Shown here: positions 1-64,000 of the stretch, in pieces
How the letters are laid out: each line of letters opens with the position of its first letter
Position numbering within the stretch: position 1 is the stretch's first letter
Position numbers and translations under genes: made by a program
Notes under the pieces: model-generated
The model's database searches: none
Seen by the model: only the letters and a program-made list of their open reading frames with translations
Told to the model about the DNA's origin: nothing
Virus record (IMG/VR): IMGVR_UViG_3300043449_002191
Coordinates: 93,342 to 157,341 of that record
Length of the DNA: 64,000 nucleotides
From: a virus
Reading direction: 5' to 3' (one strand)

Positions 1-151
1 TGTACTGATCTTCTAGTACTTTTAATTCTGTTGCGGCATTGTTTTTCAATGCTTCTGCCTGGGCTCTAATCCTGTGATCAACATCTTCTACGTTAATTGA
101 GGCTTCGGCTTTTTTATCTGCAATTTTTTCTAATAACTCTTTTAAATCCAT
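1..151 (-). CDS. hypothetical protein, N-terminal part (runs off window start)
   Basis: ATG at 151 with AAGGAG RBS (158-163) and TATAAT-like -10 upstream; reads MDLKELLEKIADKKAEAS... open to the window edge. Confidence 0.7.
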   Translation of the reverse strand, partial: MDLKELLEKIADKKAEASINVEDVDHRIRAQAEALKNNAATELKVLEDQY

Positions 152-182
152 ATTGATCTCCTTAAATACTATTATAGCTCTT

Positions 183-3100
183 TTACGACATATTATACTT
201 TTCTAAATCTTCCTGCTTAATATAAGTATCTAGCTTTCTTAATGAAATGCCTCTGTGTGAAATTTTGTAAGTAGCTAAGGCAATAAGACCTTTATACCCC
301 ATTGGAGCTAAAGATGTTCCATAAGCTGGCCACAAAACTTCTTCGGAAAAGGTTCCGTTACAATCTAGTACTACTTTGGTTGCTTGTTTTGATTTATTTT
401 GATAACTAAAAGCTTTTTCCTCAATAACATATGAGATAGTATTGATATCTACATCTTGTCCACCAGGAATTAAAGCTAAATCCCAGTTAATGCTAGCGTC
501 TTTTGGAAGTAGTTTTTGAAGGAAAACTTTCATCTTAGTCATGTCGTTTTCTGCAGCCCACTCTTTTAGTTTTTCTAAATGAAACCCATCAATAATAGGT
601 CTTTTATCCTGAGACATCCAGATATATACACCATGACCTGCAGCAGATTCCACTTTTAAGCCACCACGTTTAGGTAAAACTATATCTCTCAAGTCGTCAG
701 AGTGAATTGTAATAAGCTGCTTTTTAATCATGTACTTACCCAAAGAAGTCATGCCAATATATTCTTCAGGGACTTTTTTAGGCTTTTCTTTACGAATTTC
801 ACCTTTAATCTTTTCAAACATCATGAGCTTTTCCTCTGTCGGCATTCCTTCAGGAAACAGGGAGTCTAGGACGCCAGCGGCAATAAGTTTTAAGCTTATG
901 CCAGTATTTACTGCAGATCTACCTTCCTCAGAGTCTTTGGCTCTTTTAGAGTGATGAGTAGAGATGTACTGATGAATAGACGTATACGGCTTGCCTTTCA
1001 TTAAAGCGTGGTAAGCTTTTTCACCAACCCCGTTAAGGATAGAGAATGGGGCAATGATCTTATCATTCTTAAGCTCATATGTATCTGTCGAGGAGTTAAT
1101 GTCTGGGAGCAATGTAAACTCGGAGACGTGCCTCCAGAACTTTGATGCAAGCTCATCTTTTGATGAGTTAGATAAGATTGCTTTCCACCAGTCAAGAGGA
1201 TAGCGAGTTTTAAGATACATACAGGCATAGGCTACATATGCGTATGATACAGCGTGGGATTTATTAAACGCATAGTTTGCAGAAGCCATGATCTGCTTGA
1301 TTAGCAGGTTAACCTGATCTTCAGTCCAGCCTTTTTTTAAGGCAGCTTCTTTAAGTTTATTTGAAGCATCGTTTAGGACCTTCATATTCTTTTTGCCGAT
1401 ACCACGACGAACTTCATCGGCTTCCGCATCATCCATTTCAGCTATTTTTTTGAAGATTTCAATCGTCTGCTCTTGATATAACTGTACCCCATTAGTTTCG
1501 CCTAAAATAGGCTCTAAGTCGTTATTTACGTAAACAGTAGCTTCGCCCTTACTTCGTGCCACAAACACTTCTGATAGAGTTCTAGAGCTTGTTTCATTTT
1601 CAGGAGCATCTAATGTACCAGGACGGCAAAGTGCGGTTATAGCGGCAATCTGGTCTATAGTCTTGGGTTTAGTAGCTATCAAGTAAGGTCTAACTGTGGG
1701 AGTATCGAACTGGAATACAGATTCTGTATATCCAAGTCCAAAGTTTTCCCAGCATTCTGAGTCATCGGGAAGATTCCATGGGTCCAAGATTACCCCTGTA
1801 CGCTCTTTAATTGACCTTAAGGCGGCCTGAATATCCTTGAGGGTATTTACACCCAGTAAGTCGAATTTAACGCCCCCAGCGGCTTCTGCCCACTTAGGAG
1901 AGAAGGCGGTAACCCATTCATTTTTAGCTTGAATGATAGGCATATAGTCCGTAACAGGATTATCGGTAATTAAATAGCCACAAGCATGACTTCCCTTGTT
2001 TCTCTGTACGCCCATCATTTCGGTAACTACCGCCCATACCTCTGGGTTAGCATCTGCATATTTTTGTAATTTTTCGTTACTTTCAAGTAAACCCTGATTG
2101 TGAACACCACTTTCGTCTGTGTACCCAAAAACAAAGTCATAATCCTCGACCCCTTGTGGAGTCTGAGGCAAGGCTTTAGTAAGATCTTCGGTTTCTTTTC
2201 GGACTGAGCCAAGAATAGTTCTTTCCGCATCTTTAATTGAAGACTTTAACTTTAGTAATACGTTTGTCGATAATCTACAAACTGAATCGCCATACTTGTC
2301 ATTTAAATACTGAATAACCTTACCTTGATCAGAAACGTCCATATCAACGTCAGGCAAAGTATTTGCTTTAATGCGGCCTTCAGTCAAGAATCGACCGAAT
2401 GATAATCCATGTTTTAAGGGATTAATACCAGACACGCCGATTAAATAAAGCAGTAAGCTGCCTCCAGCGGAACCACGGACATTGAGAAGAACGTCATTCT
2501 CTTTGCAGAAGTTAGCAATATCTTCAATAGTTTCAAAATACGCTAATAAATTGATTTTAGAATTATAAGCAAGAACCTCTATCTCCATTTTAAGTCTATC
2601 CATCATTTCTTGGTTTGACCAATCCATACGGCCATACTTATCAATAGTAGACTTAAGTCGATTTAAAAATCTTTCTGAATCACCAGCCAATATCCATCTG
2701 TTTTCTGAAGTTTCTAATTTAAAGTCATTAAATTTAGATGCCCACTGATAAGAGTTATCAACCCACTCTTCGATATCTTTATCAGAAACACCTAGACTAG
2801 CTTTAAGCTTTTCTGCAGCTTCATCAGTACTTAAAATGTGATACGATTCATGGAAACGCCAATTTTCTTGGCCATTTCCAAGGCGAGAGTCTTGAATAGC
2901 TTTATGCTCAGGGTTTGCAAAGTGCGAGTCTAAGGATATAAGGGCAGGATCTTTGTGTTTTTTAGCAAGTTCTAACACAAACTGATTCAAAGGCTTTTGC
3001 CTGTCTTTATCATGTTCGCAGCTACATTCATTTTCCTTAAAATACCCAGGTTTAACAATTCTACCTGAGTCATCTTTTTCCGGTCTAACCCATTCATGAG

Positions 3101-3782
3101 TAACTGAGTGAGGAAAAACCTCTACAAAAAATCCGTCCTGAGCGATTTCTTTAAGTTTCAGGTACATATGCTCGGCTCTTTTAGTGTCAGGCTTAATCAA
3201 TCCATTCCTTGAGCCAAGCAAAAACCATTGAACTGGGCCTCTCATACATGAGCTACCTATTGTGACCTGCCCTTTGACTGACATTAATTCCTCAATAGTA
3301 ATCATGGGTTTAGTTTCGCCGACCTTAACAATAGATCGCTCCCACATAGCTTTAGAAATTTTACAGAAATACTGGTATGCTTGTGGAGTCCTAAAATGTA
3401 CAGTAACGTGAAGATATGTGTCACCCATTGCCTGAGATTTAGCTTCAGATTCGATGTCTGCATCAGAAAGATCAGTCTTTTTACCCCTGAGCCCTTTAGG
3501 TTTAATAGCCTTATTTTTAAGGGCTACTTTGTAAAGGTTTACGTATTCTTCATAGAAAGGGTTTACCATATAGGCTTCGATGCCTAGAATAGGTTTAGCA
3601 CCTTTTTTATTAGCCAATACATATAGTTCCATAGCTGAATTCATGTGCCCATGTTCAGTAAAAGTTACATGGGTAGCGCCAAGTTCTAGATTTTTTTCGA
3701 TTATTTGAGATACTGTAGAGCCGCCGTCTAAACTATAGTCAGAGTGACTATGTGGATTATTTAACTGTTTAAATTTGCCCAT
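183..3782 (-). CDS. dnaE: DNA polymerase III alpha subunit (family C)
   Basis: PHP motifs HSHSDYSLDG and TEHG; RGSAGGS, PDVDMD, KFDLLG, FNKSHAVSY. Confidence 0.96.
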   Translation of the reverse strand: MGKFKQLNNPHSHSDYSLDGGSTVSQIIEKNLELGATHVTFTEHGHMNSAMELYVLANKKGAKPILGIEAYMVNPFYEEYVNLYKVALKNKAIKPKGLRGKKTDLSDADIESEAKSQAMGDTYLHVTVHFRTPQAYQYFCKISKAMWERSIVKVGETKPMITIEELMSVKGQVTIGSSCMRGPVQWFLLGSRNGLIKPDTKRAEHMYLKLKEIAQDGFFVEVFPHSVTHEWVRPEKDDSGRIVKPGYFKENECSCEHDKDRQKPLNQFVLELAKKHKDPALISLDSHFANPEHKAIQDSRLGNGQENWRFHESYHILSTDEAAEKLKASLGVSDKDIEEWVDNSYQWASKFNDFKLETSENRWILAGDSERFLNRLKSTIDKYGRMDWSNQEMMDRLKMEIEVLAYNSKINLLAYFETIEDIANFCKENDVLLNVRGSAGGSLLLYLIGVSGINPLKHGLSFGRFLTEGRIKANTLPDVDMDVSDQGKVIQYLNDKYGDSVCRLSTNVLLKLKSSIKDAERTILGSVRKETEDLTKALPQTPQGVEDYDFVFGYTDESGVHNQGLLESNEKLQKYADANPEVWAVVTEMMGVQRNKGSHACGYLITDNPVTDYMPIIQAKNEWVTAFSPKWAEAAGGVKFDLLGVNTLKDIQAALRSIKERTGVILDPWNLPDDSECWENFGLGYTESVFQFDTPTVRPYLIATKPKTIDQIAAITALCRPGTLDAPENETSSRTLSEVFVARSKGEATVYVNNDLEPILGETNGVQLYQEQTIEIFKKIAEMDDAEADEVRRGIGKKNMKVLNDASNKLKEAALKKGWTEDQVNLLIKQIMASANYAFNKSHAVSYAYVAYACMYLKTRYPLDWWKAILSNSSKDELASKFWRHVSEFTLLPDINSSTDTYELKNDKIIAPFSILNGVGEKAYHALMKGKPYTSIHQYISTHHSKRAKDSEEGRSAVNTGISLKLIAAGVLDSLFPEGMPTEEKLMMFEKIKGEIRKEKPKKVPEEYIGMTSLGKYMIKKQLITIHSDDLRDIVLPKRGGLKVESAAGHGVYIWMSQDKRPIIDGFHLEKLKEWAAENDMTKMKVFLQKLLPKDASINWDLALIPGGQDVDINTISYVIEEKAFSYQNKSKQATKVVLDCNGTFSEEVLWPAYGTSLAPMGYKGLIALATYKISHRGISLRKLDTYIKQEDLEKYNMS

Positions 3783-3800
3783 TTAACCCTCGCTAAGACG

Positions 3801-4049
3801 TTATTGGTCCACCTTGAAACCATGTCTTAGCTTAATTATAGCACAATTATAAATATCGTCCAGTTCTTTTTGAGTTAGATGTAGCGCTTTTTTGATTAAT
3901 GTCTCAGGAACGCCATCAGGATAAGCATCAAGCATTTTATTAAGTGAATTACCAAACTTTGGCATATCCACAAAATCGCCGTCCATAAGAATTTTATCTT
4001 TTATGTTTTTACTCACGTTTTTTAAATTCCAAAAGTTTAAAGGAGACAT
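3801..4049 (-). CDS. small protein with sigma-70 region 4-like HTH
   Basis: DGVPETLIKKALHLTQKELDDIYNCAIIKLR follows the region 4.2 pattern (G.T.EEI...L.LS.E.V..I...AL.KLR). Confidence 0.45.
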   Translation of the reverse strand: MSPLNFWNLKNVSKNIKDKILMDGDFVDMPKFGNSLNKMLDAYPDGVPETLIKKALHLTQKELDDIYNCAIIKLRHGFKVDQ

Positions 4050-4386
4050 CTTTCATTTCGTCTTCATATCTCATTATAGCATCTTTTTTATTCTCAATAT
4101 TTTTATCGAGAAAAATAATCTTGCGGCTAATTTGATCGGCCTGCTCAAGTAAAGATGCCCTTTTGTAATTTAAATGTATATATTCGGAAATACTTACAAT
4201 TAATGCGCTTGTTTTTAGGATTTTAAGAGTTTCGTCTATTGTTTTTATTCTAGATTCTGTAGAGCTTAATTTAATAAGCTCTTTTTCTTTTTCATTATTT
4301 AAAAGGCGAATGGATTCCTCTGCCACTTCTATAAGAGCAATTAAATCAGTTACATAGATGTTATCTTCTGGGACCCATATTGTCAT
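4009..4386 (-). CDS. hypothetical coiled-coil protein
   Basis: 125 aa ORF packed in the operon. Confidence 0.6.
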   Translation of the reverse strand: MTIWVPEDNIYVTDLIALIEVAEESIRLLNNEKEKELIKLSSTESRIKTIDETLKILKTSALIVSISEYIHLNYKRASLLEQADQISRKIIFLDKNIENKKDAIMRYEDEMKDVSFKLLEFKKRE

Positions 4387-4387
4387 A

Positions 4388-4720
4388 TTAAGTTATACTA
4401 CGTTTTTGGTGTGAACAGGCTTCATTATCGCAAGTTAGTGTTGTCAGTTTTTTACCATCAGCCCTTTCCATTGACCAATATTTATACTTACCTTTTCCAC
4501 AAACCTCACAAGACTGACCATCCTGTTTATTCTTTTTTTTCTTACCTTTTTTCTCTATTTCCTCTGGTTCTTCTCCAAGTTTTTTGTTTTGTAAAAATTG
4601 CAACGCTTTATCAAGGGCCTTACGAAGACTGGCATTTTCTTTTTTAAGTTTTTCTAATTCCTTTTTAAGTTGCCTAATTTTGTTTGACCCGTCAGCTCTA
4701 TCTCCAAAAGAGCGTCCCAT
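4388..4720 (-). CDS. coiled-coil plus zinc-ribbon protein
   Basis: Likely start ATG 4720 (GAGG RBS); CEVC...CDNEAC. Confidence 0.6.
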   Translation of the reverse strand: MGRSFGDRADGSNKIRQLKKELEKLKKENASLRKALDKALQFLQNKKLGEEPEEIEKKGKKKKNKQDGQSCEVCGKGKYKYWSMERADGKKLTTLTCDNEACSHQKRSIT

Positions 4721-4736
4721 ATTAACCTCGTCGGGT

Positions 4737-6014
4737 TTAATCCTCAATGCTTGTAAAAGGTTTGATAATTTCGTCCAATGAGCTGTCCTTTTCAGCTCCA
4801 CTTGCGTTAATAAAACGCTGGTCTCCAACGGCATGATCTTCCGTTGTTTCCCACATTACTTGGTTTTGCGGTGAGTTCATAATACTAAAAGTTTGAGCAA
4901 ATGAGTTCGGTGGAACTAAAGCTCCATTTAGAATTAAGAAGGCTCCATTAGGAAGTTGCGTACTAAGAGATAGGTGTACGTGACCTAGAGCAAACACTGC
5001 GTACTTTTCATCATCTTTTAAGGATGAGTTTAATCTATTAATTTGAGTTTCAATTGATCTAATTGAAATTGTATTTCCAGGATTCCCTACATTTAAATTT
5101 GTGTCACCATGTGTAGCGTATACTTTATGACCTAGCGCATCATAAACTACCCAAGGAGTAAGGGGTTGATAGAATTTCACATTCGTAATATGTGAACATG
5201 ATTTTTTAACAGCATAGTAAATGGAAGTCTCTAATGCGTTCCATTTTTGAGATGTAGCTCTGCCATTATGAACAGAAACGTCTCGACCATGATTTCCTAC
5301 GGCAAAATTAACAACTACTTCAGGAAAGTTTTCAGCAAAACGTGCAATACCCTGACTCAGCAAGTGAATAGCACGGCAAACCTGTTCATGTACAGGTGCT
5401 GCAGAAGATTTATCATGAAGCTCATTCTCAATAATGTCTCCTAAAATAGATACGACTAGTTTTGTCTCATCTCTATAGTGATCTTTATATGAGCATACAT
5501 TTTTAACAATCTTAGCAAAAGACCTAGACTCTTCAATCTTACCCCAGTTGTGACCAGTCTCTCTAGCTTCTAGATCGCTACCAAAGTGAAGGTCACTCAA
5601 AAGTAAGTTGAGTACCCTCTTTGTTTTTTTGCCTGTCTTCTTTTTTGAAGAAACTTTATAGGGTTTGATATCCAGCTTAGGCTGTTTCTTTAAGATTTCA
5701 TCCAAGTTTCTAAGAAAAAGATCTCTGTCGCCGATTTTTCTTTCAGTTTCAAGTTGCTTTTTTCTTAGGCTTTTCATGTCGTTAACTGATGCTAAGTCTT
5801 TTTGAATCTCATGCCCAAAATGTACGGTTCTAATTTGAGTAAATCCGCCAAACTTTCGGAGAGCCCACTCAGTTGCAAGCCCTCCGTTAGAGAAATACTC
5901 AGTAATTTTTAACAGAGACGGCTCCACATTTGCGGCCCTTGCCACTTTCTTGATATCAGCTACGATATCCTTAAGAGTCAAATTAGTAGTCTCAGTTTTT
6001 TTAACCTTGCCCAT
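4737..6014 (-). CDS. calcineurin-like metallophosphoesterase
   Basis: SDLHFG, LGDIIE, GNHG, THGD, GHVH motifs; start ATG 6014 with GAGG RBS. Confidence 0.85.
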   Translation of the reverse strand: MGKVKKTETTNLTLKDIVADIKKVARAANVEPSLLKITEYFSNGGLATEWALRKFGGFTQIRTVHFGHEIQKDLASVNDMKSLRKKQLETERKIGDRDLFLRNLDEILKKQPKLDIKPYKVSSKKKTGKKTKRVLNLLLSDLHFGSDLEARETGHNWGKIEESRSFAKIVKNVCSYKDHYRDETKLVVSILGDIIENELHDKSSAAPVHEQVCRAIHLLSQGIARFAENFPEVVVNFAVGNHGRDVSVHNGRATSQKWNALETSIYYAVKKSCSHITNVKFYQPLTPWVVYDALGHKVYATHGDTNLNVGNPGNTISIRSIETQINRLNSSLKDDEKYAVFALGHVHLSLSTQLPNGAFLILNGALVPPNSFAQTFSIMNSPQNQVMWETTEDHAVGDQRFINASGAEKDSSLDEIIKPFTSIED

Positions 6015-6032
6015 TAAATACCTCACTGTTTA

Positions 6033-6042
6033 TAAGATTAGG
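6033..6042 (-). promoter_or_regulatory. CCTAATCTTA candidate late promoter
   Basis: Exact motif on the minus strand in the intergenic gap upstream of the phosphoesterase. Confidence 0.7.
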
Positions 6043-6052
6043 CACTATTGCC

Positions 6053-6601
6053 TTAATTAGCCGCCGTATCAGTAGTTTTATTAATAGTATAAATATTTTG
6101 AATTGTACAAGTTAAAGTTCCATCGTCATACGTAACCGAAAAAGTATCCCCAACTCTTTTTCCCACGACTGAAGTCCTGAGTTCTTCTGTAATATTCGCA
6201 GAAGTAAGCTCAATCGTTTTAAAAGGGCTTTCCTGGACCTGAGTCCCGTCATTTAATATAAATGTTTCAGATACGGCAACTACAGATTCAGGAGTTGCTT
6301 CTGAAGTTTCAGTCAAGATGTTTTGAGAAACCAAAATCTCGACTTTTTTACGTTCTTTTGAAGCCCTAACTTCATTTAAAGATTTACGAATATCATCAAC
6401 TTTAACTTCAGCAGCTTCAGCAATAGAAGCGCTCAAGTCTTGCAGATACTCAATAGTTTGAACAAGTTCTTGATGACCTTGATGTGTTTGATAAGCAGTC
6501 ACAAACACTCTATTAAGCATACCTTCAAAGCCAGATAGCTTTTTTGTAAGCTCAGTGAGATTAGCTTCTAATGTTTCTAATCGTTCCAATGTAGTTGCCA
6601 T
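6053..6601 (-). CDS. coiled-coil protein with C-terminal FKBP/GreA-C-like fold
   Basis: C-terminal LRTSVVGKRVGDTFSVTY resembles the trigger-factor FKBP and GreA C-domain pattern; no GreA acidic-tip motif. Confidence 0.4.
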   Translation of the reverse strand: MATTLERLETLEANLTELTKKLSGFEGMLNRVFVTAYQTHQGHQELVQTIEYLQDLSASIAEAAEVKVDDIRKSLNEVRASKERKKVEILVSQNILTETSEATPESVVAVSETFILNDGTQVQESPFKTIELTSANITEELRTSVVGKRVGDTFSVTYDDGTLTCTIQNIYTINKTTDTAAN

Positions 6602-6623
6602 AAATCCTCCTATAGTAATTATA

Positions 6624-7514
6624 TCACTTAAATTCTTCTAATGTTTGTTTATATGAGCTTGTTTTACTCATAAGCTCTTCAACTTTTTCAGCAAATTTTT
6701 TGGCCTGATTACTTTCAGAACCAAAAATAGTTTTGATCTTCATAAGTTCTTGAAGCATTTTATCAATAGCCCTGGTAGAAACTCTAACACTGTCAAGATC
6801 GTCAACCATTACGTTTACAATACCATCTGAAAGACCCATTTTTAGTGCATCCTCAGCTTCTACCCAGAGGTTTTTAAGGACCATAATCTTAAACTTTTCC
6901 AAAGGAATGCCCGATCTTTTAGCAATCTTTGCATCCATTCGAAGCGTATAAGTGTCAATCATAGTCAAAAGACCCTTCATTTCTTCTACAGTTCCTCTAA
7001 CACCACCCGAAGCTGGATGAAACATTAGAACGCTCTTATCCATTGTAAGTCGTTTTTTACCAACTTGGTGTAATTGCGCTCCCATGCTTGCACACAGAGT
7101 AACACAGATTGTACTGATTCGTCCAGACTTTTCTACAAAATCTGTCAATCTAGCGCCATCAAAAACAGACCCACCTGGAGAATCGATAAGCAAATAGACT
7201 TGACCTTCTGTTCTATTTAAAGCATCTTTAAGCATTTGAACAGCAATATCAACAGTTATGTTTTGAACATCGGTGTCAAAAAATACTACATTATTCGAAC
7301 CTTTAATCTCTCTAACAGGCTTGCTGATTGTTTTATCGTCGCTTTTTAAAACGACTTTATCAATTCCTGACCCTTCTACATTTAATTCAGTAATAACTGT
7401 AGAAGTTTTTTGCGGTTGTCCTTCGTTTTTGCCAATTTTATTTAAAATCAGGACGTTTCCAGCGATAGTAATAATAGCGAAACCTAGCGCCAATCCTTTT
7501 AAAAGTTTACTCAT
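6624..7514 (-). CDS. clpP: ClpP-family serine protease with N-terminal membrane anchor
   Basis: DSPGGSV, CASMG (Ser), LMFHP (His), EDALKMGLSD; hydrophobic N-terminus LALGFAIITIAGNVLIL. Confidence 0.85.
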   Translation of the reverse strand: MSKLLKGLALGFAIITIAGNVLILNKIGKNEGQPQKTSTVITELNVEGSGIDKVVLKSDDKTISKPVREIKGSNNVVFFDTDVQNITVDIAVQMLKDALNRTEGQVYLLIDSPGGSVFDGARLTDFVEKSGRISTICVTLCASMGAQLHQVGKKRLTMDKSVLMFHPASGGVRGTVEEMKGLLTMIDTYTLRMDAKIAKRSGIPLEKFKIMVLKNLWVEAEDALKMGLSDGIVNVMVDDLDSVRVSTRAIDKMLQELMKIKTIFGSESNQAKKFAEKVEELMSKTSSYKQTLEEFK

Positions 7515-7516
7515 TT

Positions 7517-8305
7517 TTACTCCTTAACATTTTTATTTAAATTTTGAAAGTGGTTTAATAAAGTGGCCGTTGTATTTGCTCCCAAACCACTAATTCCAGA
7601 CGACCCTGAATTGGATTCAGCTTGTCTAGCGTTCATGGCGTCAATTTCTGATTGAGACGGCATTTTTAACGGTTTTCTAGTCGGATCTACAACTTGTGCG
7701 TAGTCGATTCCCTCCTTAGAGACAGACTCACTCTGCCTTCTTTTTCGCTGTTTTGGTTGTGCAGATTGCACAGGTTGTTGTTGACGTGGCGTTTTATAAG
7801 CTTGCTTGGGTACTGAAATAGTGTTAACGACAGTAGTCTTATGCTGGATATCTTGCTGAGCTGTCATTGGCTTAATAGTAGGCGTAGCAGCCTTTTGTTC
7901 TGCAGGCTTGCTGGTATTAAGAACCCTGCTGGCCAAAGCTTTCAATGCATCTACTTCTTCATCTGAAAAAGGAAGGTCCGCCCTTTGTGCCTGAGTAGCT
8001 GTTTCTTCGGGCTTCATGCCTAAAAGACGCTCTAAACGGGAAAGGATGAAGGTTTTGATCTCAGTCTTAACGGCGTCAATGATTTCAGGTCTAGCAGAAC
8101 CCTCGCCAAATAAATCATGCTTAAGAAGAGCTTCGTAAAGCTTTGCCTGCTCAATTCTTTTCATGGCCTCGTTTAGAACAAATGAGCTTTCTTCTTCTTG
8201 GATATAATTCTGAGCAATTTCATCAAGATCATTGGTTGAGTACCTAAGTGTATCTGTGGTATGACTGTACTCGTATTCTTCTTCGTCAACTAAAAAGTTA
8301 TTCAT
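7517..8305 (-). CDS. hypothetical protein
   Basis: Likely start ATG 8305 (GGAG RBS); the upstream extension in the ORF track is AT-rich intergenic sequence. Confidence 0.7.
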   Translation of the reverse strand: MNNFLVDEEEYEYSHTTDTLRYSTNDLDEIAQNYIQEEESSFVLNEAMKRIEQAKLYEALLKHDLFGEGSARPEIIDAVKTEIKTFILSRLERLLGMKPEETATQAQRADLPFSDEEVDALKALASRVLNTSKPAEQKAATPTIKPMTAQQDIQHKTTVVNTISVPKQAYKTPRQQQPVQSAQPKQRKRRQSESVSKEGIDYAQVVDPTRKPLKMPSQSEIDAMNARQAESNSGSSGISGLGANTTATLLNHFQNLNKNVKE

Positions 8306-8466
8306 AAACTCTCCAAAGATTATACATATATAATACCTCGTTTTTAGTATAAATCGTATAAACCAAAAATCTTTTAAAAATATAAGGTAAATGATTGGTT
8401 TAACTGGTGTATTACATATTGCAATATGCAATAATCTAATAAAAACAATATGTTAAGTCTAAAAGT

Positions 8467-8516
8467 ACTTTGACCATGATAAGTAAATATATCTAAAAAC
8501 ATATCACGATCAAAGT
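8467..8516 (-). terminator. RNA hairpin downstream of nrdA
   Basis: 15-bp stem (8467-8481/8502-8516); both mismatches are G-U pairs only on the minus-strand RNA; followed by ACUUUU. Confidence 0.55.
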
Positions 8517-8528
8517 CTAGATGTAATT

Positions 8529-10256
8529 CTAAGCCTCGCAGGACTTGCAATCAGACTCATCCTTAAAGACACTATCCCCCTTAAGAACACTCTCAGGGCG
8601 CAGGTAATAAAGCCCTTTAAGGCCAAGCTGCCAAGCCTCCAAGTGAACGGAATGGATGTATTTAGCTAACTTCTTCTTATCCTCTTCGTTCTGGACATCA
8701 TCGGGCATAGCGAAAAACAAATTAATACTCTGACCCTGATCAATCCACTTCTGCCTCTGTCCAGCCTGCCTAACGATGGCAAACTGGTTAATCTCACGGG
8801 CGGTAAAAAATACCTCTTTTTCTAAGTCGCTAAGGCCATCTACGTTCTTTACAGACCCTTTATCTTTATTGATCTGATTCCAGACCTCCACAGTATTAAG
8901 TCCTTTAGACTCAAGAAGCTTTTCTAAAACAGGGTTTTTGCGTATAAACGTACCTTTAGCAGACTTCTGGGCATAAATATTAGCTCCAATAGGTTCAACT
9001 CCTTGAGAAACTCCCCCAGAGATAAGACTATTAGAAACAGTAGGGGCAATAGCCAATAAAGTCGCATTCCTTCTAGTTCCAGTTGTATCCCACGGGCAAG
9101 CTCCGTACTCTTTAGCTAATTCTTTTGTAGCCTGATCAGCATCTGCCCTAATTTTACTAAAGATCTCGGCATTAAGCATCATAGACTCATAAGAATCAAA
9201 GGGTATGCTTTTTTCCTGTAGGAGGGTGTGCCAGCCTAAGACACCTAAACCAAGGGGCCTAGCATCTTCAGACATACGTCTAGCCTTATCAAGGCCAGGA
9301 ATGCTTTTAGATTTTTCATTGAATTCCGTAACAATTGCGTCCAAGAACATAATGGCCAGCTTTACGGTGTCAGTATCTTTCCACTCATCATATCGGGCCA
9401 AGTTAAGCGACGAAAGCACACAAACGTAAGTGTATTCGTCTGAAGACGGCAAGAAGATCTCGTTACAAAGCTGAGACGCATAGATTTTACGGCCCCCAAA
9501 GGTCTCTGGAGCCTTTTTGTTGGCCGTGTCGCCAAACATAAGGTATGGCTCTCCAGTCTCAACACGGGCTTTTAAGATCTTGTTCCACAAATTTCGCTCA
9601 TGTTCTGCTCCGTTTAGGGCTTTTTCCATGAAATCATCGGAAATAATCACGGCATGATGAAAGTTTGAGGATTGACAGCGACGAGAAGGGTCTCCAGTGG
9701 GTCTACGGATGTCAATAAATTCATCGATATCACCATGCTCAACCTCTAAATAAATAGCCTCAGCACCTCTCCTGACGCCGCCCTGGGCGGTGGACTGGAT
9801 AACCTGTTCGTCCACCTTCAGCCAGGGGATAATTCCTTCGGACTTACCGTTCCCCCTGATCGCCGCCCCTCTGGGGCGGATAGCGCCGTAGTATTTGCCA
9901 ATACCGCCGCCGTTTTTCGTCAGCATAGCTGTCTCATGGTATCCCTTGAAGATGCCATCTACACTATCCTGGACATACTGTCCAAAACAACTTACGGGTA
10001 AACCCCGTTCGGTGCCACTATTAGACGCAATAGGAGTAGATAAACCAAGCCAATTATTATAAATAATAGAATAGAATTTATCCTCAAGTTCAGGTTTATT
10101 TAGATTCTTAGCAGCAGATTTGCTTACACGACGATACATATCTACAGGCGTCTCTCCATCCAATAGATAGCCACTTTTTAATGTTTGAAATCCCTCAAGC
10201 GTTAACCATTGGGGGGCTTTACCTTGCTGTTTTAACTCTAAAAGCTCGTTAGTCAT
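8529..10256 (-). CDS. nrdA: ribonucleotide reductase class I alpha subunit (no ATP-cone)
   Basis: PVSCF, QGGVRRG, SQLCNE, VCVLSS, IAPT, DQGQS, LYY, C-terminal CKSC; start 10256 with AAGGAG. Confidence 0.95.
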   Translation of the reverse strand: MTNELLELKQQGKAPQWLTLEGFQTLKSGYLLDGETPVDMYRRVSKSAAKNLNKPELEDKFYSIIYNNWLGLSTPIASNSGTERGLPVSCFGQYVQDSVDGIFKGYHETAMLTKNGGGIGKYYGAIRPRGAAIRGNGKSEGIIPWLKVDEQVIQSTAQGGVRRGAEAIYLEVEHGDIDEFIDIRRPTGDPSRRCQSSNFHHAVIISDDFMEKALNGAEHERNLWNKILKARVETGEPYLMFGDTANKKAPETFGGRKIYASQLCNEIFLPSSDEYTYVCVLSSLNLARYDEWKDTDTVKLAIMFLDAIVTEFNEKSKSIPGLDKARRMSEDARPLGLGVLGWHTLLQEKSIPFDSYESMMLNAEIFSKIRADADQATKELAKEYGACPWDTTGTRRNATLLAIAPTVSNSLISGGVSQGVEPIGANIYAQKSAKGTFIRKNPVLEKLLESKGLNTVEVWNQINKDKGSVKNVDGLSDLEKEVFFTAREINQFAIVRQAGQRQKWIDQGQSINLFFAMPDDVQNEEDKKKLAKYIHSVHLEAWQLGLKGLYYLRPESVLKGDSVFKDESDCKSCEA

Positions 10257-11211
10257 TCCATACTCCTTCAAAGTCAATCACACCTCTAGCGTAAGCGGTA
10301 ACCTTACCTGCAAAAAAATCTTGCATTTCTACGCCATTACTTAAAACGTCAAACCATTGTAATCGGTCTAGGGCAGTTTTGTCAATATTTTTCCAATTAG
10401 ACTTTAAGCCAAGCTCATGAAGCTTAGTATTAGCCCTATATCGCATATAGTTCTTAAGATCGCTTTCTGTTAAATTAGGAAGATCACCTTTTTCAAAGGC
10501 TTTTTCAATAAATGCATCTTCTAGCTCAATTGTAAGTCTAGCCGCATCGTAAATTTCTTTTTTTAGCTCATCTGTCCAGATTTCAGGGTTTTCCTTAATA
10601 AACTCCCTAAAAAGCCAGCAGCCAGCATTGCTATGCAAAGATTCGTCTCTAATAGACCAGCTAACAATTTGGCCTACGCCCTTAAGGTAATTCCTTTGAG
10701 AAAAGGACATTAAGATAGCAAAGGAGCTGAATAAGCTGACACCTTCATTAAAGGCAGAGAATACAGCCATTGACTTAGCCAAATCTACTTTATTCTTAGA
10801 TTTCATAGACATTAGCCTGTCAATTTTGCTTTTTGTTGTAGGTTCATGCAAAAAGGCTTCATAATTATCTAGACCAAGAGTATCATTAAGATACGCATAT
10901 CCGGCAATATGTATTGTCTCAAATGAGGAAAACGTATTAGCCATCATCTGAATTTCAGGCTTTTTGAATCGGTTAGCAATAACATTTGTCCAATAATCAG
11001 AAATAATGACCTCGGCTTGAGTAAATCCTTTTAAGATCGACCCAATGACGTGTCTGTCAGTGTCAGATAGATTAATTTTCCAATCATTTACATCCGAAGC
11101 CATTTGAACTTCGGTGTGAAGCCAATGAGATTGCTGGGCCTTTAACCAGTAATCGTAAGCTTGAGGATATTCGAACGGCCTATAGATTGGTCTAGGTGTA
11201 AGTAGTCCCAA
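10249..11211 (-). CDS. nrdB: ribonucleotide reductase class I beta subunit
   Basis: ETIHxxGY, EGVSLFSSF, RDESLH, DFF C-terminus. Confidence 0.95.
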   Translation of the reverse strand: MGLLTPRPIYRPFEYPQAYDYWLKAQQSHWLHTEVQMASDVNDWKINLSDTDRHVIGSILKGFTQAEVIISDYWTNVIANRFKKPEIQMMANTFSSFETIHIAGYAYLNDTLGLDNYEAFLHEPTTKSKIDRLMSMKSKNKVDLAKSMAVFSAFNEGVSLFSSFAILMSFSQRNYLKGVGQIVSWSIRDESLHSNAGCWLFREFIKENPEIWTDELKKEIYDAARLTIELEDAFIEKAFEKGDLPNLTESDLKNYMRYRANTKLHELGLKSNWKNIDKTALDRLQWFDVLSNGVEMQDFFAGKVTAYARGVIDFEGVWND

Positions 11212-11253
11212 GTAGCCCCCTTATGCTGTAGTAACTATTTTTTAATTATACCG

Positions 11254-11880
11254 TTATGACTGCTTTAACTCAAGAAGAATTTGGTCTAGATCTAAAGATT
11301 TTTTTTGGGACTCTAAGGATTTAGTGTACCCAAAATAGGCCAATGCAATGGCATCAGCTATATCATGATCTTTTTTAAGTAATTTTAAGTTAAACATATT
11401 ATTGGCCCATAATACTGCAAGGTGTTTTGGTGTAACCTTTCCTCTGGCTACCCCATCTTTAACAGATTTATTATGTTTACGCTGATCTTTAGTCAATTTT
11501 ATGCTTAAATCTGATCGCCATCTAGATGTATCAACATAATACAATTTATTAGTTCTACTATGAATAGCTAATGCCTGCAAAAATAAGCAGTGTATAAATT
11601 CTAGCTGTTTTTGGCTAGATCTAAATTTGCCAGCATTGGTTTGTTCTGCAAAAATATAATCCGGTGATTCTTCTTCAATTTTTTCAAATATAGCTGAATT
11701 GGCCTTATGTGCCCTAAAGTACATTTCTAAATCTTGCAATCTTTGAGACTGAGTGTTAGAAGTTTTTAATAGACCATAAGACAAAAGTTTGCCATCTTCA
11801 ATGACAGCAAACCCTGTTTTTGTTGATATGTCTAATCCTAAAACTTTAGTCAACGATAGGCTCCCCTTCGACTTCGCCAC
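11254..11880 (-). CDS. ruvC: RuvC-like Holliday junction resolvase
   Basis: LGLDISTKTGFA, AEQ, HDIADAIALA; true start may be about 9 codons downstream. Confidence 0.8.
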   Translation of the reverse strand: MAKSKGSLSLTKVLGLDISTKTGFAVIEDGKLLSYGLLKTSNTQSQRLQDLEMYFRAHKANSAIFEKIEEESPDYIFAEQTNAGKFRSSQKQLEFIHCLFLQALAIHSRTNKLYYVDTSRWRSDLSIKLTKDQRKHNKSVKDGVARGKVTPKHLAVLWANNMFNLKLLKKDHDIADAIALAYFGYTKSLESQKKSLDLDQILLELKQS

Positions 11881-12160
11881 GTTCCTGAAGGATCTTATAA
11901 ATCAGTTTTGTCTTCATTTTAATAGCTTTAACTGGAAGAGTATAAGTTTCATTAGCAACTTTAAGCTGTTCTTTCAAAGATTTAATGTCTTCATCTTTAG
12001 ATTGAGTTACTTCAAGCAATGTTCTTTGTTTTGCCATATCAGCAATTTTGTCGTTTAATTGCTCATTTTTAAGCATATAAACTTCTTCTACAAATGTAGG
12101 ATCAAGTTCTTTAACTTTATCAAAAAGAGTCTTTGGTCCTTTTTTAGCTTTTTTAGCCAT
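11846..12160 (-). CDS. hypothetical coiled-coil protein
   Basis: ORF with GGAG RBS. Confidence 0.65.
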   Translation of the reverse strand: MAKKAKKGPKTLFDKVKELDPTFVEEVYMLKNEQLNDKIADMAKQRTLLEVTQSKDEDIKSLKEQLKVANETYTLPVKAIKMKTKLIYKILQERGEVEGEPIVD

Positions 12161-12163
12161 GGG

Positions 12164-12352
12164 TTACTCCGTAACTGTTTGGTTGTTGTTTTGTTGATCT
12201 AATAAAGCGTTTAAAACGTAAATACCGCCAAGAATTTGAAGTCTTTGAGCTTTTAGGTCTTCTATTAACTGTAAAGCAGTCTTTATTCTTTGATCGACTT
12301 CTTTAAGCTCTGTTTCCAGTTTCTCTTTAAGCTGCTCTTGGTTTAACGTCAT
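12164..12352 (-). CDS. hypothetical protein
   Basis: ATG 12352 with GAGG RBS and TGCTATAAT upstream. Confidence 0.6.
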   Translation of the reverse strand: MTLNQEQLKEKLETELKEVDQRIKTALQLIEDLKAQRLQILGGIYVLNALLDQQNNNQTVTE

Positions 12353-12368
12353 AAATCCTCTCAACTTA

Positions 12369-12794
12369 TTATAGCATTTTTTCTGATTCAGCGGTCCATA
12401 GAACATCTAATTCAACTATTTCAGCTCCGACAACCGCACATACAACTACCCTGACTGGTTTTTTACCAGAAGATATATATGAGTCTGAAAGCTCCCTAAA
12501 GTATTCTACGACTTTTGTCGGCTTTACTTCCCACTTCCTTACGTTTTCTTCATCCACATTTTCATTAGCACAGATCATTTGAGAATAATTCCTTAAGTCT
12601 TCTTGGGAAATAAATACTCGTACAATCCCACTTGCGCTAGAATTCTCTTCTTTTGGGTTTTCCATGTAAAAAGAAGACCTTGCTCCATCGGTAACCAAGC
12701 ATATGTAGACGGGGCTGTCTTTTGCAATTTTTTCAAAATATGCTTTCATTAAGTTTTCAGGCAACGTGTATGGTCTACTATTGACTAACGACAT
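12369..12794 (-). CDS. hypothetical protein
   Basis: 141 aa ORF overlapping the sbcC stop. Confidence 0.6.
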   Translation of the reverse strand: MSLVNSRPYTLPENLMKAYFEKIAKDSPVYICLVTDGARSSFYMENPKEENSSASGIVRVFISQEDLRNYSQMICANENVDEENVRKWEVKPTKVVEYFRELSDSYISSGKKPVRVVVCAVVGAEIVELDVLWTAESEKML

Positions 12795-14586
12795 ATGACT
12801 CTCTTCCGTTATATTCTATCTGTATTACTTTATCAAAACTCTCTTTAATCTCAGTTGCATGATCAATAATAATAACTAGACCATTTACTCTAGATTTAAT
12901 CATATCAATCGCAGCCTGTTTTTCTTCTACTCCAAATCCATCCATGGCTTCATCTAAGCAAACCCAGCCAAGTGCGCTACCAGACCTAGATCTAATAGCC
13001 TCTGATGCAGCTAAATCTGTGCAAAGTTCTATTGAACACTGCTGACCACCCGATAGCTGCCTAAGAGTTCTTGTTTTTCCATGTTTCTGTAGGCTTACAT
13101 TAATCTGCTTTTTTGTGGTCCCCTTGCCTTTTACCTCTTTGTTGGAATCAATTTTAACAACAAATTCGTTTACATTTGGTATTTCAGAGATCATGTCATT
13201 TGCTCTAGATTGAATATCAAGTAGAATTTCATCAAAAATAGAGCCCATAAACCCATCTCTACCAATCATTTTTAAGGCGAGACTATAATTATGCGCCTGT
13301 TTTTGCACAGATAGCAGCTCGACTTGGGCATCATTTAGATTTTTTTGCATAGCAGCTATTTGCTCGATGGACCTTTGCCTATTAAGTTTAATTTTTTCCA
13401 AAGTGTCTAGGTTCATTTGTAACGATGCCTTTTTATCTGAAAGTAACCTGATTGGCATATTTCTGTTTTCAGTTTCCATTTTTATGGACATAATCTTTAC
13501 ATTTAAAGCGGATAATGACTGATTAGTTTGGTCCTCTAATTCTTTCAAGTGAGGCAGTTCTAGTTGAAGAGATTCTGAATTTTTAATATATTGGATGTTT
13601 TCTGAAAACTTTTTACGTTTATCTTCAATAAGGGCCTGGACTTGGTTTACTTTTTCCTGAGAAGTGTTCCAGCCATCTCTGTTGCAAGTGTTGCACATTC
13701 CATTAGATGCGTGTTCGATAAAATTATGCAGCTCCATAACTTCTTGTTTAGTTTTATCGTTTTCTTTTTTTAACATTTCAACTTTTGACATTACTGAAAC
13801 AATATCTTTTTGTCGATTTCTTACAGATAAAAGCTTTGATTCTAATTCTTTTAGTTGACTACTTATCTCAGCCGTTTCTGGCATAGATCTGTCAACAGAA
13901 AGTTTAGAAATTTCAAGGTCAGTTTGCAAAATTTGTTGCCTAATTGATTCTACTTCACTTAAAGATATTTCGTTTGGTAAATTTGAGGAAAAAATTTGAA
14001 TATTTGTTTGAAATCCTTCAATTTTTTGTTTAATTGCAGATTCCGCTCTTTCTAAATCTTTTAATTTTAAATCTATTTCATCAGATGCAGATTCTAGCTC
14101 CCCCAAGTTTAAGGGGTTAGTTAAGAATTCCTTTATCTGTGCATCCGTAGAGTTTATAAACTCACCCTTGGTTCTTTGTTCTCTATATGTGATTATCTTT
14201 AAAACATCCTCAGAGCATTTAACTATGTTACCCATAAAGTATTCTTTTGCTCCAGTAGATAAAGACTCATATGGTTTTCCGTTTATTTGCAAAGAAAACT
14301 TTGGATTTCTAGTTAAAGTGTAGGTATTTGTGCCATCTGTAAGGGTAAGCTCGGCAAATATTGACTTGCTTTCATCATTTTTAAGTTCTGTAGCAGGTGT
14401 AGAGTTTATATCTAAACAAAAGGCCATTGCCTCCATTATTGAGGATTTGCCAGTTCCAGACGAAAGTGTGGAGTTAGTTCTGTAGCCAGAGATTAAAACA
14501 AGACCTTTTTCAGGAAAAGTAACTGCAGCTTTTTCCTTAAAACTCTTAAAACCTTCAATTTCAATCTTTATTGGCCTTAATATCAT
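12778..14586 (-). CDS. sbcC: SbcC/Rad50/gp46-like ABC ATPase
   Basis: GFKSF, Walker A GTGKSS, zinc hook CNTC in the coiled coil, LSGGQ, LDE, H-loop IDH. Confidence 0.92.
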   Translation of the reverse strand: MILRPIKIEIEGFKSFKEKAAVTFPEKGLVLISGYRTNSTLSSGTGKSSIMEAMAFCLDINSTPATELKNDESKSIFAELTLTDGTNTYTLTRNPKFSLQINGKPYESLSTGAKEYFMGNIVKCSEDVLKIITYREQRTKGEFINSTDAQIKEFLTNPLNLGELESASDEIDLKLKDLERAESAIKQKIEGFQTNIQIFSSNLPNEISLSEVESIRQQILQTDLEISKLSVDRSMPETAEISSQLKELESKLLSVRNRQKDIVSVMSKVEMLKKENDKTKQEVMELHNFIEHASNGMCNTCNRDGWNTSQEKVNQVQALIEDKRKKFSENIQYIKNSESLQLELPHLKELEDQTNQSLSALNVKIMSIKMETENRNMPIRLLSDKKASLQMNLDTLEKIKLNRQRSIEQIAAMQKNLNDAQVELLSVQKQAHNYSLALKMIGRDGFMGSIFDEILLDIQSRANDMISEIPNVNEFVVKIDSNKEVKGKGTTKKQINVSLQKHGKTRTLRQLSGGQQCSIELCTDLAASEAIRSRSGSALGWVCLDEAMDGFGVEEKQAAIDMIKSRVNGLVIIIDHATEIKESFDKVIQIEYNGRESYVVSQ

Positions 14587-15559
14587 TAAGTCTCCTGAGT
14601 AGCTCTTCAAAGTCTTGATCTGAGCAGCCTAGATTCAATCTAAAAAATTGATCTGTTGCCCCAAAAAATGAGCCCTCGATACTAATGATATTATACTGTT
14701 TTTCTATTGATTCTTTACCATTTAGATCTGTTTTATGTTTGCACCAAATAAACATACCGTCTAAATCGCCATTTTCTATAGTAAAGGGTAATTTTTTAGT
14801 ATTTTCAATATGTTTTAGTTTTTCTCGTCTATTATTTAGTATTTTTTTACCGTAAGATATTGCATTTATTACATCTTTTTGTTTTATTTTTTCAACAATA
14901 AGCTCCGCAGCTGTAGAATACCCTCCTGTAGAAAGCTCTACATATTCAGTCATGGCATTGGCAATTTTTTTATCTTTACAATATGCGTAACCAATCCTAA
15001 GTCCAGCTAATCCTAAAGATTTAGCTAACGAGTATATTATTATGTCTGCTTTTGGTACGGTTATATCATTTTTATATTGAGGCCATGAATAGCAAGCGTC
15101 TATAACTGTAAAAGATGTTTCGTCTGAATTGTTAAAGTAATCTGCAGAGCATCCGTCTGGATTGTTTGGATGAACAATAAAATTTACACAATTGCTTAAG
15201 GTATTTAATTTGGCGCTGTTTGTTAATATTTTTGAATTGCTATTACCGAAATTAATTAAAACCTTTAACCTGCCCCAATAAAGATCTTTCATTACCCAGG
15301 TGTCTAATCCATAAACCTTTTTAACCGCATATGAAGCTGCTGATACAAGCTGGCTTGCTCCAATACCAACAACAAGATGTTCCTGGTTTTTATGTAACTT
15401 TTTAATTAATGATTCTATCTTTTTTGATGGTATGGCGCAATTGTAGTCAGAAAAATGGCTATATTTTACTTTTATGGTTTTAGTAAAATTTTCCCAATAT
15501 TTAGTCATGTACTTTGGATAACCAAACCCTAAATCTAATGGGCTATTCTTCATCTTCAT
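14561..15559 (-). CDS. PLP-dependent fold-I enzyme, alliinase/TAA1-like
   Basis: VVGIGASQL, PNNPDG, DACYSWPQY, SLAK(PLP Lys)SLGLAGLRIGY, RLNL. Confidence 0.8.
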   Translation of the reverse strand: MKMKNSPLDLGFGYPKYMTKYWENFTKTIKVKYSHFSDYNCAIPSKKIESLIKKLHKNQEHLVVGIGASQLVSAASYAVKKVYGLDTWVMKDLYWGRLKVLINFGNSNSKILTNSAKLNTLSNCVNFIVHPNNPDGCSADYFNNSDETSFTVIDACYSWPQYKNDITVPKADIIIYSLAKSLGLAGLRIGYAYCKDKKIANAMTEYVELSTGGYSTAAELIVEKIKQKDVINAISYGKKILNNRREKLKHIENTKKLPFTIENGDLDGMFIWCKHKTDLNGKESIEKQYNIISIEGSFFGATDQFFRLNLGCSDQDFEELLRRLNDIKANKD

Positions 15560-15818
15560 CTGAAAGTCCCCGTTGCTCTTTATACCTTTCGTCGTCTTGC
15601 TTGCTTCTTTCTTCCATAATATTTTCAATATCATGGAGCCTCTCTACAGCTCTACCCATTACTCCGTTGTCTAATTTTTCAATAACTTGGGTGGTCCCAA
15701 TTTTAATAACAGGCTTTGATGCTACCCCACAGGTAGGGCAATCGGCCACATCTTTTCTTCTTTCTAAAATAAGCTTAAAATCCCCATGCTCTGGACACTT
15801 ATAAGTAAACCAGCCCAT
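15543..15818 (-). CDS. FmdB-like zinc-ribbon protein
   Basis: YKCPEHG...CPTCG. Confidence 0.7.
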   Translation of the reverse strand: MGWFTYKCPEHGDFKLILERRKDVADCPTCGVASKPVIKIGTTQVIEKLDNGVMGRAVERLHDIENIMEERSKQDDERYKEQRGLSDEDEE

Positions 15819-16132
15819 TATTCCTCCAGAGGCAATTGATCAAATCCAGAGCTTTTAATAAACTCTTCAGATGCATCCTTACATATTAAAATTGCAGTTT
15901 CATTCGGCAAATTTAATGTAAGTGCTGATGTACATCCTATAAAAAACCCTAATTGAACATTTTTAGGAATTAAAGCAGAAAGAGCATTTAATCTTTCGTT
16001 TTGATGATTTAAAATAAAAGAGAAAAGCAGCAATAAGACCGCAGTTGTAAATAGGCTTGCCTGTATTTTAGCTTTTTTAATTTCGCTAATATTTTGCCAA
16101 GCATTTTTGATTTTACTTAAAATGTTACTCAT
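15818..16132 (-). CDS. small membrane-anchored protein
   Basis: Hydrophobic LFTTAVLLLLFSFIL segment. Confidence 0.55.
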   Translation of the reverse strand: MSNILSKIKNAWQNISEIKKAKIQASLFTTAVLLLLFSFILNHQNERLNALSALIPKNVQLGFFIGCTSALTLNLPNETAILICKDASEEFIKSSGFDQLPLEE

Positions 16133-17906
16133 TTTCTACCGATCCTCTCTGCCCTGTAGCAGCTTCGAATTGTCTTACAAACTTTTCTTCTTGTTTATCT
16201 GAATCATTATCCCTCTTAAAGGCAACAATACCGCCAAGCGTTCCAAGTAAGGATGCGATTGAAATACTGTTTCTAATAGCTTCAAGTACTGCTGGCGCAG
16301 AATCTAATAAGTCATATGCTGGAACCCATTTTTCTGCTGACAGGTCATAGGTTAACGAATCATCCTTTAAAATGTTGTAAATCTGAGTTAGAATTTCTTC
16401 TGGCACATACCCATAGTTTCTATATAAAGCCTTAACAGGATGAAGCAAGGATTCGCCTAAAATAAGAGCTGCAAGCTTTTTAGGCCAATTATCTGTAATC
16501 TTTTCTGCTCTTACTGTAAGCTCGGCAGCAATTCTTGTAAGAATATACCCACCACCTGGAACAGCACCATGCTTTAAGGCTCCTTTAATCGCCATCCAAG
16601 CGTCCTCAGCTCTATCACGCTTTTCTCTTGTTTCTCCAGACGATGGTCCAGAGATATTGAGTCTTACAATTCCAGCAGTAAGTTTACCAATTCTAACTTC
16701 CAAATCATTTAATTCGTAAATGCTTTCTGGCTTTTCTTTTTGCAGTTTAAGTTCTTCGACTCTGATAGAAATAGCTTCTGGGTCTTCATCAGCAAAAACC
16801 ATTGTTTTATATCGTGATACATCAATTTTCTTAACCCTGGAATTATTGCATACAAATTGTGGGTTAATATCAACAATTGGCCTGTCAATTGGATTAAACA
16901 CTGGAGTTCCAGTATAAGCCTGCAAGTCATACAGGAAATTAGTTCTCCAGTTCTGGATGGCCTTTTCAGGAGTCATTAAAGGTAGGATTTTAACTTTAGA
17001 GTGGGGATGGTTCCAGTTTACGTGCAAGTCTCCAAGAACGATTTCAGAAAATCCATGGGCCACTAATACAATGTTTTTATCCTGTCTGTTTGTCTCATCA
17101 AAATATTCAGAAAGCTTTGTAAATGCTTCAAAAACTTGCGACATATCATTAATGTTACCGTCAAACAGGATCACAATTGGATTGTTTAATTCAACTCCAT
17201 TACCACTCTTATTATTAATAAAGCCATTGGAAAAATTCCTACAAGATTCTTCATATCCACGTTCTACGGTATACCCATTGATTCGCTCAACGATATATTT
17301 TGATGGACCTTGCATTTCTACAATAGTCATGTTCCCTTCTTCTCCGACAAGCTCAAGACCTTCAATAATTGCGTCTGAAAGCTCTAAATCACCATTTCCA
17401 GATAAAGAAGCTACTTTATGTAAAACCTCTTTATAATTATCCCCGTTAATCTTAAGCTTATATTTTTCTACAATCTCTTCCATTACAGGTACAAGCTTTT
17501 CCATTTCCCTAACGATCTTCTGAGGGCTAAGTCTTGGGTTATTTTTTGTGGCATCAGATGTATATTCTGCAATTGCGCTCGAAAGGATTGTTGCTGTAGT
17601 AGTTCCGTCCCCAGCTTCATTTGCAGTTCTAATAGCAGCATCCCTTGCCGCCTCAAGGATAAGCTGTTTAGTAGCTTCTTCATATCCAAGATTTTTAACA
17701 ACAGTCACGCCGTCTTTTGTAATAATTGGCTTCATGTTAACTTCGGAGCGTTCGATCAAAACTTGACGACCACCTGGACCTAAAGTAGCTCCTACCATTT
17801 CAGCAATGTGAGATAGCGTTTTCACAACTTCATCCTGAAGCTTAGTGCTAGATGGAATCATTACTTTTGCTGCAGATTTTGGTTTACCTACTTGAAACAG
17901 ACTCAT
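16125..17906 (-). CDS. groEL: chaperonin GroEL
   Basis: TLGPGG, ITKDGVTV, AGDGTTTAT, EDA, VPGGG; start 17906 with AAGGAG. Confidence 0.93.
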   Translation of the reverse strand: MSLFQVGKPKSAAKVMIPSSTKLQDEVVKTLSHIAEMVGATLGPGGRQVLIERSEVNMKPIITKDGVTVVKNLGYEEATKQLILEAARDAAIRTANEAGDGTTTATILSSAIAEYTSDATKNNPRLSPQKIVREMEKLVPVMEEIVEKYKLKINGDNYKEVLHKVASLSGNGDLELSDAIIEGLELVGEEGNMTIVEMQGPSKYIVERINGYTVERGYEESCRNFSNGFINNKSGNGVELNNPIVILFDGNINDMSQVFEAFTKLSEYFDETNRQDKNIVLVAHGFSEIVLGDLHVNWNHPHSKVKILPLMTPEKAIQNWRTNFLYDLQAYTGTPVFNPIDRPIVDINPQFVCNNSRVKKIDVSRYKTMVFADEDPEAISIRVEELKLQKEKPESIYELNDLEVRIGKLTAGIVRLNISGPSSGETREKRDRAEDAWMAIKGALKHGAVPGGGYILTRIAAELTVRAEKITDNWPKKLAALILGESLLHPVKALYRNYGYVPEEILTQIYNILKDDSLTYDLSAEKWVPAYDLLDSAPAVLEAIRNSISIASLLGTLGGIVAFKRDNDSDKQEEKFVRQFEAATGQRGSVENE

Positions 17907-19212
17907 TATATGCTCCTTCATAATAATCAGTTTTACCGAACTCTATGTTTTTAAATTCTTTTAAAAATTGTTTAGCCTGCTCTTTTAACCAGAGTCTATC
18001 CTGCCTTACTGTTTCAGAGTTTGCTATCTTACTTAACTCGCTATGCAAGAATTTGAACACCTGATAAATCTTGCCAGTTTCATGCTGCTCAAAAACCTCT
18101 TTAACAGTGGCTCCAAAATGCATTTTAATTACGTTTGGTATCATATGGCCAAACTTCTGTATAGCCTGCATCCTAATGTAAAGCTTTGGATTAGTATATT
18201 TACAGAGATCGTAGTTACCATTTGCTACAGGTCTAGCTTTAGGGATATATTCCACCTGTTTTACAGATTCGCCATTCTTAAATATATATTTAACCTTTCT
18301 AACCACATTTGCATAGGCAACTTTGCTAGCTTTTCTTTTCTTCCATACAGCAAGCTCTCTTTTGTATCCAAGAACCTTTAATCCGTCATTACCTTTGGTT
18401 CCGTACTCTCTTTCGTTAACCCACTTAGGGTACATATCTATAAACCATCGGTCAACTAATCCAAGTTCTCCAATTTCCATAAGCTCGTACATATCGCCAG
18501 TTTTGATTTTTTCAATCTGTTTAGATGCATTTTTAATGGCTAGACTTTTTAAATATTCTGATTCGTCTAAACCTATAAAATCAAAGCTCATTCTTTTTAA
18601 TGAAAATGGGGTGTGATTAATAAAAGGCAAGTCTTTTTGCTTAACTTCATTTCCACCATTTAAAGCAAGGCCAAGCCAAACTCTAATAATTCTATCCGAA
18701 GTACACCCACGCTTTCTGTTGTCAAACTTTTTTACGCTTGGTTTTGTAACAATATAAGATGCAATAAAGCCTTTTTTTTCTAAATCAGCAATAATATTAG
18801 TAACTTGTCTGCCAGATATTTTTAATATTTCAGCTATACGATTGTTGTTGATTTTTGTAAGGCCAGAATTCTGAAGGCTTCGTGCTAAAAGAATCCCATA
18901 TACACGTCTATGGTTTTTATGCTTTTCTGTTGGGTATACTGCTGTTATTAATGGAATTTTGCCTGCTGATGGAACTTCTGTTTTTTTACATTCATTTGAT
19001 AAGATGACTCCAGCAGTATTATCTGAGAAGATGTCACTTACAAACTTGTTTTTTGGAGCTACAGTTTTAATAACTTTAACCCTATGCTTAATACCAACTT
19101 CATTTGTTCGATCTTCCCACTTAGAATCCAGGTAGACTTCTGAACTTAATTCAAAATCCTCTCGACTAAGACCAATGGCTACGTTTTTATACTGGTAAAC
19201 AAATGATTTCAT
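17884..19212 (-). CDS. winged-helix DNA-binding protein (possible initiator or regulator)
   Basis: NNNRIAEILKISGRQVTNIIADLEKKGFI wHTH pattern; likely leaderless start at 19212. Confidence 0.55.
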   Translation of the reverse strand: MKSFVYQYKNVAIGLSREDFELSSEVYLDSKWEDRTNEVGIKHRVKVIKTVAPKNKFVSDIFSDNTAGVILSNECKKTEVPSAGKIPLITAVYPTEKHKNHRRVYGILLARSLQNSGLTKINNNRIAEILKISGRQVTNIIADLEKKGFIASYIVTKPSVKKFDNRKRGCTSDRIIRVWLGLALNGGNEVKQKDLPFINHTPFSLKRMSFDFIGLDESEYLKSLAIKNASKQIEKIKTGDMYELMEIGELGLVDRWFIDMYPKWVNEREYGTKGNDGLKVLGYKRELAVWKKRKASKVAYANVVRKVKYIFKNGESVKQVEYIPKARPVANGNYDLCKYTNPKLYIRMQAIQKFGHMIPNVIKMHFGATVKEVFEQHETGKIYQVFKFLHSELSKIANSETVRQDRLWLKEQAKQFLKEFKNIEFGKTDYYEGAYNESVSSR

Positions 19213-19218
19213 GATGCT

Positions 19219-19232
19219 ATTATACCTCAAAA
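19219..19232 (-). promoter_or_regulatory. -10-only promoter TTTTGAGGTATAAT, leaderless
   Basis: TATAAT 6 nt before ATG 19212; no SD. Confidence 0.6.
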
Positions 19233-19410
19233 ATGACCGCCGCCCATTAGACAAATCAATATTTCCTGGTAATAGACAATAATTTATTAACTTTAATATA
19301 ACTTTAAATAAAAGAATAATTGTTATTAAAAGCTTATCTATAACCTAGAAATATTCATCTTTTTACCGGAATAAGGTATGAAAGTGAATCTGCTATAGTC
19401 GGGCCGCACC

Positions 19411-19425
19411 AAAAAATGGTATAAT
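19411..19425 (+). promoter_or_regulatory. extended -10 promoter TGGTATAAT, leaderless
   Basis: TATAAT at 19420-19425, 6 nt before ATG 19432; no SD. Confidence 0.65.
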
Positions 19426-19431
19426 AAACAC

Positions 19432-20913
19432 ATGAAAATGCTACTTAAAAACCCTTCTCAAATAATTCTTCCTTCAGATTCAGAGGCTGTAAAAAGCTTT
19501 TTGACATTTACAGACAGGTCCGTAAACTATCAAATTAAAAGGCTTAAAGATAACTACAGGTGGAAAAACTCTGATCCAGAATCATTTCAAGAAAGGCTAG
19601 AGACTTTAAAGGATCAAGCTAAAGTCTGTCTTCTTGATTATGACGAAGATGGTAATGCAGTTACCTACTCAGGTCTAGCTAATGATTTGAACGGTAGATT
19701 TGGATGGGAGTTGCCAGATAATGAAAGTAAACTAACGGACTCAATTATACCCTGGAATAAACCCCCAGAATACTCTCTTAGGTACTATCAAAGAGATGCA
19801 GTGGATGCTTTATTTAAAGTAAAACATGGGGCTGTCAGTTTGCCTACTGGTTCTGGAAAGTCTGCAATAATTTACACTATCTGTAAAGAAAACCCAGTCC
19901 AGACTCTTATTATGACTCCCTCTAAGAGTATTACTAATCAGATTTATAATGAGTTTATTACACTATTTGGTAAAAAGCGTGTTGGTAAGTACGGTGACGG
20001 TAAAAAAGAAATTGGAAAATTATTTACTGTAGCCACTGGACAAGCTTTAACTAGGGTAGAAAAAGGAACTGAAGAGTATGAATTTTTATCAAAAACTCAG
20101 CAGTTTATAGCAGACGAAAGCCACACTACGCCAGCAGAAACATTTGAAAAGGTTTGTCTTGGAGTAGCCAAAAATTCCCAGTTTAGATTCTTTGTGTCAG
20201 CCACTCAAATTAGAACCGATGGATCTGAGCTTGTATTAAAAGGTATTACTGGACCTATAGTATACGCCAAATCATTTAGAGAGCTTGTGAATGAAGGTTA
20301 CTTAGCTAAGCCAATAGTTAGAGTAATTAAAGCGCCTGCAACTGGTTTTTCTTATACCGACATCAACAAAGAAACAAGAGCCCAACTTTACCTTAATCCA
20401 GAGGTTAACAGGATTGCTGCTGAATTTGCAACAAAAGCCGTAACAATAGCCAATAGACCCACCGTAATCTTAATAGAAGAGTTTAGGCAGTTTGTGGCTC
20501 TTAAAAACCATATTGGAATACCGTTTTCATTTGCTCATGGCGGAGCTTCTGATAGAGAAGATGCTTCTGGAGTAAAATTAAAAGATATTTTACCACAAGA
20601 ATACTGGAAATGCGATGTAGAAGAAGAGATTAGGAAGTTTAATAGTGGAGAAACTAAACTCCTTATTGGAACGTCTGCAATCTCTACTGGCGTTGATATT
20701 AAACCGACAGGCTGCATAATTTACCTCCAAGGCGGTATGTCAGAGATTTCCCTTAAACAGGGATTAGGCAGAGCCACTAGAATGGTTCCAGGAAAAATAG
20801 ATTTTATTGCAGTAGATTTTTTAGTAGAAGGTTCACCAGCAATGGAGAGACACTTTCAAGCGAGACTTAATATATATCAGGAATTAACCGACGACATAGA
20901 ATACTTGGGATAA
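19432..20913 (+). CDS. superfamily 2 DNA helicase (UvsW-like)
   Basis: LRYYQ, PTGSGKS, DESH, SAT, TGVD, QGLGRATR. Confidence 0.9.
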   Translation: MKMLLKNPSQIILPSDSEAVKSFLTFTDRSVNYQIKRLKDNYRWKNSDPESFQERLETLKDQAKVCLLDYDEDGNAVTYSGLANDLNGRFGWELPDNESKLTDSIIPWNKPPEYSLRYYQRDAVDALFKVKHGAVSLPTGSGKSAIIYTICKENPVQTLIMTPSKSITNQIYNEFITLFGKKRVGKYGDGKKEIGKLFTVATGQALTRVEKGTEEYEFLSKTQQFIADESHTTPAETFEKVCLGVAKNSQFRFFVSATQIRTDGSELVLKGITGPIVYAKSFRELVNEGYLAKPIVRVIKAPATGFSYTDINKETRAQLYLNPEVNRIAAEFATKAVTIANRPTVILIEEFRQFVALKNHIGIPFSFAHGGASDREDASGVKLKDILPQEYWKCDVEEEIRKFNSGETKLLIGTSAISTGVDIKPTGCIIYLQGGMSEISLKQGLGRATRMVPGKIDFIAVDFLVEGSPAMERHFQARLNIYQELTDDIEYLG

Positions 20914-20915
20914 AT

Positions 20916-21908
20916 ATGAAAGATCAAAAATTAGTAGATTTTAGAGTATTTGTTGGCAAGATGGATAGCATCTTGAAAGAAAATGAAAAAGAAATTGGTA
21001 AAAGCCAAAGACAGCTTTTAAATGACCTATTTTCCGTAGAAAAGCAGTTTAAAGCCTTGTTACTAAAATCAAAAGAAGGCGAAAAGGTATATGAAGATTT
21101 TATTAATTTTATCTTAGAAGAAAAAGAGAATACTTTATCATGTAGGCCATACTTTAGAGAAAGACAGGATACATTTACAAAGCGTATTTTTAATCTATTT
21201 AAGAAAAAAGACAGTAAGAGATTACAAAAATATAAAATAAATTACAAGTTTATGAAATGGGCAATAGAAAAATATACAGGAAAAAATAAAAGATCAATGA
21301 GGAAGCTAATAAAAGAAGCTGAGCATATTAGAAAAACCCTGTGCGAAAACAACCTACCGCTTGTGTTGAATAAAGTTAGAATGTTCTGGTCAAAAACACC
21401 TCAAAAACATTTGGATTATATGGATTTAGTACAGACCTCTACAGAGGGACTTCTTATTGCCATAGATAACTTTGTACCCCCATATAATACTGTTTTCAGG
21501 TCTGTGGCGATTGGCAGAATGACTTTGAATATGATGGAAGATTATAATGACACTATGGTTAAGCTTTCTCCTAAAGATAAGCGTATATTATACAGGGCTA
21601 ATAAAGCCAAGAATATAAAAGAAAACGTATCTAAAACAGAGTTAACAGACTTTGTAAATGAGTCTTTTAAAGGTGTTAGTTCAGAAGATATTGAGAACTT
21701 GCAAAAAGCTACTACAGAAATTGTAGATTTATATTCTCCTAGCTCTAGTGGACTAGCTCCAGTAGAACAAATTGCAGATAAGAACTCAATAGAAGATATT
21801 GTTGAAAAAACTCAATTAAAAGAAAGACTTATGTATTTAATGAAAAACTTAACCCTATTAGAAAGCAAAGTCTTATTGCTTAAACATGGGGAATTTGAAG
21901 GACTTTAA
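20916..21908 (+). CDS. phage sigma-70-family factor lacking region 4.2
   Basis: ENNLPLV...DYMDLVQ...GLLIAIDNF...FRSVA matches region 2; ends at LTLLESKVLLLKHG (region 4.1). Confidence 0.8.
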   Translation: MKDQKLVDFRVFVGKMDSILKENEKEIGKSQRQLLNDLFSVEKQFKALLLKSKEGEKVYEDFINFILEEKENTLSCRPYFRERQDTFTKRIFNLFKKKDSKRLQKYKINYKFMKWAIEKYTGKNKRSMRKLIKEAEHIRKTLCENNLPLVLNKVRMFWSKTPQKHLDYMDLVQTSTEGLLIAIDNFVPPYNTVFRSVAIGRMTLNMMEDYNDTMVKLSPKDKRILYRANKAKNIKENVSKTELTDFVNESFKGVSSEDIENLQKATTEIVDLYSPSSSGLAPVEQIADKNSIEDIVEKTQLKERLMYLMKNLTLLESKVLLLKHGEFEGL

Positions 21909-21917
21909 GGAGGAAAA

Positions 21918-22208
21918 ATGTCTGCTGTAACAAAAAAAGGTATTTTAGCTGTATCACAGCCACAGTTCAAAAAAGTAGAAGCCGAGCTTAAAGGCGGTAT
22001 TGCAGTTATTGCTCAAAGAATTAACTTAATCAAGGTTGATTTGGTTTTGGGGTATAATTTTAATGGAACTGAACTAACGGCTGGGGATAAAATTATCCTT
22101 AGAGGAGACAGTGGACTACAACCATGGGCTAAGCAAGTCGTTTCTTTAGATAATAAAGAATTTGTTTTGTGCCCAGAAGATCAAATTTTAGGATATGAAA
22201 AAGCATGA
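21918..22208 (+). CDS. groES: GroES-like co-chaperonin
   Basis: 96 aa; mobile-loop KGGI, AGDKII, DNKEFVLCPEDQILG match the cpn10 pattern. Confidence 0.6.
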   Translation: MSAVTKKGILAVSQPQFKKVEAELKGGIAVIAQRINLIKVDLVLGYNFNGTELTAGDKIILRGDSGLQPWAKQVVSLDNKEFVLCPEDQILGYEKA

Positions 22209-23209
22209 AAGTATTGGCCATTGGTGATATGCACGTCAAAAAAGATAACCTGGAAGAGTCGGCTAGACTCACCGATTGGATTTATTCCTTAGCTAAGGAA
22301 AAAGATCCAGATTTTATTGTCTTTTTGGGTGACCAATACGATACAATGGGTATTGTAAGAGTAGAGGTAATTGATTTCTGGACCAGGGCTTACAATAAAC
22401 TGTCAGAATACCCTGTAATATCTCTTATAGGCAATCATGATCTTAACTCAGAAGCAACAGCATCATCCATGGTATCTCACCATAAAGCAACTACGGTAGT
22501 TAAAAATACCCTAATGTATTCTGGCAACATAGGGTTTATGAGCTTTATTAGAGATAACAGTCAGTTTGAAAAAGCAGCCATGGATCTCTATAACAAAGGC
22601 GCAAGGCTTATCTTTTGTCATGCAGAATTCAATGGTGCCCAGTTTGAAAGCGGTGCATATGCCCCACACGGTATTGATGCAAATCTATTCCCAAAAGACT
22701 TAAAGTTTGTGTCGGGACACTTTCATAAAAAACAAGCTTTTGGAAACATCCAGTATTTGGGGACACCTAGACATTTAACCAGAAGCGATATAAACGAAAT
22801 AAAAGGTGTACATATTATTGATACTAACACCTTAAACATGGAATTTATAGCTACGCCACAAAGCGTATGTCAACCGTTTACTTTTATTTCCATAAACTCT
22901 GAAGAAGACTTAAAAAATATACCTACAGACATATCTGATTTTAATAAAGTGTATATAGATATTAAAGGTACGGATGAGCTTATCAAAAAAGCCAAGAAGA
23001 TTGTGCCAATAGGTGCAAAAATAAGAGTTTTTGAAGATCAGGAGCTAATTAAGACATTAGAGATAAAAGAATCAGAAGGAATACCTACAGCATTTTTAAA
23101 GTATTCTGAGAAATTCTTCAATACAAACTCGGCTTCAAAAGATACTCAAGAAGATGTAATGAACTTGGTGTATAAACTTTGCCCATCACTAAAGATTGGA
23201 GAAAAATAA
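22205..23209 (+). CDS. sbcD: SbcD/Mre11/gp47-like nuclease
   Basis: GDMH, LGD, GNHD, GHFH, YLGTP. Confidence 0.88.
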   Translation: MKVLAIGDMHVKKDNLEESARLTDWIYSLAKEKDPDFIVFLGDQYDTMGIVRVEVIDFWTRAYNKLSEYPVISLIGNHDLNSEATASSMVSHHKATTVVKNTLMYSGNIGFMSFIRDNSQFEKAAMDLYNKGARLIFCHAEFNGAQFESGAYAPHGIDANLFPKDLKFVSGHFHKKQAFGNIQYLGTPRHLTRSDINEIKGVHIIDTNTLNMEFIATPQSVCQPFTFISINSEEDLKNIPTDISDFNKVYIDIKGTDELIKKAKKIVPIGAKIRVFEDQELIKTLEIKESEGIPTAFLKYSEKFFNTNSASKDTQEDVMNLVYKLCPSLKIGEK

Positions 23210-23526
23210 TGAGTAACCCATCTTTTATGGATCAATTGGAATACTTAAAAGGCATGACAATACGACTTGATTCAATTCATGAAGCTCAAAAAACACAGTT
23301 AATGTGGTACGGATTGCTTATTAATGGAACAAAAAACGTAACCTTAAAGATAGATACAGAAAAAAAGATAGTTTATTATGAGTGCGAGGCTGATAAGTTC
23401 AGAAACTCAAAATTCAATAAAGGTTTATATCCAAAGATTGATAGCTGGGCAAAATTACTCTTATGGCCCACAACTGTAATTGTTATTTCAGTAAATGGTA
23501 AGGTTGTATATGACTCAAGGTCCTAA
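23209..23526 (+). CDS. hypothetical protein
   Basis: ATG 23209 overlapping the sbcD stop; GGAG RBS. Confidence 0.6.
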   Translation: MSNPSFMDQLEYLKGMTIRLDSIHEAQKTQLMWYGLLINGTKNVTLKIDTEKKIVYYECEADKFRNSKFNKGLYPKIDSWAKLLLWPTTVIVISVNGKVVYDSRS

Positions 23527-24202
23527 AAGTCTAATAACAGTAGACGATATTCAAAAAATGACTATAGTCCCAAGAGATAAGATCATTGAGGCTGCAGAAT
23601 TATTTCTGTCTATACCAGAATTAAATGTGCTAAAAGCATATATGGACAAAGGTGGAATGGAACTTTCTGCAGAAACTGCAGCAAGATTTTATGAGTTATT
23701 CCTAAATGGATCAGACTGCAAAGATATCTACAGGCTTAATGCCGCTTTCCCTTATGAAGCTATACTATGGTCCAGAATAAAGTATAGATGGGATTTAACA
23801 AAAGATGAATATGTGTATAAGCTTCAGGAGACAGTAAGAGAAAAAGTAATGAAAGCACAATTAGAGACAACATCTCTAATGGCTGATATGCTTACCGCTG
23901 CAAATAAAAAAAATAGCGATAAGATTAAGAAGTACCTACAAACCGGAGATGAAGAGACATTAAAAGGCGCATTATCCATTGAGTCACTGCAGTCTCTTTT
24001 AAGGATTACCGAAGGTCTGATAAAGGTCACTGGGCAAGATCGTGTGGTTAAAAATGTCACAGAAACAAAAAATACACAAAACTTAAATGTAAATGTAAAC
24101 ACTTCTAGTAAAGATGATAATTCAGATTTAAGCCCTGAAGCAGCAGCTAAAATATTGGCAGCTATAGCTGAAGATAGAAGAAAAAAGAATGAAAACAGTT
24201 AA
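23510..24202 (+). CDS. putative terminase small subunit
   Basis: Helical protein directly upstream of and overlapping the large subunit. Confidence 0.45.
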   Translation: MTQGPKSLITVDDIQKMTIVPRDKIIEAAELFLSIPELNVLKAYMDKGGMELSAETAARFYELFLNGSDCKDIYRLNAAFPYEAILWSRIKYRWDLTKDEYVYKLQETVREKVMKAQLETTSLMADMLTAANKKNSDKIKKYLQTGDEETLKGALSIESLQSLLRITEGLIKVTGQDRVVKNVTETKNTQNLNVNVNTSSKDDNSDLSPEAAAKILAAIAEDRRKKNENS

Positions 24203-26078
24203 CTTAGATCCAAATTTAACAAAAGTATTTAATACTAAGTTTGAAACAAAAGATCAAATGAAGGATTGGGTATTTTTATTTTTAGGTCTAGACTTGCCAG
24301 ATTCATATATTGACCCAGATAGCAACTCAAGTCCTATTGAGTGGATGTTTGACGTTTATAATATGTACAAAACTAATACTGCAGACCAAAGTCCATCTGT
24401 GATTACGGTAAGCTCAAGGGAAAGCTATAAAACTCTTACAGAAGCTATTCTTGCCGTTATACTCATGGGGCACTTTAATGCTACAATATGTCACATGGCT
24501 GCAATTGTTCCACAAGCCACAGCAGCTCAAAAGTATATTACTAATTTTTTAGCAAAAGTAACACCATACATGGAATACTTTGGGCGATCAATTAATTCCC
24601 AAAACGCAAAAGAAGTTTCTATTAAAAACCCAGATGGATCATCTACCTGGATGAAGATCGTCGTATGTACAATTGCCGGAGCTAATTCTAGCCACAGTAA
24701 TGTCCTTTGCGTAGACGAGGTTGATACTATTAGATCGCAAGAGGGTATACGAGCTTATAAAGAAGCGGAATTTATCCCTGGAGTTTTTAATGGGCAAAAT
24801 CCAATTACAATAAAAACCTCTACTATGAAGTTTCCAGGAGGACTTTTTTCAAAAGAAATGGAAAAAGCTTCTAAAGAAAACTGGAAAACATTTAAGTGGA
24901 ATATTTTAGATATAACTGAATATTGCCCATCAGAACGAGCTAGACCAGATCTACCTAAAAAGATCATGTACACTAGAGACAAAAAGCTACCTCTTAAAGC
25001 TATTGGTGAAAAAGAATATGAAAGTTTAACCGATAAAGAAAAAGAAGAATATATAAAGCAAGACGCAATGGGTGGGTGTGCAGGATGCCCTCTTCTCCCC
25101 GTTTGTAAAGGTAGATTACACCAAAGAAGGCCATCGGATAAAGGTGGGTTATGGAAACCGATTTCTTTTACTATATCGCAATTTAAAAAAACAGACCCAG
25201 ACTTAGGCGAAGCCCAGCTAATGTGTTGGAAGCCGTCTTCTCAAGGTATGGTTTATGGTAGATTTCTAGAAAGAGCTGACGGTAAAGGAAACACATATAC
25301 ACTAAAACAGGCATGGGAAGTTTTTACTGGGGACGAAGCTCCAGAAAATGTAAATATTACAATGCTGACCCAGCTCATGAAAGAAAAGGGAATCTCTTTT
25401 TACGCAGGGGTTGACTGGGGATTTAGACATTATTTTGCTATTACTATCTCAGCATTAATGCCAAACAAAGAATGGTGGATCATTGACTCTTATGCTGTTT
25501 CTGGGCTAGAGTTTGAGCAAATGATGGACCTTGCTATGCAGGTTAGGGATATCTATAAACCTAAAATGTGGTTTGCGGATACCGCCCAACCCATGTTTAT
25601 CAAAGCTTTTAAGAAAAACAAAATGCCTTGCAAAAACTTCAAAAAAGATGTTATGGGGGGTATCTCTGCCGTTCGTGGCCAGATCGTTGATGCAAAAGAT
25701 ACCAGAAGGCTTAAAGTTATCATACATGACAGAAACGAAAGCGTCTTGATAGGGTTCAGAGAGCATACTTTTATGCTGGACTCCTTGGGGAATATAACTC
25801 AAGAGCCTGATGATTCGGAAGTTGCAGATACAATGGATACCTTAAGATATCAAGCTCAGAACTTATTTGCACCAAAAAACAAGCCAACAGTTACAGAAAA
25901 TATAGAAAAATCAACTATTTATATGGATAATCCATATGGAGATAGGCCAGAATTCCAAACTCCTCAGCACAGTTGGAACGAAATCAAGAAAAAAGCAATG
26001 ATTTCAACAGCTAAGGAAGAAATAACAGGGGACACAAAAGGAAGTGACGGCATAATCTGGACCTTTGACGATGAATAA
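24189..26078 (+). CDS. terL: terminase large subunit
   Basis: Deviant Walker A SRESYKT, Walker B LCVDEVD, coupling TST, nuclease GVDWG and DTMDTLRY; upstream of the portal. Confidence 0.85.
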   Translation: MKTVNLDPNLTKVFNTKFETKDQMKDWVFLFLGLDLPDSYIDPDSNSSPIEWMFDVYNMYKTNTADQSPSVITVSSRESYKTLTEAILAVILMGHFNATICHMAAIVPQATAAQKYITNFLAKVTPYMEYFGRSINSQNAKEVSIKNPDGSSTWMKIVVCTIAGANSSHSNVLCVDEVDTIRSQEGIRAYKEAEFIPGVFNGQNPITIKTSTMKFPGGLFSKEMEKASKENWKTFKWNILDITEYCPSERARPDLPKKIMYTRDKKLPLKAIGEKEYESLTDKEKEEYIKQDAMGGCAGCPLLPVCKGRLHQRRPSDKGGLWKPISFTISQFKKTDPDLGEAQLMCWKPSSQGMVYGRFLERADGKGNTYTLKQAWEVFTGDEAPENVNITMLTQLMKEKGISFYAGVDWGFRHYFAITISALMPNKEWWIIDSYAVSGLEFEQMMDLAMQVRDIYKPKMWFADTAQPMFIKAFKKNKMPCKNFKKDVMGGISAVRGQIVDAKDTRRLKVIIHDRNESVLIGFREHTFMLDSLGNITQEPDDSEVADTMDTLRYQAQNLFAPKNKPTVTENIEKSTIYMDNPYGDRPEFQTPQHSWNEIKKKAMISTAKEEITGDTKGSDGIIWTFDDE

Positions 26079-26087
26079 AGCTAATAG

Positions 26088-26097
26088 CCTAATCTTA
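26088..26097 (+). promoter_or_regulatory. CCTAATCTTA candidate late promoter
   Basis: Exact motif in the terL-26144 gap; a second -10 element TTTTGTGGTATAAT lies at 26113-26126. Confidence 0.7.
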
Positions 26098-26143
26098 TAG
26101 AAAGATTAATAGTTTTGTGGTATAATACTTTTGAGGAAAAGTC

Positions 26144-27121
26144 ATGAATAATCATATTTTAAACATTATCAATCAATTTATGTGCTACAGTGACCCATCC
26201 GTTACTGATAATCCTCACCAAAGAGCTTTTGATCACCGTAGAGCAATCAATACATTGTCTGTAAAAAATCCATACTCTAGCTCTAAAGTATTGGCACCAG
26301 GGCAATCCTTTAAGTTAATTGATAGCACAACAGAGCATGGCTTCCAAGCTGGAAGCACTATACTTACCTTAGACCTTATTTCTGCGGAAGAATCTTTGTA
26401 CCGATTGTCAGTTAGCGGTCCTGCAGATTTAAAAACGGCACGTTCTGTATCCTCAATTACTTCATGTGCAGTTACAGTAAACAATAACGCTGTAGTAGAG
26501 TTTAATTTTTCTGGAGCCACACTTACAGGAGTCCAAGCTGGAGATCTTCTTAGAATCAAGGGTGCCGTATTACACGACTCTGGAGTCTGCGCTTTTAATC
26601 CGCTTAATTCAGGTTTTTGGAAAATTTTGGCTGTTTCTGGAACAAAAGTAAGCTGCGTTAGGCCAGCAGGTGATGTGGATCAAGCTATTGCAGAAAATAT
26701 AGCAGATGCATCAAGTGATGTTGAATTTTTTGCAGATGACGGAGTTCAAAAAGGAAATAAAATATCGATCAGCGGTACTTTAAGCGTAGTCTCTCAAAGA
26801 GTTTATGAAATTAAAGATGTTACTCCAAGCTATATTGATTTTGTATCTACTCAACCGCTACCATTGGAATCTGACCTTGCTTATGAAGCAGATTCTATTG
26901 TTATCTATAGCATGGTAAAAAAGTTCTTCTATATCGAATGTGATCAAGAGTGTGTAATCAGATTTAATGGAGATACTGGAGATTCTAACAAATTATCTCC
27001 AATCGCTGCAGGAAATAGCCAATTGCCAGCATTTATGTCTAAAGTTGGCGATAGCTATATATGTGAGATTGTAAATAAGTCAATCAACTCCTGCAATATT
27101 AAATTCTTTACTTGTGAGTAA
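26144..27121 (+). CDS. putative virion structural protein
   Basis: Beta-rich 325 aa ORF between terminase and portal. Confidence 0.5.
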   Translation: MNNHILNIINQFMCYSDPSVTDNPHQRAFDHRRAINTLSVKNPYSSSKVLAPGQSFKLIDSTTEHGFQAGSTILTLDLISAEESLYRLSVSGPADLKTARSVSSITSCAVTVNNNAVVEFNFSGATLTGVQAGDLLRIKGAVLHDSGVCAFNPLNSGFWKILAVSGTKVSCVRPAGDVDQAIAENIADASSDVEFFADDGVQKGNKISISGTLSVVSQRVYEIKDVTPSYIDFVSTQPLPLESDLAYEADSIVIYSMVKKFFYIECDQECVIRFNGDTGDSNKLSPIAAGNSQLPAFMSKVGDSYICEIVNKSINSCNIKFFTCE

Positions 27122-27125
27122 TTAA

Positions 27126-29210
27126 ATGGCTAAAGATAACGAAAAGAAACAGCCGATTTTAGCATTAGATCCAGTCTCATATAATATGCTCAAAAAACAA
27201 GAGCAAGATGAGATTGAATCTGCTAGTGCAAAAACAGAAAAAACTGAAGCTCAAGAAAAGTCAGTTCTCGGCATGATTCTAAAGTCACTTCAAAGTCAAG
27301 CTGCCCAACAAGTCGATAGGATGGCCTTTGAGGTTGATCCATTAAATCATAATACTAATACAGCAAACTTTTATAAAGTAAAAACTAATCTTACCCCAGA
27401 TCACGTCATTAAAAAGCTTATTGGTCCAAGTGGGGATGAATTAGTTTCACAAATTCTACAAGCAAGAGCAAACCACATCTCCGCTTTTGGTAGACCTAGA
27501 ACGGATAGATTTTCTACAGGCTTTGATTTTGTCGATATGGATAAAAATGCCATTAGGACAGAAGAAGAGCAAAAAGCTTTACAGGAAAGAGTAGAAAAAG
27601 CCAGAGCATTTCTTTGGAAATGCGGCTTAGAAAAACTTGATACTGAAGCTGATCAGCCTAATTTAAGTCAAATACTCAAACAAGTTGTCAGAGATGGTAT
27701 TGCTTACGGAAGGCTCGCAGTAGAACATTTATACGGAGCAGACCCTAAAACTGGTAAAAAAGTTTATTACGGCTTTAGACCTGTTGACGCCGGAACTGTC
27801 TATAAGATTTTACCTAAACGTGAACAAGACCAGACTTTAAGGGCTCAAGCCGTATCTATTTTAGCTGGTCTTAAAAACGAAAAAATCAGCGTAGAAAAAT
27901 ACAAAAAAGACGAATACAGATACGTTCAAGTTATTGACGGTAAACCTGTCCAAGCATTTGCAGAAGAAGAACTTTCGCTATACAATCTTTATCCTGTCAC
28001 AAACGTAGAATACAATGGCTATCCGCTAACTCCAATTGACCAAGCTTTAAATGCAATCATGACTCACATCAATATTGCAATGCACAATAAGCTGTACTTC
28101 CAAAACGGAAGAGCAGCCAAAGGGATGCTTATTTTTAAATCTGACAGTATAGATGAGTCAACTGTACAGAAGATTAGACTTCAATTCCATCAGTCAATTA
28201 ACTCAGTTCAGAATTCCTGGAGAATGCCAGTATTTGCAGTTGGTGCAGAAGATGACGTACAATTTTCTTCAATAGATACTCAAGGTCGTGACGCAGAGTT
28301 TCAATATTTAATGGATAACAATGCCAGGGTAATCCTTTCGTCTTTCCAAATGTCCCCAGAAGAATTACCTGGGTATGCTCACCTTGCAAGAGGTACTAAC
28401 ACACAGGCTCTTTCAGAATCTGATAATGAATGGAAGCTTACTGCAGCCCGTGATGTAGGTTTACGTCCACTAGTTCTTGATATTCAAGATTTCTTAAATA
28501 ATCATATTTTACCTAAAATTGATGCAGAGTTAGCTAAAACCCACCAAATTGTTTTGGCTGGATTAGAAAAAGATAGTCCAGAAAAAGAAGCTACTAGATT
28601 GCAGCAAGATATGCCTATTCATATGACCTACAATGAGGTCTTGGAATACGTAGAAAAGAATTTGTTAGACAAGTCAGTTGGTGGAGACTTCCCATTAAAC
28701 CCACAGTACCAAGCTATTATCAGTCAATATCTTACAGTAGGTCAAATATTAGAAAGCTTTTTTGGCGTTAAAGACGCATCTAAAGACCCACGTTATCAGT
28801 ACGTAAGAGACCCTTTCTGGTTCCAAAACCAGCAAATTTTATTACAAAAAGCTCAAGTTGCTATGCAGCAACAAATGATGGTTGAGCAACAAATGCAACA
28901 ACAAATGATGGCACAACAACAAGCTGCTATGGGCCAAGATCCTAATGCTCCACAAGAAGGCCAAGATCAATCTTTACCACCACAACAAGGTTCAAATCCA
29001 CAAGATAATATGCAGAAAAATTCTGAATGGGCTATAGCAAATTATCAAGTAATGGAAAAGGCTATTAAAAACAACCACAATTCCATTTCAAAAATGCTCC
29101 TAAATAGACATTCGCAAATGGTAGATAAGCATTTATCTAAATGGTCCGAAGACTCCAAAAAAGCCCTAAAAGAGCTAGAAAAGGTCTTAAAAGATAAGAA
29201 AGAGGACTAA
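27126..29210 (+). CDS. portal protein
   Basis: RPVDAGT, YVQVIDG, GYPLTP, YFQNG, DAEF, SPEEL patterns; position; Gln-rich tail. Confidence 0.88.
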   Translation: MAKDNEKKQPILALDPVSYNMLKKQEQDEIESASAKTEKTEAQEKSVLGMILKSLQSQAAQQVDRMAFEVDPLNHNTNTANFYKVKTNLTPDHVIKKLIGPSGDELVSQILQARANHISAFGRPRTDRFSTGFDFVDMDKNAIRTEEEQKALQERVEKARAFLWKCGLEKLDTEADQPNLSQILKQVVRDGIAYGRLAVEHLYGADPKTGKKVYYGFRPVDAGTVYKILPKREQDQTLRAQAVSILAGLKNEKISVEKYKKDEYRYVQVIDGKPVQAFAEEELSLYNLYPVTNVEYNGYPLTPIDQALNAIMTHINIAMHNKLYFQNGRAAKGMLIFKSDSIDESTVQKIRLQFHQSINSVQNSWRMPVFAVGAEDDVQFSSIDTQGRDAEFQYLMDNNARVILSSFQMSPEELPGYAHLARGTNTQALSESDNEWKLTAARDVGLRPLVLDIQDFLNNHILPKIDAELAKTHQIVLAGLEKDSPEKEATRLQQDMPIHMTYNEVLEYVEKNLLDKSVGGDFPLNPQYQAIISQYLTVGQILESFFGVKDASKDPRYQYVRDPFWFQNQQILLQKAQVAMQQQMMVEQQMQQQMMAQQQAAMGQDPNAPQEGQDQSLPPQQGSNPQDNMQKNSEWAIANYQVMEKAIKNNHNSISKMLLNRHSQMVDKHLSKWSEDSKKALKELEKVLKDKKED

Positions 29211-30098
29211 ATGCAGCTCTCTCTTTTTCAAAGACAGCTAATAATGAATAAGGTCGATGAGCTATTTGATTCAGCAAAAGCTCGTTTACAAGGACGTTTT
29301 TTCAAAGGTCCAGCAATATACTTTGAAGTAATTAATGCAACTCACCCTGAAGAAACTATTGAAGGCATATATACCCACGCCCTTAAAACTATGTTTGGAC
29401 CAACTGCCACTACTTCCTCCGAAAGATCAATAGAACACCTTTCTGAAATAGCTGGAAATTACATTGACGCTCAAAAAATGAAAGTTAAAAATTATGTAAT
29501 TGCAGATGTTTTAAACGCTAAAACCGCAAGCGAGGCATATAAAGCTGTATCTGACAATTTAGGTAAAGCCCAGAAGTACATGGAAATGCTTGTTGCTAAT
29601 GAAACCAAGCTGATACAGTCTTACGCCTCAAAAGAAGGTGTTTCTCGCATTGCTGCAGATATGAAAGACGATAACCCTACTATAGTCTGGTTTGGGCCAG
29701 TAGATAATAAAACTTGTAAGCATTGCAAAGAAATGTATCATGACGATGCTATGCCACTTAAACCAAAACCTTGGAAAATGTCACAATTAAGGGACGGATA
29801 CTTTAAACCAAAAGAATGGGACAGAGCTTCTGTTTTCCATAATGCTCACCCTAGATGCAGACACGCTATGAGTTATGTACCTAAAAATATGGGGTTTAAT
29901 GATAGAGGGCAGATTGAGTTTAAGCATTTTGGATACGACTATTACCAGGATTATTATTCTACACAAAAAAGTCAACCAGAATATGGCGAACCATTAAAAA
30001 AAGAGCTAGACCTTAGTCAATTCTTTATGGATTATGACGAATATATTGAATATCAGATTCAGCATGAAAAGGCTCATCACAAAAACTCCAAACCCTAA
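29211..30098 (+). CDS. MuF/SPP1 gp7-like head morphogenesis protein
   Basis: DNKTCKHC...HPRCRH motif, directly after the portal. Confidence 0.7.
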   Translation: MQLSLFQRQLIMNKVDELFDSAKARLQGRFFKGPAIYFEVINATHPEETIEGIYTHALKTMFGPTATTSSERSIEHLSEIAGNYIDAQKMKVKNYVIADVLNAKTASEAYKAVSDNLGKAQKYMEMLVANETKLIQSYASKEGVSRIAADMKDDNPTIVWFGPVDNKTCKHCKEMYHDDAMPLKPKPWKMSQLRDGYFKPKEWDRASVFHNAHPRCRHAMSYVPKNMGFNDRGQIEFKHFGYDYYQDYYSTQKSQPEYGEPLKKELDLSQFFMDYDEYIEYQIQHEKAHHKNSKP

Positions 30099-30103
30099 TC
30101 TTA
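30094..30103 (+). promoter_or_regulatory. CCTAATCTTA candidate late promoter
   Basis: Exact motif; its TAA is the stop of the upstream gene. Confidence 0.75.
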
Positions 30104-30125
30104 TTAAAGGTATGGAGATCAAATA

Positions 30126-31832
30126 ATGTCACTGAAAATCGATGGTATTGCCGCATCATCTGCTTTAGATAGTTCTGGTGAAATACTGGAAATAGAAGGC
30201 TTAGATATCTCCGATTTTATCGAAGGTCGTGGTGTACTTAACTGGGAGCATGATAATAAGCATGAAAATACAGTTGGTGCCATAGTCTATGCTAAAAAGA
30301 TTTTACAAAAATCTGACTGCGAAAATGATCGTCAACGTAGGTATTGGGACTCAGTAAAAAAGCCTTTTGTGTATATAATCGGCGAACTTTTTGATGACGA
30401 AGATCATCCAGGCGCAATTGCTATTGCAGCTATGATCAGATATTATTCTAAAAAATCAGAAAAAATGCTAGTTGGCTTTTCAATTGAAGGTTCTACTCTA
30501 GAACGTGATGGCAATATGCTTAAACAGGCTATTGCTAGGCGCTGCGCTATTACCATTAAACCTGCCAATAAAACTGCTATTGCCGACATCTATGAAGATG
30601 AAAAAGTCAAAAAGCTTATGAATGACATGGAAAAATCCCAATCAGACGTACAGCTATTTGAAGTAGACTCTTTTACATTAGAAGATAAAGAAGTTCCATA
30701 TTCCCCATACATGGAAATCCATAAGGCTATTGAAGATCTAAACAAAACATTGACTGCAGGCATGGGTAATGTAGCTCCAAGCCAGTTAGTAGGTGGAGCA
30801 GCTTTAGTTCGTGAGCAATTAAGCGGAACTCAAAAAAATAAGGTAAAAGCCGCCCTAAGAGACTGGGATAAAAGAACGCCCTTAAAACAAGTAATTAAAA
30901 ATGTATTGCCAGAAATTGGCGATAAATATGTAGAACATTTTACTGATTTAGCCGAAGACTTGATGCTTAAAAAATCTATGCAAAATCCAGCAGTTAGATT
31001 ATCATCTAAGCATGGGCATACTCCTCTCCATCCAGAGCAAAACGAATTAATTGAAGGTCTTCAAGTTACACAAGACTTAGATAAAATGCCAGTATTTAAA
31101 CCAAAACACGACCTTTACGGTTCCGCTATATATAAAGGTAAAAACGACAAAGGTCAAACAGTTTTAATTAAAAGCCCAGAAAAAGATAAACCAGAAGACT
31201 TACACAACTTTGCTCAAAAAGCTTCTATGTACCATGGAATAGCAAAAAGCGTTTTTGGTCTTGGCGACAATGTGCCTGAAACAGCAGCATTTAAACATGA
31301 AAGCTTAAAAAACTCAAATAAACATCATGGAGATTGGTTCCAAGCTATTGAGCATAAAAAGGACACTAAGACTCCATTGGAAGACCAAAAAGGGTATAAC
31401 GCCGTTATTGCTACACCTGAAGGTCAAGATAAGCTTTCAAAGCTATTGATAATGGACCATATTTTAGGTGGTAGAGATAGACACGCCGGAAATATTTTAT
31501 TTGATAAAAAAGGCGAGCTGCACCTTATCGATAATGATAGATCTTTTGATCATTACGACTCAGACTTTTTACCTTCAGAAACACACGAAGAAATAATGCC
31601 TGAAAATGGATTTTTAATTTCCGATGATACCGCAAATTGGATTAAAAAAGTTGACCCAAAAATTTTACTTAAGACTATGCTAGACCATGGTATACACCAT
31701 GATACCGCAAAAAAATCCATTTTGAAGCTAAAAGCTTATCAAAAAATGGCAAAAAAGGGATATAATATTAAAGATTTAATAGATAAAGCTCATATGTCTG
31801 TGAGTGCTGCACCCAAGGAAAAGGTTAAGTAA
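30126..31832 (+). CDS. prohead protease fused to a capsid-arm copy and a HipA/PI3-4K-like kinase
   Basis: N-terminal GIAAS..LDSSGE, NWEH, GFSIEG, AITIKPAN (HK97-type protease); C-terminal DHILGGRDRHAGNIL...LIDND. Confidence 0.85.
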   Translation: MSLKIDGIAASSALDSSGEILEIEGLDISDFIEGRGVLNWEHDNKHENTVGAIVYAKKILQKSDCENDRQRRYWDSVKKPFVYIIGELFDDEDHPGAIAIAAMIRYYSKKSEKMLVGFSIEGSTLERDGNMLKQAIARRCAITIKPANKTAIADIYEDEKVKKLMNDMEKSQSDVQLFEVDSFTLEDKEVPYSPYMEIHKAIEDLNKTLTAGMGNVAPSQLVGGAALVREQLSGTQKNKVKAALRDWDKRTPLKQVIKNVLPEIGDKYVEHFTDLAEDLMLKKSMQNPAVRLSSKHGHTPLHPEQNELIEGLQVTQDLDKMPVFKPKHDLYGSAIYKGKNDKGQTVLIKSPEKDKPEDLHNFAQKASMYHGIAKSVFGLGDNVPETAAFKHESLKNSNKHHGDWFQAIEHKKDTKTPLEDQKGYNAVIATPEGQDKLSKLLIMDHILGGRDRHAGNILFDKKGELHLIDNDRSFDHYDSDFLPSETHEEIMPENGFLISDDTANWIKKVDPKILLKTMLDHGIHHDTAKKSILKLKAYQKMAKKGYNIKDLIDKAHMSVSAAPKEKVK

Positions 31833-32437
31833 TGAAAGTCTATGTCATTAAAAGCGTAAACTCAGACATCCCCTTGGCTGAAATCAGAACTGATGGCAGA
31901 TCTGTTGATTTTATTGTAGATAATACTGAAGGCCAACTTCCATCAAAAGTGGGCAATAGCCTAGAAGCGCTTAAAAAATACCTAAAGTCTTCTAGTATCT
32001 ACTTAGAAGAACCAACTCAGCCTACAGCACATTTAATCAGATACGTTCTATCAAACGGAGATGTTGCTGAAATCACTACTGACGGTAAAACCTGCCTTTT
32101 AAATGGTAACCTGCTAACTGAGCAAGAAAAATATGCTCTATTTGATGCTATTAAAAGAAAAGAAATTCAAGTATCTAGAAAATCTGATGATATACAACCA
32201 GTTTTACCTAAAGCGCAAAAGCCTTTAGAGGAAATTAAGCCAAAACAACTGCACCCTACTATTCAATCTCAAATGAAAGAATACTTTGAAGAAAAAAGAA
32301 AGCAATTGGAAAAATCAACACCAGATATGGATCATGAGATTGAAGATTCTGTGGCTAAGATGGCCGGAGACAGACAAGAAGTAGGCTTTGTAAGGGACCT
32401 TTTGTATTGGTTAAAGCACGGAGGCAATCGTGAATAA
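31832..32437 (+). CDS. hypothetical head-module protein
   Basis: ORF coupled to the protease gene. Confidence 0.6.
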   Translation: MKVYVIKSVNSDIPLAEIRTDGRSVDFIVDNTEGQLPSKVGNSLEALKKYLKSSSIYLEEPTQPTAHLIRYVLSNGDVAEITTDGKTCLLNGNLLTEQEKYALFDAIKRKEIQVSRKSDDIQPVLPKAQKPLEEIKPKQLHPTIQSQMKEYFEEKRKQLEKSTPDMDHEIEDSVAKMAGDRQEVGFVRDLLYWLKHGGNRE

Positions 32438-35400
32438 GACTTTTTTTGACGAAAACACCTCTCCACAAGAGCTTGAATCTACAATAAATCAATATATTGA
32501 TACACCAAAAGATAGTCACCCAGAAGACTTATCAGAAAAGGTATATGAAGCTGCCGCACATCCTCAAATGCCAGCAGCGCATTTATCTAAACTTTACCTT
32601 CATAACATGGCAAAACCAGAAAATACTCCAGAAAATATAGGCAGCCATGAAAGTATAGACTCAGATTTAACTGAAAAAATACTGCAAAATCTAAATACAC
32701 CTAAAGATATACATGAGCAGCACCTTGCAGCTACTCATTCTTCTAATAGCGAGCATCATAACTATGCTATTTCAAATCCTGCAGTATCTAATGATGTTAT
32801 TCAGTCATTTTTAGAAAATAGAGCAAAATCGGAATCTGCTTGGAATATGCCAGCAGAAGAAAATGTCCATCCCGATGTTGGGTTTAATCTATTTAATAAA
32901 GGCCGTGAACTTAAAGACATTGATCCAAAGCATTCAGAAGCACTTAAAGAATATGGATTAGATATTCTACAAAATTCTAAAAAACATACAGACGAAACAT
33001 TAAAGAGAGTAGTAGATGCTTATCATAAAGGCCAGCCATTAAATAGCGGCTTTTTGGGCAATCTTATCTCAAAAAATAAAAATTTGACAAAAGACCAGTT
33101 AAATCAAATTCACAATAAGCATACATCATCTGAAGAGTTTGATCCTGATTATGGTAGCAGTGTTATTTCTTCTATAGCAGAGCATCCTAATACTGATCCA
33201 TCATTACTATCACTAATCGCTAACGATAAAAAGTATAAAAACCATGCATCTGATGCTTTAAAAAATCCTGCGCTTCCTATGGAAGTATTCAATAATAAAA
33301 TTTCAAAATTACCTAAAAGAGGAAATGAACATTACGATCATAATGATGAAATTACTGAATCTTTACTGCAAAATCCAAATATAACAAAAGACCAAGTGTC
33401 AGAACTTTTTAAAAAAGGGTTTAAATCAGCGTTAAATCATGAAAAAACTGATGAGTCATTAATTGAAAATCATTGGAATAGCTCTGACAAAAGCGCAGAT
33501 GCTGCGAATAAAATTTTGCGAACAAAAAACTTGCCTGAAAGTGTCTTAAAAGAGCTTGTTAATCATAAAAATCAAGACGTAGCAATTGAAGCGTTAAATC
33601 ATAAGAATGCTACAGAAAACGTAGTAAATGAAGGTTTAAAAAGAAAAGCTAAAGCAGTACAAGAAGAGGCAGCTAAGCACCCTCTTGTAAAAGATAGAGC
33701 TATTACTGAAAAGCTAAAAAATAAATCAGTAAACGCCTCTACTATAGCTTCTGATAATGATTATAAAGAAAAGTTTGATAAACTTTCCGATTTGGATAAA
33801 TCTAATCTAATTAACCACTTCCATGAAAAGCTCTCAGGCTCAGACATTGATGCAATTGCTAAGAATTCAAAAGAAAAGAAGTCTGATGTATTATTGGCAA
33901 AAAGATTCTTAGCTAGGGATAAAAGTGTACCACAACACATCAAAGACCATCATTCAGATGAGTTTTTTGATATGTTTACTAAAGAATTTGGAACTAATTC
34001 AGATATAAACGTAGATAGAGATGATTTACACAAAAGGCAGTTATTCCAAACCGCAAGAGACCTTTTATCAGATGAAAATCCAACAGCGCAGAAAAGATTG
34101 CTAGAGCATACACCTTTGATGTCAGCGTTAGGCCCTGATGTGGCATCTAAATCTAAAAATCCTGATTTTATTAAAAAGCTAGTCAAAAGAGCTAAAGACG
34201 CTGATGGTGAATCAATAATAGATCGCTGGGGGCACCCAAGACCATATAATTCGTCTGACTTAAGATTATCTGTATTAAAAAATCCAAATCTAAGCCTAGA
34301 AGATCTTAAAGGTCACTTGTCCGACCCGTCTTTTAATGATTTTGATAAATATGCTTTGAATAATATTATGGATAAAACAAAAGGTTCCCCAGAAAAACAA
34401 GCAGAAACACTAAGTTTTTTAAAAAATTTAAACAGACCAGAAGTAAACAAACACCTGCTGTTAGGCAGTTTTTTGACTGGAAATGACCAAGAATCAGCAT
34501 TTGAAAACTTAGAGTCAAAATACGATAAAAGTGAATTTTTAAAGGAAAATGCAGACAAAATTTCTCCATCGTTAGCTGACAGAATTTTAAGTGGCGAATT
34601 TAATGATAATTACACACAAATGAAACATAATCTTTTTAGTGGATTAGAAAATCCCCCTAAAGAAATTGAAGATAAAGTTTTAAATCATTTAGACGAACTT
34701 TCTAAAGGCCCTGTAGCCGATTTAACTGATTCGTTAAACAGTATCTCTAATAGTTTTAAAAAATCTGAAAGATGGAAAAATAACGCTAAAGAGCTGTCAG
34801 CATCAAATCCAACTTTAGCTTCTCAAATGTATTCTCATCATATTGATGTGCTGCCAGCAGAAAAACAAAAAGATGCGATTAGCAACCTTGAAGCTTATGA
34901 AGATTCATTGGGCGTAAGTCCAGAACAAAAAGATATGAGAAAAAAAGCTTTTTGGAAAGCTCAATTGCTAAATATAAATAGGTTAGGTAGAGTATTTGAA
35001 AAAGGAGAATTAGATCATTTAGCAGATCTGCAGAGTACAGATGAAGACGAAACCGCTCTTTCTATCAAATCCCTTTTATTAAACAAACGATTATTGTCAG
35101 ATAACAAAGCTAGCGAAATAGTAGCCAAAGACCCTTCTTTATTTGAAGATTATTATAACTCATTACATAAAATAGATGATAAAATTAAATCTATTGATAG
35201 CGTAATAAATAATCCTAATTCAGATAAAAACTTGCTTTTTAAAGCTGTAGGCAAAATAAATCCTACACATTTATCAGAATATAAAATTGATAAAGATAAC
35301 CAAAATGAAGTTGCAAAGAAATTAGCCAATAAAATTGCTGATTTAAGTAAACTTCAAGATCAAAAACACTTACAGACAGCAGTTCAGGGGCTTACACGCC

Positions 35401-38400
35401 CTATTAAAGGGCATTTAACTGAGGGTGTTTCTGAATCTTTAATTAAAAAAGCTGCCGATGAAATCTTAAAAAACGATAAAATACCCCAAGATAAAAAAGT
35501 AAGAATGTTGTCAGCAGTTTCTTCTGCTATGGATGTCAAAGGGGTAACACATCAAGCAACTTCTAAATTTTTAACTAAGGCTGTATCTGAATCAGAAGAT
35601 GTCAATACACTGCTACCTGCTATCCAGTCTTCTACATTTGATTTTGCAACAAAAACTTCTATGGCTAAAAAAGCAAATGAAATGCTATCAAACCCAGAAG
35701 CTATAGCTAAAGTTGATACCCAAAAATTGCTAGACTTTACTACTAATGCAAACTGTACGGCAGAAGTTAAAACTTTGGTAGCTAACAAAGCAACTGAAGA
35801 ACTTTTTCAAGAACAAGACCTTGATAAACAAGTAGAAAAAGCTGAGAAATTAGCATCAGCGCTAAACTACTCATCAAACGATAGCAGCTTTAATTCTGAC
35901 GCTAGAATTTACCATTTAGCCGAACATCCAAATCCAGAAGTAAGAATGGTCGCCTATAAACAAATGAGATCCACTCTTTCTTCAAACGGAATAGAAAGCA
36001 ACATTGAACTATACAAGAATATGCCAGATGATATTAAGCTTCATCCAATTGATATTGATCAAAATGAAGCAAATAATGCTGATTTTGTAGAAGCATCGAC
36101 TAAAGGCTGGAAATTAGATACATTAATTGTTAATGGTGGAGTTTTAAACAAAGAAAACTCAAAAGTAATGATTAATAGAGCTATTGAGTCCGAAGATCCT
36201 GCCCATAAAAGATTGGCACTTCAATCTTTAATGTCATCTGTGTATACAGACAAAAATGACCTAACTAAACTTGCCAGAGCATCTAGCGAAGAAGACCTAC
36301 TAAAGTCTCTTTCAATAGTCCAAAATCCATTCCAACTAAATGCACATTTTGCTTTATCTGAATTGATGGATAAAGTAGATCAAAAAATGGAAAATCCAGA
36401 GATGGTAATTCATGGTGCTAAATTTTTAGACAAAGAGCATACAAAAAATGTACTTTCTATCCTAAGCGATATTGCCAGTAATATAGGAAAAACTATATTT
36501 GATGAAGGCACTTACGATATTAACGCAAAAAACGAAGTGTATGAAGAGGTTATTAACAAGCATACGGACCATTCCAATACTATTTTGAATAATCTTAAAA
36601 ACCAAATTTTAGAAGAACCATCTGAAACTAAAGTTAAAGTAAATAGTTTAATCAATAACCTAAGAAATATTGTTGCGAATAGTGGGTTAAAGTTTAGCAA
36701 AGAAACTCACAATAAGCTAATGGAGTCCTATAATTTACATAAAGACCTTTATGAAAAATTGGGTACAAGATTTAACACTCCAGTTCTATTAGGTGGAATT
36801 ATTGAAAAAACAGAAGGATTAAATTCCGAAGATTGGAAATCTCTTTTTGAAAAAACTCCTGAATCCAAATATTTTATTGGACATAGATCATCTATAGGAA
36901 CAGACATTTCAGATCATCTATCTTTTTCTAAAGAGGATCAAAATTGGAGTCATTCACCTGTAGCTGTTCAATTTGCTTTAGATAAACTTGATTCCCAATC
37001 TTTAGATAAGCATGGCAAAAGACTTTTTACCGAGGCTTTAAATGCAACAAATGGAAGTCCTAATCAAAAATATGTTATTGAGACTGGTTTAAGTAAAATG
37101 GGCGATAGGCTTAATCATAAAGACTTATTGGACATAAGAAAAGCTTTACCAGAGTTTAGTCAACATTTTGATACCGTAGCTATTAAATCTGGTGCAGGCG
37201 GAAAAGAGCTTTTAGCCGATTCAGTCAAAAAAGTGGAAGAACTTGCTAAAAACAAAGAACAATCTAGCGTTGAGCTTTTATCTGCAATATGCAGAAGTCG
37301 CCACTTAGACGAAAATCTAGCAAATAAAATGTTGGAAATTCATGATAATCACCCAGAAGTAATGGAAGAACTCGCTAACAATAACTCAGTTCACCCTAAC
37401 GTATTGCTTAAAATTCAAAACGAAGCCGCTAAATTGTCACCAAGAACATCTAAAAAGATTGTGGACGCAGTTATTTCAAACTCAAATACTCCATTTGATG
37501 TTGTTAAAAAGGCATTTGAAACTACTCAAAAAGAGTATAAACCATATTTCATGAGCAATACTTCATTTAACCCTGCGCTAGATAACTCTAAATGGGGACC
37601 TAGCCTATTAAGAGAAATGCCAGTAGTCTTACCTGAAGGGCTTCAAAACGTAGATGGGAACTCTTTAAAGCAAAAAACTTCAGAATTTTCTACCGAGTAT
37701 TCAAATAAACGTAAAAAAGCCCTTAATGTAATGGCAGCTATACCTGATACTGGTATTAACTGGGTTGAATTTAAGCGACAAAATCCGTCACTAGAGGCTG
37801 GATTACCAAAAGAAGTTAAAGATATTTTTACTAGAAATGCTAACACTCCAATAACAAAAGAGAATATGGTATCTCTGGTAAAATCTATGGATTCAGAGCA
37901 AAAGAAAAGAGAGTACCACTTAGCGTATTCATCTTGGAGTGGGGTACAAACTCATACTGGAGGCAAAAATCTTGTTATGACTTTAAATCTATCTCAGCAA
38001 ACTGAAGAAGAGCTTAAAAAAGACCCCAAAGTATTTGCTTTATATAAAAAAGTTACTCAAATTGCAAATGGAATATCTGGTAAATCTATAGGAGCGCACC
38101 CAACAACACCATATGCTGTATCTTGGTCTAGAGTTGATACTGATCAAAACGGTGAAGCCTGGGTAATTGAAGAGCTTCAAGCAGATGCTGTACAAAAATT
38201 TAGATCTAATTTCAGAAGAATACTCAACAATATGGCCTCTGGGTCAAATATTGATGGCCATAGTATAACTTCAGAAGAAATGAAATCAATGGTTAAGACT
38301 ATTGAAAAAACTTTTGATGGATGGGACCGAGCTACTATAAATGCAGTTATAGAAAATGCAAAGGCTCATGGAATTAAAAAGCTTTATATGCACGGTCTTG

Positions 38401-38636
38401 GAATCAGAAGCTGTATGTCTGGTGGAGAAATCGGCGGTCCCAAATACACTAAAGACTATATTAACCCAAATATTAAAAGGCTTTATGACCAATTGCCTCA
38501 AGAGTATGGTTTTTCAAAGTGTAAATACTCAGATTACCCCAAAAATAACGCAAAAAGATTCAACGATGATCTTAAGAGCAGAGAATTAAATGATGATTGT
38601 TGGGTACTTGACTTAGAGGAGAAGCCTAAAGCCTAA
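32430..38636 (+). CDS. giant 2068-aa helical-repeat polyvalent-type protein
   Basis: Degenerate [LI]A.[HN]PN.P repeats; C-terminal globular domain with WSRV...WVIEELQAD...AKAHGIKKLY; GTG start with GGAGG. Confidence 0.7.
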   Translation: MNKTFFDENTSPQELESTINQYIDTPKDSHPEDLSEKVYEAAAHPQMPAAHLSKLYLHNMAKPENTPENIGSHESIDSDLTEKILQNLNTPKDIHEQHLAATHSSNSEHHNYAISNPAVSNDVIQSFLENRAKSESAWNMPAEENVHPDVGFNLFNKGRELKDIDPKHSEALKEYGLDILQNSKKHTDETLKRVVDAYHKGQPLNSGFLGNLISKNKNLTKDQLNQIHNKHTSSEEFDPDYGSSVISSIAEHPNTDPSLLSLIANDKKYKNHASDALKNPALPMEVFNNKISKLPKRGNEHYDHNDEITESLLQNPNITKDQVSELFKKGFKSALNHEKTDESLIENHWNSSDKSADAANKILRTKNLPESVLKELVNHKNQDVAIEALNHKNATENVVNEGLKRKAKAVQEEAAKHPLVKDRAITEKLKNKSVNASTIASDNDYKEKFDKLSDLDKSNLINHFHEKLSGSDIDAIAKNSKEKKSDVLLAKRFLARDKSVPQHIKDHHSDEFFDMFTKEFGTNSDINVDRDDLHKRQLFQTARDLLSDENPTAQKRLLEHTPLMSALGPDVASKSKNPDFIKKLVKRAKDADGESIIDRWGHPRPYNSSDLRLSVLKNPNLSLEDLKGHLSDPSFNDFDKYALNNIMDKTKGSPEKQAETLSFLKNLNRPEVNKHLLLGSFLTGNDQESAFENLESKYDKSEFLKENADKISPSLADRILSGEFNDNYTQMKHNLFSGLENPPKEIEDKVLNHLDELSKGPVADLTDSLNSISNSFKKSERWKNNAKELSASNPTLASQMYSHHIDVLPAEKQKDAISNLEAYEDSLGVSPEQKDMRKKAFWKAQLLNINRLGRVFEKGELDHLADLQSTDEDETALSIKSLLLNKRLLSDNKASEIVAKDPSLFEDYYNSLHKIDDKIKSIDSVINNPNSDKNLLFKAVGKINPTHLSEYKIDKDNQNEVAKKLANKIADLSKLQDQKHLQTAVQGLTRPIKGHLTEGVSESLIKKAADEILKNDKIPQDKKVRMLSAVSSAMDVKGVTHQATSKFLTKAVSESEDVNTLLPAIQSSTFDFATKTSMAKKANEMLSNPEAIAKVDTQKLLDFTTNANCTAEVKTLVANKATEELFQEQDLDKQVEKAEKLASALNYSSNDSSFNSDARIYHLAEHPNPEVRMVAYKQMRSTLSSNGIESNIELYKNMPDDIKLHPIDIDQNEANNADFVEASTKGWKLDTLIVNGGVLNKENSKVMINRAIESEDPAHKRLALQSLMSSVYTDKNDLTKLARASSEEDLLKSLSIVQNPFQLNAHFALSELMDKVDQKMENPEMVIHGAKFLDKEHTKNVLSILSDIASNIGKTIFDEGTYDINAKNEVYEEVINKHTDHSNTILNNLKNQILEEPSETKVKVNSLINNLRNIVANSGLKFSKETHNKLMESYNLHKDLYEKLGTRFNTPVLLGGIIEKTEGLNSEDWKSLFEKTPESKYFIGHRSSIGTDISDHLSFSKEDQNWSHSPVAVQFALDKLDSQSLDKHGKRLFTEALNATNGSPNQKYVIETGLSKMGDRLNHKDLLDIRKALPEFSQHFDTVAIKSGAGGKELLADSVKKVEELAKNKEQSSVELLSAICRSRHLDENLANKMLEIHDNHPEVMEELANNNSVHPNVLLKIQNEAAKLSPRTSKKIVDAVISNSNTPFDVVKKAFETTQKEYKPYFMSNTSFNPALDNSKWGPSLLREMPVVLPEGLQNVDGNSLKQKTSEFSTEYSNKRKKALNVMAAIPDTGINWVEFKRQNPSLEAGLPKEVKDIFTRNANTPITKENMVSLVKSMDSEQKKREYHLAYSSWSGVQTHTGGKNLVMTLNLSQQTEEELKKDPKVFALYKKVTQIANGISGKSIGAHPTTPYAVSWSRVDTDQNGEAWVIEELQADAVQKFRSNFRRILNNMASGSNIDGHSITSEEMKSMVKTIEKTFDGWDRATINAVIENAKAHGIKKLYMHGLGIRSCMSGGEIGGPKYTKDYINPNIKRLYDQLPQEYGFSKCKYSDYPKNNAKRFNDDLKSRELNDDCWVLDLEEKPKA

Positions 38637-38641
38637 TCTTA
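38632..38641 (+). promoter_or_regulatory. CCTAATCTTA candidate late promoter
   Basis: Exact motif overlapping the stop of the 2068-aa gene. Confidence 0.75.
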
Positions 38642-38658
38642 GGTCTAAGGGGATACTT

Positions 38659-39096
38659 ATGAATTTAGATGAAGCATCTTTAAAAATTGCTAGCGAGCTT
38701 GTAGCTGAATCTACAAAGCTTGAAAAGGCATTGCCTCCTAAACTTGCATATCGTTTTCGCCGCTGGCTACAAAAATTTAAATACAACAAAAGTCCAGAAG
38801 AACTCAATGCGATTAAAAAAGCTTTAAATGAAGCTATCGAAAACCTTTCTCCAGCACTTAAAAAGAATGAGGCTAGGGCATCATTTTTTGATTCTGGAGT
38901 TATTAAGATGGAATTTGGCGGTTCTGTAGATAAAAAAGTAAAAGAAGCTGCTATGGCCTGGGCTAAAAAGAATAATCTCAAAGTATTAGAAGCATCATTG
39001 GAAAAAAGCTCAGATAGTAATAGCTCTATGGTTTTAGGTAAAGAGGCTCAGCCCTCATTAGATTTTTGCGTAAAAACGATAACTTGGAAGTGCTAA
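38659..39096 (+). CDS. hypothetical head-module protein
   Basis: ORF after the late motif; LEKA and LEKS sites. Confidence 0.65.
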   Translation: MNLDEASLKIASELVAESTKLEKALPPKLAYRFRRWLQKFKYNKSPEELNAIKKALNEAIENLSPALKKNEARASFFDSGVIKMEFGGSVDKKVKEAAMAWAKKNNLKVLEASLEKSSDSNSSMVLGKEAQPSLDFCVKTITWKC

Positions 39097-39220
39097 TCCA
39101 TAAGTTATTGGTTTTATTAATGAAAGTTTAATTCAAACTTTTCTTAATTACCTTTTAGGTATACTATACCTATTTTTCTTTAATTAAATCAGATACATAT
39201 AAATAGTCTACTAAAAAAAT

Positions 39221-39230
39221 CCTAATCTTA
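39221..39230 (+). promoter_or_regulatory. CCTAATCTTA candidate late promoter of the capsid operon
   Basis: Exact motif upstream of 39279-scaffold-capsid. Confidence 0.8.
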
Positions 39231-39278
39231 CGAATAGGTTTTGCAAAACCATTAAAACTATATATAGGAGGATATACT

Positions 39279-39695
39279 ATGACAGCTTTTAAATGTCAAG
39301 CTCATAGCAGAGAATTGTCTCAGCGCCTTAAGCTCTCCATTGCTGACCTAGCAATCGAAGAAGCTCTAGATGCCAACGGAATGCCTGAACTGAAAATCGA
39401 AAAAGGTTCAGAAGCTATTTTGGTAAAAATCGAAACTCTTGACAATGCTGGCCGTGTTGACGGTCTTGGATTGCCACAAAGAGTTTACAGCCCACACAAA
39501 TGCACTATCTTGCAAGCTGATGCCGCTTCTGATTTAGAAGTTCGTGCAAAAGTTCTTGCTGCTTGTGCAAAACTCGGAATGAAACTTATGGTTTACGAAG
39601 CGGCAGCTGTTCCTGCATCATGGGATCTTGCTGGTGCTACTAAAACCGCTGAAATCGCTTCTGACGAAATCAACCCTCTTACTCAATCTCAGTAA
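39279..39695 (+). CDS. putative abundant head protein (decoration?)
   Basis: Strong AGGAGG RBS; first gene of the capsid operon. Confidence 0.5.
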   Translation: MTAFKCQAHSRELSQRLKLSIADLAIEEALDANGMPELKIEKGSEAILVKIETLDNAGRVDGLGLPQRVYSPHKCTILQADAASDLEVRAKVLAACAKLGMKLMVYEAAAVPASWDLAGATKTAEIASDEINPLTQSQ

Positions 39696-39722
39696 TTAAT
39701 TGAGAAGTAGAAGGGAGAGATT

Positions 39723-40589
39723 ATGAATCAGCTATATACAGATCAAGACTTGGATGCTATCATTGCTTCTGTCGAAGAGGCTTTGTCTAAGGCTGAAGTA
39801 TTGGCAAAATCTTCTCTCAGAAAAGATGGCCAAGAAGACGAAGAGCAAGAGCAAGAAGCTCCTGCTGCTGATCAAGCTCCCGAAATGCAAGAGCAAGCCC
39901 CTGCTCCTGATGCTCAAATGGATGAGCAACAAGCACAGGCCCCATCCGAAGAAGCTCCTGAAGAAGCACCTGCTCAAGATGAGCAAGCTGCCCCTGAAGA
40001 AGCACCTGCTCAAGATGAGCAGATGGATGAAGCTCAAGCCGATCAATCACTAGAGCAAGAAGCTCAAGGCGACGAGGACCAAGCCCTTACGGATGAGGAA
40101 TTGGCTCAGATTTATGGAAGTATGGACCCACAGGAATTGGAGCGCCATTATTCTGTTATCCGCCAAATGATTGAACAAGCTTATGCAAAAGCGGAAGCTG
40201 ATGAGTCCGAAGAGGATGAATCCAAGGAAGAAGAAGAAAAAGAAGAAGATGAAAAAGACGAAAAAGAGAGCATGGAAAAGTCAGAAAAGATTTCTGCTTT
40301 AGAAAAGCAAATCGCTGACCAGAACAAAGCTCTTGAAAATATTGCAAAAGCGTTTGAAATTATTGCAAAACCTCAACGCAAAGCAGTTACTGAAATCGAT
40401 TTCATCAGAAAATCAGAAGCCGAAAGCTCTGATAAAACAATGACATTGGAAGAAGTTAAAGCTAAAGCTAATAAACTTGCTCCAGCGTCACTCACCAAGT
40501 CTGAAAGAGATCAAGTGAACTCTTTTATGCTTTACGGTGAAGGAAAAGAACAAATTGAAAAACTAATTAAGTCTAAGGGAGGAAACTAA
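39723..40589 (+). CDS. capsid scaffolding protein
   Basis: Acidic Glu/Gln/Ala-rich, directly before the major capsid; many xxK-S/A sites. Confidence 0.75.
   Translation: MNQLYTDQDLDAIIASVEEALSKAEVLAKSSLRKDGQEDEEQEQEAPAADQAPEMQEQAPAPDAQMDEQQAQAPSEEAPEEAPAQDEQAAPEEAPAQDEQMDEAQADQSLEQEAQGDEDQALTDEELAQIYGSMDPQELERHYSVIRQMIEQAYAKAEADESEEDESKEEEEKEEDEKDEKESMEKSEKISALEKQIADQNKALENIAKAFEIIAKPQRKAVTEIDFIRKSEAESSDKTMTLEEVKAKANKLAPASLTKSERDQVNSFMLYGEGKEQIEKLIKSKGGN
39957..40021 (+). repeat. 36-bp-period in-frame tandem duplication (PEEAPAQDEQ)
   Basis: CCTGAAGAAGCACCTGCTCAAGATGAGCA at 39957 and 39993. Confidence 0.85.
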
Positions 40590-40590
40590 A

Positions 40591-41979
40591 ATGAATGACC
40601 TAGTAAAAACACTAGAAACATTAGTTAAGACCTTGGAAGCAGGTAACTATAACGTAGCTCCTAGTCAGCTCGTCCAAGGTTCTGCTCTCCAGATCGAAAA
40701 CTTGGAATCTGTCATGCACAACACTACGTTTGATGACAGTCACATCAAGCTTCAGAAGCTTTTTTCTGTAAAGAAAGCTAAGAGCTTGCTTGTGCAATTT
40801 AACCGTCAATTGTCTTATGGACGTTTTGGCGGATCTGCTCAGCGTGAAGGCGCTGTAGGTGACATCAATGTTGGCGACTACGTTCGTGCGACTGTCCCTA
40901 TGTGCTTCTACTCTGCAGTAACACGTGTAACAGTTGCTGCCAATATGATGGAAACCATCGATGGCAAAAAAGCTGAAGACCGTGAAGCAGATAACATTGC
41001 AATGAAAATTGCAGGGGACATCGAATTTGACTCCTTTAAAGGTAAGTCAGATTTCTCTAACGCAGGGGTATTCGATGGAAACCCTCTTGCTATGCCAGAG
41101 CTTCCTAGTATGCTTGGTGTTGACGCTCAAATCCGTCAATCGGATATGATCGTTTCTACTCAAGATCTTATGTTTGCAGCTTTTGGTTCAAATCAAAGTG
41201 TTGTTCTTTCTAAGAACGGCGCTCTTGATCAACCACACATCGAAGACCTTGCTCTTCGCAGCCGCATGAACATGGGTAAAGCTGAAACTCTTTTTATTGA
41301 CCCTGTTGTTCTTTCTGGATACAACAAGGCAGTTGCCCTTGGATCAGGATCTAACGCTATTCAACGTATCGTTTTAGCTGGTTCTGCTCAAGACGCTTCT
41401 GGAGCTGATCTTCGTCGTCAATGGGTTTCTAACGGAACTGTGACTCTTGAAGATTCTCGTTTCCTTTCTGGAAAAACTGCTCCTCAACGTCCTATGATCG
41501 GTTCACCTGCTGCTCCTGCTACTGTTGCTGGAACTGCAGCTCCAGGCGGAATTATCCCTGCTGGCGATCATGTTTACGTAGTTACTGCTGAAAACGAAAG
41601 AGGCGAAGGCGTTGCTAAAGCTTCTGCTGCTGTAACAGTTGCTGCTGGTGAAAAAGTTGATCTTGTTATCGCTGGTGTTGCTGGCGCTACTCATTACAAC
41701 GTATACCGTGGCGCTTCTGCTGCTTCTGCTAAGTTTATCGGTCGTGTTAAAGCTGATGGTGCTGCAAGTGTTACTTTTGTTGACCTTGGAAACAAAGCTC
41801 CAGCTTTCGTAACTGGTTACCTTATCCAAAAAGATACTTGGGGATTCCATGAGCTTGCTCCATACTCTCGTATGAAGCTTGCTATCAGCGATTTATCAGT
41901 TCCTGAAGCTCACTTCAGATTCTTGTCTCTTGCTGGATATCAACCACGTAAGAACGTTATCTCTGATAACTTGTTCTAA
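40591..41979 (+). CDS. major capsid protein (Herelleviridae-like, with Ig-like insertion)
   Basis: N-arm K-TLEAG...P...GSALQIENL; position after scaffold; insertion YVVTAENERGEG...YNVYRG; followed by a terminator. Confidence 0.88.
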   Translation: MNDLVKTLETLVKTLEAGNYNVAPSQLVQGSALQIENLESVMHNTTFDDSHIKLQKLFSVKKAKSLLVQFNRQLSYGRFGGSAQREGAVGDINVGDYVRATVPMCFYSAVTRVTVAANMMETIDGKKAEDREADNIAMKIAGDIEFDSFKGKSDFSNAGVFDGNPLAMPELPSMLGVDAQIRQSDMIVSTQDLMFAAFGSNQSVVLSKNGALDQPHIEDLALRSRMNMGKAETLFIDPVVLSGYNKAVALGSGSNAIQRIVLAGSAQDASGADLRRQWVSNGTVTLEDSRFLSGKTAPQRPMIGSPAAPATVAGTAAPGGIIPAGDHVYVVTAENERGEGVAKASAAVTVAAGEKVDLVIAGVAGATHYNVYRGASAASAKFIGRVKADGAASVTFVDLGNKAPAFVTGYLIQKDTWGFHELAPYSRMKLAISDLSVPEAHFRFLSLAGYQPRKNVISDNLF

Positions 41980-42004
41980 TTAGAAATTTAAAACATTTCG
42001 ACTG

Positions 42005-42032
42005 AAGCGGAGGTAACCCCTCCGCTTTTTTT
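42005..42032 (+). terminator. intrinsic terminator
   Basis: AAGCGGAGG-TAACC-CCTCCGCTT followed by a T tract, after the capsid gene. Confidence 0.9.
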
Positions 42033-42036
42033 ATTT

Positions 42037-42330
42037 TTAAAGGTACTTAAGCTGCCCACTCTTTTTATAGGCTTGCATATCAATAACCTTAGCCTTACCA
42101 CGGCTTTTTTTCGGCACACCTTTGCCGCTATATGACACAATCAGGTACGATTGAGAATCAACCTGAATATCTTGAACTCTGACCAGACTATATTCTTTCA
42201 AACCGTCCATAATTTGTTTAATAAGCACTTTATCAAAATGAGTCGTTTCAAGTTCTTGAGTTGCTCCAGAGATCGCAAATCCCTGGATGATGCTGTCAAT
42301 CCAATCATTAGCTTCGTAATTAAAATCCAT
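42037..42330 (-). CDS. hypothetical protein
   Basis: 97 aa ORF in a short minus-strand operon. Confidence 0.55.
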   Translation of the reverse strand: MDFNYEANDWIDSIIQGFAISGATQELETTHFDKVLIKQIMDGLKEYSLVRVQDIQVDSQSYLIVSYSGKGVPKKSRGKAKVIDMQAYKKSGQLKYL

Positions 42331-42333
42331 AGT

Positions 42334-42606
42334 TTACCCCACTTTTAAGAGTTTTTTATCCTTAAAATCAACGTAATAAACAGTTGCGTCAGTCTCATTT
42401 TGAGCCACTTTAGTTATAACATAATAGGGAGTCTCACCTGCAAGAGAAATCTTTTGCAAATTAACCCAGTCAATAATGCCATCGTTAATTGCCTTAGAGA
42501 TCTCAGTAGCTACAGCTTTATCTTGAATGATAACTCGCTTAGCCCCAGAATCAAGTTCACCAACTGCGCTAACTGCCTGTGTAAGTGCTTTATTTTGCTT
42601 TGCCAT
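42334..42606 (-). CDS. hypothetical protein
   Basis: AAGGAG RBS; sigma70-like promoter upstream. Confidence 0.7.
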   Translation of the reverse strand: MAKQNKALTQAVSAVGELDSGAKRVIIQDKAVATEISKAINDGIIDWVNLQKISLAGETPYYVITKVAQNETDATVYYVDFKDKKLLKVG

Positions 42607-42627
42607 AAATATCTCCTTGTTAAATTC

Positions 42628-42656
42628 ATTATTGCGTTAAACAGAACTAAAGTCAA
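42628..42656 (-). promoter_or_regulatory. sigma70-like promoter
   Basis: TTGACT-N17-AATAAT on the minus strand. Confidence 0.5.
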
Positions 42657-42693
42657 CAGAAAAAAGAGATATTATTAAGATAAGGAGATTTTT

Positions 42694-43041
42694 ATGACCA
42701 AATTGTCTAAAAAAGAGAAAAAGTACGTATCTGGACTTATTGCTAAGAAATTGGCCGAAATGGGCGTAAAAGATGAAATTCAGATGGTTAATACCGAAAA
42801 GTACGGTGTTAGACCTGCTCTTAATGAAACAGGTGAGCCCGTCCTTAATGAAGAAGGGCACCCTAAATTAGAAGTATTCTTTAAACAGCAAGCTATGAAT
42901 CCTGTACGTCGAACTATCCGTAACCTTAGAGATCAGGGCTGGGAAGCGTTAGAAGCCTTCTTAGCTATTGAAACAAAGCCTCAACAAGAGGAAGCCTTAG
43001 AAGCAACTGTAGAAGCAACTGCTACTGAAGAAGGACAATAA
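42694..43041 (+). CDS. hypothetical protein
   Basis: AAGGAG RBS. Confidence 0.7.
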   Translation: MTKLSKKEKKYVSGLIAKKLAEMGVKDEIQMVNTEKYGVRPALNETGEPVLNEEGHPKLEVFFKQQAMNPVRRTIRNLRDQGWEALEAFLAIETKPQQEEALEATVEATATEEGQ

Positions 43042-43042
43042 A

Positions 43043-44101
43043 ATGAGAGTACGCAATGGTCAAAGATTCGATCTTTCGTTCATAAGAAAAGACTCCCTTA
43101 CCCATAAGGCTTTGACCAAGCGTTTTGGTACAAATATTAATGAAATCCATGATATCTTATTAAATAACCCTAACTTCCGTATAGCATTGAACTCCATGAC
43201 TTTTGATTACACAAAGTATTCCATTGGTATCCACGCCAATGGTCTTGAAAAGTGGGATTATCCCTCAAAAGAAAATGATTACGGCAATAAATCTGAAGAA
43301 AAGCAGCAATACGATGTTGAGGGTCATCGTTATGCAGACGTATATGCCGAAGTGACTTTGAATTTATTTGACAAAGAGCAGCGAGATATCTATATCCAAA
43401 ATCTAAGCCATACCATGACTCTCTTATGGGAATCAACACAAATCTTAGTAAAAGGGCTCCTAAAGCCTCTTTTTAGAAAAAAGTTTAGGCTTGTAAGCAA
43501 AAAGTATTACAAACCCCTTAGCGGCCTTAAAACTTATTTTCATATTTTAAAACAAATTCCAAAGGCTTTTTCTAGAAAAACATCTCGCTATATTTGGCAG
43601 ATCGACACACATGAAAATTTTATGAATAGTGCCCTAGAAGAAATTGCTTACTCTAGAATTGAATATAAACTACCTCCTAAGCTTTTAAACGAACAGCTTG
43701 AGATGGAGATAGAAAATGTTAAAAGCGAAATCGAAAGATATCCCAAAGATCTTTTAATGGGGGTTTTTGGTTATGATAGAATTGACAATGCTATGTGGAT
43801 TAGGAAAGATGACCCAACAGTAATAGTTGTAGATACAGAAGGCTATCAAAAAGAACTTAAGGATGGCCTGTCTAATAAAGATGTTAAGAATATTGTAGAA
43901 AAATGGTTAAAATTAATATTAGGGTATAATGCAATTAGAGTTAAAAGTACCGAAGCCATTGCATCAAAAAGCCTAGACCTAGACCTTAAGGTTAGTTTAC
44001 TTGAGATGGAAATGGGAGAAGTTTACGAAATTAAAAGTGTGAGCGATCTATACGCATTACTGGGGATAAAAAATGGCAAAGATGAAAGAGATCGAGAGTA
44101 A
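43043..44101 (+). CDS. hypothetical protein
   Basis: 352 aa ORF. Confidence 0.65.
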   Translation: MRVRNGQRFDLSFIRKDSLTHKALTKRFGTNINEIHDILLNNPNFRIALNSMTFDYTKYSIGIHANGLEKWDYPSKENDYGNKSEEKQQYDVEGHRYADVYAEVTLNLFDKEQRDIYIQNLSHTMTLLWESTQILVKGLLKPLFRKKFRLVSKKYYKPLSGLKTYFHILKQIPKAFSRKTSRYIWQIDTHENFMNSALEEIAYSRIEYKLPPKLLNEQLEMEIENVKSEIERYPKDLLMGVFGYDRIDNAMWIRKDDPTVIVVDTEGYQKELKDGLSNKDVKNIVEKWLKLILGYNAIRVKSTEAIASKSLDLDLKVSLLEMEMGEVYEIKSVSDLYALLGIKNGKDERDRE

Positions 44102-44681
44102 GTGGGATGCCCTTAAGTTAGATAGGGTATTTTTTAACAACAAAATCTCTCAATACTTCCATAAGTCTAAAATAAGGCATACTTTTCTATATGCAGCAGG
44201 GTTTGATTATTATTATGAAAGTTGTAATGGATATGTAGCTCGACATAGACATGGCGCTGATGTAAACGAGTTAACAGTTAAAGCTAGATTATCAGATCAA
44301 AGTATTAAAGTCAGAAAAGAAGGCAATCTTCACTTAGCTCAAAATACTCCTGTAACAGAAGTGAAAGAATCTTTAGAATTGATGGGATTCAATTTATCTT
44401 TTTCTATCTATAAAGACTGCGATATTTATTTCATTGAGGAAGAAGGTGCTGAGATTAGCATCGTATGGTATGCAGTCGATAGACCTAAGTCTAAAATGAA
44501 GAGACGCTATTTTTTTGAAATCGAAGTCCAAAATGCCCCTGAAAAGAAAAGCTTAAAGCTTCTTAAAAAGTGGACCAAAATTGCCTACAGCTTATTTCAT
44601 TTATCTGATGAAGATTTGATCCACGATAGCTTGTATGAAATATATTCTGGTAAAAGATATAAAACAGTCAAAAGGAAATAA
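44073..44681 (+). CDS. CYTH/triphosphate-tunnel metalloenzyme-like protein
   Basis: N-terminal EIESK (ExExK), LTVK, RKE, FFEIEV. Confidence 0.7.
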   Translation: MAKMKEIESKWDALKLDRVFFNNKISQYFHKSKIRHTFLYAAGFDYYYESCNGYVARHRHGADVNELTVKARLSDQSIKVRKEGNLHLAQNTPVTEVKESLELMGFNLSFSIYKDCDIYFIEEEGAEISIVWYAVDRPKSKMKRRYFFEIEVQNAPEKKSLKLLKKWTKIAYSLFHLSDEDLIHDSLYEIYSGKRYKTVKRK

Positions 44682-44683
44682 AA

Positions 44684-45763
44684 ATGAAAAAAGAAAGGGC
44701 AGGTAGTGTAGTTAATTGTGAAGAATGTAAGGCAGAATTCTATATATCCCCTGCTCGACTGAAAAATAAAACTCATACTTGTTCAAGGGAATGCGCTGCA
44801 AAAGTGGCCTCAAAGAAAAAACCTAAAAAAGATGGGGAACAATGCGTTAATTGCGGTAAAGTAAGCTTTTATAAACCTTCAAGGAAAAAGCGAATAAAAG
44901 GATTTTCATGTTGCTCATTGGCTTGTCGTGGAGAGTATCTTAAAACTGCTTATTTAGGAACAAAAAATCCTAATTACAAAAAAGCTGATATTATATATAA
45001 GTGGTTTTACAAAAAAAATCAGCAGATACAGCATTCAGCTAAACAGAGAGGTCTAGACTTTAGTTTAACCGCAGAAATGTTACTTGAGCAATATAAAAAA
45101 CAAAATGGCCTATGTTATTACACAGGAATACCTTTGCAATTGTCAAAAACTGATCAATGGAAAACTCAGGAAGAAGCTTCGCCGGATATATTATCTGTAG
45201 ATAGAGTAAATTCAGAAATTGGGTATATTGAAGGGAATATCGTTCTATGCTGTCTTGCTGTTAATAGAATGAAAGGCTCATATCCGGCCTCTGACGTAAT
45301 GGGTATGTTTAGTTATATTGCTGCAAAACATATGAAAACTTGCTATGCTGAAATAAAGCGAGTAAGAGAAAATGCAATATTGCCACATAAAGCATCCTTG
45401 GGAGATATTGGGTACGACCTCTATGTATCTACAGTTATTGATGAAGGCACTTATCTTACAGTTGGTACAGGGATTGCCATATCTCCTGCAATAGGATGGT
45501 ATTTCGATGTAGTTGCAAGATCGTCTTTACATAAAAAAGGGCTAATGCTTTATAATTGCATAGGAATTATAGATAATTCATATCAAGGTGAAATTATATT
45601 AAAATTATTTAAAACTACTTCGGACAGTTCTGTCAATGTAGGTGATCGTATAGCTCAATTGATTGCTAGGCGCTACACGGTAGTTGAATTGGAAGAAGTT
45701 TCTGAGTTTAGTAACGAGACAGACAGGGGAACGTCTGGTTTTGGGTCAACCGGAAAAAATTAA
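44684..45763 (+). CDS. dut: zinc-finger/HNH-like endonuclease fused to trimeric dUTPase
   Basis: CxxC..CSxxC twice, GLCYYTG, SVDR..S..GY..GNIV..C..VN.MK; dUTPase GYDL, RSS, GIIDxxYxGE, RIAQ, RGxxGFGSTG. Confidence 0.85.
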   Translation: MKKERAGSVVNCEECKAEFYISPARLKNKTHTCSRECAAKVASKKKPKKDGEQCVNCGKVSFYKPSRKKRIKGFSCCSLACRGEYLKTAYLGTKNPNYKKADIIYKWFYKKNQQIQHSAKQRGLDFSLTAEMLLEQYKKQNGLCYYTGIPLQLSKTDQWKTQEEASPDILSVDRVNSEIGYIEGNIVLCCLAVNRMKGSYPASDVMGMFSYIAAKHMKTCYAEIKRVRENAILPHKASLGDIGYDLYVSTVIDEGTYLTVGTGIAISPAIGWYFDVVARSSLHKKGLMLYNCIGIIDNSYQGEIILKLFKTTSDSSVNVGDRIAQLIARRYTVVELEEVSEFSNETDRGTSGFGSTGKN

Positions 45764-45774
45764 ATAAAAACCCC

Positions 45775-45803
45775 TTGACTTGTGGCTCAAAGTATATTAT
45801 TCT
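45775..45803 (+). promoter_or_regulatory. sigma70 early promoter
   Basis: TTGACT-N17-TATTCT upstream of the AGGAGG RBS. Confidence 0.65.
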
Positions 45804-45826
45804 GGGTTTACAAATAGGAGGTTTTT

Positions 45827-46156
45827 ATGGATACGTTACAAGTCGTTTGCACTACACTTACAGTATATGTTGGCCTTGAACTTTTAGTTTTGGCCGTTTT
45901 ATTGAAAAGATCTCATTCGCTCAGGCAGCGAATTAGACAGTATTTTCTAGGAAATACCGAATATAAACTAGACAGTATTCAAAGCTATCTTCAAGATAAT
46001 TTGCTCGAAGTTCAAAATCTTGCTAGTAAAATCGACAAAGAAATCTTAAATCAAAAAGCTTTTAGGCATTCAATCCGACGAAGAGTTTTGGCTCAAGAGT
46101 CTAAACTGAACGGGTCATTTGTACTTACAGACACAACAAAGGCTAACCGACAATGA
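45827..46156 (+). CDS. membrane-anchored hypothetical protein
   Basis: AGGAGG RBS; N-terminal TM. Confidence 0.65.
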   Translation: MDTLQVVCTTLTVYVGLELLVLAVLLKRSHSLRQRIRQYFLGNTEYKLDSIQSYLQDNLLEVQNLASKIDKEILNQKAFRHSIRRRVLAQESKLNGSFVLTDTTKANRQ

Positions 46157-46272
46157 TCTTATTAATTAAAAAGCTCTTCAGTTTTATTGCTTCAGATAAA
46201 GAATTAACAGATTGGAATTATAGGCTTTACTGCTCATATCAAGAAAGCCTATATCAAAGATTAGGAGATTAA
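46153..46272 (+). CDS. 39-aa small ORF (not in ORF track)
   Basis: ATGA overlap with the upstream stop; fills the gap; MILLIKKLFSFIAS...QRLGD. Confidence 0.4.
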   Translation: MILLIKKLFSFIASDKELTDWNYRLYCSYQESLYQRLGD

Positions 46273-46273
46273 T

Positions 46274-46678
46274 ATGCTTACATTAGAGCAAATAGCCCCA
46301 CCTACAGTGTTTATTTTAAGTGCAGAATCGGATAAAAACAGTGTTGCTGAAAATTTAGCAGCTACTAAAAGACTTGAAGAAGTTTTTGTGCATAGCAATA
46401 TACCGAATAAAAAAATATTTTTGTCCTACAAAGGCAGGGAAGAACTAGGGTTTCTTGTAGTAGGTGAAGAACATGAAAAAGAAGTCCTTCATTTAGCTAT
46501 CATATTCAATCAAGATGGGTATGTAAAAAGCGGTACTTCTAGAAAATCACAGTTTGTTGGCAATGGCAAACCCTCGTTCGATTTAGGCAAACTTAAGCCT
46601 TCTTCAAAAGAAGTGGCGAGAAGTTTAACTAATTGGGTTTATTGCCCAAAATTAGATCAATACTACATTTTCGAGTAA
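46274..46678 (+). CDS. SAM lyase-like protein (T3 SAMase family)
   Basis: FILSAE..EN...L, SYKGREE.GFLV, LA..FNQD parallel T3 SAMase VLVSAF..N, GCY...EE, LAC...EQD. Confidence 0.6.
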   Translation: MLTLEQIAPPTVFILSAESDKNSVAENLAATKRLEEVFVHSNIPNKKIFLSYKGREELGFLVVGEEHEKEVLHLAIIFNQDGYVKSGTSRKSQFVGNGKPSFDLGKLKPSSKEVARSLTNWVYCPKLDQYYIFE

Positions 46679-46681
46679 AAT

Positions 46682-46879
46682 ATGAAAGAATATCTTAAAG
46701 AAAAGAAAAACGTGATTATAGGAGTGGCACTAATAGTGGTGCCATTCAGCAGCATAGCCTACGGAGCTTTTTTAATTTATAAAGGGGTAAAAAAATGGAA
46801 AAATGGCAAACATACAGAATCAAAGGGACAGAGCTTGAAATCCGAGACTTTGGACCAGAATTTGACGGAAAACCAGTAG
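46682..46879 (+). CDS. small membrane protein
   Basis: Hydrophobic hairpin IIGVALIVVPFSSIAYGAFLI. Confidence 0.5.
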   Translation: MKEYLKEKKNVIIGVALIVVPFSSIAYGAFLIYKGVKKWKNGKHTESKGQSLKSETLDQNLTENQ

Positions 46880-47172
46880 AACTGTTTCTTCCTGGGAATG
46901 AAAAAAGCGCATTAGATGACCTCCAAGATACATTCAGTTTTCTTTTAAAAGAAAAAATAGAAGACTATGGAAATATTTTAGATGAAAGCGACATGATCAT
47001 TTTGATGGCTGAGCTTAAGATTGAATTGGCAAAAGCTGCTGTTGTGCCTATGCAGTCTTTACCTAAAATCTATTTTCACGAATTATCGGGTAAATTTTAC
47101 GCTTTAACGGGTGAAATGATGTTTTTTGTGCCTAAATTATTAAAAAATGCTAAATCGACCGTATCACATTGA
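46795..47172 (+). CDS. hypothetical protein
   Basis: 125 aa ORF. Confidence 0.55.
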   Translation: MEKWQTYRIKGTELEIRDFGPEFDGKPVELFLPGNEKSALDDLQDTFSFLLKEKIEDYGNILDESDMIILMAELKIELAKAAVVPMQSLPKIYFHELSGKFYALTGEMMFFVPKLLKNAKSTVSH

Positions 47173-47200
47173 TAATTTAAAAAATTGTACAAAAACACTA

Positions 47201-47229
47201 TTGACAAAGATTTGTGTTTTATGTATTCT
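47201..47229 (+). promoter_or_regulatory. sigma70 early promoter
   Basis: TTGACA-N17-TATTCT. Confidence 0.8.
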
Positions 47230-47271
47230 AAGTAAGTAAGCAATAAAGCTTATACAAAAAGGAGAAGTTTT

Positions 47272-48231
47272 ATGGCTCATGAAATTCAAGAAAAAGACAA
47301 TATGATTTATGTAGGTGAGCGCCCTTGGCATGGTATTGGAACACCCTTTATTGTTCCTCCTACCTTGGATGACGCTATTGTTGCAGCTAAATTAAACTGG
47401 ACTGTTAAAACAGCCCCCCTATTTACTGCTGCTAACGAAAAAGTAGAAGCATTGGTAACTCGCCGTAGCGACGATAATGCTATTCTTGGTGTAGTTGGAC
47501 CTAACTATCATCCTCTTCAGAATTCTGATGCATTTAAGTTTTTTGAGCCTTTTATCGACTCTAAAGAAGCTTTCATCGAAACTGCAGGTAGCCTTAATAA
47601 CGGCAAGCGAGTATGGGTTCTTTGCAAAATTAACCGTGACCCCTTGGTTATTAAAGGTGATGATACTGTAGAAAAGTTTATCATGCTTTCTAACTCTCAT
47701 GATGGTACAATGGCAGTACGAGTAGGCTTTACTCCTATTCGAGTGGTTTGCAATAACACCTTAACTGCTGCTCATAACTCACAAGCTTCATCGCTTCTCC
47801 GAGTTAAACACACTAAGTCTGTTAATCAAAACCTTGAAAAAGTTCGTGAAATCATGAACTTGGCTAATCAACAATTTGAAGCTTCTGCAGAACAGTACCG
47901 AGTTTTGGCTTCTAGAGAGATTAACTCTAAAGACTTGGAAAAGTACGTTAAGCTTGTTTTTAATCAGAAAGCAACAGAAGAAAAGTCTTTAGAAGAGATC
48001 AATTCACGGGTACTAAACAAAATCATCCCTCTCTTTGAAAAAGGTCGAGGTAATGATATGGCTGAGATCAAAGGCACTTACTGGGCTGCTTATAATGCAG
48101 TAACTGAGTACCTTCAATATGAAAGAGGTGACTCTAACGAATCACGCTTTGACAGTGTGTGGTTTGGCTCAGGGGCTCAGATCTCTAAAAAAGCACTAGA
48201 GGTAGGTCTAGTAATGGCAAATGTTGCCTAA
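47272..48231 (+). CDS. DUF932-family phage/plasmid protein
   Basis: PWHGIG, ETAGSL..GK, NSHDG, TPIRVVCNNTL, WAAYNAVTE. Confidence 0.85.
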   Translation: MAHEIQEKDNMIYVGERPWHGIGTPFIVPPTLDDAIVAAKLNWTVKTAPLFTAANEKVEALVTRRSDDNAILGVVGPNYHPLQNSDAFKFFEPFIDSKEAFIETAGSLNNGKRVWVLCKINRDPLVIKGDDTVEKFIMLSNSHDGTMAVRVGFTPIRVVCNNTLTAAHNSQASSLLRVKHTKSVNQNLEKVREIMNLANQQFEASAEQYRVLASREINSKDLEKYVKLVFNQKATEEKSLEEINSRVLNKIIPLFEKGRGNDMAEIKGTYWAAYNAVTEYLQYERGDSNESRFDSVWFGSGAQISKKALEVGLVMANVA

Positions 48232-48235
48232 AATC

Positions 48236-48257
48236 AAGGGGCTCTTCGGAGCCCTTT
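48236..48257 (+). terminator. intrinsic terminator with UUCG tetraloop
   Basis: AAGGGGCTC-TTCG-GAGCCCTTT. Confidence 0.8.
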
Positions 48258-48261
48258 CCAT

Positions 48262-48275
48262 TTTTGGGGTATAAT
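48262..48275 (+). promoter_or_regulatory. -10-only promoter TTTTGGGGTATAAT
   Basis: Same TTTTGnGGTATAAT pattern as 19219-19232(-) and 26113-26126(+). Confidence 0.55.
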
Positions 48276-48293
48276 GATTTTAAGGGATAAGCT

Positions 48294-48905
48294 ATGAAAA
48301 AAATGCAAAGAGACGATATAGATAAATTTTTTGATTACGAGATTTATTTACCCACCAGGACTTTGTATATGGGTTCGGCGTCTTATGACGAAGAAAATGG
48401 CGAATCTGGCACTGATGGTGCTATGGCCGAAAGAATTATCAAAGGGCTTCACATTTTAGACTCTTCCGCACCTTCAAATGATCAACCTATTACTATTATA
48501 ATGAACAATCCAGGTGGTGATGAATATCATGGGATGGCTATTTACGATGCAATAAAGTCTTGTAAAAATCATGTTACAATCAAAGTTATCGGTCATGCCA
48601 TGTCTATGGGCTCTATTATTTTACAAGCTGCAGACCATAGGGTTATGTCTCCTAATTCACGAATGATGATTCACTACGGAACTAAGAGTATTCAAGATCA
48701 CGCTAAAAACTTCTACAAATGGACGGACGAAGGTAAGAAATTTGACTCCTGGATGGAGCATCTATTTTTAGAAAAAATCAGAGAAAAGAATCCGCATTTT
48801 ACTTTAGCTAAAGTAAAACATATGTGCAATTTTGACACCTTTCTATCGGCAACAGAGGCTATTCAGTTGGGGCTTGCTGATAAAATATTAGGAGAAGATG
48901 AATGA
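48294..48905 (+). CDS. clpP: ClpP protease proteolytic subunit
   Basis: NNPGG, AMSMG, MMIH, DTFLSATEAIQLGLAD. Confidence 0.9.
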   Translation: MKKMQRDDIDKFFDYEIYLPTRTLYMGSASYDEENGESGTDGAMAERIIKGLHILDSSAPSNDQPITIIMNNPGGDEYHGMAIYDAIKSCKNHVTIKVIGHAMSMGSIILQAADHRVMSPNSRMMIHYGTKSIQDHAKNFYKWTDEGKKFDSWMEHLFLEKIREKNPHFTLAKVKHMCNFDTFLSATEAIQLGLADKILGEDE

Positions 48906-49171
48906 AATTTAATAAAGGGTTTTTTACAGTTTTAAAATGGACAAATTTAGTATTTATGATTTTATCAGCCGTGCAAATGTTTACAGTTAAAGACACTAAA
49001 GAAGCTCCTGTGTTTGGCTTTATATTACATTTTTTTGCACTATACGTTTCCCTGGGAGCTATAGAAAAGATTGAAGAACAAGAACGTATGGATACAATTA
49101 AAAGCATGATTGAAGCCGGAAAGATTAAACAAGTAGAAGATTTAGATAAAAAGGAAGAGGAAAGTGAATAG
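48902..49171 (+). CDS. small two-TM membrane protein
   Basis: Two hydrophobic segments and a charged tail. Confidence 0.55.
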   Translation: MKFNKGFFTVLKWTNLVFMILSAVQMFTVKDTKEAPVFGFILHFFALYVSLGAIEKIEEQERMDTIKSMIEAGKIKQVEDLDKKEEESE

Positions 49172-49469
49172 AGTAGTCTCCTTTAAGGCAAATATAAACC
49201 CTAGCCTGGATATACCAGCTAATCAGTCTCATCCAATCTACGATGAGTACGGGTCATTAGTTGGAGCCTTCAATATCAAAGAAGAAGGCGCAGTGATTGG
49301 GTTTTTGTCTACAAAAGGGTACGAGCTATCATTAGAAATATCTCTAGGCGAACCCTTTTACATTACATTAAATCCTGGGGACGATGGAAAAATAGAAAAA
49401 GGTCTAGTAACTAGAAATAAAATTGGTATTAATTCAGCAAAAATCTCTAAAATTGAGGAGTCGTTATGA
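49164..49469 (+). CDS. hypothetical protein
   Basis: GTG start, coupled ORF. Confidence 0.5.
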   Translation: MNRVVSFKANINPSLDIPANQSHPIYDEYGSLVGAFNIKEEGAVIGFLSTKGYELSLEISLGEPFYITLNPGDDGKIEKGLVTRNKIGINSAKISKIEESL

Positions 49470-50233
49470 GTAAAGTTGAACAAAGATTTGGTATGTTGCA
49501 CGGATTTCCTGAATTTGGAGGTAACTGTATTTGGGTTACAGATTTTGATCAAAGTGCCACCCTGAGATTTTTTGAGCAATTTCTTGAACTGGAAAAAAAT
49601 CCAGCCGTTAAAATCATCCCCGTCTTCATCAGCAGCTACGGTGGAGAAGTTTACTCTCTTTTAGCTATGCGTGACTTGATGAAAAGTTCAAGCAAACCAG
49701 TGGCCACTATTGCTGTCGGTATGGCCATGTCCTGTGGAGCTTCACTACTTGCCGCTGGGACTAAAGGCTTGAGATTTGCTGCAACTAGTACTGATATCAT
49801 GGTCCATCAAGTAAGCGCAATGACTGCAGGTAAAACATCAGATGTGATTGAAGGAGCCATGGCTATTGCTAGACTTAACGACCAATGGCTTAATCTATTT
49901 GCTAAAGATACTGGCCGCCCCATCCATAAGATTAAAAAAGCTATTACTGATCGCCATAATACTGATTGGATTATGTCTCCTGAAGAAGCAAAGCACTGGG
50001 GGATTGTAGATGAGATTGGCCTCCCAAGACTTATGAGCTATGAGCCAGAAGTGGTCCTAGCTAAACCGTTATCCTTTGACTCTAAAAAAGCTTCTAAAGC
50101 CAGAAAAAGACCTAAAAAAGAGGAGCCTAAGCCTAAAAAGGACGAAGCCAAGACTAAAGTCAAGAAAGATGAGCCTAAATCTAAAAAGGACGAAGCCAAG
50201 ACTAAAGTCAAAAGCAAGAAAAAAAACACCTAA
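49466..50233 (+). CDS. clpP: ClpP protease subunit with Lys-rich repeat tail
   Basis: SSYGG, AMSCG, IMVHQ, DWIMSPEEAKHWGIVD. Confidence 0.88.
   Translation: MSKVEQRFGMLHGFPEFGGNCIWVTDFDQSATLRFFEQFLELEKNPAVKIIPVFISSYGGEVYSLLAMRDLMKSSSKPVATIAVGMAMSCGASLLAAGTKGLRFAATSTDIMVHQVSAMTAGKTSDVIEGAMAIARLNDQWLNLFAKDTGRPIHKIKKAITDRHNTDWIMSPEEAKHWGIVDEIGLPRLMSYEPEVVLAKPLSFDSKKASKARKRPKKEEPKPKKDEAKTKVKKDEPKSKKDEAKTKVKSKKKNT
50123..50211 (+). repeat. 48-bp-period in-frame tandem duplication (EPKxKKDEAKTKVK)
   Basis: Units start at 50123 and 50171. Confidence 0.85.
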
Positions 50234-50236
50234 AAC

Positions 50237-50246
50237 CCTAATCTTA
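50237..50246 (+). promoter_or_regulatory. CCTAATCTTA candidate late promoter
   Basis: Exact motif where structural genes resume. Confidence 0.8.
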
Positions 50247-50266
50247 ATTAAGAAGAGAGGGTTCAA

Positions 50267-50680
50267 ATGAAGATAGTTTACAGGCTTTTAGAGCAAGTTT
50301 TAAATGTGAATTCCTTTTATGATGTTGATCGCTATGAGGTTATTCAAGGCAATCAAGAGACTGTTTATTTTAGGCTAAAAGTCCAAAAAGAAACTACTCA
50401 GGATAATAAACTCCAAGATATGCGCTATATCCCAGCCGCTGGGTCTACTGTAGAAGTTACTCTAAGACATATTGATACCAATAAAACTGTTACACGAATT
50501 GCTACTATGGCTTTTCCTAGTGATGACAGATCTGTATGGAAATTTGACATCTTAGCGACTGATCGCTTTGCGTTTGACAGCATGGAAGTTAAACTAACTG
50601 AAAACGGTGTAACAAAACGAGTTGTTGGAAATTCATTTCTAGTTTCTACTCCTGCAAGTGGAAGCGACAACTACTGTTAG
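50267..50680 (+). CDS. putative Ig-like virion protein
   Basis: Beta-rich 137 aa ORF after the late motif. Confidence 0.45.
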   Translation: MKIVYRLLEQVLNVNSFYDVDRYEVIQGNQETVYFRLKVQKETTQDNKLQDMRYIPAAGSTVEVTLRHIDTNKTVTRIATMAFPSDDRSVWKFDILATDRFAFDSMEVKLTENGVTKRVVGNSFLVSTPASGSDNYC

Positions 50681-50688
50681 GAGCAGAA

Positions 50689-51567
50689 ATGTCTAAAGAT
50701 CTTAAAAACGCAAAAAAAGCTCCAGGATCTATATACCCAGAATCGGCTATAGATGCTGTAGGATTAAAAAGAGTAGAAAGTTTAATTACTGCTGAGAGGG
50801 TCATCTCAAGATTTTTAGGCGGTATTGCCCTTGTGTACCCCACTACAAAACAAAAGATTACTCCAGATGATATCAATGATGCAATTAATCGTGCTGCTAA
50901 CTTAATAGAAGCAGAGTCTCAAGTAGACGTACAGCCAGTTGTTAGAAGAGTCAGGCTCCCATTTGACCCATATCTTTATCAGTCTAATATCTGGGTTGAA
51001 GTGCCGTATAAGCCAGTTCAAAAGGTCATAAGACTCGCTATCTGCTCAGCTTCCTATCAAGATACATCTGAAGAAAACCAAGCATCTCAGTATCCATCAG
51101 GCGGTGAAATCTATAAGATCCCGAATGAGTGGGTAGACTTATCATATGCTGCTAAAGGTAAAATCTTTGTTAACCCAATTAACCCAGCCTTTACAGCTCT
51201 TGGAACTGGTACAGCCGTATCTGGACAAGCCGGAGCTATTTTACAATTTATTGGTCAGACTGGATGGACACCTGCCTATTGGACAGCAGAAGTTATTACA
51301 GGTTTTTGTACAGAAGATGGAAACGTGCCAGTGATAATCAACGAAATGCTAGGCATGAAAGCCGCTATGTTAATTATTGACAACTTAATTCCATCCTACA
51401 AAATCGCATCCCAGTCTTTAGGGATCGATGGCTTATCTCAATCAGTAAGCGACCTTACTTACCAATTATTGCAACAAAAACGTCAACAACTGGATGCTGA
51501 TCTAGCCAAGCTCATAAAACGAATTAAAATGATGTCTGGCAACACAATGTTCGTTTCTAACGTATAA
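50689..51567 (+). CDS. putative head-tail adaptor/neck protein
   Basis: Position; helical N-terminus, beta insertion, SQSLGIDGLSQSVS, C-terminal helix. Confidence 0.6.
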   Translation: MSKDLKNAKKAPGSIYPESAIDAVGLKRVESLITAERVISRFLGGIALVYPTTKQKITPDDINDAINRAANLIEAESQVDVQPVVRRVRLPFDPYLYQSNIWVEVPYKPVQKVIRLAICSASYQDTSEENQASQYPSGGEIYKIPNEWVDLSYAAKGKIFVNPINPAFTALGTGTAVSGQAGAILQFIGQTGWTPAYWTAEVITGFCTEDGNVPVIINEMLGMKAAMLIIDNLIPSYKIASQSLGIDGLSQSVSDLTYQLLQQKRQQLDADLAKLIKRIKMMSGNTMFVSNV

Positions 51568-51575
51568 GGACGACA

Positions 51576-54158
51576 ATGAAGCTAAAGGATTGGCTCTCTA
51601 AAAGAACAGAAAGCATTAATCCAGTCGAAAAGACTGTTTCATATATTCCTTTATTAAATTCGCTGGAAAAAAGTTTTGGTGACGAAATTTATCCAGTAAT
51701 TACAAAACATATCAGCAAAGATCTTACCACCAAAGAGGCTAAAAAACTTGCTTTAGACCTATTAAATAAGTCTTTTAATTCTTTAGTAAAAACAGAATGG
51801 ATTGAAAGCTATAAGTCGCAGTTCCAAAAAGATTATGCCGAAAAAAGTCTACAAAAAGATGTGGCTCTACTTATAAAAGGCTTCAGTATATCTTCTAGTG
51901 ACATGGAAAATCTAATCCTTTTTGACGGATTAAATAAAAGTATGGCCGAAGCTCCTCCTAAGTATGTGGGTGAGCGTCATTCTTATAAACCGTATATTGG
52001 CAAAATACATTCTGATGGTAAACTATCCTGGTATTATAACGACAATCAGTCTAAAATTAATGATACTGAAATTGCTACAGGTTTTCAAAATTGGCTAGAA
52101 AGAAATCATTCATCAGAAAATCACCCAATTATTAGACAATTTTTTAAACAAGCAATGTCATCAGACACAAGACACGCAGTTCCTGCCAGAGACAAAAGTC
52201 CTGGACCAAATATGGTTAGAGCTAGGCATCTTAAAGCTATAATGCAAAATAAAGATGTAATGAATTTTAATGTAAGCCCTCATAAAATATCTATAGCACT
52301 TAAGCGTCACATTCAAGGTGAGCCTATTCATGAGTGGGAATTTACACCTAAAGGCGGCATCAAAGATATTCAGCATCAAAGATCTGGCCAAATGGCAAAA
52401 TCAGAAGACTTAGAAAAAGGTTTACATGGCGATTGGAAAAAAGAGGGATATAAGATTGTCGCTAATTATAACGAAGATGAAAAACAAAACAAAGCGGGAC
52501 TTGCAAACGCATACACAACAAAAGTGTTTGATAAAAACAATAATCACGTTGGCGAAGCTAGCTTTGTCTTACACCCCAATGGGGACGAAGTAAGCGTAAG
52601 CTCTTATGTACATCCAGACCACCAAAGAAAAGGTATTGCCACAGCTATGTATCAAATGGCAGAAAAATATTTTAATTTACCTATAAAAGCCGAAACCCAA
52701 ACCTCTTCAGCCAAAGCTCTTTGGTCCCAGCCTAACCGATCTTTCGGTAAATCAGAAGAGCTTAACAAAGCCGTAGATAATAAAGACTGGTCTAAAATCG
52801 CTAATAAGCATTTTGAAGATGGCGCATTAACAGTTAATCATAAAGGTCATATAGAACAATCTTCCGTTGACCCATCATATAATCACTTACTTTCTGCCCC
52901 ACAAAAATTTAAAGGACATAAGCTTAGTGGTGGTGGAATCTCAGCTAAAATGGTTCATCATATGAATGGTTACTACGATGAAGGCGGAGACTTTGTTTCT
53001 ACACCGCAAAAAACAAATACTTTTATGACAAAGCCATATCATAGAATCCCAGAAAGTCACACAAAATCATGGGTAGATAAGCCTATTTTAGGTTGGGCTA
53101 CAATGACCACAAAGAATTTATTCAATGCAGGCGGCATAGGGCATTTAGCAGAAGACGTGCATACACATGAACATGAAGGTGTGCCTGTAACAGTTCACAA
53201 GTTTGCTAAAGGCTATTCTCCAGTAGCTACTGATGAAACTCTACATAAAAAACAAATTAATCCAGATGACCTACAAAAAATTGCTATTATGGATTACCTG
53301 ACTGGCAATAACGACAGGCATAGCGGAAACATCCTTACATCAAATCATCAGGATGATGAAGGCTATCATAAACCGCTTGCAATTGATCACGAAAGAAACT
53401 TTCAATATAAGAAAAAGCTAAACAGTTTGGGTGGGAAATATCGCCCTATAGATGAAAGTGAAACTCCTCAAGCATTTATGCAGCGCCCTGGAATGAATCA
53501 TGTTAAACATCAAGCTAGATGGTTTTCTCATGAAGAGCCTGTCAATTGGTGGGGCCAAAATAAGCATAAAATTAAGAATCAAATGGAAGCAGAACTTGCC
53601 CATATAAATGATGAAGGCGTCAGAAATCACGTCAGAGACAATTTTAACCATAGATGGGAAAAATTAAGCAGTTGGGCTGATAATCTCAATTCGAGCCAGG
53701 ACTTTTGGAACAAAGACGACTTCCATGTACCATTTAAGGACACAAGAATTATTAAACAACAAGCACCTAAAATTACTAGCAAATTTATCACTGATCAGTT
53801 TAAAGGAGACCCAAAAGCGGCCATCAATCAAATAAGTGATATAATTAATTCAAAGGGTAAGCTTACCGCTAACCAACATCATGCTGTTAAAGCTGGCATG
53901 GATTCGGTTATCAGAAGCTTAAATCCTGAGCAGGCTAAAGACTTACTTAATCATGCTCTAGATAACCCTAAGCTCAACACTAGCGCTCTAAGGAACCATC
54001 ATTTGGACCTTAAAACTGCCCTGTTGACGGGATTGTCCGATAACAATATGACAGAGCATATGCGATCAGTGGCCGATCACATAGACTCCCTACCTGAAGA
54101 GAAGAAAGGCTCTTTACCCCAATGGTCTGAATTTTTCAGACGTAATTTGGCCAGATAA
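51576..54158 (+). CDS. polyprotein: unknown domain + GNAT acetyltransferase + HipA/PI3-4K-like kinase
   Basis: VHPDHQRKGIATAMY (acetyl-CoA motif A); DYLTGNNDRHSGNIL...AIDHE. Confidence 0.8.
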   Translation: MKLKDWLSKRTESINPVEKTVSYIPLLNSLEKSFGDEIYPVITKHISKDLTTKEAKKLALDLLNKSFNSLVKTEWIESYKSQFQKDYAEKSLQKDVALLIKGFSISSSDMENLILFDGLNKSMAEAPPKYVGERHSYKPYIGKIHSDGKLSWYYNDNQSKINDTEIATGFQNWLERNHSSENHPIIRQFFKQAMSSDTRHAVPARDKSPGPNMVRARHLKAIMQNKDVMNFNVSPHKISIALKRHIQGEPIHEWEFTPKGGIKDIQHQRSGQMAKSEDLEKGLHGDWKKEGYKIVANYNEDEKQNKAGLANAYTTKVFDKNNNHVGEASFVLHPNGDEVSVSSYVHPDHQRKGIATAMYQMAEKYFNLPIKAETQTSSAKALWSQPNRSFGKSEELNKAVDNKDWSKIANKHFEDGALTVNHKGHIEQSSVDPSYNHLLSAPQKFKGHKLSGGGISAKMVHHMNGYYDEGGDFVSTPQKTNTFMTKPYHRIPESHTKSWVDKPILGWATMTTKNLFNAGGIGHLAEDVHTHEHEGVPVTVHKFAKGYSPVATDETLHKKQINPDDLQKIAIMDYLTGNNDRHSGNILTSNHQDDEGYHKPLAIDHERNFQYKKKLNSLGGKYRPIDESETPQAFMQRPGMNHVKHQARWFSHEEPVNWWGQNKHKIKNQMEAELAHINDEGVRNHVRDNFNHRWEKLSSWADNLNSSQDFWNKDDFHVPFKDTRIIKQQAPKITSKFITDQFKGDPKAAINQISDIINSKGKLTANQHHAVKAGMDSVIRSLNPEQAKDLLNHALDNPKLNTSALRNHHLDLKTALLTGLSDNNMTEHMRSVADHIDSLPEEKKGSLPQWSEFFRRNLAR

Positions 54159-54167
54159 GGAGTTTTT

Positions 54168-55172
54168 ATGTATATATTAAAAATAGAAGACCATAACGGT
54201 AACGAAAAAACCTACAAGATAAACTCCAAAGAAGATCTGCGCCCACTTTACGATGAGTACCCAAATCTTGAAGATGTAATGATGCATTCACATTCTTTAC
54301 AAGAAGGCTTAAATAATATAGCCGATTACCTTTCAACGGGATACTCTACAGCAACTGTTGAATCAACTGAGTTGACCAAAGGTGTAAAGTCTGCATTAGC
54401 TGCACTAGGTATCGCTCTAGGAGCAGCCGTCCCTACAGCCCATCACTCCATGAGCGAAGCTGCTGTACCTAAAATGCAATCACAATTAAAACTAGATGAT
54501 TTTGGCTCTAAACCAGAAGATAAATTCCTCTGGTCAGTAATGCAGGTTGAAAGCTCAGGCGGTAAAAATCTAAAGCATCAACCAGTAAAACATGGACCCT
54601 TAAAGGGGCAAGTAGCCATGGGTCGATGGGGGCTTTTAAAGCCAACTACTGATGAAATGATTACTCGCATGGATCGAGAAGGCAAAGCCACACATGAGCT
54701 TAAGTCTATCCTCAAAATGGATAGAAATACTGCTGAAAAATACTTAAGAAAAAATCCTCACGTAGAAACTCACATAGCAAGATATATGGCTAGGTTGGTA
54801 TCTAAGCGATATAATGGAAATCTACACATGATGGCATGGGCATGGAATGCTGGTCATAATACTGATAAAAGTAAAATTACTAATTCAGTGCTTTTAAATT
54901 CTGATTATGTAAGTAAGTTTAAAAATGCCCATAAACTTAACCCATTCAGAGACCAAAGATCAATTGCCTCTGTTATGAAATCCCAAGGCACTTCTGACCT
55001 AGTTGTTAAAATAAATGAGTGGTTCCAGAAAAGGCTAGATAATGCTAATAAGCCTCTAAGGGATAGTACGTTTGTTCAAGACAAAGGTCCGGTTAGAGAT
55101 AAAGAATTAGATAAAAAACCATCTGATGATTTAATGGAAAAACTAAAACAGCAAATTAAAGGCAAGACCTAA
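54168..55172 (+). CDS. lytic transglycosylase (SLT/lysozyme-like) domain protein
   Basis: MQVESSG (catalytic Glu), AMGRWGL, AWNAGH, YV. Confidence 0.7.
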   Translation: MYILKIEDHNGNEKTYKINSKEDLRPLYDEYPNLEDVMMHSHSLQEGLNNIADYLSTGYSTATVESTELTKGVKSALAALGIALGAAVPTAHHSMSEAAVPKMQSQLKLDDFGSKPEDKFLWSVMQVESSGGKNLKHQPVKHGPLKGQVAMGRWGLLKPTTDEMITRMDREGKATHELKSILKMDRNTAEKYLRKNPHVETHIARYMARLVSKRYNGNLHMMAWAWNAGHNTDKSKITNSVLLNSDYVSKFKNAHKLNPFRDQRSIASVMKSQGTSDLVVKINEWFQKRLDNANKPLRDSTFVQDKGPVRDKELDKKPSDDLMEKLKQQIKGKT

Positions 55173-55177
55173 TCTTA
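55168..55177 (+). promoter_or_regulatory. CCTAATCTTA candidate late promoter (leaderless gene follows)
   Basis: Exact motif overlapping the upstream stop; ATG 5 nt later. Confidence 0.75.
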
Positions 55178-55182
55178 ATATT

Positions 55183-55674
55183 ATGAAAATAGATGCAAGC
55201 CAAATAAAAGAAAAATGTATCGCAGGGTATTCTAACTCCTCGCCAATAGTCTATGTATATAGCCATGGAGGACTTCATGCATTTTTCAAAAAAGAAGATG
55301 ATGGAGCAATAGTAGCTATTGGAGCCGCCCCTCATAAAGGTATTGCCAAGTTCTTAGCCTTAAAAAAAGATCCAGATATTAAATGGGAAAAAGACTTCAT
55401 TGAGGAAAAGAATCTATCTAAATCAGAAGAAGACATATTCCTTCAACTTAGATCAGTAATTTTTTCCAAGACTTTGGAAATTAAAAAGTCTGAGTCCACT
55501 ACTTATTATCTTTATGAAATAAGCAAAAAGACAATCGAAATCTTAGATAAAGCAGAAATTGAAAATAGAGTCAAAAATAGTGCAGTTGATCTATACTCAC
55601 TCGTAAGAAATACAGACCTTAGTCAAGAGCCTCAACTCCTTATCGACACAAGTTTTGTCAATGGGAGAGTGTAA
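55183..55674 (+). CDS. hypothetical late protein
   Basis: LSKSE and IKKSE sites. Confidence 0.65.
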   Translation: MKIDASQIKEKCIAGYSNSSPIVYVYSHGGLHAFFKKEDDGAIVAIGAAPHKGIAKFLALKKDPDIKWEKDFIEEKNLSKSEEDIFLQLRSVIFSKTLEIKKSESTTYYLYEISKKTIEILDKAEIENRVKNSAVDLYSLVRNTDLSQEPQLLIDTSFVNGRV

Positions 55675-56576
55675 TGTCAGAAAAAAGACAAGGTGGACCT
55701 AGAAAAAGGGCATCAAGAAAGCCACAAGATACCCAATTGTACTTTAATATTGAAGGGTATCAACAATCTTTCGATAAAGAGGCTTTTAGTGCCTTGGTTA
55801 GAAGCCAGGGTGTAAAGCTTGTGCATTACAAGGCTATCCCAGACCCATCAGGAATGGCTTCTATTGGTGATATTCATGCAGTACAAAGCCAAAGGTCTAG
55901 TTCTGATGGTTTTATTTATAAAAAAGCTGGGACCATCCTTGGATTTTTTTCAGGTAATTCATCTAATTTCCAACTAGAAAACGAAGGGTTCATCAAAACA
56001 GACAGCGCAGTCATTACTTTGCCAGATTATTATGAAGATTGCCCAGACAAAGAAGTGATGGTAGCCCCTTACGATAGGTTCTTTTTAGCTGACATTGAGA
56101 CTAGAACTATAGCCTCTCAGTATGTAGAAGCTTCGGTTCTAGGTGTAGACAAACTCCAGTATCCAGCAACTTGCGTAGAGTTTTTGATTGATGCCGATGG
56201 TATTGAATATGAAGAAGGTAAGCATTTTGAAATAACTCAAGATGGTTTTATTAAATGGACTAGTCAGCAAAGACCAGTTTTTAATGAAAAAACGCTAAAA
56301 GGCACAGTCTATTCAATAAGATACAGGTATACCCCTTATTTTGTTATTATTAGATTGTTGCATGAAATTAGGGTAACTAACATTACTGACCCGAATACAT
56401 ATGAGAGAAAACTTGAAAGAATGCCTTATCAGGTTCTAGTAATGAGAGAACACGTCTTAAGTGACCAAAACCGTAGTCCTTTAGATAACATGACTGACAT
56501 GAGATATCAAAACGCACCTCCTGTAGCTGGAGTGACCGGACCTAGTGACGACAACTCAGATGGCGGAATGCTTTAA
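55674..56576 (+). CDS. putative head-closure/neck protein
   Basis: Position among late genes; beta-rich. Confidence 0.5.
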   Translation: MSEKRQGGPRKRASRKPQDTQLYFNIEGYQQSFDKEAFSALVRSQGVKLVHYKAIPDPSGMASIGDIHAVQSQRSSSDGFIYKKAGTILGFFSGNSSNFQLENEGFIKTDSAVITLPDYYEDCPDKEVMVAPYDRFFLADIETRTIASQYVEASVLGVDKLQYPATCVEFLIDADGIEYEEGKHFEITQDGFIKWTSQQRPVFNEKTLKGTVYSIRYRYTPYFVIIRLLHEIRVTNITDPNTYERKLERMPYQVLVMREHVLSDQNRSPLDNMTDMRYQNAPPVAGVTGPSDDNSDGGML

Positions 56577-56578
56577 AG

Positions 56579-56588
56579 CCTAATCTTA
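56579..56588 (+). promoter_or_regulatory. CCTAATCTTA candidate late promoter
   Basis: Exact intergenic motif. Confidence 0.8.
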
Positions 56589-56611
56589 TCAAGGTAATAA
56601 TAGGAGTTTAC

Positions 56612-56989
56612 ATGGCAAAGAGAAGATCAAAACCCTCAGACAAAACGCTAGGCGGAAACGTAGCTCTTGACATTGGTTTTAACGAGTATGCAGGAGCCCA
56701 CAAAGTAATGGCTTCCGTTATGGGTAAGATGCTTCCACTCGGGGCAACTTCTACTGCATTAAAAATTGATGCAGGAAAAACTATCGCATTATTTAACAAC
56801 AGTGGCTCTACAGTATTTTATTTAACTAGCGGTGACCCTGCAATGGCTGCTCCTACTGGTGGAGCAAACGGAATTCCAGTTGCACCATATTCTTGGCAAA
56901 TTATTACAATGGCTGGTGATACAGTTCTTAGATCAAGCTCAAGTTCACTGTTTGCTTATGAAGTTCTTGACGACACAATTTATCAATAA
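56612..56989 (+). CDS. putative virion protein
   Basis: AGGAG RBS after the late motif. Confidence 0.55.
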   Translation: MAKRRSKPSDKTLGGNVALDIGFNEYAGAHKVMASVMGKMLPLGATSTALKIDAGKTIALFNNSGSTVFYLTSGDPAMAAPTGGANGIPVAPYSWQIITMAGDTVLRSSSSSLFAYEVLDDTIYQ

Positions 56990-56996
56990 GGTTTAA

Positions 56997-58850
56997 ATGA
57001 ATTCATCAAAGGAATTACTTAAAGCTATAGTTGGCAAAGATGGTCTTGAGACTTTAGAAAAAGCCATCTTTAAAAAGAGGACAAATGCTGTCATTGATCC
57101 TCTTGAATACTATTTGCCTTTACTAGTAGTCCCTAGAGCTATTCTTTCATGGTTAATTCAAAATATTAAGCCAATGAAAATCGATGAGCTTAAAACCTTA
57201 GAGTTTCCAAATAATCCAGATATTAAAATAGAAATACAGAAACAGGACGTAGATCAGTACCGTGCTGAATTTGTAGAAAAAGGAAGAGTCATACACTCTT
57301 TTGAAAAACAAAGTTTACCAGCAGTCTCTGGACACTTAATGACTGTAGGCGAACTCTACGACTCTTTTTCATCTGAGAAAGATAAGGCTGATTCTGGCTC
57401 AAAGGAAGAGCCTAAAACAGATGAAGTCCCGTCTTTAGATGTAGCTAGAAGTATAATGGCCATTGGCCGTATTAAAATTCCCAATGAAGATCCAGAACAA
57501 GTTAAATGGGTTACATCTCAAAGTAATGTAAAAGAATTATCTGCCGTTATCGGTAAACTCGTAGATGCATTAGTTGCTAAATCTTCTAAAAAAGAAGAAA
57601 CTTTAGATAAAGCTGCAATAAAAGAACAAGAAGATCAAAACATCGAAGAGACAAAATTACCTGAAACTAAGAAGCCAGCCCCTAAAGAACAATACGATGA
57701 AGTTAAAGTAGCAATTCCAAAAGTAACTGATTATATAAAAGATATTACTCCAGAGCCTAAAGAAGCTCCAGAATCAAAAGCTGCATCAAATGCAACTATA
57801 ACTGTTTCCCAATACCTTAGAAGAAGATCTAAGGGGATGACTAAATCAGAGATCTTAGCTAAGCCTTACCAGTCGGAAGCTCAACGCCGCTGGGCTCATA
57901 CAGAAGCTGGAACAAAAGCTTTAGGTGGAAAAGAAAAAGTTAAGCATTGGGATAAAGAATCTAAAGGCAAAGATTTACCTGAAAAAGTAAATAAAGCTGA
58001 AGAAATAAATTGGGAAAATAAAATAAAAGGTAAATCTGGCTTTAATACCGAAGTTGTAGGCGAAGATGATGATTACATTGAAATAGAAGCTACTCATCCT
58101 GAAACAGGTGCAAGAGTTGGTTATGCCACTGTTGATAAACAGCATCCAGAAGACTTTAATTTTGCTAGAGTTGGAGACATAAAAGTAAATTCTAAATGGC
58201 AAAATAATGGAATTGGTACAGATATTTACACCCATGCTTCAAATTATTTAAAAAAGCCATTAAAAATGAGCCGAGATATTCAACCAGCTGCTAGAAAATT
58301 ACATGAAAAATATTCTTCATTTATACAAAAAGCTGAAATGCCTGGAGGAGCTGCACAGCCTAAAAAGCCTGCTATGCCGCAGCCTCCAAAACCACCAGTT
58401 CCACCAAGTAAAAATCCAGCAGGTGCCGCAGCTAAACAAGCTCAGCAATCCGCTAAAGGTAAAATGGCTACCCCAAAGCCTCCAAAACCAGCAGCAGGCT
58501 CATTAGGACCTAAGCCTCCTAAAGTTGGGGCAATGACTAAAAATGAATACTTTAAAAAGAAGCTTAGTAAGTCAGAAGTTACAGAGTCAGAATTATACTC
58601 TCATTGCGAAATCTGCGGAACTTCTCAGTTTAAGAAAACAGAAAAAGGGCCTGAGTTTAGCCCATGTGCCTGTTTTTCTGTAGTCAAAAAAGATGAAGAA
58701 GGCAACTCTAAAAAGTTTGTCAATGTATTAAGAAAAAGCGATGGAAAGTTTGACTTAGAATTTTCTCCAGAGTCTGACCCAGAAACAGTTAAGTTATTTT
58801 TACTTTCAATGAAGGCAAGACTCTTAATTAAAAAGAACCACGGATTGTAG
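56997..58850 (+). CDS. polyprotein with GNAT domain, Pro/Lys linker and C-terminal Cys4 domain
   Basis: VNSKWQNNGIGTDIY (GNAT motif A); PYQSEAQRRW module; CEIC...CAC. Confidence 0.7.
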   Translation: MNSSKELLKAIVGKDGLETLEKAIFKKRTNAVIDPLEYYLPLLVVPRAILSWLIQNIKPMKIDELKTLEFPNNPDIKIEIQKQDVDQYRAEFVEKGRVIHSFEKQSLPAVSGHLMTVGELYDSFSSEKDKADSGSKEEPKTDEVPSLDVARSIMAIGRIKIPNEDPEQVKWVTSQSNVKELSAVIGKLVDALVAKSSKKEETLDKAAIKEQEDQNIEETKLPETKKPAPKEQYDEVKVAIPKVTDYIKDITPEPKEAPESKAASNATITVSQYLRRRSKGMTKSEILAKPYQSEAQRRWAHTEAGTKALGGKEKVKHWDKESKGKDLPEKVNKAEEINWENKIKGKSGFNTEVVGEDDDYIEIEATHPETGARVGYATVDKQHPEDFNFARVGDIKVNSKWQNNGIGTDIYTHASNYLKKPLKMSRDIQPAARKLHEKYSSFIQKAEMPGGAAQPKKPAMPQPPKPPVPPSKNPAGAAAKQAQQSAKGKMATPKPPKPAAGSLGPKPPKVGAMTKNEYFKKKLSKSEVTESELYSHCEICGTSQFKKTEKGPEFSPCACFSVVKKDEEGNSKKFVNVLRKSDGKFDLEFSPESDPETVKLFLLSMKARLLIKKNHGL

Positions 58851-58858
58851 GAGGTCTT

Positions 58859-60028
58859 ATGTCGAACCAAAATATGATCTGGGTAAGCATTGAACTAGAC
58901 GCTCTCTCTGACAAAATGCGTGAATATGCCGATAAGGGTTACTTTAGAGAAGCAAAGGATCTTGACGCTACATCTAAGGCATTAAGTGAAAAATTAAAAT
59001 CAATGATCGGTCAATTTGGCGGTACATTACATTTAGCCATAGTTGATAGATATGCACTAGAAATCCCTATTTCACTAGCTGAACAGCTCAATAATTATCT
59101 AATCCCTATGGTTGAACAATACTCAACAAAAGTCGCAGTAGGCATTGGTCTTAATATGGAAGAGGCTGCTAAAGCTGCCAAGATTTCAGCATATTCCGGC
59201 AAAATAGAATTATTTGACCCATCCGTACATCAATTTGAAAAAGCAGAAGAGCTTTATCTTGATCCGACAGAAGAATTTTCTCCAAATATTTATGACAGAT
59301 CTGATCCAGAATCCCCTACACCTAAAGGTAAAGAAAAAATCAAAGAAGTCCCCCCAGCAACATTCCTTGACCCTAATACTGCAGCACAATTAGATATGGC
59401 AGCAGTTCAAGCTATTTTACAGCAGCTTATGGGACCAGCACAGCAATCTCAACAACAAATGCAGCAACAGATGCAACAACAGATGCAACAGCAGCAAGAG
59501 CAAGACCCTAGAGACTTAAGAGAAGCTTTAAACGGTGGGCAAGTTGAAGGCTATAGTCCAGAAAAATCTCAACAAGAAAAAGAAACTGCTAACTCAGAAC
59601 CGGAAGATAATGAGCCACAGCAGGCACAACCAGAAGAAAAAGACGAAAGTACGGATAAGCTTACTACTTTACTTGGCACTATTAACGATAAAATGCCTCA
59701 ATTAATGGAACTTCACGACAAAAACCCAGAAGCCTTCAAAAAGATTCTTGGATTAGTAAATAAAGTTGTCGCAATGGCTAAAGACAAAAAAGCTAAGGTA
59801 GAAAAGTCTGAAATAGACAGTATGACTGAGCAATTAAATAAAGCCATTAAAGGTCGATATCCAGTAGGTACTATTAAAAATAGAAAAAAGAAAGTCGTTG
59901 TTAATGGTAAAGCAGTTTGGAGATCTGTCATTTCTGGAATGGTCAGAGATAATCAAGGTCAGCCTATTTCCGTGAAGTCTCACAATGCTAAAGCTGATGA
60001 CGGAACGGATGGCATGAGAAATGAATAG
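58859..60028 (+). CDS. late protein with degenerate mCpol/GGDEF-like palm domain
   Basis: WVSIELD...FGG.L....D...KVAVGIG...EA..A......GK pattern; Gln-rich linker. Confidence 0.45.
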   Translation: MSNQNMIWVSIELDALSDKMREYADKGYFREAKDLDATSKALSEKLKSMIGQFGGTLHLAIVDRYALEIPISLAEQLNNYLIPMVEQYSTKVAVGIGLNMEEAAKAAKISAYSGKIELFDPSVHQFEKAEELYLDPTEEFSPNIYDRSDPESPTPKGKEKIKEVPPATFLDPNTAAQLDMAAVQAILQQLMGPAQQSQQQMQQQMQQQMQQQQEQDPRDLREALNGGQVEGYSPEKSQQEKETANSEPEDNEPQQAQPEEKDESTDKLTTLLGTINDKMPQLMELHDKNPEAFKKILGLVNKVVAMAKDKKAKVEKSEIDSMTEQLNKAIKGRYPVGTIKNRKKKVVVNGKAVWRSVISGMVRDNQGQPISVKSHNAKADDGTDGMRNE

Positions 60029-60926
60029 TTTTAAGATAAGCGTAAACATTGAAGAAGTTACTTCAAAACTAAATCAAACCCAAGAAGCAATTGAAAACGT
60101 ATTAAAGCCTGCTATCGAATCAGTTTCAATAGCTACCCATGCATTTATCTTAAATAAGGCTAACACCGAGCTTAGTGGATTTAAAAGAGAAATGTTTTTA
60201 GGCTTAGGTCAATATGCCAAAAAAGCTTCTGGACAATCTAGTAAAGATGAAAGAGTGGATTCTACCGCAAAAAACGTAAGATGGATAAAAATATCTAACA
60301 ATATGTGGGTAGTTGAAATAGATGAATCTGCTAAATGGATTGAAGAGGGTAGACCTGAAACGTCAATGGCGACCGACCAATGGCTTTTAAAACCAGGAAA
60401 AGCAAAAATAGCAAAAGACGGCTCAACTTACCGATCAATACCATTCAAACAAACTGAAGGTAAAAAAGATGCCCCTGGAGCCAAACCTTTATTTGCAGAA
60501 TTAGTAAAAAGAGCTGCAAAAAGGCAAAATGTTTCACTGACAAAACCTGAAATCGGGTTAGACGGAAAGCCAAAAATTGGCATAGTTGCAAAACTTGATA
60601 TTTCTCCGACTATGACAAGATCTGAATCCCCTGTTTTATACTCCAAACCAAGGACTCTTGAAGAAGCTATGGCCACTGGACTTCAGCCGCATGGCGGAAT
60701 ATTCAAATTAAAAGGTGCTGTTGTAACACAAAAATTAAATAAAAAAGGCAAACCAGTAAAAGAAACAGTTGTTTTTAGGACAGTTTCCTCTAAACATAAA
60801 AACGAATCTAGGTGGATGTATCCACAAGTCCAGGCATTTAATGCTATTCCTGCGGCTCATAAATGGGCAGAAGAGCAAATTAATGCTATAATAAAACAGA
60901 TAGAACAAGATTTTGCAAGGACTTAA
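60021..60926 (+). CDS. putative neck/tail-completion protein
   Basis: AKWIEEG, FRTVS, WMYP patterns; position. Confidence 0.5.
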   Translation: MNSFKISVNIEEVTSKLNQTQEAIENVLKPAIESVSIATHAFILNKANTELSGFKREMFLGLGQYAKKASGQSSKDERVDSTAKNVRWIKISNNMWVVEIDESAKWIEEGRPETSMATDQWLLKPGKAKIAKDGSTYRSIPFKQTEGKKDAPGAKPLFAELVKRAAKRQNVSLTKPEIGLDGKPKIGIVAKLDISPTMTRSESPVLYSKPRTLEEAMATGLQPHGGIFKLKGAVVTQKLNKKGKPVKETVVFRTVSSKHKNESRWMYPQVQAFNAIPAAHKWAEEQINAIIKQIEQDFART

Positions 60927-60928
60927 TT

Positions 60929-61972
60929 ATGGGAATTTTAGCTACAGATATTCTAATAAAAAGTGCTATTGAGGCAGCATTTGCTGATCTCAGAAAAAAT
61001 TCTTGGATTTTAGATGAAGTTTTTGGTGATTTAGCAAATGATTCACTGTCTAAACATGAGACAGGCTATAAAGAAGTAGTCGCTGCTAAACAGTGGTTTT
61101 TAGAGCAAAATATTGATGTATACCTAGCTAATAGGTACGATACCCCTAGATTCCCATGCATCACTGTAGTAAAAACCTCCTCTTCTGAAATGGAAAACAG
61201 AGCAGCTCTTTCTGATACATTATTTGAATCAGAAGTTGATGCTAAAGACATTACCAAACGTGTACAAAAAGTTTACGATAACTTTACCCCAAAAGCTTAT
61301 GATAGGTCTACTGGTACGGTAACTTTACCTGATAGCTTAAATACTGCTATAATGGCACCCAATCAATATCTTGTATCCAAAAAAACTGGAAAAGCCTATC
61401 AAATCACTAGCCTTATAGACGAATCCTCTTTTACTATTGACCCTAATGTCAAAGATGATTTTACAGAAGCCTATATTGTCCCTCCAACCGTAGTATGGAA
61501 TTTAACTCAAGAAGTTACCTTTCTTGCTGAATCATTTGCAATTGGACTGCACACGCAATCCGACTTAAATCAAGCCTTATGGCTAAGACAGCTAATGCAA
61601 TACATCTTTCTCAGATATAAAGAAGCCTACCTTGAAAGACGTGGATTTGAGCTTTCTACCTTCAATGTAGGTGCAATTGAGCAAAACCCCCATTTTAGCG
61701 GAGTGGAATTAATCTGGTCTTGTCCTCTAATGATATCAGCTCAAGTTGAAGCTACCTTTGTTAAATATGCCGCACCTAAACTTTCTAAAGTTACTGGCGG
61801 AATAAAAATAGCTAAAGGCCAAAAAACTCCTGAAGAATACGCTGCTCATCAAAATATTCAACCAGTTCCTATAAATCAGACTCCTGCTGAAGAAGTGCCT
61901 ACAGCAAATACAGATCCTCAACAGCAAATTACTGAAATTACTGTAGAAATTAAAACTGACGAGAACCAATAA
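60929..61972 (+). CDS. putative tail-terminator-like structural protein
   Basis: FPCITV strand; position. Confidence 0.45.
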   Translation: MGILATDILIKSAIEAAFADLRKNSWILDEVFGDLANDSLSKHETGYKEVVAAKQWFLEQNIDVYLANRYDTPRFPCITVVKTSSSEMENRAALSDTLFESEVDAKDITKRVQKVYDNFTPKAYDRSTGTVTLPDSLNTAIMAPNQYLVSKKTGKAYQITSLIDESSFTIDPNVKDDFTEAYIVPPTVVWNLTQEVTFLAESFAIGLHTQSDLNQALWLRQLMQYIFLRYKEAYLERRGFELSTFNVGAIEQNPHFSGVELIWSCPLMISAQVEATFVKYAAPKLSKVTGGIKIAKGQKTPEEYAAHQNIQPVPINQTPAEEVPTANTDPQQQITEITVEIKTDENQ

Positions 61973-61976
61973 TAAC

Positions 61977-61986
61977 CCTAATCTTA
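61977..61986 (+). promoter_or_regulatory. CCTAATCTTA candidate late promoter
   Basis: Exact intergenic motif; ATG 7 nt later. Confidence 0.8.
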
Positions 61987-61993
61987 TGTTAGT

Positions 61994-64000
61994 ATGAAAA
62001 AGATTGCGATTATTGCTATTCAGCATCCCACAGAAGCAAATTTATACTTGCATGGCCTTAGAGCTGATAATGCAAAATGGGCTTTACCAGGAGGACATTT
62101 TATTCCTGGAGAGCTTCCAGATGAAGCAGCCAATCGAGAGCTTGAAGAAGAAACAGGCTTAAAGGGTATAAAATTAGATAAAGTCGCAGAATCTACTACT
62201 AGTACTCATAATTTACATTTATATCACCATAAATGCACATCTAGTTTAAATTTAAATTCTCAAAATGACCCAGATCAAGAGTTTGTTACATTCAAATGGT
62301 TAGACCCAAAAGAACATGAGAATTTACACATACCTAAAGAAAATAATATACTTATACATCATTTGAAAAATAGCGAAATAAAACCATTTGTTTTTCATGA
62401 ATCTGATCAAGAAGATGAAGTTGATGATGGACACGACCATTTTGGTTATCCAATTAAAGGTTTTATTAAAAAAACTGAAAACATTACTTTTGAGTCTTTA
62501 AAAAAAGGTAAAAAAGATATTTTACAGGTTTTAGGCGCAGAAAGCATAAAACCTGAGCATAAAGAATATATTGATTGGGCACAAAAATTGCCAAATTCAA
62601 ATTGGCAAACTTGGGCCACAAAGCATTATAAGCAAAAGCCACAGGATTTTACACCTGAAATTAAACAAAAAATAGAGCATTTTGCTGGCTCTCAGCATAT
62701 TCCTAATATTGCAAAAGTAACATTTGATAAAAGTCATGATTTACATTCAGGATTAAACTTACTTCATTCCGCTGAACAAGATTACACTAAAAAACTTTCT
62801 GAAAACACTAACCTAGTTACGCCAACACAAAAAACTCAAAAAGTTGTTAACGGTGCTACTAAACCAAACAGACATTGGTTTGGATTAGGAGTTGGTAGCT
62901 GTAAAGCTGAAGGCAAAGCCATGGGGCATTGCGGAAACAGGCCATCAAAAGTAGATGGGGACAAGGTGCTGTCCTTAAGGACAGAGCATAAAGTTGGAGA
63001 TAAAACATTCCATGAACCCCACGTAACTTTTATTTCAAACAATGGGTTTTTAGGTGAAATGAAAGGTCGAGGAAATCTAAAACCTACAAAAGAATACCAT
63101 AAAGATATAGTTGAATTGTTAAAAAATCCTCAAATAAAAGGTATTATTGGTGAAGGGTATAAACCTAAAAATAATTTTCATTTTTCTCATTTATCTACAG
63201 AACATCAAAATGAAGTTTTAGCTCATAATCCTAATTTAATTACTGACACAACATCTAAAGAAAATATAACTAAAATATTAGATACTAAATTACCTGTAAA
63301 ATATCTTCACTTAATTGGTATAATAGCTAAAAATCCAAACCTTGATCCTGTACATCATGCTAAGCTAGTTAATACTAAAGATTTTTCTGTTAGATCATCA
63401 ATAGCTAAAAATCCAAACCTTGATCCTGTACATCATGCTAAGCTAGTTAATAGTAAAGATTCTTATATTAGATCATCAATAGCTGAAAATCCAAACCTTG
63501 ATCCTGTACATCATGCTAAGCTAGTTAATGATGAGGAGTCTTATGTTAGAAGAGCAATAGCTTCAAACCCAAACCTTGATCCTGTACATCATGCTAAGCT
63601 AGTTAATGATGAGGAGTTTTCTGTTAGAAGAGCAATAGCTTCAAACCCAAACCTTGATCCTGTACATCATGCTAAACTAGTTAATGATGAGCAGTTTTCT
63701 GTTAGATCATCAATAGCTGAAAATCCAAACCTTGATCCTGTACATCATGCTAAGCTAGTTAATGATGAAGTTTTTGCTGTTAAATCATCAATAGCTTCAA
63801 ACCCAAACCTTGATCCTGTACATCATGCTAAACTAGTTAATAGTAAAGATTCTTATATTAGATCATCAATAGCTGAAAACCCAAACCTTGATCCTGTACA
63901 TCATGCTAAGCTAGTTAATGATAAAGCTATTGATGTTAGAAAAGCAATAGCTTCAAACCCAAACCTTGATCCTGTACATCATGCTAAACTAGTTAATGAT
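61994..64000 (+). CDS. Nudix hydrolase + PcfJ-like domain + 26-aa helical repeats (partial, runs off window; absent from ORF track)
   Basis: Hand translation: MKKIAIIAIQ...PGGHFIPGELPDEAANRELEEETGL (full Nudix box); EGKAMGHCG...VLSLR...PHVT...EMKGRGN.KP; I found no stop. Confidence 0.85.
   Translation, partial: MKKIAIIAIQHPTEANLYLHGLRADNAKWALPGGHFIPGELPDEAANRELEEETGLKGIKLDKVAESTTSTHNLHLYHHKCTSSLNLNSQNDPDQEFVTFKWLDPKEHENLHIPKENNILIHHLKNSEIKPFVFHESDQEDEVDDGHDHFGYPIKGFIKKTENITFESLKKGKKDILQVLGAESIKPEHKEYIDWAQKLPNSNWQTWATKHYKQKPQDFTPEIKQKIEHFAGSQHIPNIAKVTFDKSHDLHSGLNLLHSAEQDYTKKLSENTNLVTPTQKTQKVVNGATKPNRHWFGLGVGSCKAEGKAMGHCGNRPSKVDGDKVLSLRTEHKVGDKTFHEPHVTFISNNGFLGEMKGRGNLKPTKEYHKDIVELLKNPQIKGIIGEGYKPKNNFHFSHLSTEHQNEVLAHNPNLITDTTSKENITKILDTKLPVKYLHLIGIIAKNPNLDPVHHAKLVNTKDFSVRSSIAKNPNLDPVHHAKLVNSKDSYIRSSIAENPNLDPVHHAKLVNDEESYVRRAIASNPNLDPVHHAKLVNDEEFSVRRAIASNPNLDPVHHAKLVNDEQFSVRSSIAENPNLDPVHHAKLVNDEVFAVKSSIASNPNLDPVHHAKLVNSKDSYIRSSIAENPNLDPVHHAKLVNDKAIDVRKAIASNPNLDPVHHAKLVND
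63323..64000 (+). repeat. 78-bp in-frame tandem repeat, at least 9 units
   Basis: Units start at 63323, 63401, 63479, 63557, 63635, 63713, 63791, 63869, 63947; encodes IA[KES]NPNLDPVHHAKLVN plus 9 variable residues. Confidence 0.95.

Follow-up and report, generated by a model that had tools for sequence, protein, structure and literature searches.

Lysine-Coded Joints in Modular Late Proteins of an Uncultured Mx1-Like Phage as Probable Head-Protease Sites

Results

Head Module and Prohead Protease

The window, a 64,000-nt stretch of the IMG/VR record IMGVR_UViG_3300043449_002191, belongs to a phage (G000) whose nearest relative in a capsid comparison is Myxococcus phage Mx1 (54.5%). Herelleviridae capsid proteins are distant (about 31% over 150 aa, capsid similarity alone being compared). 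Judged by these sequences, the phage is an uncultured relative of Mx1, far from Herelleviridae and not assigned to that family. A search of genome contigs returned as its sole match a contig in a Saccharibacteria MAG, which was not taken as host evidence. Seven genomes were compared, namely G000 and six relatives including the cultured Mx1 (GC about 50%); G001, G004, G005, and P0271 below denote relatives or orthologs.

A sequence-only reading of the window had proposed that a recurring motif, [LMIVF]-x-K-[SATG] and often followed by E (hereafter the loose motif), is cut by the prohead protease in capsid-packaged enzyme polyproteins. Every motif cited in that reading is present at the coordinates given there. 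A strict form, [LMIVF]xK[SA]E, was also counted, and expected counts were derived from composition-preserving shuffles. The head module comprises the following features (arrows mark predicted cuts):

30094..30102, +, late-promoter candidate CCTAATCTT before the protease gene
30126..30605, +, catalytic domain of the prohead protease, assemblin fold, His42 and Ser119 (PHROG head maturation protease, E 1.7e-12)
30738..30815, +, LNK↓T site, then an internal copy of the capsid N-terminal arm (K207 invariant in 60 homologs)
30966..30977, +, LKK↓S site between the protease part and the C-terminal cargo (homology to kinase-less protease orthologs stops here)
31023..31832, +, PI3/4K-HipA-like kinase fused to the protease (Pfam PF00454)
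38659..39096, +, 145-aa late protein, probably a substrate (three motif sites)
39723..40589, +, scaffold (seven motif sites, 1.0 expected)
40591..41979, +, major capsid protein (PHROG), predicted maturation cut LVK↓T at 40621-40632, after Lys13

By sequence the protease is intact: an assemblin-fold domain with the catalytic His and Ser lies within the head module, and H42 and S119 are invariant in 60 homologs. In a fold search, its predicted structure matches herpesvirus assemblins and, weakly, T4 gp21; a search of its sequence against the PDB returned nothing relevant. The three sites pointed out in the protease fared differently: LNKT (30738) is conserved in 58 of 59 alignment rows and LKKS (30966) falls at the end of homology, whereas MEKS (30627) is retained in none of 52 rows. 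The internal copy of the capsid arm also occurs in the proteases of Mx1 and SPO1. Behind the protease, the kinase slot is variable among relatives, where it is absent or holds GGDEF, ART, or other modules, and 134 long protease fusions with varied cargo were found. Homology breakpoints in 120 protease fusions fall at the motif (z 11-20), and the signal is specific for Lys, with Arg and reversed controls being null.

Six sites were confirmed in the scaffold (39783-40574) and two at the capsid N-terminus (LVKTL at 40600 and 40621), and one short motif is common to the capsid propeptide, scaffold, protease tail, and candidate cargo. The capsid LVK↓T is in register with the sites of Mx1, SPO1, and DAC19 and, via SPO1 (LNK↓A), with VVK↓S of Kayvirus. 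The capsid protein of A511 is reportedly cleaved at Lys23↓Ser24. The first residue of the deposited Kayvirus capsid chain (PDB 9ROW) is the Ser that follows VVK (Lys24↓Ser25), and this chain has 439 aa, 24 fewer than 5LII; a Kayvirus MALDI paper makes no statement on cleavage. In SPO1, the scaffold has 11 sites (1.3 expected) and the protease has 8 (1.5 expected). Given that it aligns with the chain start of 9ROW and is dense throughout the SPO1 scaffold, the motif is most likely where the assemblin-fold head protease of this lineage cuts.

Motif Enrichment in the Head Region

The excess of the motif in late over other proteins was weak for the loose form, at about 2-fold (49 vs. 22.6 expected, or 2.2x, in the proteins named by the sequence-only reading; background 1.1x), and clear for the strict form. 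Those same proteins carry 13 strict sites (1.0 expected), and four head-region proteins wholly or mostly beyond the window end carry 9 (0.9 expected), whereas non-structural proteins have 1 (5.9 expected). Across the head-region proteins of G000, the strict motif exceeds the Lys-rich background (27 vs. 3.4), and the head regions of the six relatives give observed/expected counts of 17/3.9, 21/3.2, 14/2.2, 12/2.2, 16/2.8, and 16/1.0. Outside the head region, it is at or below expectation in all seven genomes; the tail proteins seem enriched (7 vs. 1.9), in part through three copies of one repeat. The enrichment is retained in AT-rich genomes and in Mx1. Further candidate substrates were rejected, as the motif is not enriched in the 2068-aa repeat protein (32430-38636) of G000 or of four relatives, nor in the neck genes (0 strict sites vs. 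0.4 expected).

None of the strict sites lies inside a catalytic core and 17 lie outside (p 0.001). At module joints, the residue after Lys is preferentially S or G; A is weakly favored, and T, although included in the original pattern, is not enriched and occurs mainly at the capsid arm. Synonymous codons vary among the motif sites, which suggests that selection acts on the peptide, although three sites have identical codons. Some genomes are also enriched for an extended version that carries Y/F-F-K ahead of the site (3 vs. 0.2, 6 vs. 0.1, and 3 vs. 0.2); it is absent in Mx1. The loose pattern also gives chance matches, such as VLIK at the kinase ATP site and an unconserved FAKG within the second kinase.

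Modular Late Proteins

Downstream of the head module, the late region encodes the candidate cargo:

51576..51941, +, N-terminal helical region of an 860-aa polyprotein, site-rich, candidate propeptide or targeting domain
51942..52391, +, module (aa 123-272) of the 860-aa polyprotein, absent from most orthologs
52392..52421, +, double-site linker MAK↓SEDLEK↓G (pLDDT under 50 at aa 267-283; swap boundary)
52422..52742, +, GNAT module 1 (Pfam PF00583)
52743..52772, +, double-site linker FGK↓SEELNK↓A
52773..54158, +, PI4K/HipA/CtkA-like kinase with C-terminal helical domain (Pfam PF00454)
54168..55172, +, SLT transglycosylase protein, SLT module between LTK↓G (54372) and VMK↓S (54972) (Pfam PF01464)
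55183..55674, +, conserved 163-aa carrier-like protein with three strict sites
56997..58850, +, conserved 617-aa protein, GNAT module 2 between VNK↓AEE (57987) and IQK↓AEM (58323)
58859..60028, +, core protein, degenerate mCpol-like N-terminal domain ending at FEK↓A (59234) (ESM Atlas 0.94)
61994..64000, +, start of a 1688-aa polyprotein with Nudix, LKK↓G (62498), PcfJ-like domain, and 24-aa repeats

The domains originally named were recovered, with the PI3/4K-like kinases, GNATs, SLT, and Nudix found by Pfam and the PcfJ-like and mCpol-like domains by ESM Atlas features (0.93-0.94). The mCpol-like domain had been listed as enzyme cargo, which does not hold, as the DGD and GGDD catalytic motifs are missing in all seven orthologs; the protein is probably an inactive core protein. 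In the 860-aa polyprotein, the linkers are of low confidence in the structure model and the N-terminal region forms folded helices; in 30 kinase orthologs, the site density per 1000 aa is 23.5 over the first 135 aa and 1.4 over the remainder. Foldseek gave weak matches of the second kinase to PI4KII, CtkA, and HipA. The 1688-aa polyprotein crosses the circular join, which is backed by a 68-nt end overlap and the G001 ortholog, into G000:1-3128, where it continues with an HExxH module, a further module, a GNAT, and two more modules. The motif-bearing cargo region thus runs on past the window end. A 2H domain lies at G000:3121-3675, and its identity as Acb1 is weak (Pfam E 0.011; no PDB match). 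The protease, NUDIX polyprotein, and kinase of Mx1 carry the same motif sites.

The sequence-only reading had suggested comparing the motif with domain boundaries and looking for cargo swaps between motif sites in relatives, and both comparisons bore it out, with modules gained, lost, and swapped exactly at the motif. In the closest ortholog, P0271, the slot of GNAT module 1 is exactly swapped for another module. In G001, a 330-aa module is inserted at the first site of the 163-aa carrier-like protein. Five IMG/VR orthologs of the 617-aa protein lack GNAT module 2, and in G001 its flanks meet at one motif. SLT-related modules in Mx1 and G005 begin after LxK. Homology breakpoints of the G000 cargo fall at the motif in 18 of 53 cases (5.3 expected), and in 149 GNAT polyproteins they do so with z 25-36, with a depleted Arg control and a z of 4.5 in the reversed control. 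When the query excluded the flanks, homologous GNAT modules had the motif at the N flank in 145/158, at the C flank in 128/158 (22.6 expected per side), and on both sides in 124/158. Such breakpoint and flank counts are not independent events, because any conserved word attracts BLAST ends and the two flanks of a module family are passed on jointly. The chains combine at least two unrelated conflict-type domains, their domains are shuffled between related genomes, and their genes lie among the virion morphogenesis genes of a portal-terminase phage, all of which are features of polyvalent proteins.

Late Promoter Candidates and Targeting

Further copies of CCTAATCTT are located at 26088, 38632, 39221, 50237, 55168, 56579, and 61977. 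Genome-wide, there are 26 copies on the plus strand vs. 2 on the minus strand, preceding head, tail, and cargo genes; the element may be a late promoter common to cargo and virion genes. Inspection of the motif-bearing proteins of G000 and Mx1 revealed no common N-terminal targeting peptide, and no positive evidence emerged for the motif serving as a packaging tag in its own right. A literature search found no virion proteomics or N-terminal data for Mx1 or any clade member.

Discussion

The cleavage-site and modular-cargo parts of the original proposal are strongly supported by the comparative evidence, including the swap test, and its packaging-tag part is not. In the explanation that probably accounts best for these observations, [LFMIV]-x-K plus a small residue next to it (S, G, or A, often then E) would be the recognition site of the prohead protease, which would cut after Lys. 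The ancestral role of the site, common to SPO1-like phages, would be capsid maturation, scaffold shredding, and trimming of the protease and portal, and the Mx1-like clade may have turned it into a standard joint. Conflict-type modules (kinases, GNATs, Nudix, SLT, PcfJ-like, 2H phosphoesterase, ART, GGDEF, VTC, and others) would have been inserted in frame at the sites in the protease itself, in a few conserved internal head proteins, and in stand-alone polyproteins. The long precursors would co-assemble with the prohead core, where the protease would divide them into separate 10-50 kDa enzymes as short spacers and propeptides leave; the freed enzymes may stay in the head and probably be released at infection. 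Cleavage at the motif is very probable from the sequences. The joints carry the motif of the capsid maturation site, so the head protease probably cuts the long late proteins into separate enzymes within the capsid. Packaging and cutting of the cargo in the head seem likely, and delivery into the host has an even chance. Head location and cleavage need not coincide, since 42 head proteins of SPN3US are uncut (PMC10052503).

The head protease might also cut the motif to yield modules that act in assembly or stay as internal head proteins and are never injected, and the carriers (the 163-aa, 617-aa, and inactive mCpol-like proteins) are indeed conserved across the clade like structural parts. 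This is unlikely, however, as the modules being swapped are enzymes characteristic of host-conflict polyvalent proteins, their catalytic motifs are intact, and they turn over rapidly from one relative to another; moreover, T4 Alt and IPs are ejected. It is distinctly improbable that the cargo motif is a mostly uncut docking signal for the prohead core or protease: the motif is identical to the capsid maturation-site word, and sites on both sides of modules, together with tandem pairs, fit excision better than docking. The extended Y/F-F-K form could represent such a signal where it is enriched, but its absence in Mx1 argues against this. In favor of docking, a single decapeptide serves for targeting and processing in T4, and the N4 virion RNAP is packaged unprocessed.

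Cutting at LxK could instead occur in the cytoplasm, by free head protease or a cargo metallopeptidase, with no packaging. The Nudix polyprotein has a conserved HExxH module, and MPTase autoproteolysis has been proposed for polyvalent proteins (PMC5512222), but the module is itself bracketed by the motif and is missing from G004, Mx1, and SPO1, all of which retain the motif. As more than 120 homologs of the prohead protease also carry fused cargo and the strict motif is avoided by non-structural proteins, cytoplasmic cutting has very little to recommend it. Least plausible is a by-product of Lys/Glu-rich helical linkers or DNA recombination repeats with no protein role, to which the K/E-rich linkers and the three sites with identical codons could be ascribed. 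This is largely refuted by the controls, namely the 8- to 16-fold enrichment over shuffles in head-region genes only, its persistence in AT-rich genomes and Mx1, the null Arg control, and the varying synonymous codons.

Head-protease cutting of modular cargo at Lys-coded joints offers a testable answer to how one polyvalent chain of many unrelated domains yields separate activities. For dozens of uncharacterised modules, the exact mature ends can be predicted from it; it also gives a rule for domain boundaries and candidate virion-delivered anti-defence proteins in the clade, and the design is testable in the cultured phage Mx1. The full proposition that, throughout a widespread Mx1-like clade, any domain between two LxK↓S/G sites of a head-region gene is loaded into the prohead, excised by the maturation protease, and injected as a free enzyme has a slightly less than even chance. 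If true, the virion would carry a swappable first-strike kit of anti-defence and host-takeover enzymes, and tailed phages in general would have converged on protease-coded polyproteins whose linkers match the specificity of the resident protease. Lys-coded cuts may have escaped notice because tryptic proteomics would hide them.

Polyvalent proteins (Iyer et al., 2017; PMC5512222) are late proteins that combine several domains, such as GNAT, kinase, ART-PolyVal, PBECR, and metallopeptidase-like, and are shuffled rapidly; their genes lie among those of the virion, and they are predicted to be packaged. The proteins described here resemble them in being multi-domain, shuffled, and encoded among virion genes. 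There, processing is ascribed to built-in MPTase domains, assemblin-like peptidases are found at C-termini only, and the word "linker" is absent (PMC5512222), whereas the assemblin protease described here lies at the N-terminus and each module is bounded by an explicit recurring site. Built-in MPTases are common rather than universal in polyvalent proteins; an HExxH module is present here and is dispensable across the clade. The head proteases of T4 (gp21), phiKZ (gp175), and SPN3US (gp245) follow a P3-x-P1 rule with Glu (PMC9026906; PMC10052503). These systems likewise have an assemblin-fold protease, a three-residue rule, multi-site propeptides, a shredded scaffold, and, on their side, cargo enzymes such as Alt. 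However, they cut after Glu (L/I-x-E, S/A-x-E) rather than Lys and remove terminal propeptides from single proteins, whereas the internal sites here would split a chain into several enzymes; T4 also uses a 10-residue N-terminal targeting sequence of a kind not seen here. The new part is the Lys-coded, module-by-module linker, and the known part comprises polyvalent proteins and T4/phiKZ head-protease processing; a limited literature search found no description of motif-delimited polyproteins in this lineage. The SPO1/Kayvirus head module shares a homologous capsid protein, a K↓S or K↓A site, a motif-rich scaffold, and the internal capsid-arm copy in the protease, but SPO1 differs in its 256-aa protease and in a neck region that is compact and lacks long polyproteins.

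Genome Context

The contig studied (G000) is 157,341 bp long and probably circular, as suggested by a 68-nt overlap between its ends; the window is its last 64 kb. On the + strand from 24189, it encodes a terminase region, portal, MuF-like gene, prohead protease, scaffold, major capsid protein, and neck genes. Among cultured phages, Myxococcus phage Mx1 is nearest (54.5% identity in the capsid protein); it is a virulent myophage that forms plaques on Myxococcus (PMC6070905). The match of SPO1-like phages to the capsid protein is limited to the N-terminal 150 residues (about 31%). Two ClpP-like genes, noted by sequence inspection at 48294-48905 and 49466-50233 between the capsid and neck genes, are kept in several relatives.

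Enrichment of the Lysine Motif

The sequence-only reading had described a [LMIVF]-x-K-[SATG] motif in head proteins and at domain boundaries of late-region multidomain enzyme proteins (“cargo”), and every motif that it cited is present at the position cited. Relative to shuffles of each protein, this loose form was enriched 2.2-fold in the named proteins against 1.1-fold in non-structural proteins. Several loose matches are due to chance. The strict form [LMIVF]xK[SA]E, picked post hoc once the data had been seen, occurred 13 times in the named proteins (1.0 expected) and nine times in four head-region proteins that lie entirely or largely beyond the end of the window (0.9 expected), compared to none in the neck genes (0.4 expected) and one in non-structural proteins (5.9 expected). 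Because of this choice, the real test is replication in relatives. Head regions set by position, from portal to sheath, in five IMG/VR relatives (G001–G005) and Mx1 each contained 12–21 strict sites against 1–4 expected, with other proteins at background.

Head-region proteins of G000, G002, and G005 are enriched in an extended form, in which Y/F-F-K stands two to four residues upstream of the motif; this form is absent in Mx1 and is possibly a docking element. The 2068-aa helical-repeat protein (32430-38636) was rejected as a motif-enriched member, having no enrichment. It is conserved in five close relatives and absent at the same position in G005 and Mx1, and its C-terminal domain reappears inside a G005 polyprotein as one of the modules.

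Probable Capsid Maturation Site and Head Protease

Capsid N-termini of the clade, Mx1, SPO1, and Bacteroides phage DAC19 share L-x-K, then T or A, followed by a conserved arm, and Kayvirus VVK/S aligns with SPO1 LNK/A (the slash marks the predicted cut). The chain deposited as PDB 9ROW, taken as the mature Kayvirus capsid protein, lacks 24 residues relative to 5LII and has the Ser of VVK/S as its first residue. The A511 capsid protein is reportedly cleaved between Lys23 and Ser24. As judged from these alignments, this lineage most likely matures its capsid protein by a cut at the motif. The SPO1 scaffold and protease have strong motif enrichment of their own, and these shared capsid, scaffold, and protease sites make core-head use of the motif ordinary for SPO1-like heads. 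Motif sites also lie near the N-termini of the Mx1 (L002:8615-10675) and SPO1 (L058:5783-7306) portals, which suggests a propeptide, and are weaker in the portal encoded here (27126-29210).

In a structure model and fold search, the protease domain resembles herpesvirus assemblins and, weakly, T4 gp21, and its His42 and Ser119 are invariant in 60 homologs. Motif density is 1.8 sites per 1000 residues in the catalytic domain versus 15.7 in the linker downstream of it. After invariant Lys207, the protease contains a copy of the capsid N-terminal arm (30738-30815), which is ancestral since it is also found in Mx1 and SPO1, and through which a fragment of the protease may be anchored in the shell or built into it. 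The T4, phiKZ, and SPN3US proteases follow a three-residue rule of the same type, but with Glu (PMC9026906, PMC10052503).

Module Exchange at Motif Sites

Module swapping between relatives, a check suggested by the sequence-only reading, was borne out. The GNAT of the 617-aa protein (56997-58850) is missing from its orthologs, and in G001 the flanks join at a single motif site. Orthologs of the 860-aa GNAT-kinase protein (51576-54158) are mostly about 600 aa, with the site-rich N-terminal region fused directly to the kinase at LNK/A; its closest ortholog, P0271, keeps both double-site linkers around a different module, one found within the Nudix polyprotein in G000. Structure modeling of the 860-aa protein places its two double sites in or at low-confidence linkers, and no strict sites were found within catalytic cores of G000 cargo. 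Elsewhere, G005 encodes the GNAT alone, preceded by a double site, G003 strings together Nudix, GNAT, and 2H-like domains, and G004 adds a VTC domain.

Of 53 internal homology ends, 18 were no more than 12 residues from a strict site (5.3 expected). A set of 120 protease fusions, 1000–2000 residues long and carrying kinase, GGDEF, ART, or ART-PolyVal modules, contained 175 strict motifs against 24.5 expected, with breakpoints clustered there and null Arg and reversed controls. Breakpoints had mainly Ser or Gly after Lys and mainly Leu or Phe at P3. When only the GNAT core served as query, 149 other proteins were retrieved, most of them polyproteins, and the motif bordered both flanks in 124 of 158 full GNAT modules. 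Owing to common ancestry, the cases behind these breakpoint and flank counts are not independent of one another, but the pattern covers many module types. The N flank is conserved as Leu (75%), Lys (88%), and Gly (95%) and the C flank as Phe-Gly-Lys-Ser, with no conservation further out. As read from these comparisons, the motif bounds swappable modules.

The Nudix gene (from 61994) crosses the circular join to yield a 1688-aa chain, followed by three further motif-bearing genes. One distant polyprotein of 2470 aa likewise takes the position of the cargo genes behind the neck gene. The Nudix polyprotein includes a tandem array of about ten 24-aa repeats (63320-64000), and their copy number may be mis-assembled because the contig ends overlap inside the array. 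Past the join (L001, the contig start), a 2H phosphoesterase (L001:3121-3675) with two H-x-T motifs, preceded by LSK/A, weakly matches anti-CBASS Acb1 in Pfam (E 0.011); in G003 and G004 it forms part of Nudix polyproteins by fusion. It is a candidate virion-borne signal-degrading enzyme. A 1012-aa motif-rich protein (L001:3712-6750) carries DUF6321 and GP88 domains.

Proposed Processing Route and Known Systems

We consider the system to be real. In the most likely route, precursors would join the prohead core, the head protease would cut them after Lys, short spacers and propeptides would be lost, and free enzymes would stay inside the head until infection releases them. Cleavage at the motif is very likely, and packaging and cutting of the cargo is probable, while injection of the cargo is evenly balanced. 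No common N-terminal targeting peptide was found by inspection among motif-bearing proteins of G000 and Mx1; candidate loading elements are site-rich N-terminal helices and fusion to the protease or to core carriers. The mCpol-like protein, earlier listed as enzyme cargo, is a core gene whose catalytic motifs are lost in every ortholog; G005 carries an intact mCpol as cargo. A HExxH zincin-like module (L001:159-1121) moves between polyproteins of G000, G001, G002, and G005, but was rejected as a general reader of the motif because G004, Mx1, and SPO1 lack it yet keep the motif.

The multidomain cargo proteins are phage polyvalent proteins as defined by Iyer et al. (2017), who predicted their packaging and suggested MPTase autoproteolysis, naming no linker (PMC5512222). 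T4 and phiKZ internal proteins follow the same processing logic, but here the residue differs and the sites are internal, module by module. A literature search of limited coverage found no published account of motif-delimited polyproteins in this lineage. The system is open to direct test in cultured phage Mx1.

Candidate Late Promoter

A candidate late promoter was recognized from its sequence and placement:

30094-30102, + strand, late-promoter candidate CCTAATCTT, also at 25 other + strand places in G000

This element precedes nearly all virion and cargo operons, including protease, capsid, neck, sheath, and tail genes and operons with cargo genes. Its strand bias is similar in G001–G004, and it is absent from the G005 stretches and rare in Mx1.

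Follow-up and report, generated by a model that had tools for sequence, protein, structure and literature searches.

[quoted passage not shown] The question is raised by one open reading frame in a viral DNA of 64,000 nucleotides (positions 93,342 to 157,341 of IMG/VR record IMGVR_UViG_3300043449_002191). This whole stretch is called the window here, and all unprefixed coordinates are positions in it. The head module of the window has the order terminase, portal, protease fusion ORF, three further ORFs, probable scaffold, and major capsid protein (MCP). The features on which the argument depends are as follows (an arrow marks a cleavage site):

27126..29210, plus strand: portal protein, by family matches
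30126..31832, plus strand: protease-arm-kinase fusion ORF of 568 aa, with about 100 full-length homolog clusters
30126..30605, plus strand: prohead protease domain, aa 1-160 (phrog_1028, E 1.7e-12; pLDDT mostly >90)
30249-30251 and 30480-30482, plus strand: putative catalytic H42 and S119
30705..30746, plus strand: helix, aa 194-207, ending in L205-x-K207, with a predicted cut K207↓T208; it parallels the propeptide helix of the MCP
30747..30824, plus strand: copy of the mature MCP N-arm, aa 208-233, a low-confidence coil in the single-chain model
30825..30974, plus strand: helical bundle of the structure model, aa 234-283, ending in L281-x-K283, with a predicted second cut K283↓S284 (K283 in 102/102 homologs)
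30984..31805, plus strand: kinase domain of the PI4K/HipA fold, aa 287-560 (PF00454, Foldseek, Atlas)
39723..40589, plus strand: probable scaffold, acidic, with five Leu/Met-x-Lys↓Ser/Ala sites and no arm copy, positioned as SPO1 gp3.3
40591..41979, plus strand: major capsid protein, HK97 fold, SPO1/phage K type (phrog_752, E 4.9e-34)
40621..40707, plus strand: predicted MCP cut L11-x-K13↓T14, by conservation, and the N-arm, aa 14-39, the template of the copy

The single-chain structure model of the fusion protein, built from 102 homologs (mean pLDDT 86.7), has the protease at residues 1-160, a helix at 194-210, a low-confidence coil at 211-229, a bundle at 234-286, and the kinase at approximately 287-560. 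By its sequence, the protein belongs both to the phrog_1028 protease family and to the PI3/4K-like superfamily. The N-terminal domain matched the phrog_1028 head maturation protease in a profile search and gave tblastn matches in 212 phage records, mostly of Herelleviridae; none of the Pfam peptidase models matched it in the Pfam search. H42 and S119, putatively the catalytic His followed by the catalytic Ser, are invariant in the 102 homologs, as are K207, P218 and K283. The residue after K207 is T, A or S in 102/102 of these proteins, and the one after K283 is G, S, N, A or T in 101/102.

The MCP model resembles the SPO1 capsid structure 9VEL (Foldseek E 7e-30, TM 0.71), and PHROG, tblastn and Foldseek matches place an SPO1/K-type head module in the window. 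Among cultured phages, the unclassified Myxococcus phage Mx1 is the nearest relative, and the MCP shares only about 30% identity with that of SPO1, over one third of its length; for these reasons, placement in Herelleviridae was not adopted. Across 110 MCPs, L11, K13, G18, P24 and G30 are invariant. The K13↓T14 site aligns with K24↓S25 of phage K, and PDB chain 9ROW begins exactly at S25, so that the copy in the protease begins at the homologous maturation site. This agrees with the preliminary description of the locus, in which cleavage between Lys and Thr was proposed to yield a fragment with a capsid-like N-terminus. By homology to the phage K site, the protease would act on the MCP precursor. 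In the models, the counterpart of protease helix 194-210 is MCP helix 2-16, and sequence identity between the propeptide helices is 3/11 here, at most 6/11 in close relatives, and 0-2/11 in distant ones.

Several other genes of the window deserve mention. A mostly helical, repeat-like protein of 2068 aa is encoded within the head module (32430-38636, plus strand); its C-terminal globular part has an IEELQAD motif, and Pfam and PHROG searches found no family match for it. Two ClpP-like protease ORFs are found on the plus strand besides the prohead protease, of which 49466-50233 matches ClpP-type PHROGs and 48294-48905 is ClpP-like by eye. The minus strand encodes a DnaE-type DNA polymerase (183-3782), the large subunit of ribonucleotide reductase (8529-10277) and a chaperonin (16125-17921). 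A scan for tRNAs found none; promoter-like sites were fewer than expected from shuffling, and the promoter and terminator scans were uninformative.

Residues 205-227 of the protease (30738-30806) and 11-33 of the MCP (40621-40689) are identical at 17 of 23 positions, exactly as first noticed. When the window was searched in six frames, this match had E=1.8e-8 and the runner-up E=0.29; its alignment score is 91, against a maximum of 50 among 200 shuffles, and it extends to 22/42 residues (protease 197-238, MCP 3-44). At the nucleotide level, 41/69 positions of the arms agree, and the codons differ for 11 of the 17 identical residues. In 40 genomes, codon usage predicts 283 shared codons among 659 identical arm residues, and 257 are observed; no exact nucleotide run between the copy and the MCP arm is longer than 14 nt. 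Shared codons that do not exceed expectation and short exact runs exclude recent recopying, whether by duplication or by gene conversion, and the arm is conserved as protein, as the preliminary description had it.

The same description suggested looking for co-variation of the arm across protease-capsid pairs, and such co-variation was found. Cognate protease and MCP arms have identity of 0.60-0.68 in each of four clades, and protease arms of different clades 0.31-0.43. All of the 564 between-clade quartets, which represent six clade contrasts and not 564 independent tests, join the arms by genome rather than by gene. Within-clade permutations gave p = 1e-4, 9e-4, 0.04 and 0.33, but shared ancestry remains in them, and it is the quartet test that carries weight. 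These values were computed on fixed-length arms, and a tree of 26-residue arms is too short for fine topology. Co-variation without recopying indicates that both segments answer to a shared constraint at the protein level, so that selection keeps the arm; most simply, this constraint may be a common binding partner. One position before a conserved Glu (30810-30812 and 40693-40695), the template and the copy differ, with mostly Ile or Val in the MCP arms of the Mx1-like and SPO1-like clades and mostly Arg or Lys in the protease arms.

The arm is old and general, and not special to this phage. Of 46 protease-MCP pairs, 44 have the 26-residue copy with a score above the best of 200 shuffles (L056 marginally so); the same shuffle test gave no significant arm in the two others, Bacteroides phage DAC23 and Chryseobacterium phage MA9V-3. 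The guess that Herelleviridae proteases may have the copy was borne out in 14/14 sampled phages, including SPO1, K, LP-083-2 and Lb338-1. Cargo is absent in these, which rules out the arm as a kinase-specific address. When the SPO1 protease was searched against PDB sequences, the only match was SPO1's own capsid protein (E 2.4e-6). Searches with an arm profile were positive in 163 of 170 complete homologs at E<1e-3, and the arm in this set sits 15-437 residues past the protease domain, behaving as an independent module would. No description of an arm copy in such proteases was found in the accessible literature; the copy is real, conserved and apparently undescribed there.

Some homologs depart from the common layout. 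A 618-aa protease homolog (L001:9931-11784) has no detectable arm or bundle. P0051, which is close to P0014, reads unrelated sequence exactly across the arm (alignment columns 225-260) in the manner of a double frameshift, and is either an assembly error or a natural arm-less variant. In four proteins (L002:10001-10879, L007:9977-11617, L058:9956-10807 and L067:1882-3528), a four-cysteine, zinc-ribbon-like end replaces the bundle after the arm.

Two features between the arm and the kinase had been missed in the preliminary description, namely the helical bundle at 234-283 and the conserved L-x-K↓S site at K283. At the end of the bundle, a hydrophobic-x-K-small site is present in 146/154 cargo-bearing homologs (background 19%) versus 1/7 cargo-less ones, a weak contrast, as the cargo-less set comes from two lineages only. 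The invariance of K283 and the small residue after it predict that the kinase is severed from the arm, which then cannot be a lasting anchor for the kinase. The original proposal, in which the arm docks into the capsid lattice and holds protease and kinase inside the head, is thereby contradicted in its tethering part; the lattice stays as one of three possible partners of the arm, together with the scaffold and the protease itself. Short sites occur elsewhere in the module: the scaffold candidate, which has no family match in Pfam or PHROG searches, has five versus 0.6 expected, and two other module proteins are also enriched in them, with no enrichment in non-structural genes (23 sites versus 26.5 expected). 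With other likely substrates having short sites only, the 26-residue extension exceeds the needs of cutting.

The kinase fusion, singled out earlier as the unusual part of the locus, turned out to be a clade-wide, swappable cargo slot. The complete protease-arm-bundle-kinase layout is found in about 100 clusters, and Mx1 also has the kinase, so the fusion is not unique to this genome. Other homologs have GNAT, His-phosphatase, DUF5661, ParB-like or GGDEF domains, or no cargo. These alternative domains are placed before the arm or after the bundle, and several of the matches are weak, below the Pfam cut-off. In three proteins (L029:9974-13765, L042:9962-13618 and L050:9941-13567), GGDEF stands in place of the kinase at the end of the fusion; in Mx1, a separate 'nucleotide cyclase' gene is located two genes downstream of the protease.

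Similar sites are seen in other plus-strand ORFs of the window. Among the neck genes, 51576-54158 encodes an 860-aa protein whose N-terminal region contains many L-x-K-S sites; such sites also flank its GNAT domain (308-367), and an intact PI3/4K-like kinase (DRHSGN, IDHER), the second in the window, is present. It has nine sites versus 2.3 expected and no arm copy. The existence of this second, arm-less kinase polyprotein suggests that cargo may load without an arm. The product of 56997-58850 (617 aa) has six Leu/Met-x-Lys-Ser/Ala sites versus 2.0 expected and, by eye, a GNAT-looking segment between two K-A sites, and is a probable second processed head protein. A 334-aa protein (54168-55172) has, by eye, a lytic-transglycosylase-looking motif (VESSGG) behind an L-x-K-G site, and no PHROG match.

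The C-terminal domain had been called a HipA/PI3-4K-like kinase. The PI3/4K half of this name is well founded: the domain scores 28.7 bits with the Pfam model PF00454 (PI3_PI4_kinase; cut-off 27.1), the best solved structure in Foldseek is a type II PI4K (PI4KII-alpha, E 1.4e-7, approximately 15% identity), and in the Atlas it is closest to the PF00454 and HipA_2 clusters (TM ~0.62). HipA proper was rejected, as no HipA model matched at E<0.1 and a weak HipA_2 match was seen only in homolog L031. The DRHAGN motif is at D451-N456 and IDND is at D469; K349, D451, N456 and D469 are all intact here and are found together in 75/102 homologs, and kinase activity of this protein is plausible on the strength of these residues. 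Position 366, which corresponds to the helix-C Glu, is Ala here and in 88/138 kinase homologs and Glu in 15, mostly in Mx1-like long fusions. A catalytic residue is missing in 39/138 (28%), and this loss takes about 15 changes on the protease tree versus 32 for shuffled labels; with some 15 separate changes, decay was repeated while the domain stayed. R452 is kept in 136/138.

We think it an even call that the arm and the bundle are a loading tag for the immature head, used at the stage of assembly and not as a lasting tether. The tag would imitate the N-terminus of the capsid precursor and bind its assembly partner (scaffold, or the inside of the MCP shell), and would in this way bring the protease and its fused cargo into the growing prohead. 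At maturation, the protease would cut L-x-K↓small sites in the MCP (K13), in the scaffold, and in itself (K207 and K283); the products would be the released protease, a tag fragment of 76 residues and a separate kinase of about 32 kDa. The kinase, predicted to be too large to leave with the peptides, would remain in the head, from which it may leave together with the DNA to target host proteins. In Mx1-like phages, both flanks of the tag would be slots for variable cargo, and Herelleviridae would have the tag without cargo.

The loading-tag reading is supported by the spread of the arm, its co-variation and independent spacing, its extension beyond the needs of cutting, the K283 site kept with cargo, the start of chain 9ROW, and peptides from virions. 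Scaffolds of other phages touch an MCP N-arm helix inside the procapsid (PMC12749128). In virions of phage Bc431v3, the protease was seen at trace level (emPAI 0.11), with one peptide from the arm (ion score 23) and one from the catalytic domain (PMC3601020), and protease peptides were recovered from purified Herelleviridae virions in further cases (PMC12282133; PMC12977511). Against the tag count this trace level of protease in Bc431v3, the lack of a significant arm in DAC23 and MA9V-3, the repeated decay of the kinase, and the arm-less kinase polyprotein at 51576-54158. A predicted complex of two arm-less MCP copies (41-462) with protease residues 208-283 scored 0.00, which speaks neither for nor against binding.

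The last step, delivery of the kinase, has a competitor of its own, which we entertain tentatively: the kinase may not be a delivered effector at all, and may act in late infection or head assembly or, often, be an inactive internal head protein. This concerns the role of the kinase only and overlaps with the other readings of the arm. D451, N456 or D469 were lost repeatedly with the domain and R452 retained, and in the lineages of those 39 homologs a host-directed enzyme fits poorly; at the position of the helix-C Glu of Mx1-like homologs, moreover, the clade of the window has Ala. On the other hand, 75/102 close homologs, this one included, keep K349, D451, N456 and D469 together, the slot otherwise holds enzymes of the conflict-system type (GNAT, GGDEF, His-phosphatase, ParB-like), and in the Atlas a head morphogenesis protein of 947 aa carries a kinase of similar fold.

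A further possible partner, besides scaffold and shell, is the protease itself. If an exosite of the protease reads the MCP arm, the copy may be an extended recognition segment or decoy, serving as a preferred self-release site or as a timer until the enzyme is concentrated in the prohead. A shared exosite would explain the co-variation equally well, and the conserved cut site marks the exact start of the copy, in Twort-like phages directly at the end of the catalytic domain. [quoted passage not shown] We nevertheless consider this unlikely, in view of the similarity that runs 23-26 residues past the cut, when nothing comparable follows the scaffold and K283 sites, and of the spacer of 15-437 residues; the low-confidence coil of the arm in the single-chain model is a weaker argument in the same direction.

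Rather more doubtful is the retention of the cut arm-bundle fragment as a minor structural protein, occupying MCP N-arm sites of the mature shell, for example those vacated at the portal vertex by the missing pentamer. It is true that the copy corresponds to the mature N-terminus, that the 445 modelled residues of SPO1 capsid chain B equal 468 minus the 23 before the site, which fits an arm ordered in the lattice, and that an arm peptide was found in Bc431v3 virions. In P74-26, the N-arm contacts at the portal vertex take a different arrangement or come from an additional protein (PMC12407722). The virion signal, however, is at trace level and includes the catalytic domain, and the neck paper on phage 812, in its accessible portion, lists portal, adaptor, stopper, terminator and two decoration proteins and mentions no protease fragment. 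The version in which the arm tethers the kinase is the one contradicted by K283. There is a similarly slim chance that two things hold together, i.e., that SPO1-, K- and Mx1-like capsids contain the released arm-bundle fragment as a component overlooked so far, bound to MCP N-arm sites (such as those at the portal vertex), and that in Mx1-like phages this fragment is a modular dock for packaging the PI4K/HipA-fold kinase and other enzymes, which are injected to reprogram or disarm the host as infection begins.

Protease-capsid fusions are a known type, and an ancient protease-MCP fusion could be the origin of the arm, which follows the protease where such a fusion would join. It is nonetheless extremely improbable that the copy survives as a neutral remnant of an old fusion or duplication, kept alike by occasional gene conversion: in 40 genomes, synonymous codons agree no more often than expected from codon usage, and in four deep clades the arm has been retained in step with the MCP.

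How does this arrangement compare with known systems? The Herelleviridae proteases (SPO1 gp3.2, phage K ORF42) belong to the same phrog_1028 family, in the same gene order portal-protease-scaffold-MCP, and have the same arm copy after an x-x-K↓S/A/T site, then a small C-terminal domain; capsid proteins in these phages are processed at K↓S. They are, however, about 250-270 aa long and have no cargo, and the window protein adds the second site and the kinase. The putative prohead protease of Mx1 (WNM70322.1, 1239 aa) is 44% identical over the first 245 aa, the MCPs being 54.5% identical, and likewise has the arm, the bundle and a C-terminal kinase. It differs in having approximately 700 extra residues between bundle and kinase, and is annotated as protease only.

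A C-terminal tail takes the maturation protease into the procapsid, before a cut frees it, in the herpesvirus assemblin precursor (UL26 type) and lambda C/Nu3, and HK97 gp4 has a C-terminal incorporation segment. In herpesviruses and lambda, the protease tail is the scaffold, made from an overlapping in-frame gene, whereas here the tail is a separately encoded mimic of the capsid protein. A protease-scaffold precursor of the UL26 or lambda C type was rejected, as the scaffold candidate is a separate gene without arm or bundle and the tail matches the MCP. The fold and catalytic motifs of the kinase are common to type II PI4K, HipA-like and SCO1664-type kinases (PF00454, PF20613); PI4KII, however, is only about 15% identical, and the window protein has no HipA match in Pfam.

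In T4, phiKZ and SPN3US, propeptides direct internal head proteins, a short consensus site is found on capsid, portal, cargo and the protease's own C-terminal propeptide, and cargo is left in the head after cleavage; the protease and the site (A-X-E) are different from those discussed here, and the accessible part of that source mentions no capsid-arm copy (PMC10052503). The polyvalent proteins of Iyer et al. 2017 have variable enzymatic domains on a virion-linked carrier and are predicted to be packaged, processed and delivered (PMC5512222). They and the MuF- and portal-fused effectors resemble the proteins studied here in carrying variable enzymes on a virion-linked carrier, and variable multi-domain effector architectures in the context of virion genes are present across our homologs as well. 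In polyvalent proteins, however, the assemblin-like peptidase is C-terminal and the kinases lack the C-terminal subdomain (PMC5512222), whereas here the head protease is the N-terminal carrier, the PI4K/HipA fold is full, with a helical C-lobe, and there is a capsid-arm copy. Membership in the described polyvalent proteins or in their kinase clade is ruled out by the N-terminal peptidase and the complete C-lobe.

A separately encoded capsid mimic that co-evolves on the protease was not found in the accessible literature, and may still have been mentioned before. Protease tails and head cargo were known already; the proposed targeting of the protease by a capsid mimic, combined with a variable cargo slot, appears to be a new variation on them. 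The way in which the protease enters the prohead when the scaffold is a separate protein is poorly resolved, and a co-evolving mimic in SPO1 and K, which are model and therapeutic phages, would be a precise answer. If the loading tag is true, natural fusions with up to ~950 extra residues suggest a ready-made route for packaging chosen proteins. With the kinase, the known phage effectors would gain a virion-borne enzyme of the PI4K/HipA fold, and the fusion is available in a cultured phage, Mx1.
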